A DNA stretch of 64,000 nucleotides from IMG/VR virus record IMGVR_UViG_3300028558_000791, positions 248,001 to 312,000 of that record; one strand, given 5' to 3'. Of this stretch, positions 1 through 64,000 are shown piece by piece; within the stretch, counting starts at the first letter, position 1, and the number at the start of each line of letters is the position of its first letter. The position numbers were made by a program, and so were the translations under genes. The notes beneath the pieces were generated by a model. It was given only the letters and a program-made list of their open reading frames with translations, was not told the DNA's origin and did not search any database.

Positions 1-2
1 AC

Positions 3-170
3 GTCAAAGAGAAAGACGTCGATCCTGATTTTGCTGAGTTACTTAACTCACCAACGTTTGATCTTGATGCCTCTGACGATGAGTTAATGGGGATTGAAAT
101 TAAAGATGATACTCTAGAAGTCTTTGATAACGATGGCCATATTGAGGATTTTGAAGACGAAAGAGATTAA
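3..170 (+). CDS. 3' end of an upstream gene, highly acidic C-terminus (partial)
   Basis: Frame 3 is open from the window edge to TAA at 168-170 and reads VKEKDVDPDFAELL...EDFEDERD. Confidence 0.7.
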   Translation, partial: VKEKDVDPDFAELLNSPTFDLDASDDELMGIEIKDDTLEVFDNDGHIEDFEDERD

Positions 171-221
171 TTCAAACGTTATATAGGGTACTAGAGCTGT
201 ATAGGTGAAATAAGGACACTA

Positions 222-911
222 ATGCTAAGACTAGTACAAGTGGGTAACACGTTACCCGTCAGTTTCATTTGCGACCCATCCGCAGAATTTCAACCTGGAC
301 AGGTTGCTGAATTAACCGTTATTGGTAACCAGGTAATGGCTACCGTCAGTAATGGTACCGCACCTATTGGTATTATTGATGATATCAAAACCAAAGCTTT
401 CTCCAACGTTTCTTGGAATGAAACTGTTATTGTTCCCGCTGTAGGCGTACTAGGACCAAATAATACATTAGTTACTCCAGTTGATATTAAAGCCGAACTA
501 AGGAAGCCAAATATTATTCCATCCAGCTTCAATTCTACAGTTAATGTAGTTTTGAATCCTGTGAATGGAATTATTACTTTTGTAGCTGGCACTCCATTAA
601 ATATTGATTTGTCTGGTACTGGACAACCAAATGCTATTAAAGCAATTGTCAATTATACTTATCAAGTAGCTAATATTCCAGGAGATGACAGCACTGCTGG
701 TTCTGGTAGAATGACTGTATGGTTTGAGAGAATGTTTTTCCAAACCGACCAGTACGAAACCAATCAACAGTACCCTGTCCGTGCTAACTTATACGTTTCT
801 GAAGCGGGCTTCTTGACTACTCGTAGGCCAAGTCCGATTCATCCTGCTGTTGGTATGGTTACTGCGCCTCCTACTCCGATGAACCCAATGATCGAAATCT
901 TGTGGTTCTAA
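222..911 (+). CDS. Putative capsid decoration/cement protein (paralog of 7346..8092)
   Basis: SD AAGGA upstream. Shares motifs with the pre-MCP gene: GIIDD/MLADD, TAGSGRMTVW/ATGSGKMTCW, AGFLT/AGLLT. Confidence 0.55.
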   Translation: MLRLVQVGNTLPVSFICDPSAEFQPGQVAELTVIGNQVMATVSNGTAPIGIIDDIKTKAFSNVSWNETVIVPAVGVLGPNNTLVTPVDIKAELRKPNIIPSSFNSTVNVVLNPVNGIITFVAGTPLNIDLSGTGQPNAIKAIVNYTYQVANIPGDDSTAGSGRMTVWFERMFFQTDQYETNQQYPVRANLYVSEAGFLTTRRPSPIHPAVGMVTAPPTPMNPMIEILWF

Positions 912-1000
912 ACCCCTTAGAATAGCTGCATATTCTTTTATTTAGTAGAAGCTTTCTATAATATCGCATATTGTAGACAATCTACTCAATTGAGGCCATA

Positions 1001-2227
1001 ATGACTTTTAAACACATGAAATTCGAGGATTCTCCGACTATGCGTGCCTTAGAGAAGGTCGCTAAGGAAAAGGGCCTAGTCAAACCAGAGACTCTGGAAA
1101 AGAAAGCCTCAGTTACAAAGAAGGCAGACTACTCACCAACGCACGATCTCATGGAGAACATTCTAAAGCTATGTGCCGGTTTGAGAACTCAAGGTCTTGC
1201 TAAAGAAGCTTCTGAAATTGAAACTAACTTCCTAAACTATAAACAAGCGCAAACTCTTTATGAAACTTCTAAGGAGAAGGGCGAAGACTTAGTTGACTCT
1301 GCTCATCCTAAGGGAAGCCACAAGCTAGAGGGTGTCGAAGGTGACGAAGCTACGTTCGAGACTATCGTTGACCAACACTTAAAGAATCTAGAAATGATTA
1401 GCAAGAAGCCAACTGGTAAGTTATCTAATGCTTCTATTTTATCTTCTGTCAAGAAGGCTTTAGGTCAGGTAACTGCTCCTCAAGAATCAGAATCAGATTT
1501 ATACAATACCATGAACCAAAGATTGAATAAGCTTCTTGCCGATCTTGGTGCAGTAATTTCCGTATTGAAATTAGATGGTGGGCCAGATTATGATACTGAA
1601 GGTGCCGATGCTGGTGCCGATGCTCTAAGAGCTGCTGTAGCCGCCAGACCATTTACCAGAGATAAGTATCGTGCCGCTATGGCCGCTCTAAATCAGATTC
1701 AAAATACATCAAAGAGTGGTGCTTATAAAACAAGCGAATGGTTTGGTAGTCCAGATGCAAATGATCCTGGCCTCGCGGCTTGGAACAAGCGTGCAGGCGG
1801 TATGATGGGTAAACTAGTTAATAACTTGCGTTCCATCGAGCCATTAATTTCCAAGATTGAAAACATCAGAGTTCTTAAAGAGCAAGGAACTTATCAAAGC
1901 CCGGAAGATGCGGCTAAGAAAAATACAATCACTCTTCCAGAACAAACTCTAGTTTCTGATCCATTAGTTGTAAAGCTACAAAATTTAGTTAACCAACTCA
2001 AAGCATATATGGGTGTCCTATCTATCGCTCGTGATCCTCAAGCCAAGCAATGGATTGCTGACGAAATCAAAGAGATTTCTGATACACAAGATCGTATTGA
2101 CGACATGTCTGAAAATACGCCAGCACAGAGAAAGCAGTTAGATGCTCGTCTCCAACAAGATGTATCCACTTTTGAACAAGAAGTGAGCCAGTTTGAAAGA
2201 GACTGGGTTAACGCTGCAAAGAAATAA
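1001..2227 (+). CDS. Putative internal head protein (paralog of 5938..7200)
   Basis: 408 aa, helical/charged, in the head module. N-terminal domain shared with 5938..7200. Several KxA motifs. Confidence 0.5.
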   Translation: MTFKHMKFEDSPTMRALEKVAKEKGLVKPETLEKKASVTKKADYSPTHDLMENILKLCAGLRTQGLAKEASEIETNFLNYKQAQTLYETSKEKGEDLVDSAHPKGSHKLEGVEGDEATFETIVDQHLKNLEMISKKPTGKLSNASILSSVKKALGQVTAPQESESDLYNTMNQRLNKLLADLGAVISVLKLDGGPDYDTEGADAGADALRAAVAARPFTRDKYRAAMAALNQIQNTSKSGAYKTSEWFGSPDANDPGLAAWNKRAGGMMGKLVNNLRSIEPLISKIENIRVLKEQGTYQSPEDAAKKNTITLPEQTLVSDPLVVKLQNLVNQLKAYMGVLSIARDPQAKQWIADEIKEISDTQDRIDDMSENTPAQRKQLDARLQQDVSTFEQEVSQFERDWVNAAKK

Positions 2228-2229
2228 TC

Positions 2230-3312
2230 ATGACCAATAAAAACTTGAGAGAAATCGTCGAACAAATCAAGAAGTTGGCCAAATCACCACCTAGACCTGG
2301 CCAAGGTTATGTTGCTTCTGGTCCAGCATCAAATACTCCTGCGCCTTCTGCCCAAGGAGCGCCAACAGGTCCCCGTACACTACCAGGACATGGTGGCAGA
2401 CAATCGGGCGCTCCTGCTGGCCATGGTGTCGGCAGTGGTGGTGGTAGCAACATTAATATCATAAGCATGCAGCATGCTCTTCAGGATTTGTCACAAACTG
2501 TATCTTCTCAAATCAATTTACAAGAAGCATTCAGTGGCGACCCTAGAAAAGAACAGGAAGCAAAAGCTCGTGATGCTTTCGGTGTGTTCTTAACCAAGAA
2601 CTATATGAGAAACACCAAAGTACAAGGTGTTGAGTTCGATCCAGACAAAAATATCACTGACGTCAATAAAAAGAATCCAAATGATCCTACTCGTATGAGT
2701 ATTGTTATGGATACGATGAATCGCATTGGTAATCCTAAGAAGGGTGAGAACTTTGCTGATGGAGCTTGGGGCCCTCGCACTAATGCCGCGGTACGTGATG
2801 TATATGCATTCGCTTCTGGTCTATTGGATTTCGTAGATGATGTTAACAAGTTTGCTACCAAGAAGATGGCAATCAAATCTTACAATAGAGCCTCACTAAG
2901 TGAATTAGAGAAGGTCGCCACTGTCGATAACTCTTTGACGCCACAACAAAAGATTGCGGCAGCCCCAGTTGTTACTCAGCATGTTAAGGCTATCAAGAAC
3001 ATGTATGAAGAAGTAAAGAACAGTATTTTGCAGCATCCAGCTTATCAACAGTTTATTGAAGACTCGGTTCCATTCAAGTCATATAAATCACCAGTAACTC
3101 AACAACAAGTTGAGTTGGTTAAACAGACTTTTCCTCAAGGTTTTACTGTTGATCTCGGCGCTGGTCCAACGGTAGTACCTGTTGATGGCCTACTCAGTTT
3201 GAATGCTTTGAAGAAACTAATACCACAAGGCTCTAAAGTAACTCCAGAAGAAGTTGTTTATCAAATTTGGAAACAACAAGAGAAACTATTGGGACCGGAC
3301 AGAGGATTTTAA
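2230..3312 (+). CDS. Putative internal virion protein with peptidoglycan-binding-like motif
   Basis: 360 aa. ADGAWGPRTNAAVR resembles the PG_binding_1 DGxxGPxT signature. Pro/Gly linker follows IKKLA. Confidence 0.45.
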   Translation: MTNKNLREIVEQIKKLAKSPPRPGQGYVASGPASNTPAPSAQGAPTGPRTLPGHGGRQSGAPAGHGVGSGGGSNINIISMQHALQDLSQTVSSQINLQEAFSGDPRKEQEAKARDAFGVFLTKNYMRNTKVQGVEFDPDKNITDVNKKNPNDPTRMSIVMDTMNRIGNPKKGENFADGAWGPRTNAAVRDVYAFASGLLDFVDDVNKFATKKMAIKSYNRASLSELEKVATVDNSLTPQQKIAAAPVVTQHVKAIKNMYEEVKNSILQHPAYQQFIEDSVPFKSYKSPVTQQQVELVKQTFPQGFTVDLGAGPTVVPVDGLLSLNALKKLIPQGSKVTPEEVVYQIWKQQEKLLGPDRGF

Positions 3313-3313
3313 C

Positions 3314-4786
3314 ATGCCCCTTATTCACGACAATCCTTGGCTAGTAAATCAGCTTCTGCAAGCAGCATTGGACTCTGAGAAGAAAATCTCAAAGCAAGGT
3401 CAAGCTGCACCTCCCGCAGAACAGCCGGTGGCTGTTGGGCTTAAATCCATTTTGAATAATCTAAGAAATCAAATGTCTACTGGCCCAGATCCTACTGGAA
3501 CCATTTCACATGATTCAAGTAGTGCTGAGGTTTTCAGTCACAACATGGATAGCATGGGAGATTTGGTTCAGCTACTATCAAACAGCGGAACTAAAGTTGG
3601 TGGCAAGACTATTGTGTATCCTGGAACACTTCCTCAACAACCAAGTGAAGAATATGGTTATTTCAAGATTGAACCGGGCACTGAAATCGTAGTTCCAATT
3701 AAAAGAACTGATAGAACGGTAGTTGGATATTGGATTAACCCGGCCGCCTTTAAAGCATACTTAGTTTCTCTTCAGGGAGATGAAAAACTTAAGACTAATG
3801 TTATGTTCCAAGTTCAATTATTGAAATTGATTCAGGATGCCAACACTCAACTAGACTTAGATATCAGCGAACAATACAAAGCACCAGAAAAAGTTCTACC
3901 AGATACTACTGTTGCAGACAGTACGCCAGCAGAACTAAATCCTACGCAATGGTCTACTCAAGGTAGTATTCCATTAACACTTGGTAATCTCAAAGATAGC
4001 ACCACTTTAAATGCTTGGTTGAGTGATAAAAAGATTGGTCTTAACATTGGTGGACACACTGGTGGTATGATGATTAATCATCCAGATTTTGATCATTGCG
4101 CCTTACTCAAGATTCTAAATCAAAGAGCAGCATTTAAAGCTAGTAGGGCCCCAACTGCTGAAGCTAAAGAAATTGCGGCCGCATATGCTCAAAAGGTTAA
4201 GGCTATTGCCGCAGAAATCAAATGTGATCTAGGCGGACAGTCAAAAGATGACCCAAATAAGAAGCCGGGCGATCAATCTGGACAAGGTGGATTGGCTGCT
4301 GCATCACCACAAATTTTGGTACAGCTATCTTCTCTCAGACCCTTCAATAGCCAGTACATTAGTTTCCCAGAGATTACTAAGTTCTTAGAATTATATGGCC
4401 AATACGCTAATGACGCCGATGTATCGAACATGATTAACAGAATCAATACAAACATCAATACATTTAAGACTAATTACTATGCTGGTTCTGATACAATTCA
4501 GTTGTATAATCTAACTACAGATCAATTTAAGGCAACGTTGAAGGATGGCTCTTATGCTACTCTGGCAGCGGATGCTCTTTATGCAATCATCGTATACTCT
4601 GGACAGTTGTATCAGCGTTTAGTTACTTCTCTACAGACGATTGCTCAAGATCCTAAGAGAGCAAAGTACATTGACTATCGTGCTATGCAGCAACAAGTAA
4701 CTCCAGGTGGCCCTCAGTTAACTAACGTTGATACTCTCAATAGACTTAGATTTAACATCAAGCAAGAATGGAATGCTCATAAATGA
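3314..4786 (+). CDS. Hypothetical virion (internal head/ejection) protein
   Basis: Long ORF. ATG 3314 follows AGAGGA and the previous stop, so it is preferred over the track start at 3254. Confidence 0.5.
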   Translation: MPLIHDNPWLVNQLLQAALDSEKKISKQGQAAPPAEQPVAVGLKSILNNLRNQMSTGPDPTGTISHDSSSAEVFSHNMDSMGDLVQLLSNSGTKVGGKTIVYPGTLPQQPSEEYGYFKIEPGTEIVVPIKRTDRTVVGYWINPAAFKAYLVSLQGDEKLKTNVMFQVQLLKLIQDANTQLDLDISEQYKAPEKVLPDTTVADSTPAELNPTQWSTQGSIPLTLGNLKDSTTLNAWLSDKKIGLNIGGHTGGMMINHPDFDHCALLKILNQRAAFKASRAPTAEAKEIAAAYAQKVKAIAAEIKCDLGGQSKDDPNKKPGDQSGQGGLAAASPQILVQLSSLRPFNSQYISFPEITKFLELYGQYANDADVSNMINRINTNINTFKTNYYAGSDTIQLYNLTTDQFKATLKDGSYATLAADALYAIIVYSGQLYQRLVTSLQTIAQDPKRAKYIDYRAMQQQVTPGGPQLTNVDTLNRLRFNIKQEWNAHK

Positions 4787-5886
4787 TATCCAATAGTGAA
4801 GTCAGCTTCTGTGTTGATACACTCCTTGTAGAGACCGTGTTAGCGGATCCAAAACTCTACAAGAAGGCTGGTTTCGTGCAGGATTTACTTGCTAAAGTCA
4901 AGGACTATTTCAGTCATCAGATTGATCCAAAGAATCCGGTTAGCAGTGTGCTTAGCGTTCTAGCGCCGGGAGCTTTGTGGTTACTGTTCCAAACTTTGGG
5001 AATTGGTAAATGGGGATTTCTGCTTGGTTTATTGATGGATGTATTCCATGTGGATGTGGGTGGCATGTTATCTTCTTTATACGGTAAAGTTAAAGAAATG
5101 ATCAGTGGTGGTAAAAAAGTATCATCTGCTGAAGTTGATGCGGCTGCCGAGGAAACTACTCAACAATATAATAGAGAGCCAACTCCACAAGAAGAGGCTC
5201 AGGGAATGCAAGATCTAAAAGAGAGACAGCGGGCCCCAACTACCAATCTAGCTGATGATCAGAAAGTTTATAGTTCTCTTGAATTATTGGATGACGCTAG
5301 AATGTTTAGATTAGCTCTAATCGAATATGAAAATCAAGCAATGAGACTTACTAAAGATCCAGTCATTAAGATGGCAGGATTTTTTGGAAGTAGTAAATCA
5401 AAGGGAACTAGTTTACTTGGTAAAGTCTTCGGTTGGATCATTAAGTTAGCATTAGCCTCTGCCGGTTTAATGGTAGCTGGTGACATTGCTAATGAAGTAA
5501 TGGGTCGTCCAAGCGCACTTAGCGGAACTTACCAACGTGGTCAAGAAACTCCAGAAGCTCAACCAGCTCCTGCTGCTCCAAAATCAACTCAAACGAAATT
5601 CCCGTTCAAGGGTGATGCTCCGTTGCCAGCCAGTATGCCAATGGTCAACAACCCTCAAAACATTGAGAATATGATGGTGCAATTTACCAAAGATGTCTAT
5701 GGTGGGCTTGATGGTCAAGATGGTATCATACGTAGTTCTCCGGCTTTTCAAGCGGTCAAAGAGAATATTGTTTGGTACAATACTCATAATACAGGCTCTT
5801 CAATTACACTAATACCAGGATTGTTTACGTCTAAAAAACAATTGGTAGACTACTTTATCGATGATGTGGCTAAAAGTGCTCCTTAA
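4783..5886 (+). CDS. Putative ejection protein with hydrophobic segments
   Basis: 367 aa, ATGA overlap with the previous gene. Hydrophobic stretches VLAPGALWLLFQTLGIGKWGFLLGLL and VFGWIIKLALASAGLMV. Confidence 0.45.
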   Translation: MISNSEVSFCVDTLLVETVLADPKLYKKAGFVQDLLAKVKDYFSHQIDPKNPVSSVLSVLAPGALWLLFQTLGIGKWGFLLGLLMDVFHVDVGGMLSSLYGKVKEMISGGKKVSSAEVDAAAEETTQQYNREPTPQEEAQGMQDLKERQRAPTTNLADDQKVYSSLELLDDARMFRLALIEYENQAMRLTKDPVIKMAGFFGSSKSKGTSLLGKVFGWIIKLALASAGLMVAGDIANEVMGRPSALSGTYQRGQETPEAQPAPAAPKSTQTKFPFKGDAPLPASMPMVNNPQNIENMMVQFTKDVYGGLDGQDGIIRSSPAFQAVKENIVWYNTHNTGSSITLIPGLFTSKKQLVDYFIDDVAKSAP

Positions 5887-5937
5887 AATCGGGCATATCA
5901 ACACATATCGTTATAATTTCCTTTTAGGTGAAACCAA

Positions 5938-7200
5938 ATGACAAAAAGTGAGATATTTGACAGCTTTGTAAAGATTGCCCAAGAGAGGGGACTCGTGTCT
6001 AAAGCACAAAAAGCTGAACACACCGAGAAGGATTTTTCCGAAACGAATCCAAGATTTGATTCGTTGACCATTGAGCAAATCAGCAAACTATACAATACCA
6101 AACCACAACAGCCAAAAGATATGGAATACAAGCGCAACATCATTGAAGATGCGCATCCAGATCAAGTTGTCATTGCTCCATCTTACGATAAGCTCAACGG
6201 ACTCGTTGAAAACGAGAACGAAGGTCAGAACATTAGAATTCGCATCGTGATGAAGACGCCGGACGGCCATCTCGTCAATCGTAAATATGCCAAGAAGAAT
6301 TTAGTGCTTTCTTTGGTACGTGTTGGTAACGAGCTTGATGCCCGTGACAACGAAGAACTTCGTAAATTGGCTGATGTTTGCTTGTTTCAAGCTAGCGGCC
6401 AAATGGAAAAGAAAGCTTGGATAGTTCCAGCTATTGCTGCCGTTGCGGTAGTAATCGGAGCTGTCTATGCCAAGCAACATTTACGTTTCCATAGTGATGG
6501 ATGGCAAGCTGATTACGCTAAAGCCACAGAAGAGATCGATCAATTATTGACCTCCAATACAAATTTCGAAATGGGTTACTCTTACACCCCAGCATTCATT
6601 CAAACTGTTACTCAATTGAAGGTGGAATTAGGTAAGCTTAACTCCGCTGTTGCGAAAGCAGTTCCAATTCTCGACAAGATGCAGACTCCAAAGAATGCAG
6701 AAGAGTTGAAGAAGATGTTGGAAGAGCCAGAAACTCAAAACGCTGTTAAGGCTGTTCAAGAATTACAAGCTCAAATGGCAAGTTCTTATCCATTCATCAA
6801 TACTGTTATTTCTAGCTTTAGTAACCCAGCTTATAAGCAACGTGCCATTGCTGAAAAAGGAGCAATCACTTCTGTAATTGACTCTGCCGAGTTTCTACAT
6901 GGTGGCAGCGGTTTGATTGCTGACGATTTTGATGACGTTGCTCACGCTCTACAGACACTAAAAGTAGATTTGGGTAACCTTGGTAAGGTTATGCAAGGTG
7001 CAGAGAGCATGAAACAGAAGGCTCAAGCAGATTTAACTGCTAGCCAGTCTGAAGTTTCTCAAAGTTTCACTGCTCCAGCAGAAAAACCAGTCCCAACTGG
7101 TGACTCTCCAGCCCCAGAAGGTGGAGATAAGAAGAAAAGTCCATTTGATGCTCTTGAAGAAGAGAGCAAAGGACTATTTGGCGGTCTTTTCGGCAAATAA
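5938..7200 (+). CDS. Putative internal head protein with one hydrophobic helix and coiled coils
   Basis: 420 aa. N-domain paralogous to 1001..2227. WIVPAIAAVAVVIGAVY directly follows MEKKA. Confidence 0.5.
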   Translation: MTKSEIFDSFVKIAQERGLVSKAQKAEHTEKDFSETNPRFDSLTIEQISKLYNTKPQQPKDMEYKRNIIEDAHPDQVVIAPSYDKLNGLVENENEGQNIRIRIVMKTPDGHLVNRKYAKKNLVLSLVRVGNELDARDNEELRKLADVCLFQASGQMEKKAWIVPAIAAVAVVIGAVYAKQHLRFHSDGWQADYAKATEEIDQLLTSNTNFEMGYSYTPAFIQTVTQLKVELGKLNSAVAKAVPILDKMQTPKNAEELKKMLEEPETQNAVKAVQELQAQMASSYPFINTVISSFSNPAYKQRAIAEKGAITSVIDSAEFLHGGSGLIADDFDDVAHALQTLKVDLGNLGKVMQGAESMKQKAQADLTASQSEVSQSFTAPAEKPVPTGDSPAPEGGDKKKSPFDALEEESKGLFGGLFGK

Positions 7201-7345
7201 TCTGGGCATAGCCTGATATCTTTGCAATATAGGCGACTTTTATTGGAAAACATATCAATAAACGAGTATGCTTTATGAATTTTGTAAGTTTAGGTGTAAG
7301 TAACCGTGCCTTAAAGGGCATTTGAAGATTAAATAGGAAACAACA

Positions 7346-8092
7346 ATGTCTCTAAAACTATTACAACCAGGCTGCCAGCCTTTGGGCCAATTTGATGGTG
7401 TCGATTCCGAAGTTCTCACCTTCAAGGGTGGAGAAGTTTGCACCTTTGCTTATGTAACTACTTCCGGTCAACCAGGCGTAACTACTCCAGGTCTTGATCA
7501 AAGCGCATACGATGGATTTGATGGCTACATCAATGCATCTGGTGTTTTGAAGCGTCCAGCTATCACTAAGACTTTTGCTGCAACCAGCATGACTAAGCGT
7601 CCATTGATGTTAGCAGACGATGGTATCACTGGATACGGTACTCTATTCGGCTCTGTAGTCGGTGGAACTATCGGTCAACAGGTCAACGGACCAAACACCT
7701 TCACTGGTGCAATCCTTGGACCACACACTGCAACCGGCTCTGGCAAGATGACTTGCTGGGATAAGCCAGGTCTCTACGCTGTCTCCCTAGACGCAGTAGA
7801 TACTACCGCTTCTACTGGTTTGCAACCAACCAACACTTCTCTAGTCGGTGGCGATCCACTTGGATTCACTATCGCTGGATTGCTAACCCCATCCGCAACT
7901 GGTTCTCCAGTAACTAACGGTGGTGTTGCAGTTAACGTTGGTCACTTAGTAGAGTTCAACACCAACGGTTCTTTGGTAACCACTCCAAACTACTTAGTTG
8001 CAGCTTTGAACAGCCCATCTGGTAACGTCTCTTCGCAACAGCCAAGAGTCTTCCAGTTCGCAACCATCTACTTTGCACCACAAAGTAACTAA
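7346..8092 (+). CDS. Capsid decoration/cement protein
   Basis: 248 aa, Gly/Thr-rich beta-type composition, immediately upstream of the MCP, SD AGGA. Confidence 0.6.
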   Translation: MSLKLLQPGCQPLGQFDGVDSEVLTFKGGEVCTFAYVTTSGQPGVTTPGLDQSAYDGFDGYINASGVLKRPAITKTFAATSMTKRPLMLADDGITGYGTLFGSVVGGTIGQQVNGPNTFTGAILGPHTATGSGKMTCWDKPGLYAVSLDAVDTTASTGLQPTNTSLVGGDPLGFTIAGLLTPSATGSPVTNGGVAVNVGHLVEFNTNGSLVTTPNYLVAALNSPSGNVSSQQPRVFQFATIYFAPQSN

Positions 8093-8116
8093 TTAGTTGA
8101 ATAAACTTCTCTGGCC

Positions 8117-8165
8117 GGGAGGCTGGGGGAGACGGAAGTCTCGAAGTCCGCAAGGATTCCTCCCA
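8117..8165 (+). promoter_or_regulatory. Structured RNA element (three-way junction with two GNRA hairpins) in the MCP 5' leader
   Basis: GGGAGG 8117-8122 pairs with CCTCCC 8159-8164, enclosing GAGAC-GGAA-GTCTC and AGTCC-GCAA-GGATT. It is a GC-rich island in AT-rich DNA. Confidence 0.65.
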
Positions 8166-8222
8166 TCTTTTAATGTAAGTAACTCTAGCTGGTAGAACTG
8201 GCAAATTTTTCTAGGAGAAACT

Positions 8223-9236
8223 ATGAATATGTTTAGCGGTAAAGGCGAAATTAACGCCTCATCTTTCAAGGATGCATTGCAAGCCTTGGTAAAGTACGCA
8301 GCCATTCTCGAAGAGAATGTCCCTGCAAACCAAGGACTAGCTGGTCAACCAGCATTGAGCGATGAGAAGCGTGATGAATTGATCACTCGCGCCATCATGA
8401 CTCAAGACGGAAAGATCGCCCTAGCCCAGGCCATGGCGAACCCAATCCGTAGAAACCTCGATTACCATGGTATCGCTCGTCGTGCCTTGGTTGTTGATCC
8501 ACTACCACAGGGAGCAATTCCAACTTACGATAGAGATATCGACGTTGCCGCTGTTGTTATCTCTTCCAACGGTACTGGTCCAGAGTCTCGTGTCTTCGGT
8601 GACCGTGTCGTTGTTCCAGAATTCGAAATTTACGCGAACCCAACTGTTCGTATCGCTGAAGTCAAGCGTCGTAGATTTAACGTAATTGACCGTGCTGTTC
8701 AAAAGGCACGTCAAGAAATCATGGCTCAGGAAGATGCAAACATCTTCGCAGCCCTTGATGCAGCAGCTTCAGTTGAGAACACTCTCACTGACATCGCAGA
8801 CGCTGGTCTTCTAAAGAGAGACCTCGTTGAAATCAAGCAGCAAATTGATCGTTGGGACTTAGTAACTACTAAGTATTTTATGAACATTAACGAGTTCACT
8901 GACATCCTCAAGTGGGGTTCTGGTGGTGGACAAGGTGTTGGTGGTGGTGACTTCGACCCAGTAACTATGAGAGAAGTTCTACAAACCGGTCTTTACGCCC
9001 ACATCTGGGGTACTGACATCATGGTAAGCAAGATCGTTCCACCTGGAACCATCTACGGTGTAGCTGACCCAGAGTTCGTTGGTGTAATGCCAATCCGTCA
9101 GGACATCGAAGTTCTACCAGCGGACGAGCCAAAGCAATTGAAGCTCGGTTGGGTAGTCTCTGAGATCATCGGTATCGCTATCGTCAACCCACGTGGTTGC
9201 GCAGCCGGCCGTAAGTCTGTTGTAATCGGCGCCTAA
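8223..9236 (+). CDS. Major capsid protein (HK97 fold)
   Basis: 337 aa, SD AGGAG, followed by a terminator. HK97-like features: RRALVVDPLPQG, E-loop region GPESRV, backbone helix IDRAVQKARQEIMAQEDANIF, P-domain end GWVVSEIIGIAIVNP. Confidence 0.85.
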   Translation: MNMFSGKGEINASSFKDALQALVKYAAILEENVPANQGLAGQPALSDEKRDELITRAIMTQDGKIALAQAMANPIRRNLDYHGIARRALVVDPLPQGAIPTYDRDIDVAAVVISSNGTGPESRVFGDRVVVPEFEIYANPTVRIAEVKRRRFNVIDRAVQKARQEIMAQEDANIFAALDAAASVENTLTDIADAGLLKRDLVEIKQQIDRWDLVTTKYFMNINEFTDILKWGSGGGQGVGGGDFDPVTMREVLQTGLYAHIWGTDIMVSKIVPPGTIYGVADPEFVGVMPIRQDIEVLPADEPKQLKLGWVVSEIIGIAIVNPRGCAAGRKSVVIGA

Positions 9237-9262
9237 TAAGCCTGATTGAGTAATTTCGAAAT

Positions 9263-9298
9263 GAGCCTCTAGAGAAATCTAGGGGCTCTTTCATTTTC
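9263..9298 (+). terminator. Intrinsic terminator after the MCP
   Basis: GAGCCTCTAGA-GAAA-TCTAGGGGCTC stem-loop followed by TTTCATTTT. Confidence 0.85.
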
Positions 9299-9310
9299 TG
9301 GCATATAGAT

Positions 9311-9862
9311 ATGGACCCGAAGAAACTTCGAAAACAATACATGCATCTCATGCCTCGTTTGAACAAGGCTATGCAACATGTGCAGTCTCAGCTTGCAGAT
9401 TTGCCACCACATGATTTTCTGTTGGAAACCAACTTAAAGCCATACCTAACTATCAAGAAGAAAATGCTACAAGGATACGATTCCGATCCGAGCGGTTTAC
9501 CTGATTTGGCTAGAGGTAGGCTTTTTTATTCTCAAGACTATAATCCTAAAGAAGTTCTAGATTTACTTAAGAAGGTATTTCCTAACCAAGTCAAAGGGGT
9601 TAAGAAAAAAGATACTAACGATTGTGGATTAGAATATCCTGGAGTAACTGATGTTAATCTAGATGTTGATGGAATTCAATTTGAATTACAATTGATGCCA
9701 TTAGAGTACAAAGATTCGCAAGATTTATCTCATCAAATCTATGAGCAATTACGTAATGATAAAGATAAGCTTTCTGATAAACAGAAAGAGTTCCTAAAGA
9801 GCACGCACAATAAACTCTTTAAGGCTCTAGATGTAAAGTCCAAGGCCCTAAAGAACGATTAA
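9311..9862 (+). CDS. RelA/SpoT-family small alarmone-synthetase-like nucleotidyltransferase (divergent)
   Basis: Ordered SYNTH-like motifs: NLKPYLTIKKK (cf. RxKxxxSxxxK), DLARGR, YPGVTDVNL, FELQL, HQIYEQLR. Confidence 0.7.
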   Translation: MDPKKLRKQYMHLMPRLNKAMQHVQSQLADLPPHDFLLETNLKPYLTIKKKMLQGYDSDPSGLPDLARGRLFYSQDYNPKEVLDLLKKVFPNQVKGVKKKDTNDCGLEYPGVTDVNLDVDGIQFELQLMPLEYKDSQDLSHQIYEQLRNDKDKLSDKQKEFLKSTHNKLFKALDVKSKALKND

Positions 9863-11094
9863 TTGCGTCGAGCTACTTCTAATAAATGAGACTTGGTATT
9901 GTTCTCTGGATGACGAAGAATCTCCAAGTAACATTCATCCAAAGCCTTTTTGATTCGAGGACCAGGTGTCATACCAGCCGTCAACAGATCATCTCCGTTG
10001 ATGGCCATTTCCTTTCGGGATAGGACAACCTGTTCTCGGTATTCGTCCAGTAGTGCTCCAGATGCCAATCCCATGGGCTCAGTCAAGTGTAAAAATTGAC
10101 GGAGCGTATCTTCCCAAGGGTCGGGGCTATGGTTCTTCAAGACCGCCATAAAGCTCTTGTAAGCTAAAGTAGTATTCTTCTCTTCGAACTCATGGAACCT
10201 CTCAACTAATTGTAAAAGAAATGCAACCTTCTTAATCTCCTTATTGGAAAACTTTAGGTTGATAAGTTCCTCTTGAACCTGTTGAGGTGGAAGCCTGTTG
10301 TACAAGAATGCTAGCCTGGTTTCCAAGGTACCAACACATCGATCCTGTTCTACCAGTAGTGGTAATTGCCTTCCTGCCAGAAGCGGGCAAGCAACGTCCA
10401 AAGCCCCCGAATCCCTTAGGATTTGCAGACCATATGAAGCATTAGCACTCATTAGCGTCTTGCTAAGCTCGTCACTAATGCGTTCCTTGGAAACCTTCTT
10501 CAAAGTCTCAAGGCTTTGCTTCATACCTTCGAAAGTGGCCAGATCAACGGTATAACCGAAGCGTGCAGCAAAACGAGCAACTCGCATAATGCGAAGTCCG
10601 TCCTCTCGAAAGCGAATCAATGGGTCACCAACTGCCTTGATCAAATTCTCCTTGAGATGTTGAGTCCCGTTGAATGGGTCAACAAATCTATGAGTAAGCG
10701 GATCATAAGCAATGGCATTGATGGTAAGGTCTCGGCGAGCCAAGTCTTGGGCTACGTCCATGACAAAGAAAACTTCATCGGGCCTTCGTCCATCAGAGTA
10801 TTCTCCCTCGATTCTAAACGTAGTAACTTCAAAGTGGTTTTCGACACCTTCGCCCATAACAACCGTGACCGTACCATGTTGTAGGCCGGTTGGGATGTTC
10901 TTTTGGAAAATTTCCATTACTTTCTTGGGGCTAGCGTCTGTGGTAATATCCCAGTCCTTGGGCTTCTGCCCCAGGAGTAAGTCTCGCACACATCCGCCCA
11001 CAATAAAGGCTTGATATTCGTGTTCATGTAGGATACGACATACCTCCACCGCTAAAGGGTGGATGAGATGCGTAGAAATAGGTCGGTGTTCCAT
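9859..11094 (-). CDS. cca: Class II tRNA nucleotidyltransferase (CCA-adding enzyme family)
   Basis: Motifs VGGCVRD..KDWD, EVTTFR, DLARRDLTINA, EDGLRIMR. No HD domain. ATG 11094 is preferred over the track GTG at 11103 because the GTG overlaps the -10 box. Confidence 0.9.
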   Translation of the reverse strand: MEHRPISTHLIHPLAVEVCRILHEHEYQAFIVGGCVRDLLLGQKPKDWDITTDASPKKVMEIFQKNIPTGLQHGTVTVVMGEGVENHFEVTTFRIEGEYSDGRRPDEVFFVMDVAQDLARRDLTINAIAYDPLTHRFVDPFNGTQHLKENLIKAVGDPLIRFREDGLRIMRVARFAARFGYTVDLATFEGMKQSLETLKKVSKERISDELSKTLMSANASYGLQILRDSGALDVACPLLAGRQLPLLVEQDRCVGTLETRLAFLYNRLPPQQVQEELINLKFSNKEIKKVAFLLQLVERFHEFEEKNTTLAYKSFMAVLKNHSPDPWEDTLRQFLHLTEPMGLASGALLDEYREQVVLSRKEMAINGDDLLTAGMTPGPRIKKALDECYLEILRHPENNTKSHLLEVARRN

Positions 11095-11101
11095 GTCATC
11101 C

Positions 11102-11129
11102 ACTCTAAAACTTAAAAATTACGTGTCAA
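11102..11129 (-). promoter_or_regulatory. Sigma70-type promoter for cca
   Basis: Minus strand TTGACA (11129-11124), 16 nt, TAGAGT (11107-11102), then 7 nt to ATG. Confidence 0.6.
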
Positions 11130-11188
11130 GCGCTCGGCCGTGTAATAAGTAGGCATTATGATAGAGTTCTATCAAAAGACAGAGGCCA

Positions 11189-11899
11189 ATGAGTTTGTTA
11201 GAGGTTACCGAGCTTTACAATCTAATTTCCAGGGGCTCACAAGATGTGAGTTCTAGGAAGCAATCCAGACAACTTCGAAAAGTTGCTCTGGAGACTACTG
11301 TTTCTGGTCAAGGTTTTAACAAATTAGCCTTTGATACTCGTCGTATTGATCAAGAGACCGAATATAATCCACGTAGAGGATTGCAGAATTACAATCGTAG
11401 TGAAGCATTTCTTTCTGAGGGCCTTGCACACAGAGTTAAGAACTTCGCAAAGCTTCGTAACTCACTCAATGCTCTCAAGAATGTTTATGGTAAAGAACAT
11501 GAGTGGCAAGATAGTAATGCTCGTATCTTATTAACTGCAGTTGATAAAGGTATGCGCACCGGCATTAATGATGGTGATTTTGCAGAACAAAACCAACCAG
11601 GCGTTGGTAGTTTTGACTATTTAGAAGAGCTTTTGAATGTTAGATATCGTTTGACTCAAGATGATTTGACGAGGATGAGTGAAGCTGATTTAACAAGAGT
11701 TATACTTGCTAAGGACGCTGATCTTACCAACAAAGATGTTAAACAGTCATTAGAAATTACTAAAAACGATGTTGCTACTAAGGGATACGACTCGTTAATC
11801 GAAAAGCTATTTGATGGTTGTAAAGCAAGTGCAGACGCTCCAGATGTTGAGAGAACAATTACTATTACCATCAGAGATAGATTCCATAAAGAAAGTTAA
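11189..11899 (+). CDS. Hypothetical protein, possibly virion
   Basis: 236 aa, SD GAGG, preceded by the AATAA-N4-GCAT motif. KxA motifs LRKVA and FNKLA. Confidence 0.55.
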   Translation: MSLLEVTELYNLISRGSQDVSSRKQSRQLRKVALETTVSGQGFNKLAFDTRRIDQETEYNPRRGLQNYNRSEAFLSEGLAHRVKNFAKLRNSLNALKNVYGKEHEWQDSNARILLTAVDKGMRTGINDGDFAEQNQPGVGSFDYLEELLNVRYRLTQDDLTRMSEADLTRVILAKDADLTNKDVKQSLEITKNDVATKGYDSLIEKLFDGCKASADAPDVERTITITIRDRFHKES

Positions 11900-11902
11900 A
11901 CC

Positions 11903-12628
11903 ATGAGTAGCGAGAGCGAATTTGCGTATTCTCTAAAGTATAATACACATTTCATCGTAAAAAATATTACGGGTACACCCGCCTCTATGCTTCATTTAGC
12001 TGGAGATAATCCGGCCATTCCCCCACCTTATAGAACAGCACCATTCCATGTGTCTTCTAAGAAGACTATCAATATTTTTCACTATCCAATTAATGCTGGC
12101 GAGCAAAGAGATTTGCTACAGATACCAGGAGTGCAAGAGGCTGATATTCGAGCTTCTTTACTCAAGGGAGAAATAAGGCACAAATTTTTGTGTGGGGATA
12201 TTGAATTAGTTTCCAGCAACATTGATCTGCTACAATTTAGCGACAAACAACGTGCTTGGTTACAAAGCTTTGGCTTTACCGAAGGTGTAACAGTTGGATA
12301 TGATGAATTAGACGGATATGTACAATCTCTAATCCAAATAGGTGGTTCTGGAGTATCTTATCTATGGAGAGAGAAGATCCCTCTTATTGGGTTGAGAAAT
12401 GGTACAAATCGTATGTTTTTCACACCAGACAAATTTATCAATGGACTCTATTTTGGTAACGTTTTTTATCTGACAGTCGAACATAACGGTAAAGAACTAT
12501 ATGAAAACATAGATTTTACTATTGGTGAATCTAGCGGCCCTGGCTCCGGCTATGATACCATCAACATAACTTCTTTAACGCCAAATGCCCATAGTTTATT
12601 ATTTGCAACTTATGCTATTAAAGTCTAA
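11903..12628 (+). CDS. Putative virion structural protein
   Basis: 241 aa. C-terminal GLRNGTNRMF...NGKELYENIDFTI is a beta module typical of phage structural proteins. N-domain resembles 29616..30050. Confidence 0.5.
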   Translation: MSSESEFAYSLKYNTHFIVKNITGTPASMLHLAGDNPAIPPPYRTAPFHVSSKKTINIFHYPINAGEQRDLLQIPGVQEADIRASLLKGEIRHKFLCGDIELVSSNIDLLQFSDKQRAWLQSFGFTEGVTVGYDELDGYVQSLIQIGGSGVSYLWREKIPLIGLRNGTNRMFFTPDKFINGLYFGNVFYLTVEHNGKELYENIDFTIGESSGPGSGYDTINITSLTPNAHSLLFATYAIKV

Positions 12629-12677
12629 TAATATTGGGGTATACCATAAGTAACTCGCTTAGTTTGAGGACAACACA

Positions 12678-14192
12678 ATGCCATTTCCAAGACAAAACGC
12701 ACTAGATCAAGCCTTAGATATCGCTGGCTCATTAACACAAACTCAGACTATGATTGAGGTTGAGGAGCCAAGTGGTTTCGGCGCTCCAATTACTGGTCAA
12801 ACTGGCGCGACTGCCAGCATCACCACATTTTCCGCAGGTGTTTCGACACTGACCGGTTTAACTGGTATGACTGCCCAGTCCATTGGACGATTCCTAACAG
12901 TTACTGGAGCGGCCAGCGGTGGTAACAACGGCACTTTCTTGATCGTTGCTTTTAACTCAGCTACCTCTGTAGATATTTCGAATGCAACCGGTGTCGCACC
13001 AGATGCAAATAACGGAGCTATCTCTTGGACTGAAAGAGGCCCTTACACTCTAGAAGATGATGTAAACTACATCCGTACTGATCGTAAGTTAATCAAGGGC
13101 ACTACTAACTGGTACGACCCTATTCCTACTTATGCTAGACCAACTGCAACCAACGTCCAGGTTCCAGCCAATCTAACTAATATTGCCAGCAAGACTACTG
13201 ACGCCGTTGCCTACAACGTTAACCGCGCTTACTTCGGTGAAGCAGTCACCTCTGGTAATACTTTCGTTACAGTAACTTCTGTTGGTAACTTGAAGCATGC
13301 TGATGCGATTAACCTAACTGGTGTTCCAGTATTTGATACTGGTCCATTTGCCGGAGATTATACTTCTTGTTACGTTCATATCGTAGACGGATACTCTGAC
13401 GGATATGCTGGTGGTGAATTGAGCGTATTGCATGGACCATATGTTGGAGAAAGAATTTTCGGTGTTACTTTCAATGGTGCCTCGACTTCTCCAGACTCAG
13501 TAGAAGTTCATTTCTATTCAGCTCCGTACAATGTTAACTATGCGGTATCTCCTCATCCATATACTTGGGAATTTGGTCAGCCAAATACCATCAACTTACT
13601 ATATGGTTACAATGAGAGACTTGATCAACTAGATCAGAATGCATTTAGAACTGTTCCAGCTCTTGGTATTCTAACTGACGCAGCATTAGCTGGTAGCATC
13701 AATAACATTCTACAAAGCATTGGTACTAGCCCAACTGATACAAATATCGGCAGCTTACTAACCAATACTACGACTTTCTTCCCGTTCTTTTATCTAAATG
13801 CTACGCCAACAGTAATAGATGCTTTGAATATTCTAAACCAACAATTTGGTAATGATACATTCACTGGACCTTATTTGGTTAACGGAGCAACTGTTACATT
13901 CAATTTGCAACAGCTATCCAATGCAATTGCTGGAGCCAATGTAACTCGTACTATTGAACGTTTGGGAGCAGATTTACCTGCAAACACACCACATACACTA
14001 CCTGGTGCAATTTCCTATACTCTAGACGGCACCAATAACGGATTACATCTGTGGGTATATACTCGCGGAGTGTTGAGAGATCCAGGGCCTGTTGCAACCG
14101 GCAATGATTATTCTGAAACTAGTACGACATCAGTTACGTTCTATGCTAAGCAGAAAAAAGACGATCACATCAACTATTTCGTTAGAACTTAA
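12678..14192 (+). CDS. Virion structural/fibre protein
   Basis: 504 aa, Thr/Gly/Asn-rich, SD GAGGA, C-terminal VYTRGVLR..NDYSE module. Confidence 0.55.
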   Translation: MPFPRQNALDQALDIAGSLTQTQTMIEVEEPSGFGAPITGQTGATASITTFSAGVSTLTGLTGMTAQSIGRFLTVTGAASGGNNGTFLIVAFNSATSVDISNATGVAPDANNGAISWTERGPYTLEDDVNYIRTDRKLIKGTTNWYDPIPTYARPTATNVQVPANLTNIASKTTDAVAYNVNRAYFGEAVTSGNTFVTVTSVGNLKHADAINLTGVPVFDTGPFAGDYTSCYVHIVDGYSDGYAGGELSVLHGPYVGERIFGVTFNGASTSPDSVEVHFYSAPYNVNYAVSPHPYTWEFGQPNTINLLYGYNERLDQLDQNAFRTVPALGILTDAALAGSINNILQSIGTSPTDTNIGSLLTNTTTFFPFFYLNATPTVIDALNILNQQFGNDTFTGPYLVNGATVTFNLQQLSNAIAGANVTRTIERLGADLPANTPHTLPGAISYTLDGTNNGLHLWVYTRGVLRDPGPVATGNDYSETSTTSVTFYAKQKKDDHINYFVRT

Positions 14193-14208
14193 TATATAGG
14201 TAGTTAAG

Positions 14209-14439
14209 ATGATGGAAGCAGATTTGGTTCAGCGTGAGGTAGATCCCCCTCTCAATAGATGGTGCGCCTGTGGGCATGAAGCACCAGCTATGTTTAAAAG
14301 GGGCGGTCCCGACTCATTGCCTGAACCAACTCGTTTTTTCTTGGTTCAAGGGCACGAAGTTAATGCAATTTATTGTGAACTTTGTTTAATTGTAGCTAAT
14401 CATATTAGCGCTCAAAAGAAAAAAGGTTTAGTTAAGTAA
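14209..14439 (+). CDS. Small zinc-finger-like protein
   Basis: 76 aa with CACGH and CELC. Confidence 0.5.
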   Translation: MMEADLVQREVDPPLNRWCACGHEAPAMFKRGGPDSLPEPTRFFLVQGHEVNAIYCELCLIVANHISAQKKKGLVK

Positions 14440-14449
14440 GGGGTAAGTA

Positions 14450-14842
14450 ATGTCATACGCAGAAGATATTCTCAAGTTACGTAAAAGAGTTCAAGACGCA
14501 GTTTCTAAAGGTGTAGTTAGTGATGATGGCAGAGACTTTCTAGAAGCCAGCCTTATTCAAATCATGAATGATGCTGAAAGAAATAGACAAAACTGTCTAA
14601 CTCAAGCCGAAAATCTACGCAAGCAAGCTTCGACATTTGATGGGCAGGCTGGCGCTTTTGCTTCAGTAAGCAGTATCGTATACAATGTTATTAATGGGTT
14701 TGTAGTTGTTGCCGAAAGAGATGAAGCTGAACGCGCAGCAGAAGCCGCTGAAAAGGCCGAAGCTCAGGCCGAAGCAGAAGCTGAAGAATCTGAAGTAAAA
14801 CCTGTTGCTGATAAGAAAAAGTCTGGCAAAAAGAGGGCCTAA
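14450..14842 (+). CDS. Hypothetical coiled-coil protein
   Basis: 130 aa, SD AGGGG, EA-rich stretch then basic tail. Confidence 0.6.
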   Translation: MSYAEDILKLRKRVQDAVSKGVVSDDGRDFLEASLIQIMNDAERNRQNCLTQAENLRKQASTFDGQAGAFASVSSIVYNVINGFVVVAERDEAERAAEAAEKAEAQAEAEAEESEVKPVADKKKSGKKRA

Positions 14843-14867
14843 TCAATAATTTAGCATTCTTTGCAGA

Positions 14868-15998
14868 ATGCCAAATCGTATTGGGAAAGAAGATGTAAAA
14901 GACTCAGATTTTGTTGATGCGTATGAGCTTATTTCCGATGGATATAGCGCTAATAGCATCTATCTAGATACTTTTGCAGTCTCTACAACTTTTGCTACCG
15001 GAACCGTTGTCGTCACTTTAGCTAGTGATGGCGGCGGCATTTTGTATTCCATAGACCATCCCGTTCAGCAGAATGATATCGTTTACATTTACGGAACGAC
15101 TGGTGGCGGAGGTGATGGTCACTATACAGTTAATACTGTTTTAACTGATACGTCATTTACAGTTAATGAGCCTATTGGAAACTCTACCGATGGATATGTT
15201 CAGTTTAGATATCCCGCTGGTGCCAAGCTAGTCGGCTATGATAATAGCAATAGCTGTGTTATCACGCATGATACAGTTCAAGGCGCTCTTGACGATTTGG
15301 ATGCTGCCATTTGTGGTGGAACTGGTTCGCTTAATCCTACTGAGCATGCTGAGCTACGCCAGCTAATTCATTTAGCTGATGGTGTAGGCGGTCCATACGA
15401 AGGGTTTCCTACTGGAGCCTATCGTGTGATTAGTCCATTTGGAGCTTTATTTCCAACTAACATTACATGGTATGCTAGTAATGCTATGACGGCTAAAATT
15501 GTGCAAAAGGATATTGCATATACTTCTTTTGGACAACCGCAAACAATTCAATGGAAAGTTTATGATACCAATGGAATTACAATATTAGCTACTGTTACCG
15601 ATACTATTTCTTATTCAGGAATTTTCGAAACAAGTAGATTAAGATCAATTGTAAATGCTCCAATGGGCGGAGTTCTAACTATTGAAACACATAAGACTGT
15701 CCGACAGCTCATTCATTTGGCTGACGGTGTGGGTGGTCCATTTGAAGATTTCCCAACAGGCGCTTATCGTGTTACTATTGGAACTGTATTTCCAACTGAT
15801 ATCATCTGGTATTCAGACATTACAATGACAGCTAAAATAGTTGAAAAGCACATTGTTTACAATGGTATTAAAGAGCCCGTTTCTATTACTTGGAAGGTAT
15901 ATGATACAGATGGTGTAACCGTATTGGCGACTGTGGCAGATAGCATCTCTTACACAAATAACATCTTTGAGACCTCTCGATTAAGGAGTGTTAGCTAA
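14868..15998 (+). CDS. Virion structural protein with duplicated C-terminal domain
   Basis: Two ~105-aa copies of RQLIHLADGVGGP...FETSRLRS. Confidence 0.6.
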   Translation: MPNRIGKEDVKDSDFVDAYELISDGYSANSIYLDTFAVSTTFATGTVVVTLASDGGGILYSIDHPVQQNDIVYIYGTTGGGGDGHYTVNTVLTDTSFTVNEPIGNSTDGYVQFRYPAGAKLVGYDNSNSCVITHDTVQGALDDLDAAICGGTGSLNPTEHAELRQLIHLADGVGGPYEGFPTGAYRVISPFGALFPTNITWYASNAMTAKIVQKDIAYTSFGQPQTIQWKVYDTNGITILATVTDTISYSGIFETSRLRSIVNAPMGGVLTIETHKTVRQLIHLADGVGGPFEDFPTGAYRVTIGTVFPTDIIWYSDITMTAKIVEKHIVYNGIKEPVSITWKVYDTDGVTVLATVADSISYTNNIFETSRLRSVS

Positions 15999-17701
15999 TG
16001 TCAGGTGAATCCCCAGCTTCAGTTTTATATAGTTCAGACGGTACAGAACTTACCGTTGTAAGTGGAAGTGCAATTCCATCGGGTACTAGAGCTATATTAG
16101 TCTCTGGTCAAACGCCGACTGGTAATGCTGCATATGTGCCAGTCTCCGCCAACGGAGCCTTTGGTGTAACTCAAATGAGCAATAGTTTTGTGGTCAAATC
16201 AAACGCCACAATTACTACTACTGGCTCCCAATTAGTAACCGGAAACTTTTTTGGTACACAACAAATTACGTTAGTAGTCAATATTACTAACGCTCCAACC
16301 GGTACTACCCCAACTATTACCTTTACCATTCAAGAAGTTGATCCTGGTAACGGCACTACAGTTTATGGTCAGACGGCATCAACTACTGCCCTTAATACTA
16401 CCGGTGTTACAACAATTAGCATCTCTGGTACATCCAGCTCTTCTGTTCAAGTTTCTTGGGTTGTAACTGGAACTACACCAAGCTTTACTGGTGTGTATGC
16501 TACTGTTACTACTAAGAGCACTCCAGCTACCCAACCAATTTCTGGTACTATCACTGCAAGCAGCGCTTCTACCGGAACTGATGGTGGTGCCTCTTTAGCA
16601 TCCGATACTCAAGTTGGTGGTATCGTAGCAACTACCGCGCCAACTTTGACTTCTGGTAACTTGAACGCACTATCCTTGACTACTAAGGGTTTGCTCCGTA
16701 TCGATGGCTCTTATCCAACTGGTGCGGCTCCTGGAACTGATGCAGTTTATACTGGTGGTTTAGTTGGAACGACAGCTCCCGCTGTTACCAACGGTAACTT
16801 AAGTGCCTTTTCTCTAACTACCGCAGCTCTACTCCGTATTGATGGTGTTTACCCAACTGGTGCCGCTCCTGGTGCTGATGCTGCTTTGGTTGCTGGTTCA
16901 GTAACCACCGCTGCTCCTACCTATACTACCGGCCAGATGAGCAGCTTGTCTCTCACTACTGTTGGTGGTTTGCGTATCGATGCAGCATACCCAACTGGTA
17001 CCGCTACCGCTTCTGCACCTGATGCAGTTGAATCTGGCGGTATCGTTACAACTGCTGCACCAACCTATACTACTGGCCAGCTAAATGCTCTATCTTTAAC
17101 CACTGTTGGTGGTTTGCGTGTTGATGGTGTTTACCCAACTGGAACTGCTACCGGTTCTGCTGCAAATGCTGTAGTAAATGGCGCATATGTTACAACTGCC
17201 GCACCTACTTATACTACCGCTCAGGTTAACGCCCTATCTCTAACTACTGCTGGCTTACTACGTGTTGATGGTGTCTATCCTATTAACGCAACCACACCAA
17301 CTACTGATGTAACCTTTGTTGGTGGTGCTGTTACAACTAATGCACCAACTTATACAACTGGTCAGTTAAGTGCTCTATCTTTGGATACTAGCGGTAACTT
17401 ACGTGTCAGCGCAATCACTAATAAAGCTAGCACTTCTGCAGTAACTACTGTAGCAGGATCCACTTCAAATACTTCCATCTTGGCTTCTAATGCAAATAGA
17501 ATCTTTGCTTCTATCTACAATGGCACTAACAAGAACATGTATATTTTGTGTAATTCTGGTACTGCAAGCACTTCTAACTTCTCGATCTTGTTAATTACAG
17601 GTTCTTACTGGGAAGTTCCAAACGACTATACTGGAGCAATTAATGCTGTTTGGGCAAGCGGTGTTTCTGGAAATGCGCTTGTAACTGAGTATACTCCATA
17701 A
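15998..17701 (+). CDS. Repeat-rich fibre protein
   Basis: 567 aa, Thr/Ala/Gly/Ser-rich, six VTTAAPTYTTGQLxALSLTTxGxLR repeats. Confidence 0.7.
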   Translation: MSGESPASVLYSSDGTELTVVSGSAIPSGTRAILVSGQTPTGNAAYVPVSANGAFGVTQMSNSFVVKSNATITTTGSQLVTGNFFGTQQITLVVNITNAPTGTTPTITFTIQEVDPGNGTTVYGQTASTTALNTTGVTTISISGTSSSSVQVSWVVTGTTPSFTGVYATVTTKSTPATQPISGTITASSASTGTDGGASLASDTQVGGIVATTAPTLTSGNLNALSLTTKGLLRIDGSYPTGAAPGTDAVYTGGLVGTTAPAVTNGNLSAFSLTTAALLRIDGVYPTGAAPGADAALVAGSVTTAAPTYTTGQMSSLSLTTVGGLRIDAAYPTGTATASAPDAVESGGIVTTAAPTYTTGQLNALSLTTVGGLRVDGVYPTGTATGSAANAVVNGAYVTTAAPTYTTAQVNALSLTTAGLLRVDGVYPINATTPTTDVTFVGGAVTTNAPTYTTGQLSALSLDTSGNLRVSAITNKASTSAVTTVAGSTSNTSILASNANRIFASIYNGTNKNMYILCNSGTASTSNFSILLITGSYWEVPNDYTGAINAVWASGVSGNALVTEYTP

Positions 17702-17748
17702 TAGTGCTTGATATATTCACTAGAGAATTTGAAAGATAAGGTATCAAT

Positions 17749-20700
17749 ATGGGCTCAGAGTCACCAAATGTAATTATGTATGATGTGAATGGCGAGGTGA
17801 TGGCCGTATCTAATGGTACGGCTATTCCTGCTGGCACATCAGCATTATTACTCGCCGGTTCTGACGGAACTAATGCCCGTTATTTCTCAGTGGATTCTTC
17901 TGGCCGTCCTGTCTATGTAGGAGCTGGTACTGCCGGATCACCTTCTGGTGGAGTTCTATCTATCCAAGGTGTTTCTGGTGGTGTCGCTATGCCTATCAGC
18001 ATAACAACCGGCACTGTTGACACTACCGCTTCTGGCGCTTTAGGCGCATTAAATGCTACGGTCTCAATTGCTTTGGCTGGAACTTATGGTGTTGGTATGC
18101 AGCTTGCTGCTGGCACTTTAATTGGAACTATCGTTCCTGAAGTTTCTTTTGATGGCGGTACTACTTGGGTAGCTACATTCTTTGATGATCCAACATTGGG
18201 CAATAAAACAACTAATATTGTTTTTGCGTCTAGTAATACTGCCACTGCTCGTAGTCTTTACGTACCTGCTGGCGCCTCTAATGCACGTGTTAGAGTATCT
18301 GCTTTCACATCTGGTACAGCTAGCTGTTCTGTTCGTTCTACTCTTATTGTAGAGCCTCCTGTTTTATTCTCTGGACAAGCTACTGCTGCATTACCTCCAA
18401 CTATGATTCAAATTGGTGCGGCCGTTGCTACTTCTGCCCCAACTTATACTACTGGAACTTTAAACGCTTTATCATTAACTACGGCAGGCGCATTACGTAT
18501 TGATGGTTCTGGTGTTACTCAGCCGGTTTCTGGTACTGTTGCAGCTACGCAATCGGGTACCTGGACTGTTCAGCCGGGCAACACAGCTAATACTACTCCA
18601 TGGCTAACCACAATTAATCAAGGCGGCAATTCTGCTGCTGTAAAAGCAGCATCTACATCTGCAAATGCAACAGATCCTGCCCTTGTAGTTGCTGTTAGCC
18701 CTAATGGTACTGTAAAAGTTGTTGGAGCTACTGCTAGCGGTACCGCCGTAGTTGGTAATCCCGTTTTAATTGGTGGCCAAGATGGAACTAATGCTCGTAC
18801 TTTCTTAACAGATGCTACTGGAAGATTAATTGTTGATGGATCAAGCGTTACTCAACCAATAAGCGGAACAGTTACTGTTGGAAACTTACTAGTAGTTACC
18901 GGAAATGCAACAGATAATACTTCTAACGTTATAACCAAATTACCTGTTATGGCTGCCGTTGCAGCAACATCTGCTCCGACATGGACTAACGGAAATATGG
19001 TTCCGCTATCAGTAGATACTGCTGGTAATTTAAGAACCAATGCTAGTAACCCATCTGTTTCTGCTACTGGCTCAGCGCCACCAGCATCGGCAACATATAT
19101 TGGCGGTTCAGTAACTACTGCTGCCCCAACATATACTACTGGTCAGATGAGTGCTTTGTCACTTACAACTACCGGCGCATTAAGAATTGATGGTTCAAGC
19201 GTAACTCAACCAGTCTCTGGAACTGTAACTGCTAACGCAGGTACCGGCAATTTTAACGTTGTTGGCCCGACTGCTGTTGGAGGCACTCCAGCTACTAACC
19301 CAGTTTTATTTGCTGGTACTGACGGTTCTAATACTGTTAGAATTCTTCGTGTCACCACAGTTGGTGGTATGACTTTAGCCGCAGATCAAACTGTTGGAAG
19401 TGGTGTTCCCGCAACAGCCGTACAGGTTGGAGCTTCTGACGGAACTAATATTCAGTCTCTTAGAGTTACTACAGGAACTCCAACTGGTACTGAAAACGCT
19501 TTGATTGTTAAAAATGTTCCATCTGGAACTCAAACTATTTCCGGAACGGTAACTTCTAATCAAGGAACTGCCAACTCACTAGCTAATGCGTGGTCTACTA
19601 AGATCACAGATGCAACTAACGGTCCTGTTGCGGTTAAACCTGCCTCTACGGCTGCCGTTGCAACTGACCCTGCTCTTGTAGTTGCTATTTCTCCGAACAA
19701 CCCAATTACAACTACAAATGCAGACGTTACCGCTACTGGCGCTTTGGGAGCACTTAACGCAGCAGTTACAGTTACTATTCCAGGTAAATCTTCGGTCGGA
19801 TTTCAACTAGCGGCCGGAACTTTAATTGGAACAATTGTTGCCGAAGTTTCTATAGATGGTGGTACTACCTGGTCTTCTACATATTTTGATCAGACAACTG
19901 GAAATAAAGTTTCTAGTATCGTATTTGCCTCTTCAAACGGAGCTTTAACAAGCACCATTGTTGGAGTTGGCGGTTCTGGACAAGTACGTGTAAGAGTATC
20001 TGCTTATACTTCTGGTACGGCTAATATTACAGTTAGAGCTTCTAACATTTCTGATCCAAGTGTATTATCAGGAGGAACTGCTGGTTCAACACTGCCACCC
20101 GTTATGAATCAAATGGGCGCATCAGTAACTACTGCCGCTCCAACATATACTACCGGAACTCTTAATGCCCTATCGCTAAATACCGCAGGCGCTCTAAGAA
20201 TTGATGGTTCAGGTACCACTCAACCAATTTCTGGAACAGTTACTGTTTCTGGCTTGTCGCTACCATTTAATATCGTTGGTAATGCTGCTAATGGTGCGGC
20301 CACTTCTGGCGCTCCAGTTCTCGTGGCTGGTTATGATGGCACAAATGTTAGAACATTCCTAACTGATAGTTCTGGACGACAAGTAACTACACAGCTAGAT
20401 ACCAGTGTTACTGGAACTCTTACTGCGCTTAATACTACTGTAACAATTACTTCAAGCGGAAAATACACAATCGGTGGAACTATTACAGGAACTTGGGTAG
20501 GTACAATTACTGCTGAAGGAACTGTTGATGGAACTAACTGGTTTACCGTTCGTACGGCCAATAAATCTACTAACGACATCATTCAGAACTATACCGCTAA
20601 TGACTCCTTTGAATTTTACTCAGTTGCAGGATGCATAAGCCTTCGTCTAAGAATGTCCGCATATACTTCTGGTACTGCGACCGTTACATTGGCTGGAACT

Positions 20701-23016
20701 AATTTAGCTACCGATGCACTTCTAAATTATTCAAGTACAGAAGGTGATGCGGCTCCGCCACTTCGTTATTTGAATATGGCCACGTTAACTAACGATGGCA
20801 CTTCACATTCCCTAAGAAATACCAATGTTGCGCCAACTGGTACTGAATATGCTTTGGTTACTCGTAGTATTATGGAAGCTCCAATGGGGTCTTCCTCTTA
20901 TCCAGATCAAAGCAATATAGTAGGTTCTCCAGCCGATTTAAATGTTGATATTTATGGAAACCTTTTAGTTCGTGGTCCTGTTTTTACAGATGAGGGTAGC
21001 TTAAGAGATGACTTTACTGGTGCAGCTCTAACTACAGCTCTAACTGGAACGGTTAACTTCACAAACGCTTCTACCGCTGTAACTGGTACTGGAACTACCT
21101 TTACCACTCAGATTCGTTCTGGACAATATATTAAGAAGACTGCCGACTCTGAAACACTATATGTTCAAGTTGATTCTATTGAATCTAATACTGCTCTTAC
21201 CCTCGTATCAGCTTATGCAGGTACAACGGCAGGTGCTGCTAGCGTAGTTAGCAACTGGCAAACTGTAACTGGAACCGGTTCAACTTTCACTGTTGCAAAT
21301 TCTACATTAACTATTGCCACAGGAACTACAGCTAACGCAACTAGCTCAATTAGAAGCTTGGGAGATTATCTTCCATATAGCGCTCAATTCTATGCATCTA
21401 TTAGCCAAAGAATAGTTAACCAAACTTTCTATATGGGCTTCCAAGATATTGTTGGTCTAACTCCAAATCAACAAGCGACTGTTCAATTCTCTGGAACAAA
21501 CAATACTCAGGTTAGCTTTGTCACTTGCTTCGCTAGTACGGCATCGGATACACAGACTACTACGGCAACTATCCCTAATGGTGGAACTACCGCCACTTTA
21601 CATGTCTACAAAATTGATATTGGTCAAAACCAAGCCACTCTATCTATTGATGGTGTCGTTGTAGCAATTAATACGATACATATTCCATCACCATATACTG
21701 TATTGTATATTACTGCTGGGGAAGTTAATGGAGCTGTTGCTCCAGCAAGCAGCACTAATTTTATTGTGGATTCTATATTCTTCCAAAATGTTGACAGAAT
21801 ACAGCTTGATCATGATTTTAATGGTGAGCCAATGCCAGTTCAAGGTATTACGCCATCTGGTCAGGCAGCACAAGGAAATCCATTTACAGTTGCGGGCTCA
21901 GTAACTACTGCTGCTCCAACCTATACTACTGGAACGATAAACAATTTGTCGCTAGATACTGCTGGCAATTTGAGAATCACGGGAACTGCAACTAATCCTT
22001 CTGTTTCATCTACTGGAGCGGCACCTCCAGCTTCGGCTACTTATATGGGTGGTTCTGTTACAACAGCAGCGCCAGCTTATACTACTGGTCAGATGAGCGC
22101 TCTTTCTTTGACTACAGCGGGGTTATTGCGTATAGATGGTGTTTATCCAGTCAATGCGACCACGCCAACTACCGATATTACATTTATTGGTGGTGCCGTT
22201 ACGACAGCCGCCCCAGCATATACTACTGGACAGCTAAGCGCCCTATCTCTAACTACTGCTGGTTCATTAAGAGTAGCATCTATATCTGAAGGTGCTCCGG
22301 CCGCTACCGCTCCGACTTCTGCTACTTATGTGGCAGGCGCAGTTACAACGGCAGCTCCGGCTTATACTACAGCACAGATGAATCCACTTTCGTTAACTAC
22401 GGCTGGTGATTTAAGATCAGTCAGTAAGATTACGGATGGTACCAATACGTCTGCTGTCAAAGCGGCCTCTACGGCTGCCGTCGCTACCGACCCAGCATTG
22501 GTTGTTTCTCTTTCTCCAAACAGCCATACCAAAGCAACTATTCAACCACTATATGGTACAAGTGGACAGACCATTACTATTACTTTAGCTAGCTTAGGTA
22601 GCGCAGCAGCACGTCAGAGTACAGTCGTATCTAACACTACTAATCTATATGAAGATGCCTTGTTGTTTATTAAGATTACACCCGCTGCCGCTGGTGTTTC
22701 TGCAACTGGTTATGTTAACGTATATGCTTATGGTTCTGCAGATGGTGGAACTAACTATCCTGAAGGTGTTACTGGAACAGATGGCGCTTATACAGTATTA
22801 GGTTCGTCTAACTTAATTCTTCTAGCACAAATTAACGTAGTAGCTAATAGCACGGCCCGTTCTGTTGGTCCTATTAGCTTCTGTCGCTCTTATGGTATAG
22901 ATAGATTGCCTGCTCAGTGGGGCATTGTAGTTGTTAACAATACAGGTGCTGCTTTCAATGCTACCGCCGGTAACTTTACCGTAGTTTACCAAGGTGTAAA
23001 CGGACAGTTGGTGTAA
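17749..23016 (+). CDS. Large modular fibre/adhesin protein
   Basis: 1755 aa. Eight copies of the same repeat, three EVSxDGGTTW/RVRVSAxTSGTA beta domains, and a lectin-like region (HVYKIDI...LSIDGVVV). Confidence 0.7.
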   Translation: MGSESPNVIMYDVNGEVMAVSNGTAIPAGTSALLLAGSDGTNARYFSVDSSGRPVYVGAGTAGSPSGGVLSIQGVSGGVAMPISITTGTVDTTASGALGALNATVSIALAGTYGVGMQLAAGTLIGTIVPEVSFDGGTTWVATFFDDPTLGNKTTNIVFASSNTATARSLYVPAGASNARVRVSAFTSGTASCSVRSTLIVEPPVLFSGQATAALPPTMIQIGAAVATSAPTYTTGTLNALSLTTAGALRIDGSGVTQPVSGTVAATQSGTWTVQPGNTANTTPWLTTINQGGNSAAVKAASTSANATDPALVVAVSPNGTVKVVGATASGTAVVGNPVLIGGQDGTNARTFLTDATGRLIVDGSSVTQPISGTVTVGNLLVVTGNATDNTSNVITKLPVMAAVAATSAPTWTNGNMVPLSVDTAGNLRTNASNPSVSATGSAPPASATYIGGSVTTAAPTYTTGQMSALSLTTTGALRIDGSSVTQPVSGTVTANAGTGNFNVVGPTAVGGTPATNPVLFAGTDGSNTVRILRVTTVGGMTLAADQTVGSGVPATAVQVGASDGTNIQSLRVTTGTPTGTENALIVKNVPSGTQTISGTVTSNQGTANSLANAWSTKITDATNGPVAVKPASTAAVATDPALVVAISPNNPITTTNADVTATGALGALNAAVTVTIPGKSSVGFQLAAGTLIGTIVAEVSIDGGTTWSSTYFDQTTGNKVSSIVFASSNGALTSTIVGVGGSGQVRVRVSAYTSGTANITVRASNISDPSVLSGGTAGSTLPPVMNQMGASVTTAAPTYTTGTLNALSLNTAGALRIDGSGTTQPISGTVTVSGLSLPFNIVGNAANGAATSGAPVLVAGYDGTNVRTFLTDSSGRQVTTQLDTSVTGTLTALNTTVTITSSGKYTIGGTITGTWVGTITAEGTVDGTNWFTVRTANKSTNDIIQNYTANDSFEFYSVAGCISLRLRMSAYTSGTATVTLAGTNLATDALLNYSSTEGDAAPPLRYLNMATLTNDGTSHSLRNTNVAPTGTEYALVTRSIMEAPMGSSSYPDQSNIVGSPADLNVDIYGNLLVRGPVFTDEGSLRDDFTGAALTTALTGTVNFTNASTAVTGTGTTFTTQIRSGQYIKKTADSETLYVQVDSIESNTALTLVSAYAGTTAGAASVVSNWQTVTGTGSTFTVANSTLTIATGTTANATSSIRSLGDYLPYSAQFYASISQRIVNQTFYMGFQDIVGLTPNQQATVQFSGTNNTQVSFVTCFASTASDTQTTTATIPNGGTTATLHVYKIDIGQNQATLSIDGVVVAINTIHIPSPYTVLYITAGEVNGAVAPASSTNFIVDSIFFQNVDRIQLDHDFNGEPMPVQGITPSGQAAQGNPFTVAGSVTTAAPTYTTGTINNLSLDTAGNLRITGTATNPSVSSTGAAPPASATYMGGSVTTAAPAYTTGQMSALSLTTAGLLRIDGVYPVNATTPTTDITFIGGAVTTAAPAYTTGQLSALSLTTAGSLRVASISEGAPAATAPTSATYVAGAVTTAAPAYTTAQMNPLSLTTAGDLRSVSKITDGTNTSAVKAASTAAVATDPALVVSLSPNSHTKATIQPLYGTSGQTITITLASLGSAAARQSTVVSNTTNLYEDALLFIKITPAAAGVSATGYVNVYAYGSADGGTNYPEGVTGTDGAYTVLGSSNLILLAQINVVANSTARSVGPISFCRSYGIDRLPAQWGIVVVNNTGAAFNATAGNFTVVYQGVNGQLV

Positions 23017-23017
23017 T

Positions 23018-23686
23018 ATGTCTATCTTTATACCTAATACTACAAACAATACGGCTGTTACAAATACAGCTTATACTGGTCCGGCTACACAAATTATTAC
23101 TGTTATGTGTTGGTTTATGTTACCTACTGCCGGTACGCCAGCAGCTTATCGTGATATCATAGCTTTAGATCCTAATATATATCTACAGACATTTAATGAT
23201 GGAGCAACTATAGACTATGGTACATCTACGGCCGATCATACTGGGCAAGTTTTGCAAAGTGGTGTTTGGTATCATGCCAGTATGATAGTAATACCATCGT
23301 CAACTACCAATAGACAAATATTGGGTTATTTTAATGGTAATTTAACAACTAATGTTACTGATACGGCTACATTTTCTACCTATACTAACGTTTGTATTGG
23401 AAATAGTGTACAGTTTGCTTTTGCAAACCCTTTAGCAGGAAATGTTAGAGACTTGAGAATCTGGACTAGGCAACTTTCGCAACATGAAATTCAAAAAGAA
23501 ATCATATCTAAAGTTCCTATCCACACACAAAGTCTTTTGTTGTGGGCGCCTTTAGAAGATAACACTTATGCAGACAAGAGTGGCAATGGACATACTTTTA
23601 CGGTAGGTTCGGCTGTTACTATCCAAGGTGGAATGAACGCTGCCTCACCAACGTATATCAAAAGCAATATTGCGAGAATGTGGTAA
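23018..23686 (+). CDS. LamG/concanavalin-A-like lectin domain protein
   Basis: ITVMCWF, GVWYH, YFNG, GNVRDLRIWTRQLS, DKSGNG match the Laminin_G_3 pattern. Confidence 0.75.
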   Translation: MSIFIPNTTNNTAVTNTAYTGPATQIITVMCWFMLPTAGTPAAYRDIIALDPNIYLQTFNDGATIDYGTSTADHTGQVLQSGVWYHASMIVIPSSTTNRQILGYFNGNLTTNVTDTATFSTYTNVCIGNSVQFAFANPLAGNVRDLRIWTRQLSQHEIQKEIISKVPIHTQSLLLWAPLEDNTYADKSGNGHTFTVGSAVTIQGGMNAASPTYIKSNIARMW

Positions 23687-23693
23687 GGTACCT

Positions 23694-24995
23694 ATGGCAT
23701 TACAAATAATCATACTAAATACTAACATTCAGTCAGATGGAAGTTTTTCTGTTTCAGGAGTATTTTGGCTTACCGCTCCAGCCAATCATATCATACCGAT
23801 AATTAATATAAAAAGTCAAATTCCAAATATCACTATTGAGCAGTTATCTTTATTGCAAAACGGAACAATAGTTGAACGTCCTTTTAACACTGGACTTTAT
23901 ACTTCTAATACTACAACAGAAGATATTCAAGCAAATTTGGAGCAATTATTTGCATCCGAACAAACTAAGTTGAATAATTCCTCTATCATTTCTAATGGAT
24001 TTATTGGTAGCGTTTATGATGGTAATAGCTGGGCTCTTTCTAATGAACCAATTAATTTCCAAACTAATCAAGTTATCGTTGAGCAGCCTAAAGATTCTGC
24101 CGGCATTCCGCTTACTGTTCCAGAACCACGTAAAGGTACGGAAGTTATTTATGCTACGCATAACTTCTGCGATCAAGTAAGTTGGTTTGGAGATAGTATT
24201 AGAGTTAATGAAACACTTACTGATTCTGGAGATGGTTATCGTTTTAATAGTGCGCACGTCAATTGGATTGATATGATTTCAGGTAGAGTTCTTGATGATG
24301 ATGGATTGCGTGATGAGCAAGCATCTTTAAACCCAGAAGATCCGCATGGGTATTTAGTTGTTGTAAAAGCAGATGATGTTGTTAAAGATATGCGCGTACC
24401 ATTTGAAACAAGTGGTGGTGATTATGAAGTTTTCTGGGATGATGGATACGTAGTATTCTATGAATCTCAGGCTGGCAAAACAATTAATGCATCCTATTCT
24501 TATGCTAATGGTAGTACTTTTTATGTTAAGCCATTGCCTGGTAAAATTTTGAACATTGAAGCGGCTGAGGCCGATTTCTCAGCAGGTCTTATTCAAAATG
24601 ACACTATTGAATATGCAGTATGGGGTTTTGTAGATGCATTTGCGCCACAATTACTTGATAGTAATGGAGGGCCATATCCATCAGGAACTAAAATTCCAAT
24701 CAAAACTGGATACTACAAAAGATACACACAAATTTTGAGAGAAGCTATTGGGGCGTATCCTACTTTAACTCCTAATGCGGCAGACCCTAATCATTATCCC
24801 TTAAGTTATAAAGAGTTTAGAAGAGTTTCACGAGGAAGTAAAACCGAAACACAATCTACTCCATTTAGATATGCTACTGTTAGAGATTTACATTCAAGTA
24901 GTGGAATGGAATTGCGTGTTAGATTAATTCATAATAGAGAATTTGATGGAGAATCAGCCACTTTAACATTTTACTGCACTTCACAGGATGAATAA
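23694..24995 (+). CDS. Hypothetical virion protein
   Basis: Long ORF. ATG 23694 follows TAAGG and the previous stop (track start 23670). Confidence 0.55.
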   Translation: MALQIIILNTNIQSDGSFSVSGVFWLTAPANHIIPIINIKSQIPNITIEQLSLLQNGTIVERPFNTGLYTSNTTTEDIQANLEQLFASEQTKLNNSSIISNGFIGSVYDGNSWALSNEPINFQTNQVIVEQPKDSAGIPLTVPEPRKGTEVIYATHNFCDQVSWFGDSIRVNETLTDSGDGYRFNSAHVNWIDMISGRVLDDDGLRDEQASLNPEDPHGYLVVVKADDVVKDMRVPFETSGGDYEVFWDDGYVVFYESQAGKTINASYSYANGSTFYVKPLPGKILNIEAAEADFSAGLIQNDTIEYAVWGFVDAFAPQLLDSNGGPYPSGTKIPIKTGYYKRYTQILREAIGAYPTLTPNAADPNHYPLSYKEFRRVSRGSKTETQSTPFRYATVRDLHSSSGMELRVRLIHNREFDGESATLTFYCTSQDE

Positions 24996-24996
24996 T

Positions 24997-25857
24997 ATGA
25001 GAGCATTAGTTTTATCAGGTGGTGGAGTAAAAGGTGCTTACCAAGTTGGTGCTCTTAAGAATTTAGTACAAGAACGCGGATACTCTTACGATATTCTTTG
25101 TGGTATTTCTGTTGGTGCTTTAAACTGCTCCTTCTTAAGCTTATTCAATAAAGAACAAGAATCTGAAGCTGTCGATAAGCTATCTAATTTTTGGCAAACA
25201 ATAAATAACAATACCATTTTCAAAAGATGGTTTCCATTTGGTAGAGTTCATGCTTTATGGTTACAAAGTTTATACAATAGCCAGCCATTAATTGATTTGA
25301 TTCGTTCAGAAATAGACGTTAAGAAAGTGCGTGCTACTGAACGTAAGGTTGCGGTCGGGGCCACTTCTTTAACCACTGGTAAATTCAGAGTATTCACTCA
25401 GGATGATGATGCATTTGCTGATGGTGTTCTAGCCTCTTCATCTTTTCCTAGTGGATTGAAGCCAATTATGATTGGTGATGAGTTATACACTGATGGTGGC
25501 GTCAAACACATTACTCCATTAGCTCAAGCGATAAAACTTGGTGCAGATGAAATCGATATGGTTATTTGTTCGCCAGCCATGACAACAGCGAAGTATAATA
25601 ATGGTTCTAATACAATTACCTTAGCTTTGCGAACGATCGATTTAATGACGGATGAAATTATTACCGCTGACTTGAAGTTAGCTCAGCTATATAATAAGTT
25701 AGCTAAGCTAGATCCTTTGTCCAACAAAAAGTTTGTCAAGATTAATTTGATTAGGCCAGACCATGACTTAACAGAAGACTCTTTGAATTTTGATCATGAT
25801 TCTATTATGAGTATGATCAAACAAGGATACGAAGACGCCGTAAAAATCATAATTTAA
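24997..25857 (+). CDS. Patatin-like phospholipase 1
   Basis: LSGGGVKG, GISVG (catalytic Ser), DGG. Start MRALVLSGG matches its paralog. Confidence 0.9.
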   Translation: MRALVLSGGGVKGAYQVGALKNLVQERGYSYDILCGISVGALNCSFLSLFNKEQESEAVDKLSNFWQTINNNTIFKRWFPFGRVHALWLQSLYNSQPLIDLIRSEIDVKKVRATERKVAVGATSLTTGKFRVFTQDDDAFADGVLASSSFPSGLKPIMIGDELYTDGGVKHITPLAQAIKLGADEIDMVICSPAMTTAKYNNGSNTITLALRTIDLMTDEIITADLKLAQLYNKLAKLDPLSNKKFVKINLIRPDHDLTEDSLNFDHDSIMSMIKQGYEDAVKIII

Positions 25858-25865
25858 GAGGTAAT

Positions 25866-26726
25866 ATGAGGGCACTGGTCCTGTCCGGTGGCGGATCTAA
25901 AGGGGCGTATCAAGCAGGAGCACTCAAATACATTTTGGGTGAGAAGCGTGTTGCCTATGATGCTCTATGTGGTGTCAGCGTAGGGGCAATTAATGTTGCC
26001 TTTTTAGCCATGTATAAGTTGAGTGAAGAAACAGAATCTGCTGAGAAGCTCGTCAAAATGTGGTCTCAACTAGATAGCTCTTCAATTTACAAACGCTGGT
26101 TTCCTTTTGGACGTTGGCATGCCATTTGGAAGAATAGTTTCTTCGATAGTGCACCACTTCACAATCTTTTGAAGTCAGAGATTAGCCTCGATAAGATTAG
26201 AGAAAGCGGGAAGCAGGTCAATGTAGGCACTGTTTCTCTTAGCTCGGGTAAATATACCATTTTTGATCAGACATCAGACCATTTTATTGATGCTGTCATT
26301 GCTTCAGCTTCGTTCCCCGGTATGTTAACGCCTGTTAATTTTCTAGGTCAGATATGGACTGATGGTGGAGTTAAAGAGATTTCACCCATCAAGAAGGCCG
26401 TAGAGCTGGGTGCTGACATTATTGATATCATCATCACTAGCCCAATGGCCAGAATTAAGAAATTCATTGAGAATCCAACGACGGTTGATATTCTTAAGCG
26501 TAGTATAGACCTATCTACTGATAAAATCATGGCAAACGATATTGAAAAGGTAGAAATGTATAATCTACTTGCTCAGAATGGCCTTTCTCATAAGAAATTC
26601 GTTAAGCTCAATATCATTAGACCGGAAAACAATTTGATTGAAGATCTTTTGGATTTTAGACCCGAGAAAATACAGGAAATGATGGAAAAGGGCTACAAAG
26701 ATGCGGTTACCAATTACATAATGTAA
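25866..26726 (+). CDS. Patatin-like phospholipase 2
   Basis: LSGGGSKG, GVSVG, DGG. SD GAGG. Confidence 0.9.
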   Translation: MRALVLSGGGSKGAYQAGALKYILGEKRVAYDALCGVSVGAINVAFLAMYKLSEETESAEKLVKMWSQLDSSSIYKRWFPFGRWHAIWKNSFFDSAPLHNLLKSEISLDKIRESGKQVNVGTVSLSSGKYTIFDQTSDHFIDAVIASASFPGMLTPVNFLGQIWTDGGVKEISPIKKAVELGADIIDIIITSPMARIKKFIENPTTVDILKRSIDLSTDKIMANDIEKVEMYNLLAQNGLSHKKFVKLNIIRPENNLIEDLLDFRPEKIQEMMEKGYKDAVTNYIM

Positions 26727-26755
26727 TAATTCTGTATAGTAGGAGAGGTATATCC

Positions 26756-27097
26756 ATGGGTTTTCCTAACGACCGCTCAAATAATCCGCTCGCACCCATT
26801 ACTTGGGGCAAAAGCTTCAATTTTTTCAAGAGTGTTACTCCAGGTTCTGCTACACCAGGTACTTTTGTAACCAATTGTGATGTGGTCATTACATTTCCTA
26901 CTTATACTGTAATGTTCTGGGTTCCAGCCGCCGCTACTAACATCCAATACTCTTTTGACGGAAGTACTGTTCATGGAATTCTTGATGGTAGCTTAGCTAC
27001 TGGTCCAAGAGAGTTAACTTTCCAAAATAGACCAATTAGCAAGATTTGGTTTTCTGGAACTGGTACGGTTCGTGTAGAGGCTTGGGGACTTAGATAA
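26756..27097 (+). CDS. Small beta-rich putative virion protein
   Basis: 113 aa, SD AGGAGAGG, IQYSFDG...VRVEAW. Confidence 0.55.
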   Translation: MGFPNDRSNNPLAPITWGKSFNFFKSVTPGSATPGTFVTNCDVVITFPTYTVMFWVPAAATNIQYSFDGSTVHGILDGSLATGPRELTFQNRPISKIWFSGTGTVRVEAWGLR

Positions 27098-27106
27098 GGG
27101 GCGATA

Positions 27107-27472
27107 ATGTCAACTGTACTGTCGCATATGCCGGGCCAAACGGTCACCATAGTTCAGCAAGTTCTTAACTCTGACGGTTACAGAGCCGACGGCTATTCTC
27201 CTTATGGTTTTGGAGACCCAGTCATTGCCAGAATAGTTTATCCTGACTTATCATTAGCTGTTGGTTATCCGGCTGCCATGAATAAATTAGATGTTGGTCT
27301 TTTTTACTACTCATTTATATTGCCTACTGGAGCTGCCGCTGTTGGAACTTACATAGTAGACTTATACTGGTATCATCCAACTACATTACAACTACAACAA
27401 GATACTGTCTTGGTTGTTGTTACAGCGCCATTCGGAATCTATAGCGTAACTGTACCCTCGGTGCCACACTAA
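27107..27472 (+). CDS. Ig-like putative virion protein
   Basis: 121 aa. Resembles the N-domain of 30099..30998 ([10 protein letters not shown] vs GQYSFIFTVP). Confidence 0.5.
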
Positions 27473-28185
27473 TGTCACAAATTCTACCTCCACTTATCCT
27501 GCCAACCCATGGTCCTGGTACTCCAACCAATCCTAATATAGGCCCACAAGGCCCAGTTGGCCCTATTGGTCCAGAAGGTCCACCAGGCCCTCCGGGTACT
27601 GATGGTGCTGACGGTGTTGATGGTACACCTGGAATTGATGGGGCACAGGGTGATGTCGGACCGCAGGGACCGACCGGAAACCAAGGGCCGCAAGGTGATG
27701 TTGGTCCGCAGGGACCACCTGGTACACCAGCAACTAGTGATCCAAATATTATGCATGGATACATGGCCGCACAAACCACGGACTTAGGACCAAACCAACA
27801 TCTTAAGTTTGATAGTTTGTATTTTCAAGTGGGCGGAAATATATCTTTAGATGCTTCTTCTGCATATACAACTGTATTTGGTCAGCCTAGTATTGGTCGT
27901 ATAACATTAGCCCCTAACCATACCTATAAAATGACTTTCAACCCCAATCGACTTGGTGGTTCTGGCGATATTACTTTTTGTTGGAGCAAAGCGGATACTA
28001 TTTCCGGTTCTCAACTTGGGCTTCAAACAAATGTACAAACCACAGGATCTTGTGGTGATGTTATAGCTTTCTATCAAACGGGCAGTTCGCCAGGTTTAAT
28101 ACAGCTCCTTATTACTGGAAATAATGGTGTCGATAATATTGGCGGCGATTATTTGCCATGGTTTTGTGTGGAGCAAATTGCATAA
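27472..28185 (+). CDS. Collagen-like fibre protein with C-terminal globular (C1q/TNF-like) domain
   Basis: About 20 uninterrupted G-X-Y triplets ([15 protein letters not shown]...) followed by a beta-rich domain. Confidence 0.8.
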
Positions 28186-28199
28186 ATAACGAGTAGATA

Positions 28200-28517
28200 A
28201 TGAGTAAGCTAGTTAAGAATAAATGTGAAATCGAATCGTGCAATGTTACCGATCCTAAGCTACTAGAATTGCATCATATTATAGAAAGAACCGAGTTGAA
28301 CACAACTAACCATGATTTCAATCTGGCAATTCTATGTGCTAATTGTCATGGTTTGACCCATACGGGTCGACTTAAAATTATAGGCGTTTATCCATCCACG
28401 CAATTGCCAAACGGCCGCACTCTTATTTATGAGCTAGATGGAAAGAGAAACATTGAAGGCATCGATAAGCCTTATGTAGAATTCAAGAACAAGTCTTTCA
28501 AAATTGGAGTGGTATAA
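28200..28517 (+). CDS. HNH endonuclease
   Basis: CEIESC...LELHHI...NLAILCANCHGLTH. Confidence 0.85.
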   Translation: MSKLVKNKCEIESCNVTDPKLLELHHIIERTELNTTNHDFNLAILCANCHGLTHTGRLKIIGVYPSTQLPNGRTLIYELDGKRNIEGIDKPYVEFKNKSFKIGVV

Positions 28518-28858
28518 TGAGTAAGAATCTTCAAATGGATACAACTAATCCAGATGATCTGAGCAATAAGGTTACTAGCGAGATGGATACTCGCAAAAAA
28601 TTTCTTACGGTTGCAAGATGGGCAGGTAGAGATAAGGATATGTTAACTCTTTTCTACAAGTTTGATAAGCTACAGCGAGAAACTACTGATGATAGTAAGA
28701 AAAGGGATATCGCTAAAATTGGTGCGACAGAAGTATACAAACTATTAGGCGAGTGCTTTGCCTCTTTGAAAAATAGCAATGCTCTAGTCATTCCAGGTTT
28801 GGACTCTCATATGGGAGAACTTTGGGTGGATGGCGAGTTAGTTTATAAGGATAAGTGA
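28517..28858 (+). CDS. Hypothetical protein
   Basis: 113 aa, translationally coupled (TAATG), SD GGAG. Confidence 0.55.
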   Translation: MSKNLQMDTTNPDDLSNKVTSEMDTRKKFLTVARWAGRDKDMLTLFYKFDKLQRETTDDSKKRDIAKIGATEVYKLLGECFASLKNSNALVIPGLDSHMGELWVDGELVYKDK

Positions 28859-28861
28859 AAT

Positions 28862-29095
28862 ATGACCGACGAAAAGTTTTATGGTGAAGTATTGTGGTTC
28901 GACCCTAAGAGGGGCTTCGGATTTATTGGTTGGGAAAAAGAAGGAGTCAAACAAAAAGATATGTTTGTTCACTTTTCTGACGTCACTTGTGAGGGATTCA
29001 AAACTCTCTACAAGCATCAGAAGGTTTCCTTTGGATTAGGTGTTAACAAACACGGAACTCCAAAAGCAACTAATGTCGAAATTATGAAGAACTAA
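28862..29095 (+). CDS. Cold-shock domain protein
   Basis: GEVLWF..RGFGFI (RNP1), DMFVHFSD (RNP2), GFKTL, PKATNV. Confidence 0.9.
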   Translation: MTDEKFYGEVLWFDPKRGFGFIGWEKEGVKQKDMFVHFSDVTCEGFKTLYKHQKVSFGLGVNKHGTPKATNVEIMKN

Positions 29096-29407
29096 TTACT
29101 TCCTAAAGAAAATTTGAATAATCTGCGCCACTAATGCGAGCAAGCCTGTGACGAATAATACCTGGATTTTGAATAGATCTTTGGCGGTGTCATCGGCTTT
29201 TTCTATTAGCTTGTCCAACTTTTCCTCAATACTTTCTTGAGTACTCTGGTTGTCATTAAGCAAGCCGATGATCTCTTCATTCTGATCAGCAACAGCCGTT
29301 TCAATTTCAACGGCCTTTTTGTTGACTTCTAGAATGATTTCCAGATCTCTTTTCTTGACTTGGTCTGCAAGGAAGGTAGCTCTTTCCTTGTCTCGGTCGA
29401 TAGGCAT
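29096..29407 (-). CDS. Coiled-coil protein with C-terminal transmembrane helix
   Basis: 103 aa ending IQVLFVTGLLALVAQIIQIFFRK. Confidence 0.6.
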   Translation of the reverse strand: MPIDRDKERATFLADQVKKRDLEIILEVNKKAVEIETAVADQNEEIIGLLNDNQSTQESIEEKLDKLIEKADDTAKDLFKIQVLFVTGLLALVAQIIQIFFRK

Positions 29408-29613
29408 TATTCTCCAGATTTTTGAGTATTTTTCTTCACCTTCTTGCTAGTACCCTTACTCTTTCTAGTCTTGATATTAGTGATTGTCGCTTCACATTTG
29501 TCATTCAATTTTTTGTACTCGTCAACAATAGTTGCTTCGACCTCTTCTAATTGTTCCTGTTCGGAAATTAGAATCTGATCAATAACATTAGCGAGCAGTT
29601 TGCGAGAATGCAT
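29407..29613 (-). CDS. Hypothetical protein
   Basis: 68 aa, coupled to its neighbours on the minus strand. Confidence 0.5.
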   Translation of the reverse strand: MHSRKLLANVIDQILISEQEQLEEVEATIVDEYKKLNDKCEATITNIKTRKSKGTSKKVKKNTQKSGE

Positions 29614-29615
29614 GT

Positions 29616-30050
29616 TTATACCTTCTTAGGTGGATTGATAACGCTTCTCTGCAAATCAATTTCAGCAAGATCGGCGTTCTCTTGAGCGTAGATTTCATCT
29701 TGCTTCTTTTGATCTTCATCTGAAACCTTTAACTCTTCGTATTCTTCTTCATTAACTCTATATAATGATCGAGCCCTATCTGGAATGATGGAGCCGTATA
29801 CGATTTGTATTTTGTTTCTTTCAGGGTCAGGCGGTGGTACGTTACGTACTACTACCTTGTCTCTTTTCTTGAACAAAGAGCCGGATTCCTTGGATTTTAG
29901 AAGCTGCTCTATCGTATACTTGTAATGTCTGTCATCTAGCAAATTGATACTGGAGAAAGCTCTAATATTCAAAGCTAAATCGGCCAATGTGACATTCATT
30001 GGCGACATATTGGTTACCCAAAAAGTACGCTTTGGAGAAGTAGTTTTCAT
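29616..30050 (-). CDS. Hypothetical protein (paralog of the 11903 N-domain)
   Basis: FWVTNMS..INLL..EQLLKSKESGSL vs FIVKNIT..RDLL..EADIRASLLKGEI. Confidence 0.55.
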   Translation of the reverse strand: MKTTSPKRTFWVTNMSPMNVTLADLALNIRAFSSINLLDDRHYKYTIEQLLKSKESGSLFKKRDKVVVRNVPPPDPERNKIQIVYGSIIPDRARSLYRVNEEEYEELKVSDEDQKKQDEIYAQENADLAEIDLQRSVINPPKKV

Positions 30051-30098
30051 ACCATAATGTAAGTATATTCATAATTTGACATAATGCCAGAGGCGTAA

Positions 30099-30998
30099 AT
30101 GGTGATAAAAGCACGTGGTGAATTGATTGATGTTACAGATCAAGTCAATCTAACTGTTAAATTCAAGGATGCGATGGGGAACCCGATTGATACGGACTCC
30201 TTCCCAACAATTTCTATCGTTCAGCCAAGCGGGTTAGTCGCCCTTGCTCCGACCTCGGCCGGAGTTACCCACGTGTCGACTGGCCAGTATTCTTTTATAT
30301 TTACTGTTCCAATCAACGGTCCCTATGGAGCCTTCAACGATATCTGGACTGGTTTCGTCAACGGATATCGTATTGAGACTACATTTACTTTTGTAGTTGA
30401 CCATACCCAAATTCCAAGTATTAATTCCGATGGTTATGTTCATTTAGGAGACGACCCTGGATTCAATTACTCCCAGTGCGCCACCATCAATATCAATAAA
30501 CTTATTAAATCCCTAAAAGCCAGACTTAACAGTTCTGGTAAAGCAAAGTCAGCAGACGCCTATGGAAACACAATCTATGTTGACTGTGATATCTTCTCCA
30601 TCTCTATGCTTACAACTTTTCTAGCCACTGCTTTGTGGGACTTCAACCAAGTACCTTATTTTACGTTTTTTACATTTGATGAAGATGACTTCGTCAATCA
30701 GTTCGGTGAAATTTTGGTAGAAGGTGCTACACTATACGCATTGGCATCCAAATCCCTTATCGAACGTGGTCGTGAGTTCCAAATTACGGATAACGGATTG
30801 AGTTTCAATCCTCCAACTGTTTCTGAGCTTATGCAAACTCAATACAGCACACTCCTATCTCACTACTGGGAAAAGCTGAAGTATATTAAGAACAGCTTGC
30901 GTCCATCACCAAGAGGCTTGGGTGTATTCAGCATGAACAGTGCTATCAATCCAGCGTTCGCAAGACTAAGACACTTGCGTGCTCGTAGAATCGTTTAA
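30099..30998 (+). CDS. Putative neck/head-tail adaptor protein
   Basis: Ig-like N-domain plus a helical C-domain (ALWDFN...FQITDNGLSF) typical of adaptors; position between head and tail genes. Confidence 0.5.
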   Translation: MVIKARGELIDVTDQVNLTVKFKDAMGNPIDTDSFPTISIVQPSGLVALAPTSAGVTHVSTGQYSFIFTVPINGPYGAFNDIWTGFVNGYRIETTFTFVVDHTQIPSINSDGYVHLGDDPGFNYSQCATININKLIKSLKARLNSSGKAKSADAYGNTIYVDCDIFSISMLTTFLATALWDFNQVPYFTFFTFDEDDFVNQFGEILVEGATLYALASKSLIERGREFQITDNGLSFNPPTVSELMQTQYSTLLSHYWEKLKYIKNSLRPSPRGLGVFSMNSAINPAFARLRHLRARRIV

Positions 30999-31612
30999 CG
31001 TTCTTTAGCTCGTCTCTCATAAGAAGGTGTCAAGTAATCCTGTAACGGATTGCCAGCAATCTTCTCGAAGATTTCAGTCTTCTTGATTAAGATGGCATTC
31101 TTATCCATTTTGGGACCTGCTAACGGAAACGTAACAAAGATTCGATCATCACCGTGGTCTCCGCCCCAGAGAACAATCTCTGAAACTACAAACTCAACAG
31201 AGTGAAATTTCTCCTCATCTGGTTTCTCTTCTGAGTACGCTAATGTGATGTGGGGTTTGAAGTCTTTATGGGTCTTAGAGAAGTCAATGTCACTATCATC
31301 AAAGTTCTCGGCTAACTTTTTACGTAGCTTCATTAACTCATCGGAGTTAACCTTGCCAATGACAGGTATCTTGCCTTCTGGATTTTTAGGGAAGGAACTG
31401 ACCTTATTTATTTTGGCTAGGAAAGGGCGAAACTTAGAAACTACCTCATAGGTTGCTTCCAAAGATTTAACCAATTCAGTAATTGGCCATTCCTTCTGAA
31501 AGTGTAGAAGGGTGATGTGCATATCTGATGTGGCGGTTTTTTCGCCAGGCACGTCTATTTGTGCTAGTAAGCGTGCGGTTTCGTGTGGTATTCTGATTCC
31601 TAGAAAGGCCAT
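30995..31612 (-). CDS. 2H phosphoesterase (LigT/ThpR/Acb1-like)
   Basis: Two HxT motifs: MHITL and FKPHITLAY. Confidence 0.85.
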   Translation of the reverse strand: MAFLGIRIPHETARLLAQIDVPGEKTATSDMHITLLHFQKEWPITELVKSLEATYEVVSKFRPFLAKINKVSSFPKNPEGKIPVIGKVNSDELMKLRKKLAENFDDSDIDFSKTHKDFKPHITLAYSEEKPDEEKFHSVEFVVSEIVLWGGDHGDDRIFVTFPLAGPKMDKNAILIKKTEIFEKIAGNPLQDYLTPSYERRAKER

Positions 31613-31649
31613 GTGTCCTCGATAATATGACTATTTAGCCATAAACAAT

Positions 31650-32174
31650 ATGAGTTCTAAAGACGAAGAGAAGATTCCACTTTCTCAAATCAAAAAACTG
31701 CCCTATAAGTCTCTGAATCGCATGATCAAAAAAATGCGCGAGTATTTGAAGACAAATGAAGTAGTTCAAAAGATGTTCGAAGAGTATGAAGTGGATATTT
31801 CTGAAATTGATTATATTCCAATGATGTTTGGCAACCTAGAAGTGTCTGCCAAGACAGATCACGGCGTTATTATTTTCAATTACAAGTTATTGACCGATGC
31901 TGACTGGTTCAAAGACTTTTCCTATGGTGTTCATGAGATGACTCACTGGTTGCAACAGACAACTGGTACTAAAGCCACTAAGAGTTCCGATGACGGAAGC
32001 TATTTGGATAATCCATATGAGCAAGAAGGCTTTCAGAACCAAGTTCAATATATTGCAGATCAATTTGGCGATCAAGAGGCTGAACAATACGTCGATGACT
32101 TACTAGAACATCATGAAGTGGAAGATAAAAAAGAGGTCAAGGAAAAGAAAGAGACCTTGATGGCAAAAGTATAA
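31650..32174 (+). CDS. Zinc metallopeptidase-like protein
   Basis: VHEMTHWLQ (HExxH) plus downstream YLDNPYEQEG. Confidence 0.7.
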   Translation: MSSKDEEKIPLSQIKKLPYKSLNRMIKKMREYLKTNEVVQKMFEEYEVDISEIDYIPMMFGNLEVSAKTDHGVIIFNYKLLTDADWFKDFSYGVHEMTHWLQQTTGTKATKSSDDGSYLDNPYEQEGFQNQVQYIADQFGDQEAEQYVDDLLEHHEVEDKKEVKEKKETLMAKV

Positions 32175-32228
32175 TCATTCCGCTGTCACTTGTCCAGCCG
32201 TCGGCTAATAAAATCGAATTAGGGTATA

Positions 32229-33809
32229 ATGGTTCATTACTCTAATCCTATCATGTCCGGTTTGGACGCGGTCGCCTCTCTTGGAGATGGCTATACCATT
32301 AATATGGCTTGGTTCCCGGCCCAGCCTAATGTGTTCACCAACAAAATAGCATATCACCTTTATTATTCCACGGATAAGAGAACCGTCTTTTCAGAAGGCG
32401 TAAAATTTGTCATTGTTGATGGCTCAACGTCCGCTAATATCATCGATCTAACTCCAGGACAAGACTATTGGTTTTCAGTTAGAGCAGTAGAATACAATCC
32501 CACTCAAGTTACCTTCCTTCAGAATCTTCCAGTTGCTCATGACAACGTTAGATTCTACCCAAGCAGTATTCTAAGATCAGATATTGGCCCCAATGACCTA
32601 GTCATTCCTCTAATTGATATTGATGGGTTCCCAAATAGTGGACTTATTAAAATTGGTGTTGAGCTTATTCAATATTTAGCATTAGATACTGTTAATAAGA
32701 ATTTGATTGTTCCAACCATCAATGGTAGAGGCTATAATTTTACTCCTGATACCTTACATACCGTTTCAGGTTTTGATGGTTACAATACCTGGAGTCCAAT
32801 TGTTAGTATGTTTGCTATTGAAGAGAGTGATGGATTCGATGCTATCTTTGCTTGTCAATCTAGGTTTGAATACCCTCATTTTCCATTTACAATCATCGAT
32901 GGATATCACCAAGTTCTCAAAGATCTTTTATCAACTGATTTAAGCGCGGCTGATGCAGCGAACGTTACATTTCCAGCATATGACTACTCAGGTTATCATA
33001 GAACGGATCCGGTTCAGTTATTAGATGGTACTTGTGTAGGTAGTTACATTGGCGGAGAGCAGGGCTGTATTGATGCCTATGGCAACTTCAATATTGTACG
33101 CGGAATGTCTCTACAAGATCAAAACACTCAACGTCAAGACATTCTATTATCTGTGACTGGTCGTCCAGCCGTGCTGATCAGAAGAGTTCAGACTGGAGTT
33201 ACTTGTTCTTGTTATCTAACATCTAGTGAATACCAAGATGACAGATGTCCATTCTGTTATGGTACCAAGTTTGTTTTCGGTTACGAACAATATTTCAATC
33301 CAAGACGTTCGGATGGCAGAATCTTAGTAAGACCAGGCCCAACCGCTGAAAATCTCAAGATGCATGAAGCTGGTTTAGAATCTGAGTATCCACTCGATCT
33401 TTGGACGCTTACTGTACCAACCATTAAGACTAGAGACGTATTGATTCTATTCGATCAGGATGATAATGAAGAGTTTAGATATGAGGTCTCTGATGTAATC
33501 AGAAACAACACTATCAATGGATTAGATGGCGGTCAGCATCTTAAGACCTTCAGAATTCGTAAGACTGATCCTGCGTATCAGATTCGTACCTTTAGGAATA
33601 CGGCTGATTTTCCATCTAAACTCAATACCAGTTTGGGATTCGCTCCAGGACTACCTCCTCATACTCATGAGATTGTCATAAATGAAAAGATTTTGTCAGT
33701 TTCTCAGATAAATCAAACCACTGCCCTATCACAGGGCCATAACCACCCGATTGTAAATGGTCAAGTAATGGAAGTTCTAGGACATACTCATACAATCATC
33801 TTACCGTAA
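32229..33809 (+). CDS. Multidomain neck/head-closure-like protein (FN3, Zn finger, His-rich tip)
   Basis: FN3-like LTPGQDYWFSVRA; CSC...CPFCYGT; C-terminal HTH/HNH/HTH. Confidence 0.5.
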   Translation: MVHYSNPIMSGLDAVASLGDGYTINMAWFPAQPNVFTNKIAYHLYYSTDKRTVFSEGVKFVIVDGSTSANIIDLTPGQDYWFSVRAVEYNPTQVTFLQNLPVAHDNVRFYPSSILRSDIGPNDLVIPLIDIDGFPNSGLIKIGVELIQYLALDTVNKNLIVPTINGRGYNFTPDTLHTVSGFDGYNTWSPIVSMFAIEESDGFDAIFACQSRFEYPHFPFTIIDGYHQVLKDLLSTDLSAADAANVTFPAYDYSGYHRTDPVQLLDGTCVGSYIGGEQGCIDAYGNFNIVRGMSLQDQNTQRQDILLSVTGRPAVLIRRVQTGVTCSCYLTSSEYQDDRCPFCYGTKFVFGYEQYFNPRRSDGRILVRPGPTAENLKMHEAGLESEYPLDLWTLTVPTIKTRDVLILFDQDDNEEFRYEVSDVIRNNTINGLDGGQHLKTFRIRKTDPAYQIRTFRNTADFPSKLNTSLGFAPGLPPHTHEIVINEKILSVSQINQTTALSQGHNHPIVNGQVMEVLGHTHTIILP

Positions 33810-33849
33810 TGCAATAAGTCTGCATAATAGTAGAATTTAAGGCAAATAC

Positions 33850-35823
33850 ATGAGTCCAATAAACCCTAACTTCAAACCTGGCGTAGGCCACCTAGTTACC
33901 GATAGATATGATTTTCAAAATCATATTGATGGTGTAGACTTTAGGCACAAGGCAGGTTCAATCGATTTGCACCCAACTATTATGATTGGGTCAACAGTCA
34001 TTACTGACGTTCAAACGGCTATTGCCGCTTTGGCCGGTAGTATCATTGTGCCTTCAGTACCTGATGCTACTACATCTAGTAAGGGTATTATTCAGTTAAA
34101 TGGCGACTTATTTGGAAATGGAACTACCGCATTAAACCCTAGAGTTAGCGGTTTACAAGGAACTCCAGTTAGCGTCTTCTCTGGACTTACTACCAATCAA
34201 GTTTTGACTTGGAATGGTTCTTCTTGGATTAATCAAGCAGTTCCAGGATCTATCTCAATTGCCGGAGACTTGGCCGGTGTTGGTTCTACTCTTTCAGTAC
34301 CTAGAGTTGGCGGGTTGCAAGGTTTTTCAGTTAGCTCAACAACACCAACTAGCGGACAAGCCCTTGTGTGGAATGGATCTTCATGGACTCCAACTGGTAT
34401 TCCAACTTCTCCAACTGGTACGGGATTCGCAACACTAACAAGCGGTATATATGACGTTGCTGCTACGGCCAACATTCGTTATACTGGTGGTAAATTTCAA
34501 ACAAGCGGTAACATACAATATATTGCTGCCGGTATCACTGGCGATCTAGCTTGGACACCAACTTCTTCCAATAGGACGCTCACTCTACCAAATGCAACTG
34601 ATACATTGGTTGGGCAAGCAACTACTGATACGCTAACTAACAAAAACCTCAACGCTACTAATAATACCATTACAGATACAAGCACTGCAACTGGAGATTT
34701 ATTAGTATCTAATGGAACTAAGTTTCTTCGCTTTGCTAAGGGTGGAAACGGTACTTTCTTGGGAGTTTCTGGTGGAACATTAGGATATTATACCCCATCT
34801 AGCAGCACTCCAACTGGTACTGGTTTTGCGACTATTACCTCTGGAGTATATGATTCTGCCGCCTCTGCTAACGTCAGATATACTGGCGGTAAATTCCAGA
34901 CTGATGTTAACTTGCAGTTCAAAACAGCAGGTCAAACTGGTGATCTTTCTTGGCCTTCAATTACGACTACTAGAACCATAACGTTACCAGATGCATCTGA
35001 TACATTAGTTGGCTTAGCGACAACAGACATTCTGCTTAACAAGACCATTAATGCAACAAACAATACTATTAGTGACAGTAGTATTGCAACCGGAGACATT
35101 CTAAAGAGTAACGGAAGTAAATTCATTCGTTTCGGTATGGGAAGCGCTTTACAAGTATTACGCGTTAATGCTGCCGGAACAGATTTAGAATATGCTAACA
35201 ATTCAGCAGGAAGTTCTACTGGAACATCCGGAACTGTTCAGTTAAGTAACGGAACGGGCGGATTCCTTGCTGCCACTAATGTTATTGGTGGAACTAGCTT
35301 CCTTAGTATTGGAACAACTCCAGCCACAACTGGCTCTTTAAGATTCCCATATGCTGCAACAGATACGATTGTAGCTGTTAAGGATAGTGGTGGTACTGAC
35401 AGAGAGTTGATTTCTAGGCCATCTTCTAACGTTGTCCAATTTGGTCCAAATACCACCAATACGCTTGCTTTGACATTCAATGGTAATACGCTGAACTTTT
35501 TCCCCGCTAGCCAGTTCAATATTACTGCTCCAAGTGGAAGCAGTTCTTCTTTTAAAGTTTCTGGTACTGGACAAGTTCAAATTAATCCAAATGGATTTGC
35601 TGGTCATACCATGGATATCAATACCGGTGCAACTGGCGCAATTGCAACATTCTTTGGTGGCGTAACTGGTGTAGGTACAACTACTTACAGCTACATAGCT
35701 ATCGCAAATTCTGCAGTACCCCCAACTGGAACCCCTACAGGCGGAGGCTATTTATATGTAGAAGCAGGAGCCTTGAAATACAGGGGATCCTCAGGCACTC
35801 TTACAGTCATTGCTCCAGCCTAA
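33850..35823 (+). CDS. Tail fibre protein with internal duplications
   Basis: PDATTSSKGIIQL fibre repeat, two WNGSSW modules, a ~130-aa duplicated block, C-terminal GGYLYVEAGALKYRGSSG. Confidence 0.75.
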   Translation: MSPINPNFKPGVGHLVTDRYDFQNHIDGVDFRHKAGSIDLHPTIMIGSTVITDVQTAIAALAGSIIVPSVPDATTSSKGIIQLNGDLFGNGTTALNPRVSGLQGTPVSVFSGLTTNQVLTWNGSSWINQAVPGSISIAGDLAGVGSTLSVPRVGGLQGFSVSSTTPTSGQALVWNGSSWTPTGIPTSPTGTGFATLTSGIYDVAATANIRYTGGKFQTSGNIQYIAAGITGDLAWTPTSSNRTLTLPNATDTLVGQATTDTLTNKNLNATNNTITDTSTATGDLLVSNGTKFLRFAKGGNGTFLGVSGGTLGYYTPSSSTPTGTGFATITSGVYDSAASANVRYTGGKFQTDVNLQFKTAGQTGDLSWPSITTTRTITLPDASDTLVGLATTDILLNKTINATNNTISDSSIATGDILKSNGSKFIRFGMGSALQVLRVNAAGTDLEYANNSAGSSTGTSGTVQLSNGTGGFLAATNVIGGTSFLSIGTTPATTGSLRFPYAATDTIVAVKDSGGTDRELISRPSSNVVQFGPNTTNTLALTFNGNTLNFFPASQFNITAPSGSSSSFKVSGTGQVQINPNGFAGHTMDINTGATGAIATFFGGVTGVGTTTYSYIAIANSAVPPTGTPTGGGYLYVEAGALKYRGSSGTLTVIAPA

Positions 35824-35906
35824 CGTTATAATGTCAGAAATTTGAGCCAAACAGCAATAGTTTTGCATTATACCAATTCTTTTGCATGTTTGTAAGGAGT
35901 TTAAGT

Positions 35907-36539
35907 ATGGATAGCATTCTTGCAGCGCTTTTAAGTTGGCAGTTTTTATTCTTCTGTCTAGCAATTGGTGCAGTCGTTTTTGTAATTAGAATTATTGTTG
36001 AGTACGCTATGGAAAACTGGTGGCCACTTAAGCAGTGGAGATCAGCCAACAAAGACTCAAAGATTTGGAGAAGTTTAATTCTACCAATTTTGCCAGTCGG
36101 ATTAGGCTTAGCAGCCGGCGTAATAGCTAAGGCATATCCATATCCTGATGGCATCATTTCTACTAGTGGTAGAATGGCATTTGGTTTAGTGGGCGGATTT
36201 ACATCTAGCTTAGTTGTTAGACTATATACGGCCTTCTTGTCTTCTAAAGTTGGCGAGTATAGGGATAAAGTCAATACTATGTTAAATCAACGTGGACCTA
36301 GAGACGAAGTTGCTGACCAAGCAAATATTGCTGCTAAAGATCAGGTTGCGGATGAAAAAGATACTGCTGATGACTTGTTGGACCATGCAAAGGAAGTTGC
36401 AGACAATAAAGTAGCAAGAGCTAAAGTAGTAGCTGATGATAAATTGGCGGATGCTCAAGCGGTTGCTGCTGATAAATTAGCATCAGTTCACCCAGATATT
36501 CCAGATAACCTTACTGTTGGAAGAAACCTCAGAGAGTAA
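35907..36539 (+). CDS. Holin-like membrane protein
   Basis: Three hydrophobic helices then a charged ADDK-repeat tail. AAGGAG SD precedes ATG 35907. Confidence 0.5.
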   Translation: MDSILAALLSWQFLFFCLAIGAVVFVIRIIVEYAMENWWPLKQWRSANKDSKIWRSLILPILPVGLGLAAGVIAKAYPYPDGIISTSGRMAFGLVGGFTSSLVVRLYTAFLSSKVGEYRDKVNTMLNQRGPRDEVADQANIAAKDQVADEKDTADDLLDHAKEVADNKVARAKVVADDKLADAQAVAADKLASVHPDIPDNLTVGRNLRE

Positions 36540-36601
36540 TAAGAAAAGGGTCAATAATAGAAGTTTCAGTTATATACAATTGAGATTATTAATGGTGAAT
36601 A

Positions 36602-39600
36602 ATGAGTAACTATCCAAACAATATCGATGATGACTCAACCTTACCGGTTGTAAACGACAATCTTACAGAGGTTGGTGGTGATGCCATCAATGCTTTGCGA
36701 GATGCTGTTGTTCAAATTGAAACAGCTTTAGGCACCAACATTGCTGGTTCATCTCCATCATTGGCTGCACGTCTTGGAGTCTTCATTAATCCAGATGGAA
36801 GTCCAAACGCTTCTGTTCTAACTAGTTTAGGATTAGTTACTCTCCCAATCAGAAATGATCAAATTGCTGAAGCTGCTGGCATTCCAGAATCTAAACTACG
36901 TCTAGATTTTAGAACCCAAGACCTATTCAATTACATTAGAGACCTATCACTAGATATCAATACGACTCTTGGATGGATTAATACTGAGGGCATCAAGCTT
37001 GAACCACATTTGATTGGTGCTATCTATCGTCACACGATGGATCAAATTGATGTTAGTAATAATACCAACGATTTCTTGAAGAACAACTTACGTGTTCTAA
37101 GAGATAACACCGAGTCTTACTCTTTAGTTGCAGACATCAACTCAGAACTCCTTGCACATCAATGGGCTGATGGTTCTCCATTCGGACCTCTTAATACAAT
37201 TACTACTAACAACGGCTCTGTTTACACGAGCTACTTCGCTCACGTTGGCAGTGGTATTTTTATCAACCCAAGTAGATTTAATAACATTCCGCAGACTTTG
37301 GACAATCTACAATTATTTGCAGAGTTCATCGATAGCTCTAGCATTTTCTTGCTGGGAACTAGAATCCAGAACTTGTATACTAGTGGTATCTCTAGAGTTT
37401 CTAAGTCATCTAACTTGACAGTAGACGGCTATGGACAGTTCGTTGTTCCACCTACTCCAGCCATTGCTTTCTTGCTCAACATTGGAAACAACAGCAGCCC
37501 ATTTGATGATATCAACTCTGGTGACGACATCGTTGTCTTCAATCCACCTGCTGATATACAGGCCAATAACTATTTCGACTCCCTATTCTCACTTGTTAGA
37601 CCGGGCGACATCATTAGAGTTCATTATGGTGACGGTTACAATATCGAAGTTCCATATATTGTCAAAGAGAAGAAATACAATCCTACAGTTGGTAACAAGA
37701 AATATCTTGTTAGAATTGCTGGTAAGAACCAAGCTTACTCTCCAAATGCTATTGCTAGAATCGATAGGCCACTTGCCAATGGTAATAAGTATGGCGAGCT
37801 ATCTATCTCTCCAGTCAATAATCAATTCAATGCTACTCCAAGCTTGATTATCAACAACCCACGTGGTGCCCAAGCTACTGGTATTGGTTTTGATCCTGAG
37901 CAATTTGACGAAAGTCATTACCTACTCTATCTAGCTTTGTACCCAACGGGTCATGCTGTAGACGGTTATGTTTTCTTACCAGGTATTGACGTAACTGGTA
38001 ACCAAGGTAAAACACCTGGACTATATACTCTTGAATCAATTGTTCAAGCTACCAACAATGCATTCCATGCAGTTGGATTTAACTATAGATTCACTGCTTT
38101 TGCAATAGATGGCGAATTTGGAATCTGTCTCGCGGACTCCTATCATAATAGTGCGTTCTCTATCATTAGCTCTGCAATCGCGCCTAATGGAACAATCGAT
38201 ACGCTAGATAATGGTATCTTCTTCCCTAAGAACGTAATTTCTCTAGTTCCATCGGTAGGCACTGTTGCCCCTGATCCACTAGGATTGGGACCAACTGGTT
38301 CTGGTGTAGCCAGCCCGCCATTCATGACATCCTATGGTTCTTCAGCCGCAGCGTTGAATCCAACCAAACTATTCATTCCTCTCAGAAGAAACAACTACTA
38401 TGTTGATGGTTCTGAAACTGAAAGATTGGCTATTGAAGACTCTCAAGCATTAGATGGCTATGGAGACGGTTATTGGGTAGCAACCCTACAGAACGTTCAA
38501 GTTCAAGTAGGAAGAGTTCAAACAACCTATCGTATTCCACTAAATCTAGACACATCCGGATTGAAAATTGGAAAAACCATTGTTATTCAATCACTTGGAA
38601 GTGGCAGTTTAGTAGATTTTGGTCGTTACATTATTCAAGGGGTAAATTTCAATTGTGCCCCTAATGTGTATACTGATATTACAGTTTACGATTCTGTACA
38701 CGCTAAGGGATTTTCGCCATCAACAACGTTACAACCATTTACTCCTGTTGCAGTATATTTCTGTGCCGACTCTGTATCATTTAATACTGAATCTGCTACC
38801 GATTATGTCTTACCAACACCAACGGGGCTGTTCAAGAGAAACTTCGAAGTTTATGTAGACAATGCTGGAAAAACATTTACTCACGAACGTGGAAGAATGT
38901 CTCAATCTGCCAGTTTGGTTACTGTCAATGATTCTAATCTGCAGGCATCAACTAGCTTAAACAAGTTTGATATCTTAGCCATCTCTCCTAAGTTGAGAGG
39001 TTATCAGTTTGGCTCTGTCAATAAAATTACTCTCAACATGTTTAGCTTCAGCGCTACAACAGGATTGTTTGACGGCTATCTAGCATCTTTTGATGGAACA
39101 TCGCTAACTCATTTTGGCCCTCGCACTCAGGGTAAAAAGGGTGACGTTATCAGATTCTATGATGAGACTAATATTGACTATATTGATCTTGTCATGGATC
39201 CAAATGCCGTTCTTACAGATTTTACTAATCAAAAAATAGACTTCCAGCTATTTCCAACGTTACAGCTTGATACCGAAATCATGTTACTTGGAACTTGCCA
39301 AGTTAACGACTCCAATCAGACTGTTACAAAGATTGTAGATAGGCGCCAGTTCGGAAACACTAGTGAAAAAGATTTAAGTGATTCTGTATTCGATTTCATG
39401 TCGATTCCAGAAAAGCACTTACATTCAAATGGTGTTATCAGAGGGTTTGATATTTTCAATACTTACTCCGGATCTCAGGGCATCATAAACCTAACCGGTG
39501 GAGTTATTTTAGTTGATGGAAATATGATCAGCGTTAATAACGACTCTGTATCCATTCCTATTGTTAAAGAAACGTATCTATCCACATTATACCCTGTAAA

Positions 39601-41125
39601 CTGGGTTGTATGTATCAATACAGATGGTGATTATGTAACAATTCCATTGTTAGATTTTGACTCTACAATCGGTAATCCTTCTACTACCAGTAGAACGTTT
39701 ACAGCCTCAGAGTTTGTAAGTAGCACAACTTACACACTACCCGCTGTAATATTCTCTGACTTGATCAATAAAAGAACCGATCTAACCGTATTGTACATTG
39801 TATCATCTGTAGTAACTGGTATTCCAACGGCTCCAGTTATTACATTAACAACCAAAGATGCCAGAAAGTTCATCTACAAGAAAGATTGGGGTCAGACTCC
39901 AACTTTGGTTGCAGATACTAATATTGGAGAGTTTAGAACTTTTGAGTCACTAGCTTCTTGGTTTAATTTTGATGCGGCTTATACTAACAGCGTCAATATC
40001 AAGGGAACGTTCTCATCTTTCCCAACCACATTTACTTATGGTGGTAGAGTTAGATTTACAGGTGATGGAAACACTATTTTCAATGTAACTAGTGCGTTCT
40101 CTCCAACCAACATTGAGTTCAGTTACCTAACCATCAATGCATCTGCGACTGCAACTTTTACGTCTTCTACTTTAAATAATGCTACGTACAATGCTAATGG
40201 AGTGCAGGTTACATTTACTCAGTCTACAGTAGGCAACTCTACTATATTCGTCAACTCTAGTAGCCAGCTCAACTTTAACAACTCTACCATAAATAACTCC
40301 ATCATAAATATGCAGGGTGGAACTATATTGAGTAGTAACTCTACATTTAATAACTGCACTATCAATTTTACTAGCGCTAATACTGTGAATATTTCTGGAT
40401 TGTCTTCTGTTATGAGAAATTGTACTATCAATTTCAATAGCACAAGTAATACTATGAATATGTCAGGCGCCATTCTTGATAACAAATTCAACTATAGCGT
40501 TATCTTGACTAACTTAATTAACCTAAGTAGTCAGTTTAATGTCAGGGGCAATAGTTTTACACTAAGTAATATCGGTGCGTTTGCACAATTCTTGTCAATA
40601 GCTGATGCTTCTAATGGTATAATTGCAGGAAACTATTTCTTCAGAAGTAGCGTCACCATATCCTCTTACATTTTAGCCCCAGCCTCATTAACTAGTGGAG
40701 TTGTTTCTATCATAAGCAACTTTTTTGACAGCCCAACCATTGATGGTAGCAATCAAAATCTAATCAAGAACTTACCACTATCATGGTTATATACAAATAA
40801 CTTAAACACTCCACCAACTCTAGTAAATAACATAACGGCAACTGGTAACGGATTGATACCTTACAATGTCACCGTATATGATAATGTAATTTCTCTTGTT
40901 CCTAGCGCGGCTATGAACGTCAATTTACCAGCTCTTAGTTTGTCACCACCAGGTAGAACATTAACCATCAAAGATGTCAATGGAGTTTTTGATACTAACC
41001 CAGTTACCCTACATAGAGCCGTCAACACAGAAACTATAGAAGGTATCGCGGCCGATTATGTAATGCTAATTCCTTATGGATCAATTACATTGATAGCTGG
41101 CGCTACTGGTTGGACAATAATATAA
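36602..41125 (+). CDS. Large baseplate/tail fibre protein with C-terminal beta-helix-like region
   Basis: 1507 aa. N-terminal SNYPNNIDD..INALRDAVVQIETALG anchor motif; Asn/Ser-rich periodic C-terminal region. Confidence 0.65.
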   Translation: MSNYPNNIDDDSTLPVVNDNLTEVGGDAINALRDAVVQIETALGTNIAGSSPSLAARLGVFINPDGSPNASVLTSLGLVTLPIRNDQIAEAAGIPESKLRLDFRTQDLFNYIRDLSLDINTTLGWINTEGIKLEPHLIGAIYRHTMDQIDVSNNTNDFLKNNLRVLRDNTESYSLVADINSELLAHQWADGSPFGPLNTITTNNGSVYTSYFAHVGSGIFINPSRFNNIPQTLDNLQLFAEFIDSSSIFLLGTRIQNLYTSGISRVSKSSNLTVDGYGQFVVPPTPAIAFLLNIGNNSSPFDDINSGDDIVVFNPPADIQANNYFDSLFSLVRPGDIIRVHYGDGYNIEVPYIVKEKKYNPTVGNKKYLVRIAGKNQAYSPNAIARIDRPLANGNKYGELSISPVNNQFNATPSLIINNPRGAQATGIGFDPEQFDESHYLLYLALYPTGHAVDGYVFLPGIDVTGNQGKTPGLYTLESIVQATNNAFHAVGFNYRFTAFAIDGEFGICLADSYHNSAFSIISSAIAPNGTIDTLDNGIFFPKNVISLVPSVGTVAPDPLGLGPTGSGVASPPFMTSYGSSAAALNPTKLFIPLRRNNYYVDGSETERLAIEDSQALDGYGDGYWVATLQNVQVQVGRVQTTYRIPLNLDTSGLKIGKTIVIQSLGSGSLVDFGRYIIQGVNFNCAPNVYTDITVYDSVHAKGFSPSTTLQPFTPVAVYFCADSVSFNTESATDYVLPTPTGLFKRNFEVYVDNAGKTFTHERGRMSQSASLVTVNDSNLQASTSLNKFDILAISPKLRGYQFGSVNKITLNMFSFSATTGLFDGYLASFDGTSLTHFGPRTQGKKGDVIRFYDETNIDYIDLVMDPNAVLTDFTNQKIDFQLFPTLQLDTEIMLLGTCQVNDSNQTVTKIVDRRQFGNTSEKDLSDSVFDFMSIPEKHLHSNGVIRGFDIFNTYSGSQGIINLTGGVILVDGNMISVNNDSVSIPIVKETYLSTLYPVNWVVCINTDGDYVTIPLLDFDSTIGNPSTTSRTFTASEFVSSTTYTLPAVIFSDLINKRTDLTVLYIVSSVVTGIPTAPVITLTTKDARKFIYKKDWGQTPTLVADTNIGEFRTFESLASWFNFDAAYTNSVNIKGTFSSFPTTFTYGGRVRFTGDGNTIFNVTSAFSPTNIEFSYLTINASATATFTSSTLNNATYNANGVQVTFTQSTVGNSTIFVNSSSQLNFNNSTINNSIINMQGGTILSSNSTFNNCTINFTSANTVNISGLSSVMRNCTINFNSTSNTMNMSGAILDNKFNYSVILTNLINLSSQFNVRGNSFTLSNIGAFAQFLSIADASNGIIAGNYFFRSSVTISSYILAPASLTSGVVSIISNFFDSPTIDGSNQNLIKNLPLSWLYTNNLNTPPTLVNNITATGNGLIPYNVTVYDNVISLVPSAAMNVNLPALSLSPPGRTLTIKDVNGVFDTNPVTLHRAVNTETIEGIAADYVMLIPYGSITLIAGATGWTII

Positions 41126-41137
41126 AGGCAATACAAC

Positions 41138-42415
41138 ATGACAGTTTCTAGATTAGTTAAACAGCTTTTTACTTTTAATGGTGGTGCCAACGCACAGACG
41201 ACCATGAATAACAATCCTGATGGTCTTACTTTGCCCGCATCAACTATTACTGTTGCCTCAACTGCTCAATTTACAACTAGTGGTCAGATAAGTTTTTACT
41301 CAGCTACTGGTACTAATTCATATACACTTGTAACGATTACTTATACTGGAAAAACTGCAACAACTTTTACGGGATGCACGGGTGGTAGCGGCACGGTATT
41401 TAATCTAGAAACCTATCCTAGCCCAACCATTGTTACTCAAACCAATGCAACTAATCAAGTACTTACTGGTACTTGGGTTTGTCCTCCTGGTGTAAAATGG
41501 GTATGGGTAACTGGTTCTGGCGGAGGTGGCGGTGGTGGAAGTGGTGCTTCAGTTAGCTCCACCAACAATGCTTATCCTCTATTTATCTGGTGTCTTGCTG
41601 GTGGTGGAGGTGGTGGACAAGCTGCTGTCACAAGCACTCATGTAGTCCCTGTAGTCCCTGGAGTATCCTATCCAATCTCTATTGGACTAGGAGGTCTCGG
41701 AGCTGTTCCTAATCCTGTTTGGAACGGTGCTCCTTATGTAGTTACTGCCCTTTATCCTAATAACTATGGTGGTGCATGTTGGGGCAATCCAGGTTCTAAT
41801 GGACAGAGTAGCGTATTTGGCTCCACTATTTTTGGTGGTGGTCAAGGTGGTAGACGTGGAGAAATATTACAACGTGTTGCTGCCTTCAATGAAATTTCTG
41901 GTTTCGCTGGTGGCGATAATGCGGTGGGCTACACAGAGTATAATAAAACAGATGCTGGTCAAGGTGCGTTCCCAGCTCCATTCCCAAATCCAGTCTTAGG
42001 TGGACAGATTGTTCAAGGAAGAACTTATGGAATTTGGAATCCTCCAGGTATTCAATCATCTCAATTTACTTTAGATCAAGTTATGACTATTGGTCTAATC
42101 AACAACTCTCAATCTCTGGTTGCTAATTCTGCTCCTGCGGGACCTAACGACAACTGGTTGCCAGGCTCTGGTGGAGGTGGTGGCGGTGGCGGTGGTGGTA
42201 CTTCAAACAATGCTTACTCAATTGGTGGCGGTGGTGGAGCAGCTTCATTCGGTAACGCTGGAAATAACTTTCCACAAGGTGGTGCTTTTGGATACTACGG
42301 TGGCGGTGGTGGTGGCGGTGGAGGCGGAGAAGGAGTTGTCTTCAATAACACACATGACGGCGCCCACGGTGGTAATGGTGGTGCAGGCTTCATAGAAATA
42401 TCATGGATACAATAA
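41138..42415 (+). CDS. Glycine-rich tail fibre/receptor-binding protein
   Basis: WVCPPGVKWVWVTGSGGGGGGG...GGNGGAGFIEISW glycine-rich domain. Confidence 0.7.
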   Translation: MTVSRLVKQLFTFNGGANAQTTMNNNPDGLTLPASTITVASTAQFTTSGQISFYSATGTNSYTLVTITYTGKTATTFTGCTGGSGTVFNLETYPSPTIVTQTNATNQVLTGTWVCPPGVKWVWVTGSGGGGGGGSGASVSSTNNAYPLFIWCLAGGGGGGQAAVTSTHVVPVVPGVSYPISIGLGGLGAVPNPVWNGAPYVVTALYPNNYGGACWGNPGSNGQSSVFGSTIFGGGQGGRRGEILQRVAAFNEISGFAGGDNAVGYTEYNKTDAGQGAFPAPFPNPVLGGQIVQGRTYGIWNPPGIQSSQFTLDQVMTIGLINNSQSLVANSAPAGPNDNWLPGSGGGGGGGGGGTSNNAYSIGGGGGAASFGNAGNNFPQGGAFGYYGGGGGGGGGGEGVVFNNTHDGAHGGNGGAGFIEISWIQ

Positions 42416-42780
42416 TGAAAAATGTAGCTTATAAGACAATGCAAAATAACCCTAATGTACCTAATGGTTTTATCATTGATCATTTTGAAACTGATGAAGA
42501 TGTTGTAGAAGGATATTCAGTTGTTAGTAAAGATGTTTTCTCTCAATTACTACTAAACAATGTAGAGCTTATGAGAGGGCATGAAGATAATAAGGGAGTT
42601 GTAAGTGCTGATCCCAATTTACCAAGTGTTCCTGTAAGGCCAAATGAACACGCCGAGCCAGCTTCTGTCAATATGATGACCGAAAGAAATAAAGCAATAC
42701 AGCAGAATCAAGATGACTTAGCATTATTTCAACAATTTATGGCTTGGAAAAAGACTCAGGGCTCCGGTTCTGGTTCATAA
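42415..42780 (+). CDS. Hypothetical protein, possibly a fibre assembly chaperone
   Basis: TAATG coupling to the fibre gene (track start 42403). Confidence 0.45.
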   Translation: MKNVAYKTMQNNPNVPNGFIIDHFETDEDVVEGYSVVSKDVFSQLLLNNVELMRGHEDNKGVVSADPNLPSVPVRPNEHAEPASVNMMTERNKAIQQNQDDLALFQQFMAWKKTQGSGSGS

Positions 42781-42794
42781 TTTGACATTACCAT

Positions 42795-43622
42795 ATGTCC
42801 TCGAATAATTTCTTCAGATCCGATCTATTCGGAATTTACAATATCATTCAAGCTTCAATGATAGTGTATCCGAAAGAAATCATCATTGCTACTTTGCGTG
42901 ATTTTTTTTCGCATGACAGTTATTATCATTTCTCTAAAGATCAATGGGGATTCCCAAATACGACAGATCATACCGATTTGCCACCTGGCGCAGATTTGCC
43001 ACGTGGCCCAGGCGCCCATCCAGAGCTAAATCCAAACCCAATTCTACCAACACGTCTTTTTATTGGAGAAAATTACCGTTACGATGGTATTTTCTACCCT
43101 GCCATTCTAGTTAAAAGTGGTGGTTCACGCTATGTTCCGATTTCTATCAATCGTGATCAAGGCGAAATAAAATACGATAATGTTTTGTTCATTGATGAAT
43201 TTGGTAATGAAACAATCGTAAGAAAACCAGTTTCTTTGGTAACATCAGGGGCCTGGGAAGGCTCGATAGTTATTGATGTAATGAGCCGCAGTTTGAGGGC
43301 AAGAGATGATTTAGCGGAGCTAGTTGCAATGTGCTTTACTGAAGTACATTTCGATACGCTTCACGACATAGGTATCGTAGTTAAACCTATTTCAATAGGC
43401 GCTCCATCAGAAACAGATGATCGAAATGATAAGCTATTTAGGCAATCTTTAACATTAGATATAAGAACAGAGTGGCGCAGAGAAGTACCTATATCTAGCA
43501 CTATCGATGCAATTCTTTTTACAGCTAGCTTCGGGGACCTGTCAAAACCAAGCAGCCCAATTGCAGCAAACCTGACTATCAATACAGAAACTAACACGGC
43601 AGATATGCTACTAAAAATGTAA
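42795..43622 (+). CDS. Putative tail terminator/completion protein
   Basis: Directly upstream of the sheath; YPAILVK...IDVMSRS..RDDLAELV pattern. Confidence 0.5.
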   Translation: MSSNNFFRSDLFGIYNIIQASMIVYPKEIIIATLRDFFSHDSYYHFSKDQWGFPNTTDHTDLPPGADLPRGPGAHPELNPNPILPTRLFIGENYRYDGIFYPAILVKSGGSRYVPISINRDQGEIKYDNVLFIDEFGNETIVRKPVSLVTSGAWEGSIVIDVMSRSLRARDDLAELVAMCFTEVHFDTLHDIGIVVKPISIGAPSETDDRNDKLFRQSLTLDIRTEWRREVPISSTIDAILFTASFGDLSKPSSPIAANLTINTETNTADMLLKM

Positions 43623-43760
43623 GTTACTGTGGCGAATAAAGGCAAATTGAAAAGTTTAAGACCCTGCAAGACAACAAAATGTGGTAATATAGCGCCAAGG
43701 ATAGCAATATTACTACATTTTAGTGATACAACCCACAAAACCGAGTGAGAAGGATTTAAC

Positions 43761-46589
43761 ATGGCAGATATACCAGGCGCAACAAATGCCTTACCAGGAG
43801 TATTCACCGACGTAATTACCCAGTCAAGTGGTGTTGCGCTCCCTGGAGGTTCCCGTGTCGTAGCTATGATCGGTCAAGGCTCGACTAATGAAGTTCTAGT
43901 GTCTCAAGCACTAGGCGGTGGTCAAGACGGACTCAATGATACTTACACTTCGAACTCTGGTTCGGACGGCAGACATTTTGCTCTTTCTCACTTCCCTGTA
44001 ATCCAAAACCGTACAACCATTTTCAAGAATGGTGTTCCACTAGTAGGTTTGGAACTAGGACCAATCACCCCATCAACGACCTTCAGTTTCAGCTATGACT
44101 ACCAACTAGACCCAACTACTGGTCACGTTCTATTCCAAGCAGCTCACTTGTTAGATCAAGGCGGCTCTTTCTATACTCCGCTGAACACTAATGTTGGTTT
44201 GGGTAGCCTCAATGGTTTGACATTAGAAGATAATAATGCTCCACCTGAAACTTGGACCATTCGTTGCGTATCTGTTCAAAGAACTGCAATGAACCAACCA
44301 ATCGGCGGAACTGCCAAGTTCTTAGCTTTCGGTTCTGTGTCTGGCGCTAAGTTGGATGCCAATGGTAATCCAATTGTTTGGATTGCTAATGGACAGGTTG
44401 TTTCTAACGGCATTCTAAGCTTCAGCATTACTGAGACTCAAGTTTCTAGCATGGTCGTATCTCCATTCCGTGAAGGCGATGCTTTTACTGTAATGGTTGC
44501 CAGTGGAGTTCTAGTTCGTGGAGACTCTGTCACCGCAACTGATATCCCACTTGCTAATATCAATAACCCAACCCTAACTCAGGGAATCAGCGACATCTTC
44601 AACTTCAGCGGTCCAGCTAGCTTGACTAACAACCTAAGCTTGGGTGGTCAGTTGCTCTACGCCAACGGCGCATCTTCTATGATCGCTGTTCAAGCAGCCC
44701 CTCCACTACCAAGAAGAACATCTTATGTTATGGCCCCAACAGTTAATTCGTTGTCCACTAACCCAGATGAATTTGTCTTCCCCTTCCCACTAGGTGTTGT
44801 ACCAGATTTCAATGCTGAAGTACATGTGTTCGTAACGAACCCAACTACTCAAGTTGAGACTCAGTTGCTACCAAACAAGTATCCTTACTACACGTTAGGT
44901 ACTTCTGGTAATCCAACTAAGAGCCAATTCATCTTCAGCAATTTGCAGCCACCTTCTGGCTACTCCTTCGACTATAGCATTATTAACAGCTTTGAAACTG
45001 TTGTAAGCGGATTCGACGGATATGTTGGTAGACTACCAGCCTTTGGTACTCAAGGTGTCTTCCACGCTGAGAGCGCAAACTTCAATTCCGGATACACTGG
45101 TAAGTTGCTTAAGATCATTGACTCTACCAATGCTGCAAACATTGGAACTTTCAATATCACTGCGGTTTCTAACGGACAATTGAGCATCCAGACTATCACC
45201 TCCGGTGAACCTGGTGATCCAGTTCCATTCCCAAGCCCAAGTGGTTTCCCAGATTTCACTTCACAAGGTTCAGGCGTAGCTTTCGAGCTAGTTCAAATTT
45301 CTACTGGACTACCAGTCTCTGGTAAGTCTGGTACTGATGGAACTTTGGTTGCCTTCTTGAACACTGCTACTGGCGATTTGAACAGCACTGCAGTTAACTT
45401 CAATATCCCAGATTTGGTAGCAGACTACAGACTACAAATCAATGGCTCTACTGTTGGTAATGATGGTCTCTACGATATTATCGCATATAACTCATTCACC
45501 AATACTCTAACCTTGCAGATGACTTTCGTAAGCGAGAGCAATGTTAGATATGAAGTTCTTGATCCAGGTGCAGTCAGCACTTACTTGGTTATGAACCATA
45601 ACGTTGTTCCAAATGGAAATCAACTCAGAGTCACAATCGTAGACACTAGAGATGCAACCTTCTTCGATGCAGGTTGGCTCAATGCTCTATCAGTTCTTGA
45701 AACTGTTGAATGTGATATTTTGGTACCACTACCAAACCAGACTATTTCAGTTATCTTCCAAAACTGCCTAAGCCATTGTATCACAATGAGCAATATCGCG
45801 AATAGAAAAGAACGCGTGTTGTTCATCGGAGCAATCCAAGGCTTACTTCCAGCTAACTTGACTGGTGTATCTCCAGCGGCCGTTGAAAACATCGGTATCC
45901 TTGAAGGTATCCAAGGTGATAACATCACTGACGTCCTAGCTGGTAACGTAGAAGACCTAGCCAACTACTCCGTATCTGATGCTTACGGTTCAACGTTCAG
46001 ATGTGTATACTTCTACCCTGACCAGATTGTTGTTCAGGCAGGCGCAGAGAACATACTAGTTGATGGTTTCTATATCGCAGCAGCCGCAGCCGGTTATGCA
46101 AACGCAGACTTGGCTCTACAGAATCCATTTACCAACAAGGTATTTAGCGGATTCACTATCCTAAGAAACAAGACCTTCTCTCCTCTAGTGCTTGAGCAAT
46201 TGGCAGCAGCCGGTGTAACTACCCTACAGCCAGTAGCAGGTGGCGGTAGAGTTGTATGGGGAATCACTACCAGCCAGTCTGGATTCCCAGAAGAGCAAGA
46301 AATTTCTATCGTCTTCATTAGAGATAGAGTTGCTAAGGTTCTACGTTCTGGATTCTCCGGATTCATCGGAACTCCACAACTACCAACCACTCAGACTTCA
46401 CTAAGTACAGAAGCGGTCATCCTACTCAACTCCTTGATTTCTCAGGGATTGATTACGGCCTTCAAGGGATTGTCGGTACAACAGGACTCAGTAGATCCAC
46501 GTCAATGGAATATTGCAGTAAGTGTTCAACCAGTTTACCCAATCAACTGGATCTATATTAAGGTTACAGTAGCTAATTTGGGAGCTTGA
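43761..46589 (+). CDS. Contractile tail sheath protein
   Basis: N-terminal PGVFT; C-terminal sheath domain HCITMS..RKER, WGITT, EISIVFIRD, VQPVYPINWIYI. Confidence 0.9.
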   Translation: MADIPGATNALPGVFTDVITQSSGVALPGGSRVVAMIGQGSTNEVLVSQALGGGQDGLNDTYTSNSGSDGRHFALSHFPVIQNRTTIFKNGVPLVGLELGPITPSTTFSFSYDYQLDPTTGHVLFQAAHLLDQGGSFYTPLNTNVGLGSLNGLTLEDNNAPPETWTIRCVSVQRTAMNQPIGGTAKFLAFGSVSGAKLDANGNPIVWIANGQVVSNGILSFSITETQVSSMVVSPFREGDAFTVMVASGVLVRGDSVTATDIPLANINNPTLTQGISDIFNFSGPASLTNNLSLGGQLLYANGASSMIAVQAAPPLPRRTSYVMAPTVNSLSTNPDEFVFPFPLGVVPDFNAEVHVFVTNPTTQVETQLLPNKYPYYTLGTSGNPTKSQFIFSNLQPPSGYSFDYSIINSFETVVSGFDGYVGRLPAFGTQGVFHAESANFNSGYTGKLLKIIDSTNAANIGTFNITAVSNGQLSIQTITSGEPGDPVPFPSPSGFPDFTSQGSGVAFELVQISTGLPVSGKSGTDGTLVAFLNTATGDLNSTAVNFNIPDLVADYRLQINGSTVGNDGLYDIIAYNSFTNTLTLQMTFVSESNVRYEVLDPGAVSTYLVMNHNVVPNGNQLRVTIVDTRDATFFDAGWLNALSVLETVECDILVPLPNQTISVIFQNCLSHCITMSNIANRKERVLFIGAIQGLLPANLTGVSPAAVENIGILEGIQGDNITDVLAGNVEDLANYSVSDAYGSTFRCVYFYPDQIVVQAGAENILVDGFYIAAAAAGYANADLALQNPFTNKVFSGFTILRNKTFSPLVLEQLAAAGVTTLQPVAGGGRVVWGITTSQSGFPEEQEISIVFIRDRVAKVLRSGFSGFIGTPQLPTTQTSLSTEAVILLNSLISQGLITAFKGLSVQQDSVDPRQWNIAVSVQPVYPINWIYIKVTVANLGA

Positions 46590-46617
46590 TATATATCAAT
46601 CTAGGGAGTATAAATAA

Positions 46618-47301
46618 ATGGTAACAGGCTATCCACAAACAGGTTCACTACTTAATTTAGGTGACGGATTCGGTACTAACACTACCAACACCGCAATTTC
46701 AACTAACATCTTATTGGCTGTAAGAACCCCAAGTGGGTACCAGCCAATTGGAGCTGTTCAATCAATGGCAATCTCTGAGAAGAGATCAATCAAGATGATT
46801 GACGAAGTTGGAACAGATGGTCATATCGACTCTGTACCTAACCAATCAACTAATGTAACTGGCACTTGTCAGAGAGTTAGATTCCAAAAGCTAAGAGTCG
46901 CTGAAGCATTCGATAGAGGCTTCTTACACGTAGCTGCACAGGCTTATCCTTTTGATATTGTTATCTTTGATAAGCAGAAGTTCCAAGTTCAAGCACAGGT
47001 TACTACGATCATTAAGAACGTATGGATTTCTGGTATTGACTATACTTACCAAGTAAGTGATTGGGTTATCACTGACTCAATGACTTGGGAAGCGGAACAC
47101 ATTTTCAGCACAGTTAACGGTGGTCCAGCCGCTGTTGGTGGTCAGAACAACTTGGTCAAGCCATTCGCTGGCGCATCCAATCCAAACTGGATTGAATCTC
47201 AGACTGACATGGGTGGCAGCGGTAGAAGAGGTTCTTTGGATGCTGCTGGTCTTATCGACCTTGGCTCCAGCCAGTACCCAGGTTCTTCCGGAATCTACTA
47301 A
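46618..47301 (+). CDS. Tail tube protein
   Basis: Follows the sheath. IGAVQS..E, EVGTDG, PFDIVI, IKNVWI, WEAE. Strong SD and a downstream terminator. Confidence 0.8.
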   Translation: MVTGYPQTGSLLNLGDGFGTNTTNTAISTNILLAVRTPSGYQPIGAVQSMAISEKRSIKMIDEVGTDGHIDSVPNQSTNVTGTCQRVRFQKLRVAEAFDRGFLHVAAQAYPFDIVIFDKQKFQVQAQVTTIIKNVWISGIDYTYQVSDWVITDSMTWEAEHIFSTVNGGPAAVGGQNNLVKPFAGASNPNWIESQTDMGGSGRRGSLDAAGLIDLGSSQYPGSSGIY

Positions 47302-47327
47302 TCCTTTCTAATAACATAGAATTACTT

Positions 47328-47358
47328 AAAGCGCTTGGCTAAACAGTCAGGCGCTTTT
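47328..47358 (+). terminator. Intrinsic terminator after the tube gene
   Basis: AAAGCGCTTGGCT-AAAC-AGTCAGGCGCTTTT. Confidence 0.85.
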
Positions 47359-47390
47359 CATTTGTTATATATTTGGTTAGGAGTTGTGCA

Positions 47391-48068
47391 ATGCCAAAAT
47401 TTGATAGTCCAATTGGAAGTAAACAGTTTCAGGGTCCACCTATGAAAGAATTCAATGTCCCTGATGATAGTGGTTATGAGCAACCACCACAGAGACAAAT
47501 GCGTACACCGCATGAACCTATTCCAGCTTTTGATGAAAGAGCTATGAGAGAATTTCAGGGTCAAATGCAACCGCCTCAACAAGGTGGTGTAAGAGAAATG
47601 TCAGATATCGAGAAAGAGATTCACGCAGCCAAGAAGGCTAAGCGTGAGGGTAAAGAAAGGCTATCTGACGGCGCTAGACGACGTATAGAAATGCTGATCG
47701 GTATGACCAGACTCTCCAAGGAGATCGATGTTGGCGGACAAATGTATAAGTTGCAGACGCTAACCTCTCAAGAGTTGCGTGATGCTGTTGTTGCTACAGC
47801 CGAGTTTGATGGTTCTGTCCAGTTTATCTTCGAGAATAGAAAGCAGCTTCTTGCTAGGGCTATTGTTGTTGTAGCCGGTGTTCCTATTGATCAATTCCTT
47901 AATTCTAATGAGCTAGATGCTAAGCTAGAGTTTATCGAGTTACTAGACCATGCCTTATTACATAGATTATACGGCGAATACATCTCTCTAACACAAGAGG
48001 CTCAGAATAAGTATAGTCCTAAGACTGAAGAGCAAGCTAAGGAGATCGTTGAAGATCTAAAAAAATAA
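47391..48068 (+). CDS. Tail assembly chaperone (G-like)
   Basis: Between tube and tape measure. AGGAG SD before ATG 47391. Ends on the slippery sequence A AAA AAA TAA. Confidence 0.75.
   Translation: MPKFDSPIGSKQFQGPPMKEFNVPDDSGYEQPPQRQMRTPHEPIPAFDERAMREFQGQMQPPQQGGVREMSDIEKEIHAAKKAKREGKERLSDGARRRIEMLIGMTRLSKEIDVGGQMYKLQTLTSQELRDAVVATAEFDGSVQFIFENRKQLLARAIVVVAGVPIDQFLNSNELDAKLEFIELLDHALLHRLYGEYISLTQEAQNKYSPKTEEQAKEIVEDLKK
48059..48065 (+). promoter_or_regulatory. Programmed -1 ribosomal frameshift site
   Basis: CTA AAA AAA TAA; the -1 frame is open and continuous into ORF 48104..48424. Confidence 0.8.
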
Positions 48069-48424
48069 TAAATGAACCGGAACACCGCTTTCATTGGCAT
48101 TTAATGAAGATGAAAAAGACTATTGATGTCGGTGATCCTGAAATTACGGAAATGGACCCGGTTCGTAAAATGTGGCTTTTTGAACAATGGCTAGGAGATC
48201 ACAGAGATGATGCTGAACTAGCTAAAAATCACGCATATCTATTAGGTTCCTTTTGGAATGCTGAGGCTGTTCAACAAATGCTTAATGATAATGTTCATGA
48301 ATCTACTGATGAAGATATGGAAGAATCCATGCGAATGGTCACTGACGGTTTGCCTGGAGTATTTGATATGCCCGAAGAGAAGCCTCTGCCTAAAAGAAAA
48401 CGTAGAGCAATTTTAAAGGAATGA
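48065..48424 (+). CDS. Tail assembly chaperone frameshift extension (T-like)
   Basis: The -1 frame reads IINEPEHRFHWHL then MKMKK... (track ORF 48104). No SD before 48104. Confidence 0.75.
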   Translation: MINEPEHRFHWHLMKMKKTIDVGDPEITEMDPVRKMWLFEQWLGDHRDDAELAKNHAYLLGSFWNAEAVQQMLNDNVHESTDEDMEESMRMVTDGLPGVFDMPEEKPLPKRKRRAILKE

Positions 48425-48427
48425 TAA

Positions 48428-50785
48428 ATGGCCGCCGGTGACCCAACAGATCCAACAGCAACAGACCCAACAGTAGTAGCCCCTAACACCGATCAGTTAG
48501 AGGCTTGGAGGTCATATAACGAATATACTGCACAGTCTGCATCTAATGTAGATAGTCTCAATAATTTGACTGCTATTTCGAATAGAGCTTTTGATACTTT
48601 GAATACGGGTCTCGAAAAATTGAATATGTCATTCAATTCTTTGGACAACATGACATCTCAGCAAGCAGCCGGATTTGGCGCTTTGAGTACAACTATTTTA
48701 GGAAGCAAAGAAGCTTTTACACAATTAGCGAATGTAGACACTACTAAATTGTTGACTTTTACTGGCCAAGTAAAACAGATGCAGGAAATTTTTAATCAGA
48801 GTCCAACTTATAAGTTATTGAAGAAGGAACTTGATGATGTTACTTCTTCAGCGGCTAAAATGACGGATAAAATTGCTGCCCAAGGTTTGGTTAAAGCTGC
48901 GACTGAAAAGTTCAATGAACTGACTAAAGTAGTATCTGATTCTGCCATGGCCATGTTGACTAGTGCAGATAACTCACTCAGATTACAAAATGCAATGTAT
49001 CAACTAACTATGCAGGCTGGTGATTCCAAAGATTTGTTTAATGGTTTTGGCGGAGTATTTGGAGGAATGAGTCAGAATTTCTCAAATGTTGGTGATGTTA
49101 TGGCCCAGTTTAATAAAGTACTAGAGCATGGGTCTGCAGCATTAGGCGGTAATCAAGAATTAGCTGCCAAATATATGGCCGAGATTAATAAGATGCCTGG
49201 TGGATTCAAAGCTCTAATCGGCCCTTTAACAATAGCAGGTACAGAAACAGATGTTTTGGCAGCAAGCATTCAATATGCAACTGGCGCTGGACGCAAGCAA
49301 GAAGAAGTATTCTCAGATATGTCTAAAGCAATGGCAGAATATAGTATTTCTGGTGGTGATGCTTTAAGATTCTCATCTAGAATATCAGAAGTCGCTAATA
49401 GCGTAGGCGGTCAGTTCAAAGACGTGCAATCAGCACTTCATGATGTTATTGGTGAATTCAAAATGTATGTTAACAGCGGTGCTGATGCTTCTAAGATGAC
49501 TCAAGGTATGTCCGATTCTATGAGAGACTATGTATCTCAACTAACTTCTGTTGGTGTGCCAGCTCAAAATGCCATTGAAATGTTCAAGAACTATTCTAAC
49601 CAACTTAAGAGTATGACTATCGGACAACAGTCTTTCGTATCTACTATGAGTGGTGGTCCTGGTGGACTAAGAGGTGCCCTACAGTTTCAAGATGATTTAG
49701 CTAAGGGTAACTTTGAAAAAATTCAAAAGCAAGTCGAACAGACGCTCAAAAGAACTACTGGACCTCTTATTACAAGAGAAGAAGGCATGAAGAGTGAACA
49801 AGGCGCTGCACAGTATGTTCGCCAGCTACAAGTATTGCAGCAAGGACCACTTGGTGGTATGGCTAAGACTCAGGGTGAAGCTGATTCTTTGATCAGAGCG
49901 ATGAAAGAGGGTAAAGTTTTCGAACCTGAAAAGGGAGATACTCCAGAAAAGACTTTGCAAGATACTATGATCAAGGGGCAAGAATGGCAGAAGGGTTCTT
50001 ATACTGAACTTACTAAAATCAATACTAACTTACAAGCCATGATGCTTAGGGGCGGCACTGCCAATTTAGCAACTACTCAGGGGATGTTTACTGCTGCTGG
50101 TGGTCGTTCTATTCCAGGAGGAAGTGGTACGGGAGCGGGAATTTCTCCAGGCTCACAAGAAAATCTATCGGCTTCACAAAGAGCTATAAATATCGCCGCT
50201 CCAAACTCGGAAGTATTCAAACAGACCGCAGATGCAGTTAAAAATCTTCCTAAAACTTTTCAAGACGCCTGGAAGAGCTTCAAAGAAGCTATTAGTGGTG
50301 GCAACAAAGAGTCTATTCAGCAAGCTAATGATAAGCTATTAGCAGCCGTTAAAGATGCAAAAGCTACTGGTAATATGACAGATAAACAAAAGGGTTCTCT
50401 AGATGTTTTGCAAAACAACCTATCTGTTACTAAACAAGATAGGGGAGATGCGGCGCCTACTACTGCTGGTCCAACAAATGCTGCAGATAGAGTTACTACC
50501 CCAAAGATGACTTTTGCACCAATAGAAAATTATGCAAGACCAGGACAAAGAATACCAGCCCCACGTCAGCCGGCTACCGCGGCTGCTGGTGCAAATAATA
50601 CGGCACCAGGACAGCAAGGCGGTCTTCAAGGTCAAGGTGCTCCTGGACAACAAGCAGTACCAGTTATGTTAGCGCCTGGTTCTGCAATTACCGTCAACTT
50701 AACCGGTGTTTGTCCACATTGTGGAAAAGACATCAATCACACGCAAGCAAACCGTGGTGTTTCACAGGGAACATCCGCTCCTTAA
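48428..50785 (+). CDS. Tape measure protein
   Basis: 785 aa, Ala/Gln/Met-rich helical composition, directly after the chaperone pair. Confidence 0.75.
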   Translation: MAAGDPTDPTATDPTVVAPNTDQLEAWRSYNEYTAQSASNVDSLNNLTAISNRAFDTLNTGLEKLNMSFNSLDNMTSQQAAGFGALSTTILGSKEAFTQLANVDTTKLLTFTGQVKQMQEIFNQSPTYKLLKKELDDVTSSAAKMTDKIAAQGLVKAATEKFNELTKVVSDSAMAMLTSADNSLRLQNAMYQLTMQAGDSKDLFNGFGGVFGGMSQNFSNVGDVMAQFNKVLEHGSAALGGNQELAAKYMAEINKMPGGFKALIGPLTIAGTETDVLAASIQYATGAGRKQEEVFSDMSKAMAEYSISGGDALRFSSRISEVANSVGGQFKDVQSALHDVIGEFKMYVNSGADASKMTQGMSDSMRDYVSQLTSVGVPAQNAIEMFKNYSNQLKSMTIGQQSFVSTMSGGPGGLRGALQFQDDLAKGNFEKIQKQVEQTLKRTTGPLITREEGMKSEQGAAQYVRQLQVLQQGPLGGMAKTQGEADSLIRAMKEGKVFEPEKGDTPEKTLQDTMIKGQEWQKGSYTELTKINTNLQAMMLRGGTANLATTQGMFTAAGGRSIPGGSGTGAGISPGSQENLSASQRAINIAAPNSEVFKQTADAVKNLPKTFQDAWKSFKEAISGGNKESIQQANDKLLAAVKDAKATGNMTDKQKGSLDVLQNNLSVTKQDRGDAAPTTAGPTNAADRVTTPKMTFAPIENYARPGQRIPAPRQPATAAAGANNTAPGQQGGLQGQGAPGQQAVPVMLAPGSAITVNLTGVCPHCGKDINHTQANRGVSQGTSAP

Positions 50786-50796
50786 GGATAAACTAA

Positions 50797-51753
50797 ATGG
50801 CAAAATTTTCTCTTGATGACGCTATTGGAGGGATTAACAATATTCAATCCACTCTAAATGGAGCCAATCCAATCACACAAAGCAATTTAGCTTCCTTTGA
50901 ATCTAATGGATTTTTGGTCGCCTCCACTCCATCAGCAGATGGAAATGGATTACCATATACTAAGATTCCTGCTGGCGTAACTGGCCAGATTAGTAGAAAC
51001 ATTATCACTTGGTTCGTTCCACAATTTGGAACTGTCAGAATGTTTATTAACCCACAGAATATCACATATACTCATAAGAAGCTTATTAGCAAAGATAGAA
51101 CTAAGGGTGGGTATACTTTGCAGTATTGGGGAGAAGAGTTAAGTCAACTTAACATTACTGGTACTACTGGAAGCTCAGGTATTGAAGGCATTAATATGCT
51201 TTATGAGCTTTATCGTGCAGAACAGTACGCATTCGATGCTACCGGACTAACACTTGCCGCCAATAATGCCTCTGCTGACCTTGCTAATAATTTGATTCAA
51301 GGTATCGGTGGAGCTATTGGAAAAGCAATTGGTGGAAATAGTGTAACGGCCGCTGCCAGCGGAGCCGGATTACTAGGTGGTATTCTTGGTCTAGACTCTC
51401 CGAACAATAACTTATCAGCTAGAAATATTCCATCACTAGCCTCGGTAGCATTTGGTGTTGAGATGTACTACAATGGTTGGATTTATCGTGGATTTTTTGA
51501 TAGCATGACTATTACGGAAAGAGCAGATAATTTCTTACTCGATTACAATATGATTTTCATGGTCACTCAAAGAAGAGGTTACAGAACCAACTATCTACCA
51601 TTCCACAACAACCCAGCCAGCGGTCCAAGTCAGTATACTACTCCGGGTTCCTTCAACGGAAATACACAAATTAATACAAACGCAAGTATTGGAACAGTCG
51701 CAAATCCTGGCAACTCTGGTGGTATAGTAGGAGCACTAGCAGGATTACTATGA
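50797..51753 (+). CDS. Baseplate tube-initiator-like protein
   Basis: MFINPQNI...RTKGGYTLQYWGE...ITGTTG...YRGFF tube-fold pattern; follows the tape measure gene. Confidence 0.6.
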   Translation: MAKFSLDDAIGGINNIQSTLNGANPITQSNLASFESNGFLVASTPSADGNGLPYTKIPAGVTGQISRNIITWFVPQFGTVRMFINPQNITYTHKKLISKDRTKGGYTLQYWGEELSQLNITGTTGSSGIEGINMLYELYRAEQYAFDATGLTLAANNASADLANNLIQGIGGAIGKAIGGNSVTAAASGAGLLGGILGLDSPNNNLSARNIPSLASVAFGVEMYYNGWIYRGFFDSMTITERADNFLLDYNMIFMVTQRRGYRTNYLPFHNNPASGPSQYTTPGSFNGNTQINTNASIGTVANPGNSGGIVGALAGLL

Positions 51754-54700
51754 GTTTTTTAGGTGACTTAGCAGATCAAATAAGCAGTCAATTTAACTTA
51801 GGAGAAAATACTACTACATCTTTAGATGCCGTCCTTGATGGGCAAAATGTAAAGTATGGCTCTCTAGGAGATTTTGCGTCTCAATTTGACCAATCTGCTG
51901 AAAGAAGGTATGTAGAGGAAGGATATCTAAGAAGAGATCCTTATAATACAGATCCGAAACAATTTGATGTGCTCTGGCAAGAACCAGATGCAACCGTTTT
52001 AATCAAGAAGAGAATGTTCTCATCTATTGCAGAGAACTATCGACCTGACTTTATGGATTCTGATGAAAGACTGTATTACAAAGCTATAAAAGTTCTATTG
52101 CAAAATAAGTGCAATCAAATATCTGCACTTGAGAAGCTTAGTAAGATTCAAAAGGTAACGGCTGCAGTAGGTAATGTTAGCGCTCAATTACTACCACTTA
52201 TTATTACTTTAGGAGATGCTGCCACTGGTGGTACATTTGATAGTGGAAATAATCTATTTGGTTTATTTCCAAGTGGTAATCCATTTACTACACAGGACGC
52301 ATCCAGTTTTATTAAGACGGTAGATAGGCTACGTACCCTACAAGCATTCAATCATACTAACGCGTATACTACTTGGATAACAGATCCAACTAACCTATTT
52401 CAATCCATTTTTGGTTCTGGAACTGGCACTATGGAGATTACTAATTTTACCAGGATTAGTACTACCACCACTACCGATATTAAATCACCTGGTAGATTTT
52501 CTCTTGGCATCACAGACCCTTATGAGTCTATGTTAATTACTGACTATGATATTGAAGTTGCCCTTAGTGATGCGACCAACATGTTCTACAATAATAAGAC
52601 GTATCAATTCGGAGTTACCAGCTCTAATCAAGTCTTGTTAGATCAGCAGAATCAGTTAAATGCTATTAGAAGTGCTAGAAATGCCAGCCCAATTACTTTT
52701 AAAGTAGAACCAGATACTTTACTTGGTAAAAGAGTAAGGGCCATTATTGATCGTTTGGGCGTGGAAATTCAATTCAATTACAATGCACTAGGTGCATTAA
52801 GTTTGGGCGGTACTAGTGGTGTTAATGTAACTGATGACTTTTTAAGAGGCGGAGATATTGCAGGTTATGATGGGCTAGATACTGGACCAGGATTCACCGG
52901 CTACCCTTGGAAGAATAATGCTAAAAGTAAGAGTCATGGTAATTCGGAACTACAAGCATTCCAATCAATCATCAGTACTATTTACTCTCAATTAACATTG
53001 TTAGCTAATGCTGCCGGCAATTTTACTGCAAACAACAAGTCCTATAATTATGCTCGTAGGAAGTTGCGCTTCAATTTTTCTGGTAAACTAATCATCCAAC
53101 CTATGGACGTAGCTCACGTTTATATGAAATCAAAGAGTCAGTTCGATAGTAAGGTGTTATCCGGATTGACACAAATGTTTAGTGGATTTGGTATCTTACA
53201 GAATATCAATAATACGGTTACTGGATTTAAAAACGAACTAAGCACTCTTTTCAACCCAAGTAAAAATACCGCCGTACAAGCAGAGAAAAATATGTTTGTA
53301 GGTCCCGATTTCCCAAGTTATCTTTGGGCCACTGTAAGAGGACAGTTTACTTCTGAAAATGAAGGCACTCATGTTTTTGGTGGTGTAGTAGAGTCAGCAC
53401 TAGATAGCTGGAGTGGCGGTAAGTTTACTATTGATGTGAGTGGTAGTGATAATTCTTTGTACTTTAGACAAGGTAAAGTTAATTTCAAACCTGGAGCTAA
53501 TGCTTTCAACGGAATGATTTTCGATCCATTGACTCCATTCAAATCTAATTTTGATGACGTCTCTACCAATGGTTCTGTGGCAGGCAATACTCCACAATTA
53601 CTAGATGAAAACGTATATCTACTATCACAAACTGGGGCTGGCTCATTAGCTAAATATAAGTTAGGAGCGTTAGCTGGGCAGAAAGCTACGCAAGGTAACT
53701 ATATTCAAGATCAAAGCATCGATCCTACTACCGGAAGATTAACTAGAGTATTTTATGCACCCGATGGTTTAGCTTACAAATGGAAACAGGGCATTGGAAT
53801 TTTTGTGCAGAATGGTTCCATCAATACTATCAATGATCCTAATTTGGTTGGTATCACTAATCCATATCAGCAGCCATTTGCCGGCCTTGATGTTATGAAT
53901 GTTTTGTCATTATTGATTACTGGCATTCCATACAACTACGCCACTTATTTCAAAACCACTCAAAATCTTTACGGTATTAATGGAGATCCTCAAAGTAAAC
54001 AGGATCCATCATACTCATTTATCAATTCACTTAGAAGTAGTTTATCTAAAACAAATACTCTATGGGGTAATTTCATACCTTTCAAAAATTTGATCATGAG
54101 CGATGCAGCTATTGCACAATCTATGCAAGCACAGGCTACTATTACGCAAAAGAATTCCGATTTGGATGGCAAGCTACAGAAGCTTGCAGATTTGCAAAAG
54201 ACGTTGGTTAGCTTAGGAGCAATTAATGCCTTCTCTACAAGCCTACCATCTCAGATTAATGAAGTCTCGGCGTCTAGAGAAAAAGAGCTTCAAGCGCAAA
54301 CTAAGGCACTTAGAAAAGATATTGATGATACCATCTTGTCTTTTCAGTCAGCCACTAAACAGTTTTTCAACCAAGTTAATACTAGTCCTTCTGCCGACAG
54401 CAACTATCTGATTAACGGTAAGAACAACCCATCTGATTCAAAGAGTCGTAAAGAATTACGTAAACAGACTAACTATCTAACTAGGCGCATGTCTTATGAT
54501 GTAAGAGGTAACTCTGACAAAAACCTATTTATAGTAGATGATTACTATGACGTAGACTATGATATTGCAGCTTTCAATAAAGCACTCGCAAAAGGTGTAG
54601 AGACATACTCTACAGAATATAGTGATGTGGCCTCTCAAATCACACATGTGGCCGATCTATTGAATCTAGAAGTATTCTGTGATTCTCAGGGGCATATTCG

Positions 54701-56813
54701 TGTAAGACCGCCACAGTATAATAGAATGCCAAGCTCAGTATTCAATAGAATGCTTTATTTGAAGCATGCGCTAGGCGTTCAAATCTTCCCGGACTTTCTT
54801 AATAGTCTATTCGTAGATCAAATCGATACTATTAAGAATCGTATTGAAGTAATTGAAGACCAAATTAGATTAGACTGCGCAATTTTAGGAGCTTATCCTT
54901 CAGCAGATTTTGAAGGAGATAAAGCGGCCACGGCATTTCTATTCGAGTCTTCTGTAAATGCTGGTACTGGAGCGGTATTCCAGTTTGTTTCAGATTCAAG
55001 CGGCAATATTTCTGATAACAAGAATCTAATTCTTGCTGCCAATCCAAGTACAGCAAGTGCGGCGGCTGACTTAGCGCTTGATAATTTTGGTGCTGTGAAG
55101 AGTGCTGGAACTTCCAATAAAACTCTATTTTCAAGCGCTGAAAAATATTACATCCTTCAGCAAGCATTAGAACAGCAGAATTTAAAGCAAGATGGAAACA
55201 ACACTTCTAGTGCACCATCTACTTCCGTTTTTCAACAGAGTACCGTACAAGTACTAATGACTCGTATTCAAACCAAATCTGGACAATATATTTCCAGTAA
55301 AGACTATTTAATAGACCGCGGGCCTAACCAAGCTGTAGAATTAGATACTGGAAAAACTATTGATGTTTTCAAAGTAACTAATGAACTAGCTGCTTATGTA
55401 CAAGAATGGCAATCGGCAGTTAAACTATTCTATCATGTAATAAAGAATGCTGTAGAATTTAAGTCTTTGGATAATGATGCTACCACTACTAATTCTTTAT
55501 TGAATCCTGGAAATTTTGATAAGGCATATATACCAGAAGTCTTTGAGCATATGATCGAGGATGAGTCATATGATGATTATGGTCCAGGTTCCGGAAATAG
55601 ATATGTCATTAGACGCTCTCAGATTAGAAGCCTAAGAATTGGTGAACGTGCACCTAATTATACTTCTGTAGAGGTTCATGGTACCCTACCATTTTTCTCC
55701 GAGAATGAAGGCGGTGGTGGTCCGCCTGGATTAAACACGTTCCCAGGTGGTGGTAATGGTTTAGTTACGGCCATTGCAATTGACTATGATATGTGGCGTA
55801 ACTATGGATTCAAACAACCATACACAATTAACGTACCATTTCTAACGGACCCATCATCACAGCTTGGCCCGTATGCAGCTATCATACTTTCGCGTGATAG
55901 ACATAGCGTGCTGAGCGGTACACTTACTATTTCCGGTAATGAGTATATGCAGCCAGGAGAAGTTATCTTCTTAGAAGATCGTAACATGCTATTCTATGTT
56001 AGCTCAGTTACACACGCTCTAGATTTAGGAACTGGATTTACCACTACACTAGAATTAACGTATGGACATGGTATCGGAGAATACATTCCGACTGTTATGG
56101 ATAGCATTGGCAAATTGATTTACAAGAATCAAGAAGTTGCTGATATGGTTATCCACAGACAGAACTCCTCAGCTAATGAGGAAAGTCTTGGAGTAATTCA
56201 AGTGTCTGCCGCCAATACGAGTGCCCCACTAATTCCTACGGGACAGACAAGTAATTTACCTAACCCATTTACCACTACTAATACAAAAGTCTACAACAAT
56301 ATCCTATATAATACGCAGTATATTATCAATCTAAATGGGGCGTCTGGAAATAACGTTAAGGCACGTATAGAGCTGAGAATTTACTATGATAATGCCAATC
56401 CAGTTAACAGTCAGTTAATGAAACAAGCTAATGGTATAGCTAATCAACTTACAGACCCATCTGGCGGCGGTCCAACAGCAATAAGTTATCAGAATCAACC
56501 AGTTCAAAATCAAGGTCTACCGCCTGATTCTGTTAAGGTCATTGCTGTAAATATGGATAATCAAAAATCTAGATTATCACCATCTCAACAAGCTATTGAT
56601 GCAGCAAGGGGACAGATGGCCACTACATCAACCAATGTTGGGTCAGCAAGTTCATCCAATCCAATTGGTAATGATGATGGAACTGATGCATCTGCAATCT
56701 CAGCTAACAATAACGCTTTAAGAAAAGCTCTTTTTAGTTATATTATTGATTGCTGGGTTAGTTTTGAGCAGGTTTCTTCTGCAGTAGCTAGTTCAACAAC
56801 AAATGGGTTATAA
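51750..56813 (+). CDS. Large baseplate hub protein (gp27/gpD-like, with insertions)
   Basis: 1687 aa. EVFCDSQGHIRVRPPQY; GTLTISGNEYMQPGE..FYVSSVTH..FTTTLEL hub motifs. Confidence 0.65.
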   Translation: MSFLGDLADQISSQFNLGENTTTSLDAVLDGQNVKYGSLGDFASQFDQSAERRYVEEGYLRRDPYNTDPKQFDVLWQEPDATVLIKKRMFSSIAENYRPDFMDSDERLYYKAIKVLLQNKCNQISALEKLSKIQKVTAAVGNVSAQLLPLIITLGDAATGGTFDSGNNLFGLFPSGNPFTTQDASSFIKTVDRLRTLQAFNHTNAYTTWITDPTNLFQSIFGSGTGTMEITNFTRISTTTTTDIKSPGRFSLGITDPYESMLITDYDIEVALSDATNMFYNNKTYQFGVTSSNQVLLDQQNQLNAIRSARNASPITFKVEPDTLLGKRVRAIIDRLGVEIQFNYNALGALSLGGTSGVNVTDDFLRGGDIAGYDGLDTGPGFTGYPWKNNAKSKSHGNSELQAFQSIISTIYSQLTLLANAAGNFTANNKSYNYARRKLRFNFSGKLIIQPMDVAHVYMKSKSQFDSKVLSGLTQMFSGFGILQNINNTVTGFKNELSTLFNPSKNTAVQAEKNMFVGPDFPSYLWATVRGQFTSENEGTHVFGGVVESALDSWSGGKFTIDVSGSDNSLYFRQGKVNFKPGANAFNGMIFDPLTPFKSNFDDVSTNGSVAGNTPQLLDENVYLLSQTGAGSLAKYKLGALAGQKATQGNYIQDQSIDPTTGRLTRVFYAPDGLAYKWKQGIGIFVQNGSINTINDPNLVGITNPYQQPFAGLDVMNVLSLLITGIPYNYATYFKTTQNLYGINGDPQSKQDPSYSFINSLRSSLSKTNTLWGNFIPFKNLIMSDAAIAQSMQAQATITQKNSDLDGKLQKLADLQKTLVSLGAINAFSTSLPSQINEVSASREKELQAQTKALRKDIDDTILSFQSATKQFFNQVNTSPSADSNYLINGKNNPSDSKSRKELRKQTNYLTRRMSYDVRGNSDKNLFIVDDYYDVDYDIAAFNKALAKGVETYSTEYSDVASQITHVADLLNLEVFCDSQGHIRVRPPQYNRMPSSVFNRMLYLKHALGVQIFPDFLNSLFVDQIDTIKNRIEVIEDQIRLDCAILGAYPSADFEGDKAATAFLFESSVNAGTGAVFQFVSDSSGNISDNKNLILAANPSTASAAADLALDNFGAVKSAGTSNKTLFSSAEKYYILQQALEQQNLKQDGNNTSSAPSTSVFQQSTVQVLMTRIQTKSGQYISSKDYLIDRGPNQAVELDTGKTIDVFKVTNELAAYVQEWQSAVKLFYHVIKNAVEFKSLDNDATTTNSLLNPGNFDKAYIPEVFEHMIEDESYDDYGPGSGNRYVIRRSQIRSLRIGERAPNYTSVEVHGTLPFFSENEGGGGPPGLNTFPGGGNGLVTAIAIDYDMWRNYGFKQPYTINVPFLTDPSSQLGPYAAIILSRDRHSVLSGTLTISGNEYMQPGEVIFLEDRNMLFYVSSVTHALDLGTGFTTTLELTYGHGIGEYIPTVMDSIGKLIYKNQEVADMVIHRQNSSANEESLGVIQVSAANTSAPLIPTGQTSNLPNPFTTTNTKVYNNILYNTQYIINLNGASGNNVKARIELRIYYDNANPVNSQLMKQANGIANQLTDPSGGGPTAISYQNQPVQNQGLPPDSVKVIAVNMDNQKSRLSPSQQAIDAARGQMATTSTNVGSASSSNPIGNDDGTDASAISANNNALRKALFSYIIDCWVSFEQVSSAVASSTTNGL

Positions 56814-58909
56814 TGGCAGACAATCAGCAGGGCGTTAATATATTCGATCCACCATCTGGCATGTTACGTGCCGGATCTATAGTGGATTCATCTGGCGATG
56901 AATTTCGAGTCCAATTAACCGAAGTTCCCGCTATTAGAGGAAAAGCGCCTTCTGTTCCTATCCCACGTGTCTTTCCATTGATAGACAGTTCGGGTATGTT
57001 TATTGGATCATTGCCAGCCAAAAATACTCCAGTTACAGTCGCTCAAAGTCTAGGTGGACAATACCACTTTGTAAATTATGAGCCAGAAAATCATAACATA
57101 ATCCCTGACCTATTACCAGGTCAGTTACTTATCCGCTCAACGGATACATCTAAAATCCTATTTGATTTAGATAGCAACATTAGAATTGGCTCTGATGTAA
57201 ATAACATCCATGTTTTTGCCGGTAGTCAAAGATACCCTAAAAGTAATCTAATTACATTCAATTTTGAGAACGAAAACCATTTTACACAAGGTTATCGCCA
57301 AATTGGTGGTTTGGTTAAAAGAGATTTACATCCTAATCCACAGGCAGCATCATATAGCGGCAGTACTAAATTAGAAGATGATTCGTATGACTCTATTTAT
57401 TCATTGATTGGATTAGACCCAACTGCAACTGCTAATGATACGAGAGTTGGGCCGACTAAAAATCCTCCTTTTATTGAGCACCGTCAAATCATCTATGAGT
57501 TTCAATTACAATCTAACATAGAAGATTTGAACTCCGAGTCAAACAAATATACTACTACATCACAAGCTAAGACTAGTTTCACTACACCTAATAGGCGTAG
57601 TAGCCGTGCTGATACTATGAGTCTTAGTTCAGTCGCTCCTAATTTTTTGATTGAAGAAGTTAAAGGAACCGTAGTAGATATTTTTGGAAACATACTAGAC
57701 CTAAATAGACTTCCATTGCCAGTCGGACTTACGGCCGCCACTACATTAAGAACTAATGGTACTGTAGCAACGACCAATTCTAAAGAGTCGTATCTTAATA
57801 TTCGTGCTCTTGAGAGGAAGAGTGTTGCTTTCCATTTTGAAATTAACACTCGCAAAGACCCGAAACCAACTAATCAGGGCGTCGCTCTTGGTATCAATGA
57901 TGACAACTACAATGCCAAATTGCAGCGTAGTAGATTCTCATTTGATATTGACAAAGAAGGCCAATTCAAACTTAACGTTCCGTCATCTAGTGAGAGCGGT
58001 AACATTCCATTGCTAGTAAGACCAGAGAACTACTCTACCTTTGGAACTACTGATAGCGGCAACCCTAATCAATTGTGGTTCTTAAAGAGTGGTCAGCCAG
58101 TTAGCCAAGATATCTTCGTTGATTCTTTTGCGGCCCCTATGCTTGCACCTAGTGCGGCAGATGTGGGTTCAGATACTGCATTTCCTCATGGCTCTATTCA
58201 ACTAATAGATGGCACTAATAATAATGATGCTGGCCCACCAGATCGTATTAGTCAGTTCGTTAAAAAGAATATTATCAACATTAGACATGGCACTGTCTAT
58301 CATGATATCTTAAGAACTTGCTCATTGCACCAGGATGGTAGGACCATAGAAAACTATCAATTGCAGACTATGGAAGATCCAATTGATACTTCTTACATCA
58401 AGGATCTAACTGACATAGTAAGTACTAAGATTAAAGTTTCTGGCCAAGGTGCTAATGCTGGCGGTCGTAGCGGCTCTATTAATTTAGATGGTTCTTTAGA
58501 AATGAACATTGGAGCTAATACCATTGATAAGCAGTCACTATGGTTAGATACTGCGGGTGGCATCGTTGCTAATATCGGCAGAGATAGAAACAAAAGAAGT
58601 GCCATGGTTAATTTCGATGGCGATGTTTTTATCCAGGTTGGAGGATTTGGTGTCGCAGCCAGTGACACTAGGTTCAAAGATAAGAATGATGCTTGGATTG
58701 CCACTATGGATTTGAGAGTATTCGCTGGTGGATACGCCCATATGTTTAGGGTAGATCAATTTGGTGTTACCGTCATGACCCCGCAGACACTCAATCTATA
58801 TGGTGCACAGGGAATCAACATGAAGAGTGATGGCCCTATTTATATTGATGCGGATAACCTGTACGTAAATCACAGAATGGTTCTATTACAACCTCAGACA
58901 TCTATGTGA
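56813..58909 (+). CDS. Baseplate central spike-like protein
   Basis: Follows the hub. OB-like N-terminus; C-terminal beta-helix-like repeats (LNLYGAQGINMKSDGPIYIDAD). Confidence 0.5.
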   Translation: MADNQQGVNIFDPPSGMLRAGSIVDSSGDEFRVQLTEVPAIRGKAPSVPIPRVFPLIDSSGMFIGSLPAKNTPVTVAQSLGGQYHFVNYEPENHNIIPDLLPGQLLIRSTDTSKILFDLDSNIRIGSDVNNIHVFAGSQRYPKSNLITFNFENENHFTQGYRQIGGLVKRDLHPNPQAASYSGSTKLEDDSYDSIYSLIGLDPTATANDTRVGPTKNPPFIEHRQIIYEFQLQSNIEDLNSESNKYTTTSQAKTSFTTPNRRSSRADTMSLSSVAPNFLIEEVKGTVVDIFGNILDLNRLPLPVGLTAATTLRTNGTVATTNSKESYLNIRALERKSVAFHFEINTRKDPKPTNQGVALGINDDNYNAKLQRSRFSFDIDKEGQFKLNVPSSSESGNIPLLVRPENYSTFGTTDSGNPNQLWFLKSGQPVSQDIFVDSFAAPMLAPSAADVGSDTAFPHGSIQLIDGTNNNDAGPPDRISQFVKKNIINIRHGTVYHDILRTCSLHQDGRTIENYQLQTMEDPIDTSYIKDLTDIVSTKIKVSGQGANAGGRSGSINLDGSLEMNIGANTIDKQSLWLDTAGGIVANIGRDRNKRSAMVNFDGDVFIQVGGFGVAASDTRFKDKNDAWIATMDLRVFAGGYAHMFRVDQFGVTVMTPQTLNLYGAQGINMKSDGPIYIDADNLYVNHRMVLLQPQTSM

Positions 58910-58928
58910 AGGGATATATAAATAGACA

Positions 58929-61118
58929 ATGTGCCCTTGCAGCCCTAACGATGTTTCATTTCCGTCACCTACTGGTCCAAGTGGTCCTTCCATTCCTGGA
59001 TTTGGGCTTCCTTCTGTGTTGCCTACGCCAACTATTCCATATCCAAGTGGTTTTCCAGAAGACTTATTAAACATTATGAATACGCTGCAAATGCTCATTC
59101 CACCTGGAGCATTGAAGCCACAACTAAATCCTAATTTTGGAAAAGATATTTATGATGGAATCATGAAGCTGCTAGATCAGTTCATGCCATTCTTGATGTT
59201 GTATAAGTTCTTCTTACCAATTCTAAATCTTATTATCTGCATTATCGAGGTGCTCTGTGCTCTGATGAATCCATTTGCCCTCATCTCGGCCCTCAACAGA
59301 TTATTTACCCAGTGTATTCCAGAGTTCCTTAACCTATTTCCGATATTTGCCTTAATCTTAATGATTATTTCATTGCTACTATTATTACTAGCTTTGATTC
59401 TATACATCATTGATCAAATTTTGAAGTTCATTAAAGCGATTCTCAGAAACATCAATGCTTTAGTTAAAGCTTTCAATTCAGCCAACGCCGCCAGCGTTCT
59501 TACTATTGCTAAGAAGTTGGGCGCCCTTCTATGTATCTTTCAAAACTTGTTTGTTCTATTGTCTCTATTCACAATCATCATTCAAGTAATCAAAGATATC
59601 CTAAGCCTAATCTTCTCTATCCCACCATGCGAAGGTGGGGGACCTGGTAGTACTGATGGTTGCTGTGCAGCGACTTACTGCCCAACTATCGTTCAAGGAA
59701 ACTTCACCAATGAGACAGGTACATTCCAGTATTTACCAGAAGCCGGATACAAAACTACCATAGCTCTCGGCTCTAATTTCTTAACGTCTGATTTGCGTCA
59801 GGAAAGCTGGCAGTTGTATGATGCTAGCCAGAGTCAGCAACAAGCATTCCAAAACATTGTTAATGCGTTCGATGTTAATAGCAGTGTTGTTCCAAAACCA
59901 ATTTTCTTCCCAACAGATGCTAAGTATGATGCTACTACACCTCCAGGCCAGGCTGCATATACTATGGATTTGAAGATGTTCTATAATCCATCACAATGGA
60001 ATAGGCCGGGCACTCCAAGAAACGTTGTGTTTAAAGATTGTATCGTACTAAAAGTTCCAACTCAAGACCTATCCACTTTCAATAATGGAACGGCGACTGT
60101 ATTTACTGGCGTACTATCAATTGCTGGTGGACTTGGTTATGAAGCTGACGGCTCAACCAAGCTATTTGGATTTAAGGATAATGCTGATGGTACCCAATCT
60201 CAAACTACCGATCAGGCCACACTAAATAACTTTATCCATAAACCGGCACAATTTTCTGCCGATCCAGTGCTACAACCAACTGATGGTTACACTTTCTCTA
60301 ACATGGAATATACATTTAAACCAAACCTACCTGTATTACTACAGAAGAACTTGGTTAATATGAAGTGTATGCCAGCTATTGCTCTAAACTCTGGCTTCTT
60401 GAATAACGTTATGTTCTCTCAAGTAACATTCCAAACTGCCGCCCTATCTGATCAAGTACATGGTAGGAATGGTAGGGTCTTCCCTGATACGGCACAAGCT
60501 CAAGAATGTTTAACAACTGCTATCTCTAATTTGCGCTCTAATATGACAGTACCTGGTGTAGCTGAATTTCAAGCCACCTGTATGCTATGTTTAGATAAGC
60601 TAACTCTTGATACTAAAGATGCTATTTTTGGACTTATTGGAGTTGGATTTAATCCTTGTGAAAGTACACTAAGTATCTCTCCAACTACTCAATTTACCAC
60701 TCAACCTATTACTGTAACAGTTAACCTAAACGAAAGCAATGGACTACCAATTACTAACGGTATCCCAAGTGATGTTGCAGCTAATGTCGCTAAGAACATT
60801 AAAGCAACTCCCACTATAGGAACCATCACTCCATTTATTTATGATGGATACCAGGCATTCACGGCTAATTTATTTAGCCCAGTTCCTGGTGAAGGCCAAA
60901 TCATCGTATCGTTCCAGAATCAGGTTCTGTGTACTAACACATTAGGATCTGTTGATGGAACCGTAGCGCCACTTCACGCACTTCAGACCTTAGATTACAA
61001 TTTCGTATTCTCTCCAAGTGCACCAGACAACATCCCACTCACTGGCGATGGCGATACTACTGGCACTCAGCCACGTCGTGATGCTGGTGATACGCTTAGA
61101 GATAAGGATAGCGGCTAA
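58929..61118 (+). CDS. Baseplate-region protein with a long hydrophobic, Cys-rich N-domain
   Basis: 729 aa. MCPCSP start; IFALILMIISLLLLLLALILYII and other hydrophobic helices. Confidence 0.55.
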   Translation: MCPCSPNDVSFPSPTGPSGPSIPGFGLPSVLPTPTIPYPSGFPEDLLNIMNTLQMLIPPGALKPQLNPNFGKDIYDGIMKLLDQFMPFLMLYKFFLPILNLIICIIEVLCALMNPFALISALNRLFTQCIPEFLNLFPIFALILMIISLLLLLLALILYIIDQILKFIKAILRNINALVKAFNSANAASVLTIAKKLGALLCIFQNLFVLLSLFTIIIQVIKDILSLIFSIPPCEGGGPGSTDGCCAATYCPTIVQGNFTNETGTFQYLPEAGYKTTIALGSNFLTSDLRQESWQLYDASQSQQQAFQNIVNAFDVNSSVVPKPIFFPTDAKYDATTPPGQAAYTMDLKMFYNPSQWNRPGTPRNVVFKDCIVLKVPTQDLSTFNNGTATVFTGVLSIAGGLGYEADGSTKLFGFKDNADGTQSQTTDQATLNNFIHKPAQFSADPVLQPTDGYTFSNMEYTFKPNLPVLLQKNLVNMKCMPAIALNSGFLNNVMFSQVTFQTAALSDQVHGRNGRVFPDTAQAQECLTTAISNLRSNMTVPGVAEFQATCMLCLDKLTLDTKDAIFGLIGVGFNPCESTLSISPTTQFTTQPITVTVNLNESNGLPITNGIPSDVAANVAKNIKATPTIGTITPFIYDGYQAFTANLFSPVPGEGQIIVSFQNQVLCTNTLGSVDGTVAPLHALQTLDYNFVFSPSAPDNIPLTGDGDTTGTQPRRDAGDTLRDKDSG

Positions 61119-62980
61119 TGGCTGACGACGATACACCACAGGTCAATTTTCAGACCAATCAAAACTTTGACCTTAATATCAAGAAAATGTTCAAGCACTT
61201 TGTTTCTGGCGGTCACACGCCAGATGACAATGAAAATGAACAGAATATAGGTATTGATGATATTAGGGGTCAAATCAGTATTACCATCACTGGTACAAAA
61301 ACTGCAGATTTGATTAAAGCTCTCAACATTGATCCTTCCGCTAAAACAATTGCTGGAACTCCCAATACGACAACTCCATCTCAAACAGCTCCAGAGAGCA
61401 GGTGTCATGCTTTCTATAGGATTATTGGATTTCCAGTAATAAATTCAGACCAAAGTGATTTCTACAATCCGGGCTTTGATATTGTTATCGGTGACGATAT
61501 TGAGCGCACCGTTACTCTAGATAGAAAATTAAGAGTCGCCAAAAATATAGGGCCAAAATTCGAAGAGCTTTCACAAAAAAGAGAATCCTTTGCCGCTCAG
61601 TGCGCTAGCATTTTTTCAGTACCACAATCGGTAGAGGCGGGTGTATTATCTTTAACCTCAGGAACTTTTGGTAACAATGGTCACGTTAACAAACGTCCAT
61701 TCACCGCACCATTTAAGAATACTTCACCATTTGATTTTGATGTTGAGAATCAATCATACTCTTCACCTGGTGATATTACGGCCACTTATTGTTTAGTTGG
61801 TGAAAGAGAATTTTTCCTATCAGATTACCAAGATGTAAACGCTGATCCAGTCAATAATTTCAAGCCTAATCCAGGTTTGGGCGGATATGATATTCTATTT
61901 GGGCACAAGCATATTATAAAGCCATTTATGGTAGATCCTAGAATAGATTTTAGTATCTGGGCTGCTGAATCTAAAACATCCAGTGGTGTATCTAAAAGAA
62001 TTGCCATTCCATTTGTTTATGATGCTAGTTACTTGAAAACAAGCAGTACAGCAAATGCTGAAAGACCTTTGTTAGAGAAAATTATTAGAGACAGGTTGGC
62101 AACACCCAAAGTATCTGATTCTGGTATTTCTGTGGCTGATACGGTTACCTACATACAAGGCAACAAGAACTTACAGGGAATAACCATAGGTGGAACTACT
62201 CTTAGCAGTATTTTCAGCGGCAATGTGTATAAGCTATCCCAGCAACAAGCTTTTGCAGAATATCTATCTACTATCCGTTCATTAATGTTTAAACTAGTTG
62301 ATTCTATGAGAATCATACATGCTCGACAAGGAAGCTATTACTGGCTACCAATTCCCGCAGTGCGCGGTCCTGAGGGCGGCTGTAGTATACGAGACGTACC
62401 ACTCAGCAAGAATATTGACCCGGCTCTATTTACTATCAACGATTTTGACATCATTGAAAAGCAGGCTGGCGTTATTCTATCCAATCTAAACAGCTCATCC
62501 GTTCAGCCATCTGTTACTCCAGACGCTGGAAGTTTTGCCTTTTCTAACTACAAGCTGACCTTTGATTCTAGTACCTCAGACTCCCAGGGTAACCTAAGCA
62601 CTAGGTCACAAGATACCCTAACCAAAATTAGAACCAAGTCTTTAAAAGAGGCTTCTGAGGCTCTACAGATAATTGAAATGATTATGGGAGAGTTCAGCGG
62701 TTTGGGTCTAGCTGATATTATTGCTATTATGGGCGCTCTCTATGTTATGCCGCTCAATGATCCTGATAGCAAAGGCACCGGCAACTTACTGGGATTTTTG
62801 GATGATGATGCTGTTGTAAGAGCGGAAGAGATACTTGAACTCCCTGATAAGAGCCTACAGAACGTAAGGTCTGGAATCACTCCAGCGATGACTACTTTGT
62901 GCAATACTGTCAATGGCTTTTACCAAATTATGGACCAGATTTTCCAAGACTACTTGAACAATGCTGCTCTCAACCTTTAA
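61118..62980 (+). CDS. Hypothetical baseplate-region protein
   Basis: 620 aa, TAATG-coupled to the previous gene. Confidence 0.55.
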   Translation: MADDDTPQVNFQTNQNFDLNIKKMFKHFVSGGHTPDDNENEQNIGIDDIRGQISITITGTKTADLIKALNIDPSAKTIAGTPNTTTPSQTAPESRCHAFYRIIGFPVINSDQSDFYNPGFDIVIGDDIERTVTLDRKLRVAKNIGPKFEELSQKRESFAAQCASIFSVPQSVEAGVLSLTSGTFGNNGHVNKRPFTAPFKNTSPFDFDVENQSYSSPGDITATYCLVGEREFFLSDYQDVNADPVNNFKPNPGLGGYDILFGHKHIIKPFMVDPRIDFSIWAAESKTSSGVSKRIAIPFVYDASYLKTSSTANAERPLLEKIIRDRLATPKVSDSGISVADTVTYIQGNKNLQGITIGGTTLSSIFSGNVYKLSQQQAFAEYLSTIRSLMFKLVDSMRIIHARQGSYYWLPIPAVRGPEGGCSIRDVPLSKNIDPALFTINDFDIIEKQAGVILSNLNSSSVQPSVTPDAGSFAFSNYKLTFDSSTSDSQGNLSTRSQDTLTKIRTKSLKEASEALQIIEMIMGEFSGLGLADIIAIMGALYVMPLNDPDSKGTGNLLGFLDDDAVVRAEEILELPDKSLQNVRSGITPAMTTLCNTVNGFYQIMDQIFQDYLNNAALNL

Positions 62981-63025
62981 TCCATTGGATTGCCTAATAA
63001 TTTTGCATTACAAGGTGGAGCCGGT

Positions 63026-63457
63026 ATGTCTTTTGACCTAAAAATAGTTAACGGGGATTTGGTTGTCAGCCAAAGTGCCCTTCAGACCGTGGAAGATAGC
63101 GAAAAGCTTATCCAAGACATCCTCAAGATTTGCTTGACGGACGTAGGGGGTAATCCCATACATCCGTCATATGGTTCTTTCTTGTCGAGATCAGTAATTG
63201 GGAACGCCCAACAGACTAGTGTAGTTGTGCAAATAGCTAAGTCACAACTCAATACTTGTTTGACGAATTTGCAGTATTTGCAAACCCTACAAATGAAATC
63301 TCTACAAAAAATGACTGCAGATGAGCAACTTGCAGCAATAACAGGTATATCTGTAGTAAGAAGTGCATTTGATCCAAGACTCTTCAACGTTAAAATCAGT
63401 TGTGTGACAAAAGGATTCAAACCAATCACTACTGCTTTTAGTATCTCAACAATTTAA
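63026..63457 (+). CDS. Baseplate wedge subunit (gp25-like)
   Basis: MSFDLKIVNGDL..KLIQDILKICLT..HPSYGS..DPR. GGAG SD before ATG 63026. Confidence 0.75.
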   Translation: MSFDLKIVNGDLVVSQSALQTVEDSEKLIQDILKICLTDVGGNPIHPSYGSFLSRSVIGNAQQTSVVVQIAKSQLNTCLTNLQYLQTLQMKSLQKMTADEQLAAITGISVVRSAFDPRLFNVKISCVTKGFKPITTAFSISTI

Positions 63458-63466
63458 GGATAGCTT

Positions 63467-64000
63467 ATGGTCACAATAAGGTCAGTAAATGAAATTATTG
63501 CCAACCTGATAGACTTTTTCAGAATGGCACAACCTAACCTGGACACTAAACCAGGTACTGTGGCTAGAGATCTGTTTATCGAAGGTCCATCATCTCAATT
63601 ATCCATTCTGTATGATGAGTTACAAGGTGTCTCTAATAAGCAGTCGCTAAGACTATCTATCGGAACAGATTTAGATAAACTGGGCAAAAACTTTGGGTTA
63701 ATTAGAAAGCAGTCTACTCCATCAACAGGTGTGGCTCTATTAACGTTCTCTTCCTTAAATTCCACTATTAATGTCAATAAGGGCTCTTCTATCTTTACAT
63801 CGGGTGGTTTAGGATTCACTGTGGTCAATGGTATTTCTATTGTTCCATCCAATATCAATTTCTATCGCTCAGTCGCCAGTAAGTTCGCTGCCCAACTTGC
63901 TTTCGTAGGAATCACAGACCAATACGCTGTTGAAGTTACGGTTATCGCCTCTGCTCCAGGTTCATCTGGAAACATTGGCCAATATACGCTATCTAAAATC
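63467..64000 (+). CDS. Baseplate J/gp6-like wedge protein (5' part, truncated by the window)
   Basis: Not in the ORF track. Reads MVTIRSVNEIIANLIDFF..DTKPGTVARDLFIE..GTDLDKLGKNFGLIRK, open to the window end, SD AAGGA. Confidence 0.8.
   Translation, partial: MVTIRSVNEIIANLIDFFRMAQPNLDTKPGTVARDLFIEGPSSQLSILYDELQGVSNKQSLRLSIGTDLDKLGKNFGLIRKQSTPSTGVALLTFSSLNSTINVNKGSSIFTSGGLGFTVVNGISIVPSNINFYRSVASKFAAQLAFVGITDQYAVEVTVIASAPGSSGNIGQYTLSKI

What the first reader, a model, noticed from the sequence alone, without database searches (positions are those of the whole stretch)
7346..61118. DGY tripeptide enriched in, and restricted to, outer virion proteins: candidate modification sequon or docking motif
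Seen (manual count): 23 DGY in 11 largely unrelated proteins: 7346 (1), 11903 (1), 12678 (2), 14868 (2), 23694 (2), 27107 (2), 30099 (1), 32229 (3), 36602 (6), sheath (1), 58929 (2). Several are tandem: [29 protein letters not shown] found none in the internal head proteins, MCP, tape measure, chaperones or any enzyme. A rough composition estimate (D~6%, G~8%, Y~3.5%, ~20,000 aa) predicts only 3-4. Inference: a convergently acquired short linear motif on surface loops. It could be a Tyr-modification sequon (e.g. glycosylation by a phage enzyme encoded elsewhere) or a common binding site for a decorating or fibre-anchoring protein, which would amount to a virion-wide surface-marking system.
Basis: partly seen in the sequence, partly recalled or inferred. 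Interest (0 to 1): 0.8.

Follow-up and report, generated by a model that had tools for sequence, protein, structure and literature searches.

The report
DGY tripeptide marks outer virion proteins
In a clade of uncultured soil megaphages, the exact tripeptide Asp-Gly-Tyr has arisen independently at about 150 sites in the probably exposed virion proteins and is avoided elsewhere, which is how an enzyme's or binding partner's recognition tag behaves, although no such phage tag is known and its chemistry is untested.

Summary
The window has exactly 23 DGY in 11 ORFs. Composition predicts 3.0-3.2, conditioning on DG predicts 4.8, and a Markov estimate predicts 5.6-7.8. DGY is the most over-represented of all tripeptides. 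The signal lies in the protein frame, not in the DNA.

The window is part of a 498-kb soil megaphage distantly related to Bacillus phage G. In about 190 related IMG/VR loci, protein families split into two groups. Eighteen families carry 649 DGY against 35.5 expected. These include the candidate decoration protein, the outer part of the sheath, fibres and a protein with FN3 domains. All other families carry 9 against 26.6 expected, including the MCP, tube, tape measure, baseplate core, terminase and enzymes.

DGY occupies 150 distinct alignment sites, against 7-28 for its own permutations. It replaces unrelated tripeptides inside conserved flanks, clusters in tandem and has no flanking consensus. 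When lost, Tyr is not replaced by Phe. Phage G and its sister clade show no enrichment (12 against 12.0).

The best reading is a clade-specific short linear motif, under selection, on exposed virion proteins, recognised by a separate enzyme or binding protein. A modification sequon is the most likely form. A conserved glycosyltransferase cassette next to the fibre genes is only circumstantial support. No modification or partner is shown.

The parts
7346..8092 (+). 248-aa protein immediately upstream of the MCP; candidate capsid decoration or cement protein. DGY at aa 59 (nt 7520-7528), preceded by DGF.
   Evidence: The DGY is kept in 61 of 62 distinct orthologs while overall identity falls to 54%. 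The family has 81 DGY against 2.6 expected. The gene sits where phage G has its decoration gene gp26, but no sequence homology to gp26 was found. The best fold matches are capsid auxiliary proteins but are not significant.
11903..12628 (+). 241-aa protein of unknown role; DGY at aa 137 (nt 12311-12319).
   Evidence: The family has 18 DGY against 1.7 expected.
12678..14192 (+). 504-aa protein of unknown role; tandem DGYSDGY at aa 237 and 241 (nt 13386-13406).
   Evidence: Orthologs carry 1-9 DGY each at 18 different sites. Alignment A3 shows TAS, NGT, VAF and NTF replaced by DGY inside conserved flanks.
14868..15998 (+). 376-aa protein; DGY at aa 24 and 108 (nt 14937-14945 and 15189-15197).
   Evidence: The family has 15 DGY against 0.6 expected.
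15998..23016 (+). Two paralogous repeat-rich proteins (567 and 1755 aa). Neither has DGY in this window, but their families carry DGY in relatives.
   Evidence: Families have 32 against 1.0 and 7 against 0.4 expected. Paralogy and the PTY repeat module are shown.
23670..24995 (+). 441-aa protein; DGY at aa 188 and 258 (nt 24231-24239 and 24441-24449).
   Evidence: Only 2 distinct orthologs were retrieved, with 4 DGY against 0.2 expected.
26756..27472 (+). Two small proteins (113 and 121 aa). The second has DGYRADGY at aa 23 and 28 (nt 27173-27196). The first has DGY only in relatives.
   Evidence: Families have 49 against 1.2 and 7 against 0.3 expected. They lie just upstream of a collagen-like fibre gene at 27472-28185.
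30099..30998 (+). 299-aa protein; DGY at aa 111 (nt 30429-30437).
   Evidence: The site is kept in 35 of 38 orthologs.
32229..33809 (+). 526-aa protein with two N-terminal FN3 domains and C-terminal Cys and HxH motifs; DGY at aa 20, 183 and 224 (nt 32286, 32775, 32898).
   Evidence: D224-G225-Y226 is invariant in 42 sequences. The family has 163 DGY against 6.6 expected. In the AF2 model the sites lie in a hairpin loop, a loop and a low-pLDDT segment.
33850..35823 (+). 657-aa virion structural protein. No DGY here, but the family carries DGY in relatives.
   Evidence: Weak PHROG 692 match. The family has 9 DGY against 0.4 expected.
36602..41125 (+). 1507-aa protein, the richest carrier; DGY at aa 275, 344, 454, 618, 622 and 824.
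   Evidence: There are 55 distinct DGY sites in 55 orthologs, 32 of them singletons, and 260 DGY against 18.2 expected.
41138..43622 (+). 425-aa protein resembling a fibre assembly protein, a 125-aa ORF, and a 275-aa protein upstream of the sheath. The 425-aa and 275-aa families carry DGY in relatives. The window's 275-aa copy has DEF at the conserved site.
   Evidence: 52 of 54 sequences in the alignment (53 orthologs plus the window copy) have DGY where the window has DEF.
43761..46589 (+). Tail sheath, 942 aa; DGY at aa 419 (nt 45015-45023).
   Evidence: PHROG tail sheath match on aa 751-938. All 21 DGY alignment columns (20 merged sites) of the family map to aa 59-574 and none to the conserved C-terminal core. 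The family has 90 DGY against 6.5 expected.
58929..61118 (+). 729-aa baseplate-region protein; DGY at aa 452 and 639 (nt 60282 and 60843).
   Evidence: The family has 75 DGY against 2.3 expected, while its neighbours 51750, 56813 and 61118 have 1 against 9.5, 1 against 4.2 and 1 against 2.1.
8223..9236 (+). Major capsid protein, a DGY-free landmark.
   Evidence: PHROG 2522, E 3e-81. 0 DGY in 55 orthologs against 2.4 expected.
46618..50785 (+). Tube candidate, two chaperone candidates and the tape measure, all DGY-free landmarks.
   Evidence: Position after the sheath and a weak tape-measure match. Families have 0, 0, 0 and 3 DGY against 1.4, 0.6, 0.3 and 1.8 expected.

Best explanation
DGY is a three-residue short linear motif that needs no particular sequence context. 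It is under positive selection on the probably externally exposed proteins of the virion in one clade of soil megaphages, and under negative selection in that clade's other proteins. The best account of this pattern is that some separate factor recognises DGY itself.

The most likely form is an enzyme that covalently modifies the Tyr, so that DGY acts as a sequon, much as NxS/T does on enveloped viruses. That would give the capsid decoration layer, the outside of the sheath, the baseplate periphery and the fibres a shared surface chemistry. A conserved cassette directly downstream of the fibre genes is the leading, but unproven, candidate writer. It holds one GT4-like and two GT2 glycosyltransferases and an NDP-sugar epimerase/dehydratase.

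Shown here: the enrichment, its specificity for order and residue, the split between protein families, repeated independent origin, tandem clustering, depletion elsewhere, and restriction to the clade.

Inferred: surface exposure, recognition by a separate factor, Tyr as the acceptor, and glycosylation as the chemistry.
For: 1. The window has 23 DGY against 3-8 expected under every null model, and DGY ranks first of all tripeptides.
2. The signal is at the protein level: 23 of 24 DNA matches are in frame, one is antisense, and codons vary.
3. It holds across the whole clade at every divergence. Each of 64 loci has 4-24 DGY against 0.4-1.7 expected, with w36602 orthologs at 29-74% identity.
4. 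Families split into two groups. With representatives below 70% identity, 18 families have 649 against 35.5 expected and the rest have 9 against 26.6. In the same genome, 6,265 aa around the terminase, primase and DnaJ have 1 against 1.06, while two downstream fibres have 5 and 7 against 0.49 and 0.26.
5. The exact residues and order matter. In positive families 54% of GY are preceded by D and 39% of DG are followed by Y. In negative families the figures are 2% and 1%. YGD, GDY, DYG, DGF, NGY and EGY are not enriched.
6. Origins are independent. DGY occupies 150 distinct sites, against 7-28 for its permutations and a median of 20 over 3104 tripeptides, with the next highest at 48. Unrelated tripeptides are replaced by DGY between conserved flanks.
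7. There is no flanking consensus. 80 of 653 neighbouring pairs are 3-5 residues apart.
8. Where a conserved site is lost, Tyr goes to Q, I, S, H or T, and to F in only 3 of 40 cases. D goes to E only twice.
9. Sheath sites avoid the conserved core. One carrier has FN3 domains. Modelled sites lie in loops.
10. Outgroups show no enrichment: phage G has 2 against 1.9 and 2 against 1.9, LR745208 has 0 against 1.5, and 21 phage-G-like loci have 12 against 12.0.
11. The GT cassette is syntenic in 15 clade loci, and the 263-aa GT2 has no homolog in phage G, LR745208 or Tunturi_5.
Against: - No modification, enzyme-substrate link or binding partner is shown.
- The GT cassette contains an Fpg/Nei-like DNA glycosylase gene, and the GT2 resembles generic GT-A enzymes such as SpsA, TarS, TarP and GalT1. 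It could equally glycosylate DNA or host wall polymers.
- From my own knowledge, Tyr O-glycosylation by cytoplasmic bacterial or phage enzymes is rare, and no DGY sequon is known. Literature searches found nothing.
- Exposure of the carrier proteins is mostly inferred. Most have no assigned virion position, and no accessibility could be computed.
- The depletion in negative families is inflated by post-hoc classification and by shared ancestry.
- In the known mycobacteriophage case the glycosylated proteins are the capsid and tail tube subunits (as summarised in PMC12619734). Here exactly those two proteins lack DGY.
Confidence: 0.4

Rival explanations
1. DGY is a non-covalent docking or adhesion motif. 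Exposed DGY turns would bind either a common phage-encoded accessory protein (a decoration, fibre anchor or assembly factor) or an external ligand such as a host cell-wall glycan, a metal ion or a mineral surface. Many weak sites together would give avidity.
For: The same selection signatures support this as support the sequon reading: exact tripeptide, turnover of sites, split between families, and avoidance elsewhere. Tandem and clustered copies suit avidity. The motif is richest in fibres and in variable insertions. From general knowledge, Asp plus Tyr is a common sugar- and metal-contacting pair, and tripeptide docking motifs such as RGD on animal-virus capsids are a precedent.
Against: No partner has been identified. 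A generic sticky patch would be expected to tolerate DGF, DGW, NGY or permuted orders, and these are not enriched. The invariant single sites in the candidate decoration protein and in the protein next to the sheath look more like specific recognition than bulk adhesion.
Confidence: 0.28
2. DGY is a purely structural micro-motif. Asp-Gly forms a type I' beta-turn and is followed by a Tyr whose hydroxyl caps or packs the hairpin. This clade's beta-rich outer domains would favour it for folding or stability, with no outside reader.
For: DG is a classic two-residue hairpin turn (general knowledge). V or I at -1 and V or G at +1 are mildly enriched. Many sites alternate between DGY and DGT, DGS or DGL, so the DG turn often exists before Tyr arrives. 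Modelled sites lie at loop-strand junctions.
Against: Structural modules of phage G, 21 phage-G-like loci and LR745208, which are equally rich in beta structure, show no enrichment. Tunturi_5 shows only 5 against 1.9. The conservative substitutions Y to F and D to N or E are rare. Back-to-back DGYDGY and arrays such as DGYYADGYYADGY cannot all be hairpin tips. Depletion in the other beta-rich proteins of the same phages, such as the 1687-aa baseplate protein with 1 against 9.5, is unexplained.
Confidence: 0.17
3. DGY supplies Tyr for covalent cross-linking or other redox chemistry on the virion surface after assembly, for example dityrosine or DOPA-type bonds. This would harden the particle or attach it to surfaces. 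Other enzymatic marks such as nucleotidylation, sulfation or phosphorylation of Tyr are variants of this idea.
For: The motif needs Tyr rather than Phe. It clusters. It is restricted to the outside of the particle. Nucleotidyltransferase-fold genes lie in and next to the structural module.
Against: No oxidase, peroxidase, sulfotransferase or kinase was seen in the roughly 123 kb examined. The nucleotidyltransferases look like CCA-adding or RNA-repair enzymes and sit with PTP-SAK and RNA-ligase-like genes.
Confidence: 0.1
4. The enrichment is chance, compositional or mutational bias, a shared repeat module, or a DNA-level signal.
For: Sequences in the relatives are not independent of one another.
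Against: DGY ranks first of 8000 tripeptides with P 7e-13 (composition) to 3e-8 (first-order Markov), and 7e-6 under the per-protein Markov model. It is in frame only. There is no shared flank and no paralogy. The count of independent sites is 3 times the next tripeptide. Outgroups sit exactly at expectation.
Confidence: 0.02

Closest known systems
N-glycosylation sequon NxS/T on viral envelope proteins, and the cytoplasmic bacterial N-glycosyltransferases of the HMW1C/NGT type that use the same sequon (from my own knowledge)
   Same: A three-residue tag with little sequence context. Positions turn over while density is kept. It is confined to exposed proteins, and off-target sites are plausibly selected against.
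   Different: The residues differ (Asp-Gly-Tyr, with no variable position). The presumed acceptor would be Tyr. No glycan has been shown. The carrier is a non-enveloped tailed phage.
Bacteroidota general O-glycosylation motif D-(S/T)-(A/I/L/V/M/T) (from my own knowledge)
   Same: A lineage-wide three-residue motif beginning with Asp that marks many unrelated surface or periplasmic proteins for one glycosylation system.
   Different: The acceptor there is Ser or Thr, the third position is degenerate, and the reaction is periplasmic and host-encoded. Here the tripeptide is exact, ends in Tyr, and sits on phage proteins assembled in the cytoplasm.
Mycobacteriophage virion glycosylation (Freeman et al. 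2023, PMC10527164, as summarised in PMC12619734)
   Same: Phage-encoded glycosyltransferases modify virion proteins.
   Different: There the glycans sit at the C-termini of the capsid and tail tube subunits, and that summary reports no tripeptide sequon. Here the MCP and tube candidate are exactly the proteins without DGY, and no glycan has been shown.
Tyrosine O-glycosylation of S-layer proteins in Paenibacillus and Thermoanaerobacter (PMC2943079 appears; details are from my own knowledge)
   Same: Tyr serves as a glycan acceptor on a bacterial surface array in Bacillota, the phylum of phage G's host.
   Different: That reaction is extracellular and uses a lipid-linked donor and an oligosaccharyltransferase. 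I know of no DGY sequon for it. The host of this clade is unknown.
Tripeptide receptor-docking motifs on animal-virus capsids, such as RGD, KGD and DGE (from my own knowledge)
   Same: Exact tripeptides on exposed capsid loops, acquired convergently.
   Different: Those occur at one or a few sites on one protein and bind integrins. Here there are dozens of sites across about 18 protein families of a bacterial virus.
Type I' beta-turn Asp-Gly or Asn-Gly followed by an aromatic residue
   Same: The local conformation is probably similar, and many sites sit on a DG turn that was already there.
   Different: A general turn preference would not be specific to one clade, to Tyr and to one residue order, and would not be depleted in neighbouring proteins.

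Membership tests
Protein modification sequon (glycosylation or other) | A short motif over-represented in substrate proteins relative to composition and to non-substrates | tested here: met
   649 against 35.5 expected in positive families, and 9 against 26.6 in the others. The window has 23 against 3-8.
Protein modification sequon (glycosylation or other) | The acceptor residue is covalently modified | not testable with these tools
   This needs mass spectrometry of virions or of co-expressed proteins. No cultured member of the clade was found.
Protein modification sequon (glycosylation or other) | The matching enzyme is encoded and co-occurs with the motif | tested here: inconclusive
   A cassette of three GTs and an NDP-sugar epimerase is syntenic after the fibre genes in 15 clade loci, and the 263-aa GT2 has no homolog in the outgroups. 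The acceptor is unknown, and an Fpg-like gene in the cassette hints at DNA as the target.
Protein modification sequon (glycosylation or other) | Sites are accessible on the folded or assembled substrate | tested here: inconclusive
   Sheath sites lie only outside the conserved core. Four modelled sites lie in loops or low-pLDDT segments. No accessibility was computed.
Short linear motif (docking type) | Convergent, repeated origin with little flanking conservation | tested here: met
   150 sites, 67 of them singletons, against 7-28 for the permutations. There is no flank consensus. In-place replacements are seen.
Short linear motif (docking type) | An identified binding partner | not tested
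   No candidate reader protein was identified. This would need interaction assays or complex prediction.
Structural beta-turn motif | Conservative substitutions (Y to F or W, D to N or E) are tolerated at conserved sites | tested here: not met
   Of 40 single replacements of Tyr, 3 are Phe. D goes to E twice and to N five times.
Structural beta-turn motif | Present at similar levels in homologous or analogous structural modules of related phages | tested here: not met
   Phage G has 2 against 1.9 (head) and 2 against 1.9 (tail). LR745208 has 0 against 1.5. The phage-G-like clade has 12 against 12.0.
DNA-level motif (restriction, packaging or Chi-like) | Enrichment independent of reading frame or present on both strands | tested here: not met
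   23 of 24 GAYGGNTAY matches are in frame 0 and one is antisense.
Repeat module or paralogous domain | The occurrences share an extended sequence context | tested here: not met
   No flank consensus. No BLAST paralogy among the carriers. By contrast, PTY and GGG are explained by repeats.

The most novel reading that the evidence does not exclude
A clade of about 0.5-Mb soil phages uses an exact Asp-Gly-Tyr code to label every outward-facing virion component for one dedicated writer or reader system, for example a cytoplasmic Tyr-directed glycosyltransferase. That would be a virion-wide surface-marking system with its own sequon, and selection would remove the sequon from all other phage proteins. 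It would be the first sequon-defined, proteome-wide modification system described for a tailed phage, and a new Tyr-specific enzyme specificity.
Probability: 0.3. Interest if true: 0.9.

Novelty: new variant of a known kind. Interest (0 to 1): 0.8.

Why it matters
If DGY is a sequon or docking tag, it reveals that giant phages can give their whole outer surface a common chemistry through a three-residue code. That has consequences for adsorption, persistence in soil and evasion of host recognition.

It would also give a ready-made, minimal, portable tag together with an enzyme or binder of new specificity.

The pattern makes the question testable. About 150 natural sites and their natural loss variants (DGT, DGS, DEF) are listed, small carriers such as the 121-aa protein at 27107 are available, and a defined candidate gene cassette is in hand.

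Even if the chemistry turns out to be different, the statistical signature is a useful template for finding hidden recognition motifs in uncultured viruses. That signature is strong enrichment in one set of families, depletion in the rest, and none in the sister clade.

Tried and rejected
- A DNA motif was rejected by the frame and strand test.
- A general DG-turn or GY bias was rejected. The expectation is 4.8 conditioned on DG and 4.1 conditioned on GY. Outside DGY itself, DG and GY are at about expectation in positive families.
- A shared domain or repeat was rejected. The next-ranked tripeptides, GGG and PTY, are repeats.
- A general property of jumbo-myovirus structural proteins was rejected using phage G, LR745208, Tunturi_5 and 21 phage-G-like loci.
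- Homology of the 7346 protein to phage G decoration protein gp26 was not detected. The fold search gave only non-significant matches to capsid accessory proteins.
- PHROGs and Pfam gave almost no annotation for the DGY carriers.
- The ESM Atlas lead to DUF4183 for the 12678 protein was not confirmed by Pfam on 12 family members. Atlas searches of the two unknown cassette proteins gave nothing.
- The PTP-like gene upstream is of the PTP-SAK RNA-repair type and sits with CCA-adding and RNA-ligase-like genes. It was not pursued as a Tyr-directed enzyme.
- Literature searches for a DGY motif, DGY with phage, and tyrosine glycosylation with bacteriophage found nothing relevant.
- No cultured close relative exists in the phage collection for the 36602 or 32229 genes.
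- A diversity-generating retroelement was considered as the source of the variation but not formally tested. The GGA and GGT Gly codons and the scattered sites argue against mutagenesis directed at adenines.

Full report
**What the window is**

The window is the structural module of a very large uncultured myovirus. PHROGs identifies these genes:
- a major capsid protein at 8223-9236 (E 3e-81)
- a tail sheath at 43761-46589
- a weak tape-measure match at 48428-50785
- a gp25-like baseplate protein at 62990-63457
- a collagen-like fibre at 27472-28185
- an HNH endonuclease at 28200-28517
- a CCA-adding enzyme at 9859-11103 on the minus strand
- an RNA-ligase-like gene at 30995-31612 on the minus strand

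Most other ORFs have no family. The MCP is 54% identical to that of Bacillus phage G. The window itself comes from a 498,445-bp JGI contig, 3300028558 Ga0265326_10000001. IMG/VR holds many relatives on contigs of up to 480 kb, with MCP identity of 90-100%. The phage collection has no close DNA or protein relative for the DGY-rich genes 36602 and 32229.

**Checking the observation**

Greedy ORF calling gives 58 ORFs and 20,977 aa.

Expected counts under the different null models are:

| Null model | Expected | Note |
|---|---|---|
| Global composition | 3.2 | P 7e-13 |
| Within-protein shuffles (5000) | 3.0 | sd 1.7, max 11 |
| Conditioned on the 140 DG dipeptides | 4.8 +/- 2.2 | |
| Conditioned on GY | 4.1 | |
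| First-order Markov | 5.6 | P 3e-8 |
| Per-protein Markov | 7.8 | P 7e-6 |

DGY ranks first of all tripeptides under both the zero-order and the Markov models, so choosing it after the fact does not explain the result. DGF (5 against 4.4) and NGY (1) are not enriched.

The runner-up tripeptides are trivial. GGG comes from glycine runs in the 41138 protein. PTY comes from a repeated 48-aa module in the paralogs 15998 and 17749. DGY has no shared context, and BLAST finds no similarity among the 11 DGY proteins.

At the DNA level, GAYGGNTAY occurs 24 times on the coding strand, 23 of them in frame, and once antisense. Asp, Gly and Tyr codons are mixed. The signal is therefore in the protein.

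**The pattern in relatives**

I fetched about 190 related loci around the MCP, the 36602 gene, the 58929 gene and a downstream glycosyltransferase. I assigned their ORFs to window families.

Every locus around 36602 carries 4-24 DGY against 0.4-1.7 expected. This holds whether its 36602 ortholog is 74% or 29% identical to the window's.

Families fall into two classes. With representatives below 70% identity, 18 families have 649 DGY against 35.5 expected in 193,745 aa. All the others have 9 against 26.6 in 216,570 aa.

The positive class includes:
- the protein just upstream of the MCP
- the sheath
- the protein just upstream of the sheath
- the small proteins next to the collagen-like fibre
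- the 526-aa protein with FN3 domains
- the 1507-aa protein
- the 729-aa baseplate-region protein
- three large downstream fibre-like proteins of 1364, 2384 and 1341 aa

The negative class includes:
- the MCP
- six head-module proteins upstream of it
- the tube and chaperone candidates and the tape measure
- the 1687-, 698- and 620-aa baseplate-region proteins
- the gp25-like protein
- the CCA enzyme, the HNH endonuclease and other enzymes

Six families with no DGY in the window are positive in relatives. In one of them the window copy reads DEF where 52 of the 54 aligned sequences read DGY.

I walked along the source contig on both sides. The 6,265 aa upstream include DnaJ, primase, a sigma factor, GIY-YIG, the large terminase and a likely portal. 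They hold 1 DGY against 1.06 expected. The fibres downstream hold 5 and 7 against 0.49 and 0.26. The enzymes beyond them hold none.

The under-representation in the negative class is about three-fold. It is suggestive but biased, because I classified families using the DGY counts themselves and because the sequences share ancestry.

**Specificity and evolutionary behaviour**

In positive families 54% of all GY dipeptides are preceded by Asp, whose frequency is 5.7%. Likewise 39% of DG are followed by Tyr, whose frequency is 3.9%. In negative families the figures are 2% and 1%. The permutations YGD, GDY and DYG are at expectation.

To control for shared ancestry I counted distinct alignment sites rather than occurrences. 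DGY occupies 150 sites, 67 of them in a single sequence. Its five permutations occupy 7-28. The median over 3104 tripeptides of comparable expectation is 20, and the next highest is 48.

The 12-sequence alignment of the 12678 family shows the process directly. TAS, NGT, VAF, NTF and SGQ become DGY between flanks that stay conserved. One ortholog has an insertion built of modules that each begin with DGY.

A few sites are nearly fixed:
- 61 of 62 in the 7346 family
- invariant D224-G225-Y226 in the 32229 family
- 52 of 54 upstream of the sheath
- 45 of 50 in the sheath

There is no extended consensus. V or I at -1 and G or V at +1 are mildly enriched, and K, R, E and P are mildly depleted nearby. 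Neighbouring copies cluster: 80 of 653 adjacent pairs are 3-5 residues apart, including DGYDGY and DGYGDGY.

Where a conserved site has lost only its Tyr, the replacement is Q, I, S, H or T. It is Phe in only 3 of 40 cases. Asp goes to Glu only twice. A residue kept only for its aromatic packing would be expected to change to Phe far more often.

**Where the sites lie**

All 21 DGY alignment columns of the sheath family (20 merged sites) map to residues 59-574 of the window protein. None maps to the conserved C-terminal third, which matches the sheath profiles and forms the inner layer in known sheaths.

AF2 models were built for two carriers. In the 7346 protein (pLDDT 71), DGY ends a low-confidence loop just before a strand. 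In the 32229 protein (pLDDT 75), the three DGY lie in a hairpin loop of the first of two FN3 domains, in another loop, and in a low-confidence segment.

This agrees with exposure but does not prove it. The 7346 protein occupies the position of phage G's decoration gene gp26. It shows no sequence similarity to gp26, and its fold matches to capsid accessory proteins are not significant. Phage G gp26 is described as a capsid decoration protein seen by proteomics and cryoEM (PMC12484599).

**Controls outside the clade**

| Outgroup | DGY observed | Expected |
|---|---|---|
| Phage G, head region | 2 | 1.9 |
| Phage G, tail module | 2 | 1.9 |
| Uncultured 485-kb phage LR745208 | 0 | 1.5 |
| Tunturiibacter phage Tunturi_5 | 5 | 1.9 |
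| 21 phage-G-like IMG/VR loci | 12 | 12.0 |

The trait is therefore a derived property of the window's clade. It is not a general feature of beta-rich virion proteins.

**Candidate machinery**

Directly after the last fibre gene, the source genome encodes the following in order:
- a 233-aa unknown protein
- a GT4-like glycosyltransferase (378 aa)
- a GT2 (263 aa)
- a 123-aa ORF
- an Fpg/Nei-like glycosylase
- a 330-aa unknown protein
- a second GT2 (279 aa)
- a DUF1653 protein
- an NDP-sugar epimerase/dehydratase

After these come a TubZ-like tubulin, a GH25 lysin and helicases. The order is conserved in 15 clade loci. The 263-aa GT2 has no homolog in phage G, LR745208 or Tunturi_5 at E 1e-3.

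The GT2 resembles generic GT-A enzymes such as SpsA, TarS, TarP and GalT1. The embedded DNA glycosylase homolog suggests DNA as an alternative target. Phage GTs are also known to act on DNA and on host polymers (PMC12619734).

**Interpretation**

Chance, composition, a DNA signal, repeats and general turn propensity are excluded. What remains is a tripeptide that is selected for in one set of proteins, selected against in the rest, exact in residues and order, and independent of context. It is gained and lost as a unit, and it is confined to one clade. That is how a recognition tag behaves.

I rate a covalent-modification sequon as the most likely form, at about 0.4. Glycosylation of Tyr is the leading candidate chemistry only because of the adjacent cassette. 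The other readings are:
- a non-covalent docking or adhesion motif, about 0.28
- a clade-specific structural turn motif, about 0.17
- other Tyr chemistry such as cross-linking, about 0.1
- an artefact, about 0.02

The broader claim is that this is a real, selected short linear motif on the outer virion proteins of this clade. I hold that claim at about 0.9.

**Novelty**

Searches of the paper library for DGY with phage, for a DGY motif, and for tyrosine glycosylation with bacteriophage found nothing relevant. Virion glycosylation and sequons are known kinds of system. A Tyr-ending tripeptide marking about 18 virion protein families of a tailed phage would be a new variant, and possibly more.

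Noticed in passing
window 24988-25857 and 25866-26726 (+): Two tandem paralogous patatin-like phospholipase genes (Pfam E 1e-28 and 8e-30; 48% identical to each other) sit inside the fibre and structural module. They may be virion-associated lipases used for entry. Neither contains DGY.
   Followed up: partly
window 9859-11103 (-) and 30995-31612 (-); L082:2660-3430; L197:628-1401: An RNA-repair-like gene set is scattered through the structural region. It comprises a full-length CCA-adding enzyme on the opposite strand next to the MCP, an RNA-ligase-like gene, a PTP-SAK phosphatase about 7 kb upstream of the window, and a second PolyA_pol-type nucleotidyltransferase next to the terminase.
   Followed up: partly
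L200:21272-27154 and L201:5169-13417 (source contig, 5-15 kb beyond the window end): A cassette lies directly after the fibre genes and is conserved across the clade. It holds a GT4-like enzyme, two GT2 enzymes, an Fpg/Nei-like glycosylase, an NDP-sugar epimerase/dehydratase and two unknown proteins. A TubZ/PhuZ-like tubulin and a GH25 lysin follow.
   Followed up: partly
window 32229-33809 (+), aa 320-345 and 475-526: The 526-aa FN3 protein has invariant Cys pairs (C326, C328, C340, C343) and C-terminal HxH motifs (H478/H480, H504/H506, H519/H521). These resemble the metal-binding HxH motifs of T4-type fibre tips (resemblance from memory).
   Followed up: no
window 15998-17701 and 17749-23016 (+): Two paralogous proteins are built from a module of about 48 aa containing VTTAAPTYTTGQ..ALSL. 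This module accounts for the PTY enrichment. Neither protein has DGY in this genome, although orthologs do.
   Followed up: partly
window 42795-43622 (+), aa 134-136: The window's copy reads DEF where 52 of the 54 aligned sequences (53 orthologs plus the window copy) read DGY. This is a natural two-residue loss variant of an otherwise fixed site.
   Followed up: yes
window 43761-46589 aa 486-585, and the 1364-aa protein starting at about window 63467 (L154:14539-18630) aa 849-946: The sheath's variable region and a downstream baseplate or fibre protein share a domain of about 100 aa at 35% identity. DGY sites fall in this domain in both proteins.
   Followed up: no
window 23018-23686 (+), 27472-28185 (+), 28200-28517 (+), 41138-42415 (+): A LamG/ConA-like lectin-fold protein, a collagen-like fibre, an HNH endonuclease inside the structural module, and a protein with long glycine runs that matches a fibre-assembly PHROG.
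   Followed up: no
L196 (Tunturiibacter phage Tunturi_5), two large tail fibre genes: There is a mild DGY excess (5 against 1.9 expected), all in fibre or tail proteins. It is too weak to call but worth checking in other soil jumbo phages.
   Followed up: no

What the first reader, a model, noticed from the sequence alone, without database searches (positions are those of the whole stretch)
8105..8222. Structured RNA in the major capsid protein leader
Seen: a GC-rich three-way junction (GGGAGG/CCTCCC) with two GNRA-tetraloop hairpins (GAGAC-GGAA-GTCTC, AGTCC-GCAA-GGATT). A weaker GCTGGT/ACTGGC hairpin follows, flanked by CTAG copies, one abutting the SD. It lacks the simple hairpin-plus-U-tract form of the two real terminators. 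Inference: a cis-regulatory RNA (stabiliser, processing signal or autoregulatory protein-binding site) that sets MCP:decoration stoichiometry, possibly an uncatalogued motif.
Basis: partly seen in the sequence, partly recalled or inferred. Interest (0 to 1): 0.6.

Follow-up and report, generated by a model that had tools for sequence, protein, structure and literature searches.

The report
Pseudoknotted RNA leader before phage capsid gene
The 130 bases between a jumbo phage's capsid-cement gene and its major capsid gene encode a real, evolutionarily maintained RNA structure (a pseudoknotted three-way junction, a fixed-length open linker and a universally conserved small hairpin) that is in no RNA catalogue searched and most likely marks the boundary and controls the stability of the capsid message, though its function is untested.

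Summary
In 30 distinct related leaders, the GGGAGG/CCTCCC stem is paired in 100% of cells with compensatory changes in 4-5 of 6 pairs, and both inner hairpins covary.

- **A fourth helix.** P1 (8109-8114 with 8123-8128) also covaries and crosses the junction stem. The element is therefore an H-type pseudoknot, or a two-state fold, rather than a plain three-way junction.
- **The 'weaker' hairpin is the core.** The hairpin at 8188-8204 occurs in 91 of 100 distinct capsid-gene leaders. Its base (G-C, C-G, U.G, then AA) is invariant and its upper stem covaries.

Other findings:
- Both elements are single-copy in the 480-kb genome.
- Neither reaches threshold for any Rfam family. A weak freshwater-2 match is a coincidence.
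- Relatives without the pseudoknot carry a canonical terminator, a promoter and a 5' hairpin at the same position.
- Metatranscriptome contigs bridge the cement gene, the spacer and the capsid gene.

Best reading (inferred, about 0.4): an intercistronic boundary and stability module of a bicistronic cement-capsid mRNA. Rivals are a leaky terminator, a protein operator and a switch.

It is a new RNA family of a known kind, and the function is untested.

The parts
7346..8092 (+). Upstream gene, 248 aa, probable capsid cement/decoration protein. Its stop codon TAA is at 8090-8092.
   Evidence: ORF list. No Pfam or PHROG family. By language-model features it resembles viral clusters that carry Phage_cement, Phage_cement_3 or XM1_gp53_minor_capsid (score 0.95, a lead only). 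No similarity to phage G decoration protein gp26.
8109..8114 (+). P1 5' arm (CTCTGG). It begins 17 nt after the stop codon.
   Evidence: Pairs with 8123-8128. 93-94% of cells are paired and 5-6 of 6 pairs change on both sides. P1 was not modelled as pairs in R1, so alignment A2 is not biased towards it.
8115..8116 (+). Conserved CC linker. It is loop 1 of the pseudoknot, or the two inner pairs of an extended P1.
   Evidence: At least 90% conserved. Alignment column 16 pairs with column 23 in 27 of 30 sequences, whereas column 23 always pairs with its S2 partner, column 81.
8117..8122 (+).
   Evidence: Pairs with 8159-8164 in 100% of cells. Pair types seen include GAGAGG/CCTCTC, GAGTGG/CCACTC, GAGGGG/CCCCTC and GGAAGG/CCTTCC.
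8123..8128 (+). P1 3' arm (CTGGGG). P1 crosses S2.
   Evidence: RNAalifold selects P1 extended by the CC:GG pairs as the nested consensus.
8129..8142 (+). P2 hairpin (GAGAC-GGAA-GTCTC).
   Evidence: 89-96% paired, with 3 of 4 pairs changing on both sides. Length varies, with 13-15 nt insertions in some relatives. P2 is absent in L077/L080, so it is dispensable.
8146..8157 (+). P3 hairpin (GTCC-GCAA-GGAT). It is preceded by the conserved AA at 8144-8145.
   Evidence: 2-3 of 3 modelled pairs change on both sides. Loops vary: GCAA, GAAA, UUCG and 6-8 nt loops.
8159..8164 (+). S2 3' arm (CCTCCC).
8165..8187 (+). Unstructured linker: a pyrimidine/U-rich tract (ATCTTTTAA, 8165-8173) followed by TGTAAGTAAC (8174-8183).
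   Evidence: The two T residues are at least 90% conserved. The linker is 22-24 nt long in 27 of 31 class-1 leaders. GTAAG is present in 18 of 31 and a UAAG-like motif in 28 of 31. No structure is predicted (MFE -0.3 against -0.44 for shuffles). The same 10-mer lies in the cement-gene leader.
8188..8204 (+). Hairpin C (GCTGGT-AGA-ACTGGC, then AA), the universal core of the capsid-gene leader.
   Evidence: Found by a strict pattern in 91 of 100 distinct leaders; the other 9 have a variant hairpin at the same place. In 86 distinct sequences: 98.6% paired, G-C and C-G invariant, U.G in 85 of 86, upper pairs covary (24 cells changed on both sides against 4.6 in shuffles), loop 3-10 nt and not conserved. 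Single significant copy in the genome.
8205..8225 (+). A/U-rich spacer, SD GGAG (8214-8217) and start codon ATG (8223-8225).
   Evidence: Sequence. The TTC(C/T) and GGAG motifs are conserved in the alignment listings.
8223..9236 (+). Major capsid protein gene, 337 aa.
   Evidence: phrog_2522 major head protein, E = 2.9e-81. Weak DNA match to the Bacillus phage G major head protein gene.
9263..9288 (+). Canonical intrinsic terminator after the capsid gene (11-bp stem followed by a T-rich tail).
   Evidence: Scan and sequence.
7243..7321 (+). Leader of the cement gene, and probable start of the bicistronic transcript. It holds a sigma-70-like TTGGAA-N18-TATGCT, tandem TGTAAGT motifs (7283-7289 and 7295-7301) and a covarying hairpin (7306-7321).
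   Evidence: Sequence. The region is conserved in 82 distinct relatives: 81 have GTAAG, 78 have it in tandem, and 74 have a hairpin directly after it. The promoter is assigned by eye; it matches 8 of 12 consensus positions and falls below the scan's cut-off.

Best explanation
The spacer encodes a three-part RNA unit on the mRNA-sense strand.
1. A pseudoknotted three-way junction of about 56 nt, starting 17 nt after the cement gene's stop codon. P1 is 6 bp, then a conserved CC, then S2 of 6 bp closing hairpins P2 and P3.
2. An open linker of 22-24 nt, U/A-rich, carrying a UAAG motif.
3. Hairpin C, with an invariant G-C/C-G/U.G base followed by AA. An A/U-rich stretch and a strong SD follow it.

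Proposed mechanism: in this phage the cement and capsid genes are transcribed as one mRNA, and the unit acts as an intercistronic boundary and stability module. The mRNA is cut in the open linker, or a fraction of polymerases stop at its U-tract. The compact pseudoknot then caps the 3' end of the cement message against 3' exonucleases. Hairpin C becomes the 5'-proximal structure of the capsid message. There it slows 5'-end-dependent decay and keeps the A/U-rich ribosome-binding region unpaired. The two messages then decay independently, which sets their ratio.

Shown: the four helices and hairpin C are under selection, sit on the sense strand, are specific to this gene junction, and are transcribed across.

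Inferred: simultaneous formation of P1 and S2 (the pseudoknot), the cut, the protection, and any effect on stoichiometry.
For: Structure:
- Covariation supports S2, P1, P2 and P3 in 30 distinct leaders.
- Covariation supports hairpin C in 86 distinct leaders.
- The wobble pairs are compatible only with the sense strand.
- The loop lengths suit an H-type pseudoknot: L1 = 2 nt, L2 = 0, L3 at least 25 nt.
- The nested three-way junction alone is on average 4.6 kcal/mol worse than extended P1 plus P2 and P3. S2 nevertheless always pairs, as expected if P1 (about -4.7 kcal/mol) forms together with it.

Specificity: both elements are single-copy in the 480,838-bp genome, and every R1 hit in relatives lies just upstream of the capsid gene.

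Positional equivalence:
- In relatives without the pseudoknot, and in those with an inserted gene, the cement gene ends in a canonical terminator.
- In those relatives the capsid leader has a -10-like hexamer (TATTCA or TATTTA) 5-6 nt before a hairpin B.
- Hairpin B abuts hairpin C in 74% of 65 leaders (MFE -5.8 against -1.6 for shuffles).
- Those phages therefore make, by termination and initiation, the same RNA ends that this model proposes for the window.

Other support:
- No comparable promoter is found between the cement stop codon and hairpin C in the window.
- Metatranscriptome contigs from two RNA runs bridge the cement gene, the spacer and the capsid gene: X19 record 1, 7937-8254, depth 484; X20 record 10, 7919-8629.
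- The linker is unstructured and of nearly constant length.
- Precedent: intergenic processing sites flanked by stem-loops set subunit ratios of protein complexes (PMC4423207; PMC5927463).
Against: - No 5' or 3' RNA ends could be mapped. Only assembled contigs were available, and these can contain DNA and cannot show ends.
- A simple hairpin would protect a 3' end as well, so the model does not explain why a pseudoknot with a conserved CC and AA is kept.
- It also does not explain why the base of hairpin C is sequence-invariant. That invariance suggests a specific binding partner.
- The host and its RNases are unknown. Relatives are binned with Bacteroidota and Ca. Berkiella MAGs.
- Cement and capsid proteins are often needed in about equal numbers, so a ratio-setting device is not obviously required.
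- In the hybrid leader L041/L180 the pseudoknot is followed by further hairpins rather than by the linker and hairpin C.
Confidence: 0.4

Rival explanations
1. Leaky, branched intrinsic terminator (attenuator). S2 followed by the U-rich tract stops a fixed share of polymerases after the cement gene. The fast-forming extended P1 hairpin sequesters the 5' strand of S2 and so acts as a built-in anti-terminator that sets the read-through level.
For: - S2 is GC-rich and is followed by ATCTTTTA (5 T in 8). The two T residues are at least 90% conserved.
- The element occupies the position of the canonical terminator in class-2 and insertion loci.
- Extended P1 overlaps S2 by two pairs and is energetically preferred over the nested junction.
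Against: - The stem closes a branched interior of 36 nt or more, and 3-4 non-U bases (often ACCC) separate the stem from the U run in many relatives.
- RNA-run contigs read through it.
- The hybrid L041/L180 keeps the pseudoknot without a U-tract.
- No promoter is seen downstream, so termination here would starve the most needed gene.
- The constant 22-24 nt spacing to hairpin C is not explained.
Confidence: 0.2
2. Binding site for a phage or host protein that controls translation or stability of the capsid message. Candidates are autoregulation by a capsid, cement or scaffold protein, or a dedicated RNA-binding regulator or nuclease. The protein would recognise the invariant base of hairpin C plus the linker motif, with the pseudoknot as a second contact.
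For: - G-C, C-G, U.G (85 of 86) and the 3' AA of hairpin C are invariant while neighbouring sequence turns over completely.
- The pseudoknot-to-hairpin spacing is constant.
- A UAAG/GTAAG motif followed by a hairpin also occurs, in tandem, in the cement-gene leader of 78 of 82 relatives. This suggests a shared factor for the two capsid genes.
Against: - The loops of hairpin C, P2 and P3 are not conserved, unlike known operator hairpins.
- Hairpin C lies 11-25 nt upstream of the SD, so it would not occlude the SD directly.
- Class 2 and class 3 leaders lack the GTAAG motif.
Confidence: 0.2
3. Ligand- or condition-sensing switch (riboswitch or thermosensor) that toggles between extended P1 and S2.
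For: Two overlapping helices both covary. The nested states differ by only 0-7 kcal/mol.
Against: - Few unpaired positions are conserved (CC, AA).
- P2 varies by 15 nt and can be lost entirely.
- No Rfam riboswitch match even at E up to 10.
- A pseudoknot explains both helices without any switching.
Confidence: 0.05

Closest known systems
Selective RNA processing and stabilisation in operons for protein complexes (cip-cel cellulosome operon of Clostridium cellulolyticum, PMC4423207; genome-wide differential operon decay, PMC5927463). From my own knowledge also papBA, pufBA and cggR-gapA.
   Same: Structured elements lie between cistrons that encode subunits of one assembly. An open segment is flanked by stable structures. 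The proposed outcome is independent decay of the two halves of one transcript.
   Different: Those systems use plain stem-loops, and their processing sites have been mapped. Here the upstream structure is a covarying pseudoknotted junction, the downstream hairpin has an invariant base, and no processing site has been mapped.
Phage T7 gene 10 (major capsid) leader: a 5' stem-loop, then an A/U-rich translational enhancer, then a strong SD (from my own knowledge; not retrieved here).
   Same: The leader of a major capsid gene has a small stable hairpin followed by an A/U-rich stretch and a strong SD. In class-2 relatives, hairpins B and C start at the predicted transcription start.
   Different: There is no sequence relation. 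In T7 the hairpin is at a primary 5' end made by T7 RNA polymerase. In the window, hairpin C is internal to a probable bicistronic RNA.
Rfam RF02980 freshwater-2 RNA (cis-regulatory candidate).
   Same: It has tandem hairpins directly upstream of an A-rich SD and a start codon. It gave the best, though weak, Rfam match: 21.7 bits at 8152-8229. I found it to be common on viral contigs.
   Different: - The score is far below the gathering cut-off of 49.9.
- In freshwater-2 the loop UAGAAC is conserved and the stems vary. In hairpin C the stem base is invariant and the loop varies.
- Its downstream genes start MGRPL... and are unrelated to this capsid protein.
Rho-independent terminators.
   Same: A GC-rich helix is followed by a U-rich tract at the end of a gene, at the same position as true terminators in relatives.
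   Different: The interior is branched and pseudoknotted, the U-tract is short and offset, and RNA contigs read through it.
H-type pseudoknots of viral RNAs, such as frameshift and read-through stimulators and exonuclease-resistant RNAs (from my own knowledge).
   Same: Two crossing helices, a 2-nt loop 1, no loop 2, and conserved C and A residues in the loops.
   Different: The element lies 17 nt after a stop codon, and stops follow in all frames, so it is not a recoding signal. Exonuclease resistance is untested.

Membership tests
Rfam RF02980 freshwater-2 | Covariance-model score at or above the gathering cut-off (49.9 bits) | tested here: not met
   21.7 bits, E = 0.46, in a 501-nt search. 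No hit at gathering in the window or in 20 related loci. No hit at E up to 5 in 10 related loci.
Rfam RF02980 freshwater-2 | Conserved UAGAAC loop in the third hairpin, and the same downstream gene family | tested here: not met
   The window has UAGAAC by chance. Relatives mostly have UAAGAC, UAAAAC or longer loops. Genes downstream of freshwater-2 start MGRPL..., and BLASTP finds no similarity to the capsid protein.
Any other Rfam 15 family | Match at the gathering score | tested here: not met
   0 matches in the 64-kb window.
H-type RNA pseudoknot | Two helices whose strands interleave, each supported by covariation | tested here: met
   P1 (columns 9-14 with 23-28) and S2 (columns 17-22 with 80-85) cross. 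They are 93% and 100% paired, with 6 and 4 pairs changing on both sides.
H-type RNA pseudoknot | Both helices form at the same time, with sterically adequate loops | tested here: inconclusive
   Loop lengths of 2, 0 and at least 25 nt are compatible. Energies favour it only if P1 adds to S2. Simultaneity needs structure probing.
Rho-independent terminator | Uninterrupted GC-rich hairpin with a short loop, immediately followed by a U-tract | tested here: not met
   Not called by the scan. The stem encloses a branched region of 36 nt or more. The tract ATCTTTTA is present but short.
Rho-independent terminator | Transcripts end at the U-tract | tested here: inconclusive
   RNA-run contigs read through, but contigs cannot show ends or partial termination.
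Riboswitch | Highly conserved unpaired core nucleotides and a fixed architecture | tested here: not met
   Only CC, AA and the T residues are conserved among unpaired positions. P2 varies by 15 nt and is absent in L077/L080.
Intercistronic processing/stabiliser element (SRPS type) | Lies within a polycistronic transcript, between stable structures | tested here: met
   Flanking structures. Bridging RNA contigs: (weak evidence, since DNA carry-over is possible). No internal promoter or canonical terminator was found.
Intercistronic processing/stabiliser element (SRPS type) | A mapped processing site and different half-lives of the two halves | not testable with these tools
   Only Logan contigs of RNA runs were available.
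Translational operator hairpin (MS2, T4 gp43 or gp32 type) | Conserved loop or bulge recognised by the protein, with overlap of the RBS | tested here: not met
   The loop of hairpin C is 3-10 nt long and variable. The hairpin ends 11-25 nt before the SD.
Sigma-54 promoter (considered for CTGGCAA-N-TTCC) | GG and GC elements 10 bp apart in TGGCAC-N5-TTGC | tested here: not met
   The spacing is one base short, and the -12 element reads CC or CT. Covariation of the two arms indicates a helix instead.

The most novel reading that the evidence does not exclude
The pseudoknotted junction is a self-sufficient mechanical barrier to exoribonucleases, a phage counterpart of the exonuclease-resistant RNAs of eukaryotic viruses. 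Alternatively, together with the fixed-length linker and the invariant hairpin base, it is the docking site of a dedicated phage factor that co-regulates the cement and capsid genes through the shared UAAG-plus-hairpin signature.
Probability: 0.12. Interest if true: 0.8.

Novelty: new member of a known kind. Interest (0 to 1): 0.5.

Why it matters
If the model holds, a widespread clade of soil and freshwater jumbo phages controls its most abundant structural protein with a compact RNA device. Evolution can swap that device for a terminator-promoter pair. That would be a natural experiment on how operon boundaries are encoded in RNA. It would also supply a portable part for insulating or stabilising cistrons.

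The family is well suited to experiment. It is short (about 115 nt), has rich natural covariation, and has three interchangeable leader designs in front of a nearly identical capsid gene.

It also adds a well-supported motif to the largely uncurated pool of phage RNA structures.

Tried and rejected
- **Single-sequence thermodynamics.** Not informative: z is about -0.5.
- **Rfam.** Nothing at gathering in the window or in 20 relatives. The weak freshwater-2 match was followed up with a pattern scan of viral contigs and rejected.
- **Recoding signal (frameshift or read-through).** Rejected. The element starts 17 nt after the stop codon, and further stops follow in all frames.
- **tRNA-like element.** ARAGORN finds nothing in the window.
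- **Sigma-54 or other promoter reading of hairpin C.** Rejected on spacing and on covariation.
- **General late-gene motif.** Rejected. The pattern and both covariance models find one copy in 480 kb.
- **Promoter inside the spacer.** None is convincing. AATAAAC after the stop codon resembles the spacer of the cement promoter but has no -10 hexamer after it. TGTAAG-type motifs are enriched in intergenic DNA (9 of 21), but several of those are SD contexts.
- **GNRA loops and CTAG copies as features.** Not conserved.
- **SD sequestration by the CCTCCC arm** (seen in the MFE fold). The complementarity is not conserved, since relatives have CCACTC and similar.
- **Bacillus phage G as a cultured model.** Its decoration and capsid genes are only 25 nt apart, with no leader.
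- **The 2023 catalogue of about 10,000 candidate phage RNAs (PMC10690425).** Overlap could not be checked because no supplementary tables are held.
- **Host assignment.** MAG bins disagree: Bacteroidia, Chitinophagales and Ca. Berkiella.
- **Not used.** The large protein searches, structure prediction and complex prediction, because no claim here rests on them.

Full report
**Context**

The window is bases 248,001-312,000 of a 480,838-bp IMG/VR phage record. It is 43% G+C and about 90% coding by a crude ORF call. The finding lies in the 130-nt spacer between two genes:
- A 248-aa ORF (7346-8092). It has no Pfam or PHROG family. By language-model features it resembles viral clusters carrying Phage_cement domains (a lead only).
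- The major capsid protein gene (8223-9236; phrog_2522, E = 2.9e-81).

A canonical terminator follows the capsid gene at 9263-9288. The closest cultured relative by DNA is Bacillus phage G. There the decoration and capsid genes are only 25 nt apart, so it has no such leader.

**Checking the observation**

On the single sequence they are not distinguishable from chance. The minimum-energy fold is no better than shuffles (z = -0.58 and -0.49). The energy model prefers three tandem hairpins to the three-way junction.

I therefore collected relatives through the capsid protein:
- 80 loci from viral contigs, and a few more with a distant query.
- 80 from metagenomes.
- 3 from MAGs.

The capsid protein is 79-100% identical across these loci and the upstream protein only 45-88%. 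The spacer is very diverse, with about 100 distinct leaders.

**Three leader designs**

- **Class 1** (the window and 30 other distinct leaders): the GC-rich element, then a U-rich tract, a short linker and the small hairpin.
- **Class 2**: a canonical terminator after the upstream gene, an A/T-rich stretch with a -10-like hexamer (TATTCA or TATTTA) preceded by a conserved GGTAATAA-type motif, a hairpin B starting 5-6 nt after that hexamer, then the small hairpin.
- **Class 3**: a long hairpin A, then hairpin B, then the small hairpin.

One lineage (L041/L180) has the class-1 element followed by hairpins A and B and the small hairpin. Where an extra gene has been inserted between the two genes (gaps of 838-2458 nt), the upstream gene ends in a canonical terminator. 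On a tree of the capsid gene the classes interleave. Class 1 needs at least 9 changes forced by well-supported branches. The leaders are therefore exchanged or replaced often. My class labels in that tree are crude; for example, L005 and L035 are really class 1.

**The GC-rich element**

In 30 distinct class-1 sequences (MAFFT alignment A1, and A2 aligned to model R1):

| Helix | Window position | Cells paired | Pairs changed on both sides |
|---|---|---|---|
| P2 | 8129-8142 | 89-96% | 3 of 4 |
| P3 | 8146-8157 | 86-88% | 2-3 of 3 |

S2 pair types include GAGAGG/CCTCTC, GAGTGG/CCACTC, GAGGGG/CCCCTC and GGAAGG/CCTTCC.

Over all 19 pairs, 81 cells carry a change on both sides, against about 23 in column shuffles (0 of 500 shuffles reach this). 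Sliding the 3' partners by 1-3 columns drops pairing from 94-95% to 40-58%. P1 was not modelled as pairs in R1, so its support in A2 is not circular.

P1 and S2 interleave, so together they form an H-type pseudoknot. The loops are a conserved CC (8115-8116) as loop 1, no loop 2, and P2 plus P3 as loop 3.

Alternatively, P1 can extend by two pairs (CC with the last GG of S2) into a hairpin that excludes S2. RNAalifold, which cannot draw pseudoknots, chooses that form. Where the last S2 position is A rather than G, its S2 partner always compensates (all 5 such sequences in A1). Its extended-P1 partner compensates in only 2 of those 5. S2 is thus the stronger constraint.

Nested energies favour extended P1 over the junction by 4.6 +/- 2.5 kcal/mol. 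A 6-bp P1 adds about -4.7 kcal/mol. S2 would therefore be expected to form together with P1. Simultaneity is an inference.

The GNRA loops are not conserved, P2 takes insertions of 13-15 nt, and P2 is missing in L077/L080. Conserved unpaired bases are CC, an AA between P2 and P3, and two T residues in the tract after S2.

**The small hairpin (hairpin C, 8188-8204)**

A strict pattern finds it in 91 of 100 distinct leaders of all classes. The remaining nine have a different hairpin at the same place. In 86 distinct sequences:
- 98.6% of cells are paired.
- The two basal pairs (G-C, C-G) never change. This is partly imposed by my pattern.
- The third pair is U.G in 85 of 86.
- The upper three pairs covary: G.U/G-C/A-U, G-C/A-U and U-A/C-G/U.G, with 24 cells changed on both sides against 4.6 in shuffles.
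- The loop ranges from 3 to 10 nt and is not conserved.

The wobble pairs here and in P1 would be mismatches on the other strand, so the structure belongs to the mRNA sense.

**Specificity**

The hairpin pattern, model R1 (74 bits) and model R2 (33 bits; the next best is 14.5 bits at E > 1) each find exactly one copy in the 480-kb genome. All R1 hits in relatives lie just upstream of the capsid gene. It is therefore not a general promoter, terminator or repeat.

**The linker**

Between S2 and hairpin C lies a stretch with no predicted structure. It is 22-24 nt long in 27 of 31 class-1 leaders. It starts with a C/U-rich run ending in TTT(T)AA and usually holds GTAAG or TAAGT. The window's TGTAAGTAAC (8174-8183) recurs in the leader of the cement gene. 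There, tandem TGTAAGT motifs are followed by a covarying hairpin and the SD. This arrangement is conserved in 78-81 of 82 distinct relatives.

**Transcription**

The cement gene has a sigma-70-like promoter by eye (7243-7272), and its sequence is conserved in relatives. I could not find a credible promoter between the cement stop codon and hairpin C. Contigs assembled from two soil metatranscriptome runs span the end of the cement gene, the whole spacer and the start of the capsid gene. Those contigs come from relatives with a class-1 leader. This fits a bicistronic mRNA. However, contigs cannot show ends or strand, and they can include DNA.

**Interpretation**

The structural conclusions are firm. 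The functional ones are inferred.

The strongest clue is positional equivalence. Class-2 phages end the cement message with a terminator hairpin and start the capsid message at hairpins B and C. Class-1 phages have, in the same order, a very stable pseudoknot, an open fixed-length linker, and hairpin C.

I therefore favour an intercistronic boundary and stability module (0.4). The RNA would be cut, or partly terminated, in the linker. The pseudoknot would protect the upstream 3' end, and hairpin C would protect and organise the capsid message's 5' region. This corresponds to the selective RNA processing and stabilisation described for operons of protein complexes (PMC4423207, PMC5927463). It also recalls the hairpin, A/U-rich stretch and SD layout of the T7 capsid-gene leader (from my own knowledge).

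The rivals are:
- A leaky branched terminator with extended P1 as a built-in anti-terminator (0.2).
- A protein-binding site (0.2). The invariant hairpin base, the constant spacing and the motif shared with the cement leader argue for a specific partner.
- A sensing switch (0.05).

**Comparison with known families**

No Rfam family matches. The weak freshwater-2 hit (21.7 against 49.9 bits) rests on the SD region and a loop that happens to read UAGAAC in the window only. Freshwater-2 RNAs, which I found on at least 120 viral contigs, precede unrelated genes. A 2023 catalogue of about 10,000 candidate phage RNAs from IMG/VR may contain this element, but its tables were not available.

**Verdict**

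This is a genuine, covariation-supported and previously uncurated RNA family of a known general kind (a cis-acting structured leader or intercistronic element). Its pseudoknotted architecture is unusual, and its function is untested.

Noticed in passing
window 7243-7345: The cement-like gene has its own conserved leader. It holds a sigma-70-like TTGGAA-N18-TATGCT, tandem TGTAAGT motifs 12 nt apart (the second reads TGTAAGTAAC, as in the capsid leader), a covarying hairpin (7306-7321) and an AGGAAA SD. Of 82 distinct relatives, 81 have GTAAG, 78 have it in tandem, and 74 have a hairpin directly after it.
   Followed up: partly
L241-L320 (viral contigs), e.g. L245:1633-1665: A pattern taken from the Rfam freshwater-2 consensus hits at least 120 IMG/VR viral contigs. 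The ORF that follows always begins MGRPL(N/K)..., is 129-468 aa long and has no Pfam family. One has a weak phrog_460 'head closure' match. The motif therefore appears to be phage-borne.
   Followed up: partly
L014, L019, L020, L030, L038, L044, L057, L060, L066, L069, L071, L075 (between the cement gene and the MCP gene): Extra DNA of 838-2458 nt is inserted between the two capsid genes. It often holds a reverse-strand gene whose N-terminus looks like that of a homing endonuclease by eye (not tested). In these loci the cement gene ends in a canonical terminator.
   Followed up: no
L041:1-154 / L180: A hybrid leader: the class-1 pseudoknot without a U-tract, followed by the class-3 long hairpin A, hairpin B and hairpin C. 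This shows that the modules can be combined.
   Followed up: partly
genome positions 49385 and 169043 (outside the window): Near-consensus sigma-70 promoters (TTGACA-N17-TATAAT/TATATT) with the same TATCAATAA/TGGCAATAA spacer motif. tRNA-like sequence follows them.
   Followed up: no
window 9859-11103 (-): A class II CCA-adding or poly(A) polymerase-type nucleotidyltransferase: PolyA_pol head domain (E = 1e-36), its RNA-binding domain and tRNA_NucTran2_2. It lies two genes downstream of the capsid gene, on the opposite strand.
   Followed up: no
L361, L362, L363: Capsid-gene relatives sit on contigs binned into MAGs of Bacteroidia, Chitinophagales and Candidatus Berkiella. The bins disagree, so the host of the clade remains unknown.
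   Followed up: no
window 8223-9236, in RNA runs X19-X23: The capsid gene of this clade is represented by many contigs in four soil metatranscriptome runs. The summed contig depth in X19 is about 600-1600 across the gene. This suggests active infections in soil.
   Followed up: partly

Follow-up and report, generated by a model that had tools for sequence, protein, structure and literature searches.

What does a RelA/SpoT-type synthetase gene do when a phage carries it directly behind its major capsid gene, tail to tail with the gene of a tRNA CCA-adding enzyme? Bacteria are known to use RelA/SpoT-type enzymes, which either pyrophosphorylate tRNA or produce toxic alarmones, as toxins and as effectors against phages, and one of them, CapRel, is triggered by a phage capsid protein. 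The arrangement was found in the window, the 64,000-nt stretch of DNA analyzed here, which belongs to a phage-G-like megaphage from soil with a genome of roughly 480-498 kb. A reading made from the sequence alone had proposed a tRNA-end attack and repair module, with the synthetase acting either as a decoy or as a toxin with a repair partner.

Layout and expression of the locus

The features of the locus are listed below with window coordinates, strand and basis of assignment.

8223..9236, plus strand: gene of the major capsid protein, anchoring the locus on its upstream side (major head protein family PHROG 2522, E 2.9e-81)
9263..9298, plus strand: intrinsic terminator 3' of the capsid gene (terminator scan; 11-bp stem, 4-nt loop, T-run)
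9311..9862, plus strand: RelA/SpoT-type pyrophosphokinase-like gene (small-alarmone-synthetase-like), single domain, 183 aa (homologues, profile, fold, residues, selection)
9770..9788, minus strand: candidate weak hairpin resembling a terminator, on the sense strand of the CCA gene and within the 3'-terminal part of the synthetase gene (consensus scan only)
9859..9862, no strand: interlocked stop codons of the convergent genes, TTAA (read directly)
9859..11094, minus strand: class II CCA-adding tRNA nucleotidyltransferase, Bacillus type without HD domain, 411 aa (Pfam, NCBIfam, PHROG 2244)
11095..11188, no strand: divergent intergenic region from the CCA start to the next late gene (a sigma-70-like site for the CCA gene; a conserved element upstream of the downstream gene)
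11189..11899, plus strand: conserved gene, 236 aa, no assigned function (conservation in relatives)

The capsid protein is 54% identical to gp27, the major head protein of Bacillus phage G, and across relatives it retains 91-100% amino-acid identity with a dN/dS of 0.01-0.03. Its gene is followed by a G+C-rich hairpin (9263-9288) and a T-run, with an RNA fold of -26.9 kcal/mol (z -3.4), and the hairpin lies 22 nt ahead of the synthetase ATG, in agreement with the position right after the capsid terminator given by the sequence-only reading. A capsid-synthetase spacer of 78-80 nt is common to many relatives. At the far end of the synthetase gene its stop codon TAA occupies 9860-9862 and the stop codon of the CCA gene is the complement of 9859-9861, so the interlocked stops described earlier could be read directly. 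The CCA open reading frame has an in-frame GTG at 11103 as a possible alternative start, and relatives align from the ATG. The sigma-70-like site of the CCA gene is a single promoter-like match, not above shuffle expectation, and the element upstream of the downstream gene is also kept in a relative (L004) without the CCA gene. Where relatives lack the CCA gene, the 236-aa gene lies directly behind the synthetase; it had no match in Pfam or PHROG. A late-promoter candidate, TGTAAGTAAC, which precedes both the capsid gene and the gene before it, was rejected for lack of enrichment in the window (10 matches versus 6.0 expected).

Neither a Shine-Dalgarno sequence nor a promoter match of its own was found for the synthetase gene. 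Judged from the sequence, its product would be made late and at a low level through read-through of the capsid terminator, and the CCA gene would form a separate antisense cassette with its own timing, probably different from that of the synthetase. The two genes are transcribed convergently, not jointly, and we infer from this antisense arrangement that overlap of their transcripts is unavoidable. No GenBank phage matched the locus by megablast. Only two public sequencing runs contain the locus, both of DNA; public RNA runs contained less than one tenth of the sampled locus words, and those found presumably come from the conserved capsid gene.

The synthetase and the CCA-adding enzyme

The window synthetase gave no match in Pfam, where the PF04607 gathering score was not reached, nothing in NCBIfam, and nothing in PADLOC at E<=1. 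PF04607 is nevertheless carried by many homologues that are 50-64% identical to it. When a profile of the family was run against the PDB, RelP/RelQ structures were the only clear matches (E 2e-4), and the CapRel, FaRel2 and Tas1 chains were not reached at E<=10. The AF2 model of the synthetase (pLDDT 92) has the mixed beta-sheet nucleotidyltransferase-like core and flanking helices of the RelA/SpoT synthetase fold, and matched RelQ with a Z of 15.8 and RelP with 14.6 over ~170 residues, and SaSAS with 13.2. Foldseek gave a probability of 1.0 to RelP/RelQ; the next matches were an exported (p)ppGpp/(p)ppApp synthetase and Tas1, with CapRel below RelQ/RelP (Z 11.6) and FaRel2 only at Foldseek rank 45. 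Prediction of a RelQ/RelP-like homotetramer scored 0.07 against a mark of 0.42, which speaks neither for nor against such a quaternary structure.

In 48 sequences of the family K43, K51, D65 and E125 are invariant and R68, G69, Y109, G111, Q127, H141 and R148 nearly so (R68, Y109, Q127 and H141 at >=90%), while R70 is invariant in closer sets of homologues. The SaRelP residues K80/S84/K88/D107/R112/E174/H190, as listed in PMC5794853, correspond to K43/T47/K51/D65/R70/E125/H141 of the window protein. The donor-ATP, Mg2+ and catalytic residues are present as two beta1/alpha2 lysines, an aspartate with an arginine five residues on, a Glu-x-Gln, a ribose histidine and a G-loop tyrosine. The SaRelP contacts R78 and R91 are lost (N41 and Q54 in the window), N41 standing where RelP has an adenine-stacking arginine (PMC5794853). 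The G-loop is GLEY(P/H)G as against GYRSLH in RelQ/RelP; in the window protein the R and H of the latter are missing and the loop holds four acidic and zero basic residues, and in the window subclade two G-loop histidines are replaced. The gene evolves under purifying selection (dN/dS 0.10-0.16). Unusually fast evolution of the synthetase beside the capsid gene was considered and rejected, since its dN/dS is like that of the other neighbors and the capsid gene is the outlier.

These data show that the 183-aa gene product is a folded, selectively maintained, single-domain RelA/SpoT synthetase from a very divergent and apparently phage-only subfamily, and the fold assigned to it in the sequence-only reading was correct. 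The retained residues point to an active pyrophosphokinase, which would transfer the beta,gamma-pyrophosphate of ATP to a ribose 3'-OH. They also bear on the suggestion that the protein is a catalytically dead decoy or structural mimic of a host toxSAS, one that would, for example, soak up capsid-sensing defenses. Such a role would suit a gene that always adjoins the capsid gene, and the replaced G-loop histidines and the N41 substitution could be read in its favor. However, K43, K51, D65 and E125 are invariant, Y109, Q127 and H141 nearly so, and selection is purifying; in the model, moreover, the structural match stops with the synthetase domain and there appears to be no space for a CapRel-type C-terminal capsid sensor or antitoxin. 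For these reasons we consider a decoy very improbable, and this arm of the earlier proposal is not supported.

The convergent gene product is a genuine class II CCA-adding enzyme, as it had first been named. It carries the PolyA_pol head (PF01743, 1e-36), RNA-binding (PF12627, 4.6e-13) and C-terminal tRNA nucleotidyltransferase (PF13735, 2.6e-16) domains, exceeds the cut-off of the NCBIfam equivalog NF009814 (PRK13299; 311.4 bits, cut-off 290), and falls far under those of the PcnB and A-adding models. The catalytic and templating motifs GGxVRD, DxD, RRD and EDxxR appear in its translation as GGCVRD, DWD, RRD and EDGLR, its dN/dS is 0.07-0.16, and relatives occur in >500 phage records. No HD/phosphohydrolase domain was detected in Pfam (no PF01966 match), and against the HD-bearing E. 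coli type, PRK10885, it scored 106 bits (cut-off 451). CCA-adding enzymes need a free 3'-OH, and one that lacks a phosphohydrolase domain would be unable to remove a 3'-pyrophosphate by itself. The megaphage genome contains 57 tRNA genes, at least 55 of them with an encoded terminal CCA, so that the enzyme would restore damaged tRNA 3' ends instead of maturing new tRNAs. The same genome encodes Rnl1 and, ~153 kb from the synthetase, a small alarmone hydrolase (SAH) with an HDxxED motif.

Pairing across related loci and distant family members

The synthetase was found downstream of the capsid gene in all 33 related loci. A convergent CCA gene stands beside it in 23 of these 33 informative loci and is absent from 10. 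The 3' ends of the two genes overlap in 21 of the 23 paired loci, by 4 nt in 16 of them, and the pairing persists in a deep lineage where identity has fallen to 36% for the synthetase and 34% for the CCA enzyme. Recurrence in 23 loci with the 4-nt overlap in 16 argues that the tail-to-tail pair is more than chance. The synthetase and CCA alleles, however, swap independently (Mantel r=0.16, p=0.15), as compared with r=0.87 for the capsid protein and the downstream gene. In relatives the zone between the capsid and synthetase genes holds LAGLIDADG endonucleases and methylases, which marks it as an insertion hot spot. These results show the two genes to be recurrent but separable neighbors within a plastic part of the head module.

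These results also weigh on a strict toxin-antidote module, in which the synthetase would block tRNA CCA ends and the adjoining CCA enzyme would be its dedicated repair partner. In its favor, the genes adjoin each other in 23 of 33 loci with interlocked stops, and both enzymes would work on the same tRNA terminus. Against it, the synthetase stands alone in 10 loci, the two genes show no co-evolution, they converge and do not share a transcript, the CCA enzyme lacks a phosphohydrolase domain and requires a free 3'-OH, and the SAH elsewhere in the genome is a more suitable eraser. We judge the strict module to be quite improbable. What can be kept of the attack and repair idea is its tRNA-end theme, as neighbors acting on tRNA ends recur in other phages.

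Two peptide patterns were run against 185,579 species of bacteria and archaea, each represented by one genome, and no relative of the synthetase was found; its nearest Atlas clusters are mostly Uroviricota. On this sequence evidence the subfamily appears to be made only by phages. The window synthetase had no match by tblastn against GenBank phages, and phages phiN3 and PHB04 were reached only with more distant family members as queries. Two hits of an exhaustive search (P0079 and P0094) were repeat proteins and were discarded as spurious.

Distant members of the family in unrelated phages adjoin genes for CCA, PTH2, PNKP plus Rnl1, RtcB or SAH. PTH2 can lie directly downstream, a homologue of 29% identity is flanked by PNKP and Rnl1 genes, and a further distant homologue (L024) overlaps by 4 nt a downstream 97-aa ORF of unassigned family. 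By hhalign, gp279 of Sinorhizobium phage phiN3, annotated as a RelA/SpoT family protein, is a member of this extended family (Prob 99.2, E 1e-19), and gp279 of phiN3/phiM12 was the top BFVD match (TM 0.73). In phiN3 it sits between a CCA enzyme and PTH2, both within ~4 kb, at the end of a stretch with RNA ligases, an aminoacyl-tRNA hydrolase and other nucleotide-handling genes, the upstream part of which is ~20 kb. In Bordetella phage PHB04 a 493-aa PF04607 protein follows directly on the portal gene, with an SAH two genes on; in its N-terminal part no MuF domain was found in Pfam. The position of distant members beside tRNA-3'-end and repair enzymes makes a tRNA-linked theme reasonable. Large phages collect RNA and translation genes in islands, and this neighborhood evidence is therefore only moderately specific.

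Candidate functions and comparison with known systems

Our preferred reading, which we hold tentatively, is that the synthetase pyrophosphorylates tRNA ends and belongs with SAH and the CCA enzyme to a loose tool-kit for tRNA 3' ends. The synthetase would be the writer of this tool-kit, with the 3'-terminal A76 of tRNA as its most likely acceptor by analogy with FaRel2, PhRel2 and CapRel. The phage's own SAH would be the eraser, and the part of rebuilder would fall to the CCA enzyme or, in other phages, to PTH2 or RNA ligases; the synthetase and CCA gene would then be a loose thematic association and no toxin-antidote unit. The phage-borne subfamilies PhRel, PhRel2 and CapRel are reported to pyrophosphorylate tRNA (PMC7229694, PMC12691689), and stand-alone phage SAHs neutralize all tested toxSAS (PMC7229694). 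FaRel2, which modifies tRNA, is described as having a smaller positive acceptor patch (PMC11782079), and the acidic G-loop of the window synthetase fits a patch of this type. As judged from sequence and gene neighborhood, a tRNA-end role is plausible. Against a tRNA acceptor, the nearest relatives in sequence and structure are the (p)ppGpp synthetases RelQ/RelP, ahead of CapRel and FaRel2; CCA is missing beside the synthetase in 10 of 33 loci and the two genes do not co-evolve; and a general tRNA blocker made late would also harm phage translation, unless it discriminated between tRNAs or was packaged. A more specific version of the tRNA-end reading, which we think unlikely, has a viral tRNA 3'-end pyrophosphokinase that selectively caps or inactivates a subset of tRNAs (for example those of the host and not the 57 that the phage brings along), is perhaps delivered with the virion, and is reversed or buffered by SAH, CCA and PTH2. 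Virion delivery is conceivable because the synthetase belongs to the head module.

Alternatively, the synthetase could make (p)ppGpp and/or (p)ppApp from free nucleotides and thereby reprogram the metabolism of the host, or shut it down, at a late stage of infection; the unlinked SAH would set the timing, and the CCA repair cassette would have been inserted by chance. The ranking of RelP/RelQ first, then the exported (p)ppGpp/(p)ppApp synthetase and Tas1, favors such a product, as does the lack of an antitoxin, given that RelP and RelQ, unlike toxSAS, are non-toxic when over-expressed (PMC7229694). The hot spot for insertions, the patchy CCA presence and the discordant allele histories would also be accounted for, and there are precedents in the (p)ppApp-making virion-module RelA_SpoT toxins cited in PMC12691689 and in the portal-adjacent RelA_SpoT fusion with SAH in PHB04. 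In contrast, the CCA pairing with overlapping ends recurs over deep divergence, family members in other lineages sit beside PTH2, CCA or RNA-repair genes, and the G-loop is without the basic residues found next to the stacking tyrosine in RelP/RelQ. We regard alarmone synthesis as possible, if somewhat doubtful.

Under any of these functions, giant phages carry, fixed in their head module, a divergent and apparently phage-only subfamily that has no antitoxin and also occurs in cultured Sinorhizobium T4-like phages. If the synthetase modifies tRNA, the same chemistry would be used by viruses offensively or protectively, and there would be a reason for CCA enzymes in large phages whose tRNA genes encode CCA. 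A writer-eraser-rebuilder system, if true, would be a bacterial anti-phage weapon turned into a viral tool of takeover or counter-defense. If the synthetase makes alarmones, the phage would encode a trigger of the stringent response together with its hydrolase.

Among known systems, RelQ (SAS1) and RelP (SAS2) of Bacillota share with the window protein a single synthetase domain, similar length, a full-length structural match and the donor-ATP, Mg2+ and catalytic residues. They differ in that the window protein is only 11-17% identical to them, falls below the Pfam threshold, has a G-loop without basic residues and has lost R78/R91 of SaRelP, and its family was found in phage contigs only. The toxSAS FaRel2, PhRel, PhRel2 and CapRel have the same fold, several of their subfamilies are phage- or prophage-borne, the acidic G-loop may reproduce the smaller positive acceptor patch of FaRel2, and the neighbors of the window gene work at tRNA 3' ends. 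Unlike them, the window synthetase has no adjacent antitoxin or fused pseudo-zinc-finger sensor, no PADLOC match and structural scores below those for RelQ/RelP; no cognate antitoxin was found at the locus, which has the capsid gene and terminator upstream and the convergent CCA gene downstream. Virion-module RelA_SpoT fusions and (p)ppApp toxins of temperate phages (PMC12691689) likewise encode a RelA/SpoT domain in the head-morphogenesis module, but the window protein is free-standing without a carrier domain, and its packaging into the virion is conjecture.

Gp279 of phiN3/phiM12 is of the same extended family and has CCA and PTH2 genes close by, but it is a 250-aa protein with an N-terminal extension, from another phage group with a proteobacterial host, the genes there are all co-directional, that of gp279 lies outside the head module, and the accompanying CCA enzyme has an HD domain. 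The T4 Pnkp/Rnl1 system also restores damaged tRNA, and here a family homologue lies between PNKP and Rnl1 and Rnl1 is present in the window genome; what T4 Pnkp/Rnl1 mend, however, are breaks in the anticodon loop and not 3' ends, and to our knowledge the system includes no RelA/SpoT enzyme. Finally, the class II CCA-adding enzymes of jumbo phages have been classed as RNA repair (PMC7824862). The window enzyme shares their domain set and NCBIfam equivalog, and a repair role fits the CCA-encoding tRNA genes; it is set apart by its antisense position in a late structural operon, with its stop codon interlocked with that of a RelA/SpoT gene.

Gene arrangement behind the capsid gene

Directly behind the major capsid gene, the window carries a RelA/SpoT-fold ORF (the synthetase) and a class II CCA-enzyme ORF which converge on interlocked stops past the capsid terminator. 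This arrangement had been described by the sequence-only reading, and is borne out by the TTAA and the hairpin listed here.

Features of the locus (window coordinates, strand)
8223-9236, +: major capsid protein; PHROG 2522 at E 2.9e-81, 54% identity to the Bacillus phage G major head protein
9263-9298, +: capsid-gene terminator, 11-bp hairpin and T-run, 22 nt ahead of the ATG at 9311
9311-9862, +: synthetase ORF, 183 aa
9859-9862, both strands: TTAA, interlocked stops of both ORFs, read from the sequence
ATG 11094 to a stop that is the complement of 9859-9861, -: CCA enzyme ORF, 411 aa

The stored gene call for the synthetase (173 aa) begins at M11, ten codons past ATG 9311. Because the N-terminal residues M1, D2, K4, K5, R7, K8 and Y10 were conserved in the family alignment, the start was placed at 9311. 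No Shine-Dalgarno-like sequence was found ahead of this ATG, whereas the capsid gene and the downstream gene each have one. An exact decamer, TGTAAGTAAC, precedes both the capsid gene (8174-8183) and its upstream neighbour (7295-7304) by about 40-50 nt; no window-wide enrichment of it was detected.

Homology, fold and active site of the synthetase

The synthetase had no match in Pfam, NCBIfam or PADLOC; many of its 73 close homologues carry PF04607. Among 1.8 billion cluster representatives searched exhaustively, no more than 30 clusters matched, and a few of those were spurious. The family profile matched RelP/RelQ structures at E 2e-4. The AF2 model (pLDDT 92) matched RelQ (Z 15.8), RelP (Z 14.6), an exported Streptomyces synthetase (Z 13.2), Tas1 (Z 11.7) and CapRel (Z 11.6), with FaRel2 only at rank 45 by Foldseek. 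When the ATP-site residues of SaRelP (PMC5794853) were mapped onto the phage family, K80/S84/K88/D107/R112/E174/H190 corresponded to K43/T47/K51/D65/R70/E125/H141, all invariant or nearly so; R78 and R91 had no conserved counterpart. Y109 is likely the acceptor-stacking tyrosine. The G-loop departs from GYRSLH, reading GLEYHG-x-x-H in most alleles and GLEYPGVTD in the window subclade, where it has four acidic residues and no basic one. Together with a dN/dS of 0.10-0.16, the homology, predicted fold and conserved catalytic residues point to a probably active enzyme, and the decoy synthetase suggested earlier is at odds with these residues and this ratio. In locus L016 a frameshift close to codon 72 breaks the homologue (2836-3370) in two, so that it is a pseudogene or carries a sequencing error.

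The CCA enzyme and the genome

The CCA enzyme has Pfam domains PF01743, PF12627 and PF13735, matches PHROG 2244 and has class II motifs readable in translation. It scored 311 bits against the NCBIfam equivalog PRK13299 (cut-off 290) and fell far under the cut-off of the NCBIfam poly(A) polymerase and A-adding models. No HD domain was found with Pfam; the E. coli-type multifunctional enzyme has one, so the phage enzyme is not of that type. Repair of tRNA 3' ends is an established role of E. coli cca. Since the phage tRNA genes already encode CCA (at least 55 of 57 end in it), the job of the phage enzyme should be 3'-end repair, as proposed for jumbo phages (PMC7824862). CCA enzymes are common in large phages (PMC7824862; also the phage records searched here).

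The IMG/VR record, labelled 'provirus', spans 480,838 bp and derives, after trimming, from a rhizosphere-metagenome contig of 498,445 bp; the window corresponds to its bases 248001-312000. By capsid protein its nearest cultured phage is Bacillus phage G (497.5 kb), which has neither a synthetase nor a CCA gene behind its capsid gene. ARAGORN identified 57 tRNA genes and a tmRNA; none of the tRNA genes falls inside the window, their positions being 9-176 kb and 477 kb. Three tRNAs have suppressor-type anticodons (UUA, 50073-50149; CUA, 172924-172997 and 173183-173255); no alternative code was applied because the window ORFs read through normally in table 11. Across 420001-480000, the last 60 kb, G+C climbs from about 0.41-0.44 to 0.49-0.55, which may mean that this end is flanking host DNA, an island of foreign origin or the product of a chimeric join. 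An Rnl1-type RNA ligase is encoded elsewhere in the genome, as are the following.

Further genes (whole-genome coordinates, strand)
104398-105039, +: small alarmone hydrolase (SAH), PF13328 (HD_4), 213 aa, HDxxED motif; 1372-2013 of retrieved locus L029
229261-229659, + (locus L028): second, shorter PolyA_pol-head nucleotidyltransferase, 257-aa open frame; also at 21316-21933 of a relative's genome (G001)

An SAH was also seen in only one of five partial relatives' contigs. Immediately upstream of the SAH here are a small kinase-like ORF and one that resembles, by eye, the alpha core of a phenylalanyl-tRNA synthetase. The second nucleotidyltransferase is present too in a relative without a CCA gene behind its synthetase.

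Conservation, neighbourhoods and the acceptor

The comparison took in 19 loci from IMG/VR and 29 from metagenomes, together with 10 look-ups of remoter homologues. In the phage-G-like relatives, whose capsid proteins are 82-100% identical and other proteins only 35-90%, the synthetase always follows the capsid gene and precedes the conserved gene for a 236-aa protein (11189-11899, +, in the window). The convergent CCA gene was present in 23 of 33 unique informative loci and absent from 10. Among the 23, the two ORFs share 4 nt at their ends in 16 cases and 6-23 nt in five more; the last two have them abutting or 3 nt apart. In one deep lineage (L068) the arrangement persists at identities of 36% for the synthetase and 34% for the CCA enzyme. 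Pairwise distances of the two proteins were uncorrelated (r=0.16, p=0.15), against r=0.87 for the capsid and 236-aa proteins. Locus L011 matches the window at 100% identity in the capsid protein, 93% in the 236-aa protein and 81% in the CCA enzyme, but at only 52% in the synthetase; in L002 the synthetase reaches 86% and the CCA enzyme only 65%. The two genes are replaced independently. The convergent pairing is recurrent but not obligate. A strict toxin-repair pair, the dedicated attack/repair module first envisaged, is unlikely: the genes are separable, their proteins do not co-evolve, and the CCA enzyme, to judge from its sequence, would be unable to remove a 3'-pyrophosphate.

Inserts of 0.7-4 kb separate the capsid gene and synthetase in L002, L006-L008, L012-L017, L045, L048 and L022, and this is therefore a plastic zone; they hold LAGLIDADG endonucleases, DNA methylases that LAGLIDADG-like segments interrupt, and a protein matching the DUF4379 zinc finger four times. 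Capsid-gene dN/dS is 0.01-0.03, with dS lower as well, and the capsid protein stays 91-100% identical in phages where identity of the neighbouring proteins is only 40-90%. Homing endonucleases are commonly inserted directly behind the capsid gene, so that it may be subject to co-conversion.

Neighbourhoods of distant homologues
34%-identical homologue: PTH2 directly next downstream
29%-identical homologue: PNKP gene on one side, Rnl1 gene on the other
Sinorhizobium phage phiN3 gp279: CCA enzyme gene 3.2 kb before it and PTH2 gene 0.9 kb after it
Bordetella phage PHB04 (L071, 4227-6492): 493-aa protein right after the portal gene, C-terminal RelA_SpoT domain

Annotated 'RelA/SpoT family protein', gp279 was the top BFVD structural match, and hhalign placed it in the family (Prob 99.2, E 1e-19); its gene lies at the end of a region with many RNA and nucleotide-handling genes. 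In PHB04 a 69-aa ORF and then an HD_4 hydrolase (SAH, two genes on) follow the 493-aa protein, with RtcB 4 kb away; the arrangement resembles a virion-module toxin and its enzymatic antidote. A 97-aa ORF without Pfam match (L024 6573-6866; also L025) overlaps the 29%-identical homologue by 4 nt, downstream on the same strand, in a toxin-antitoxin-like layout. Three kinds of tRNA-3'-terminus enzyme thus recur adjoining the family; several other neighbourhoods examined had no tRNA-end or repair neighbour. As large phages cluster RNA genes, this signal is only moderate.

The synthetase would move pyrophosphate from ATP to a 3'-OH. We tentatively place tRNA A76 first as acceptor, on the strength of the gene neighbourhoods, of precedents carried by phages, namely PhRel, PhRel2 and CapRel (PMC7229694, PMC12691689), and of the non-basic G-loop (compared with PMC11782079). 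Free nucleotides, ranked second and only somewhat less likely, would suit an enzyme whose nearest relatives are RelQ and RelP. Were tRNA the acceptor, the phage SAH would be a more plausible eraser than the CCA enzyme, because stand-alone phage SAHs neutralise all tested toxic small alarmone synthetases (PMC7229694). The synthetase would be expressed weakly and late in infection, from transcripts that run through the capsid terminator, and the CCA cassette would have its own antisense transcript; because the genes leave no gap between them, their transcripts must overlap.

Phage RelA/SpoT genes are already known from PhRel, PhRel2, CapRel and the polymorphic toxins of temperate phages, and those of phiM12-like phages are annotated but unstudied. 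New here are a divergent synthetase subfamily that turned up in phage contigs alone, the fixed site it holds in the head module of phage-G-like megaphages, its conserved interlocked convergent pairing with a CCA enzyme, and the cross-lineage association of the family with tRNA-3'-end enzymes.
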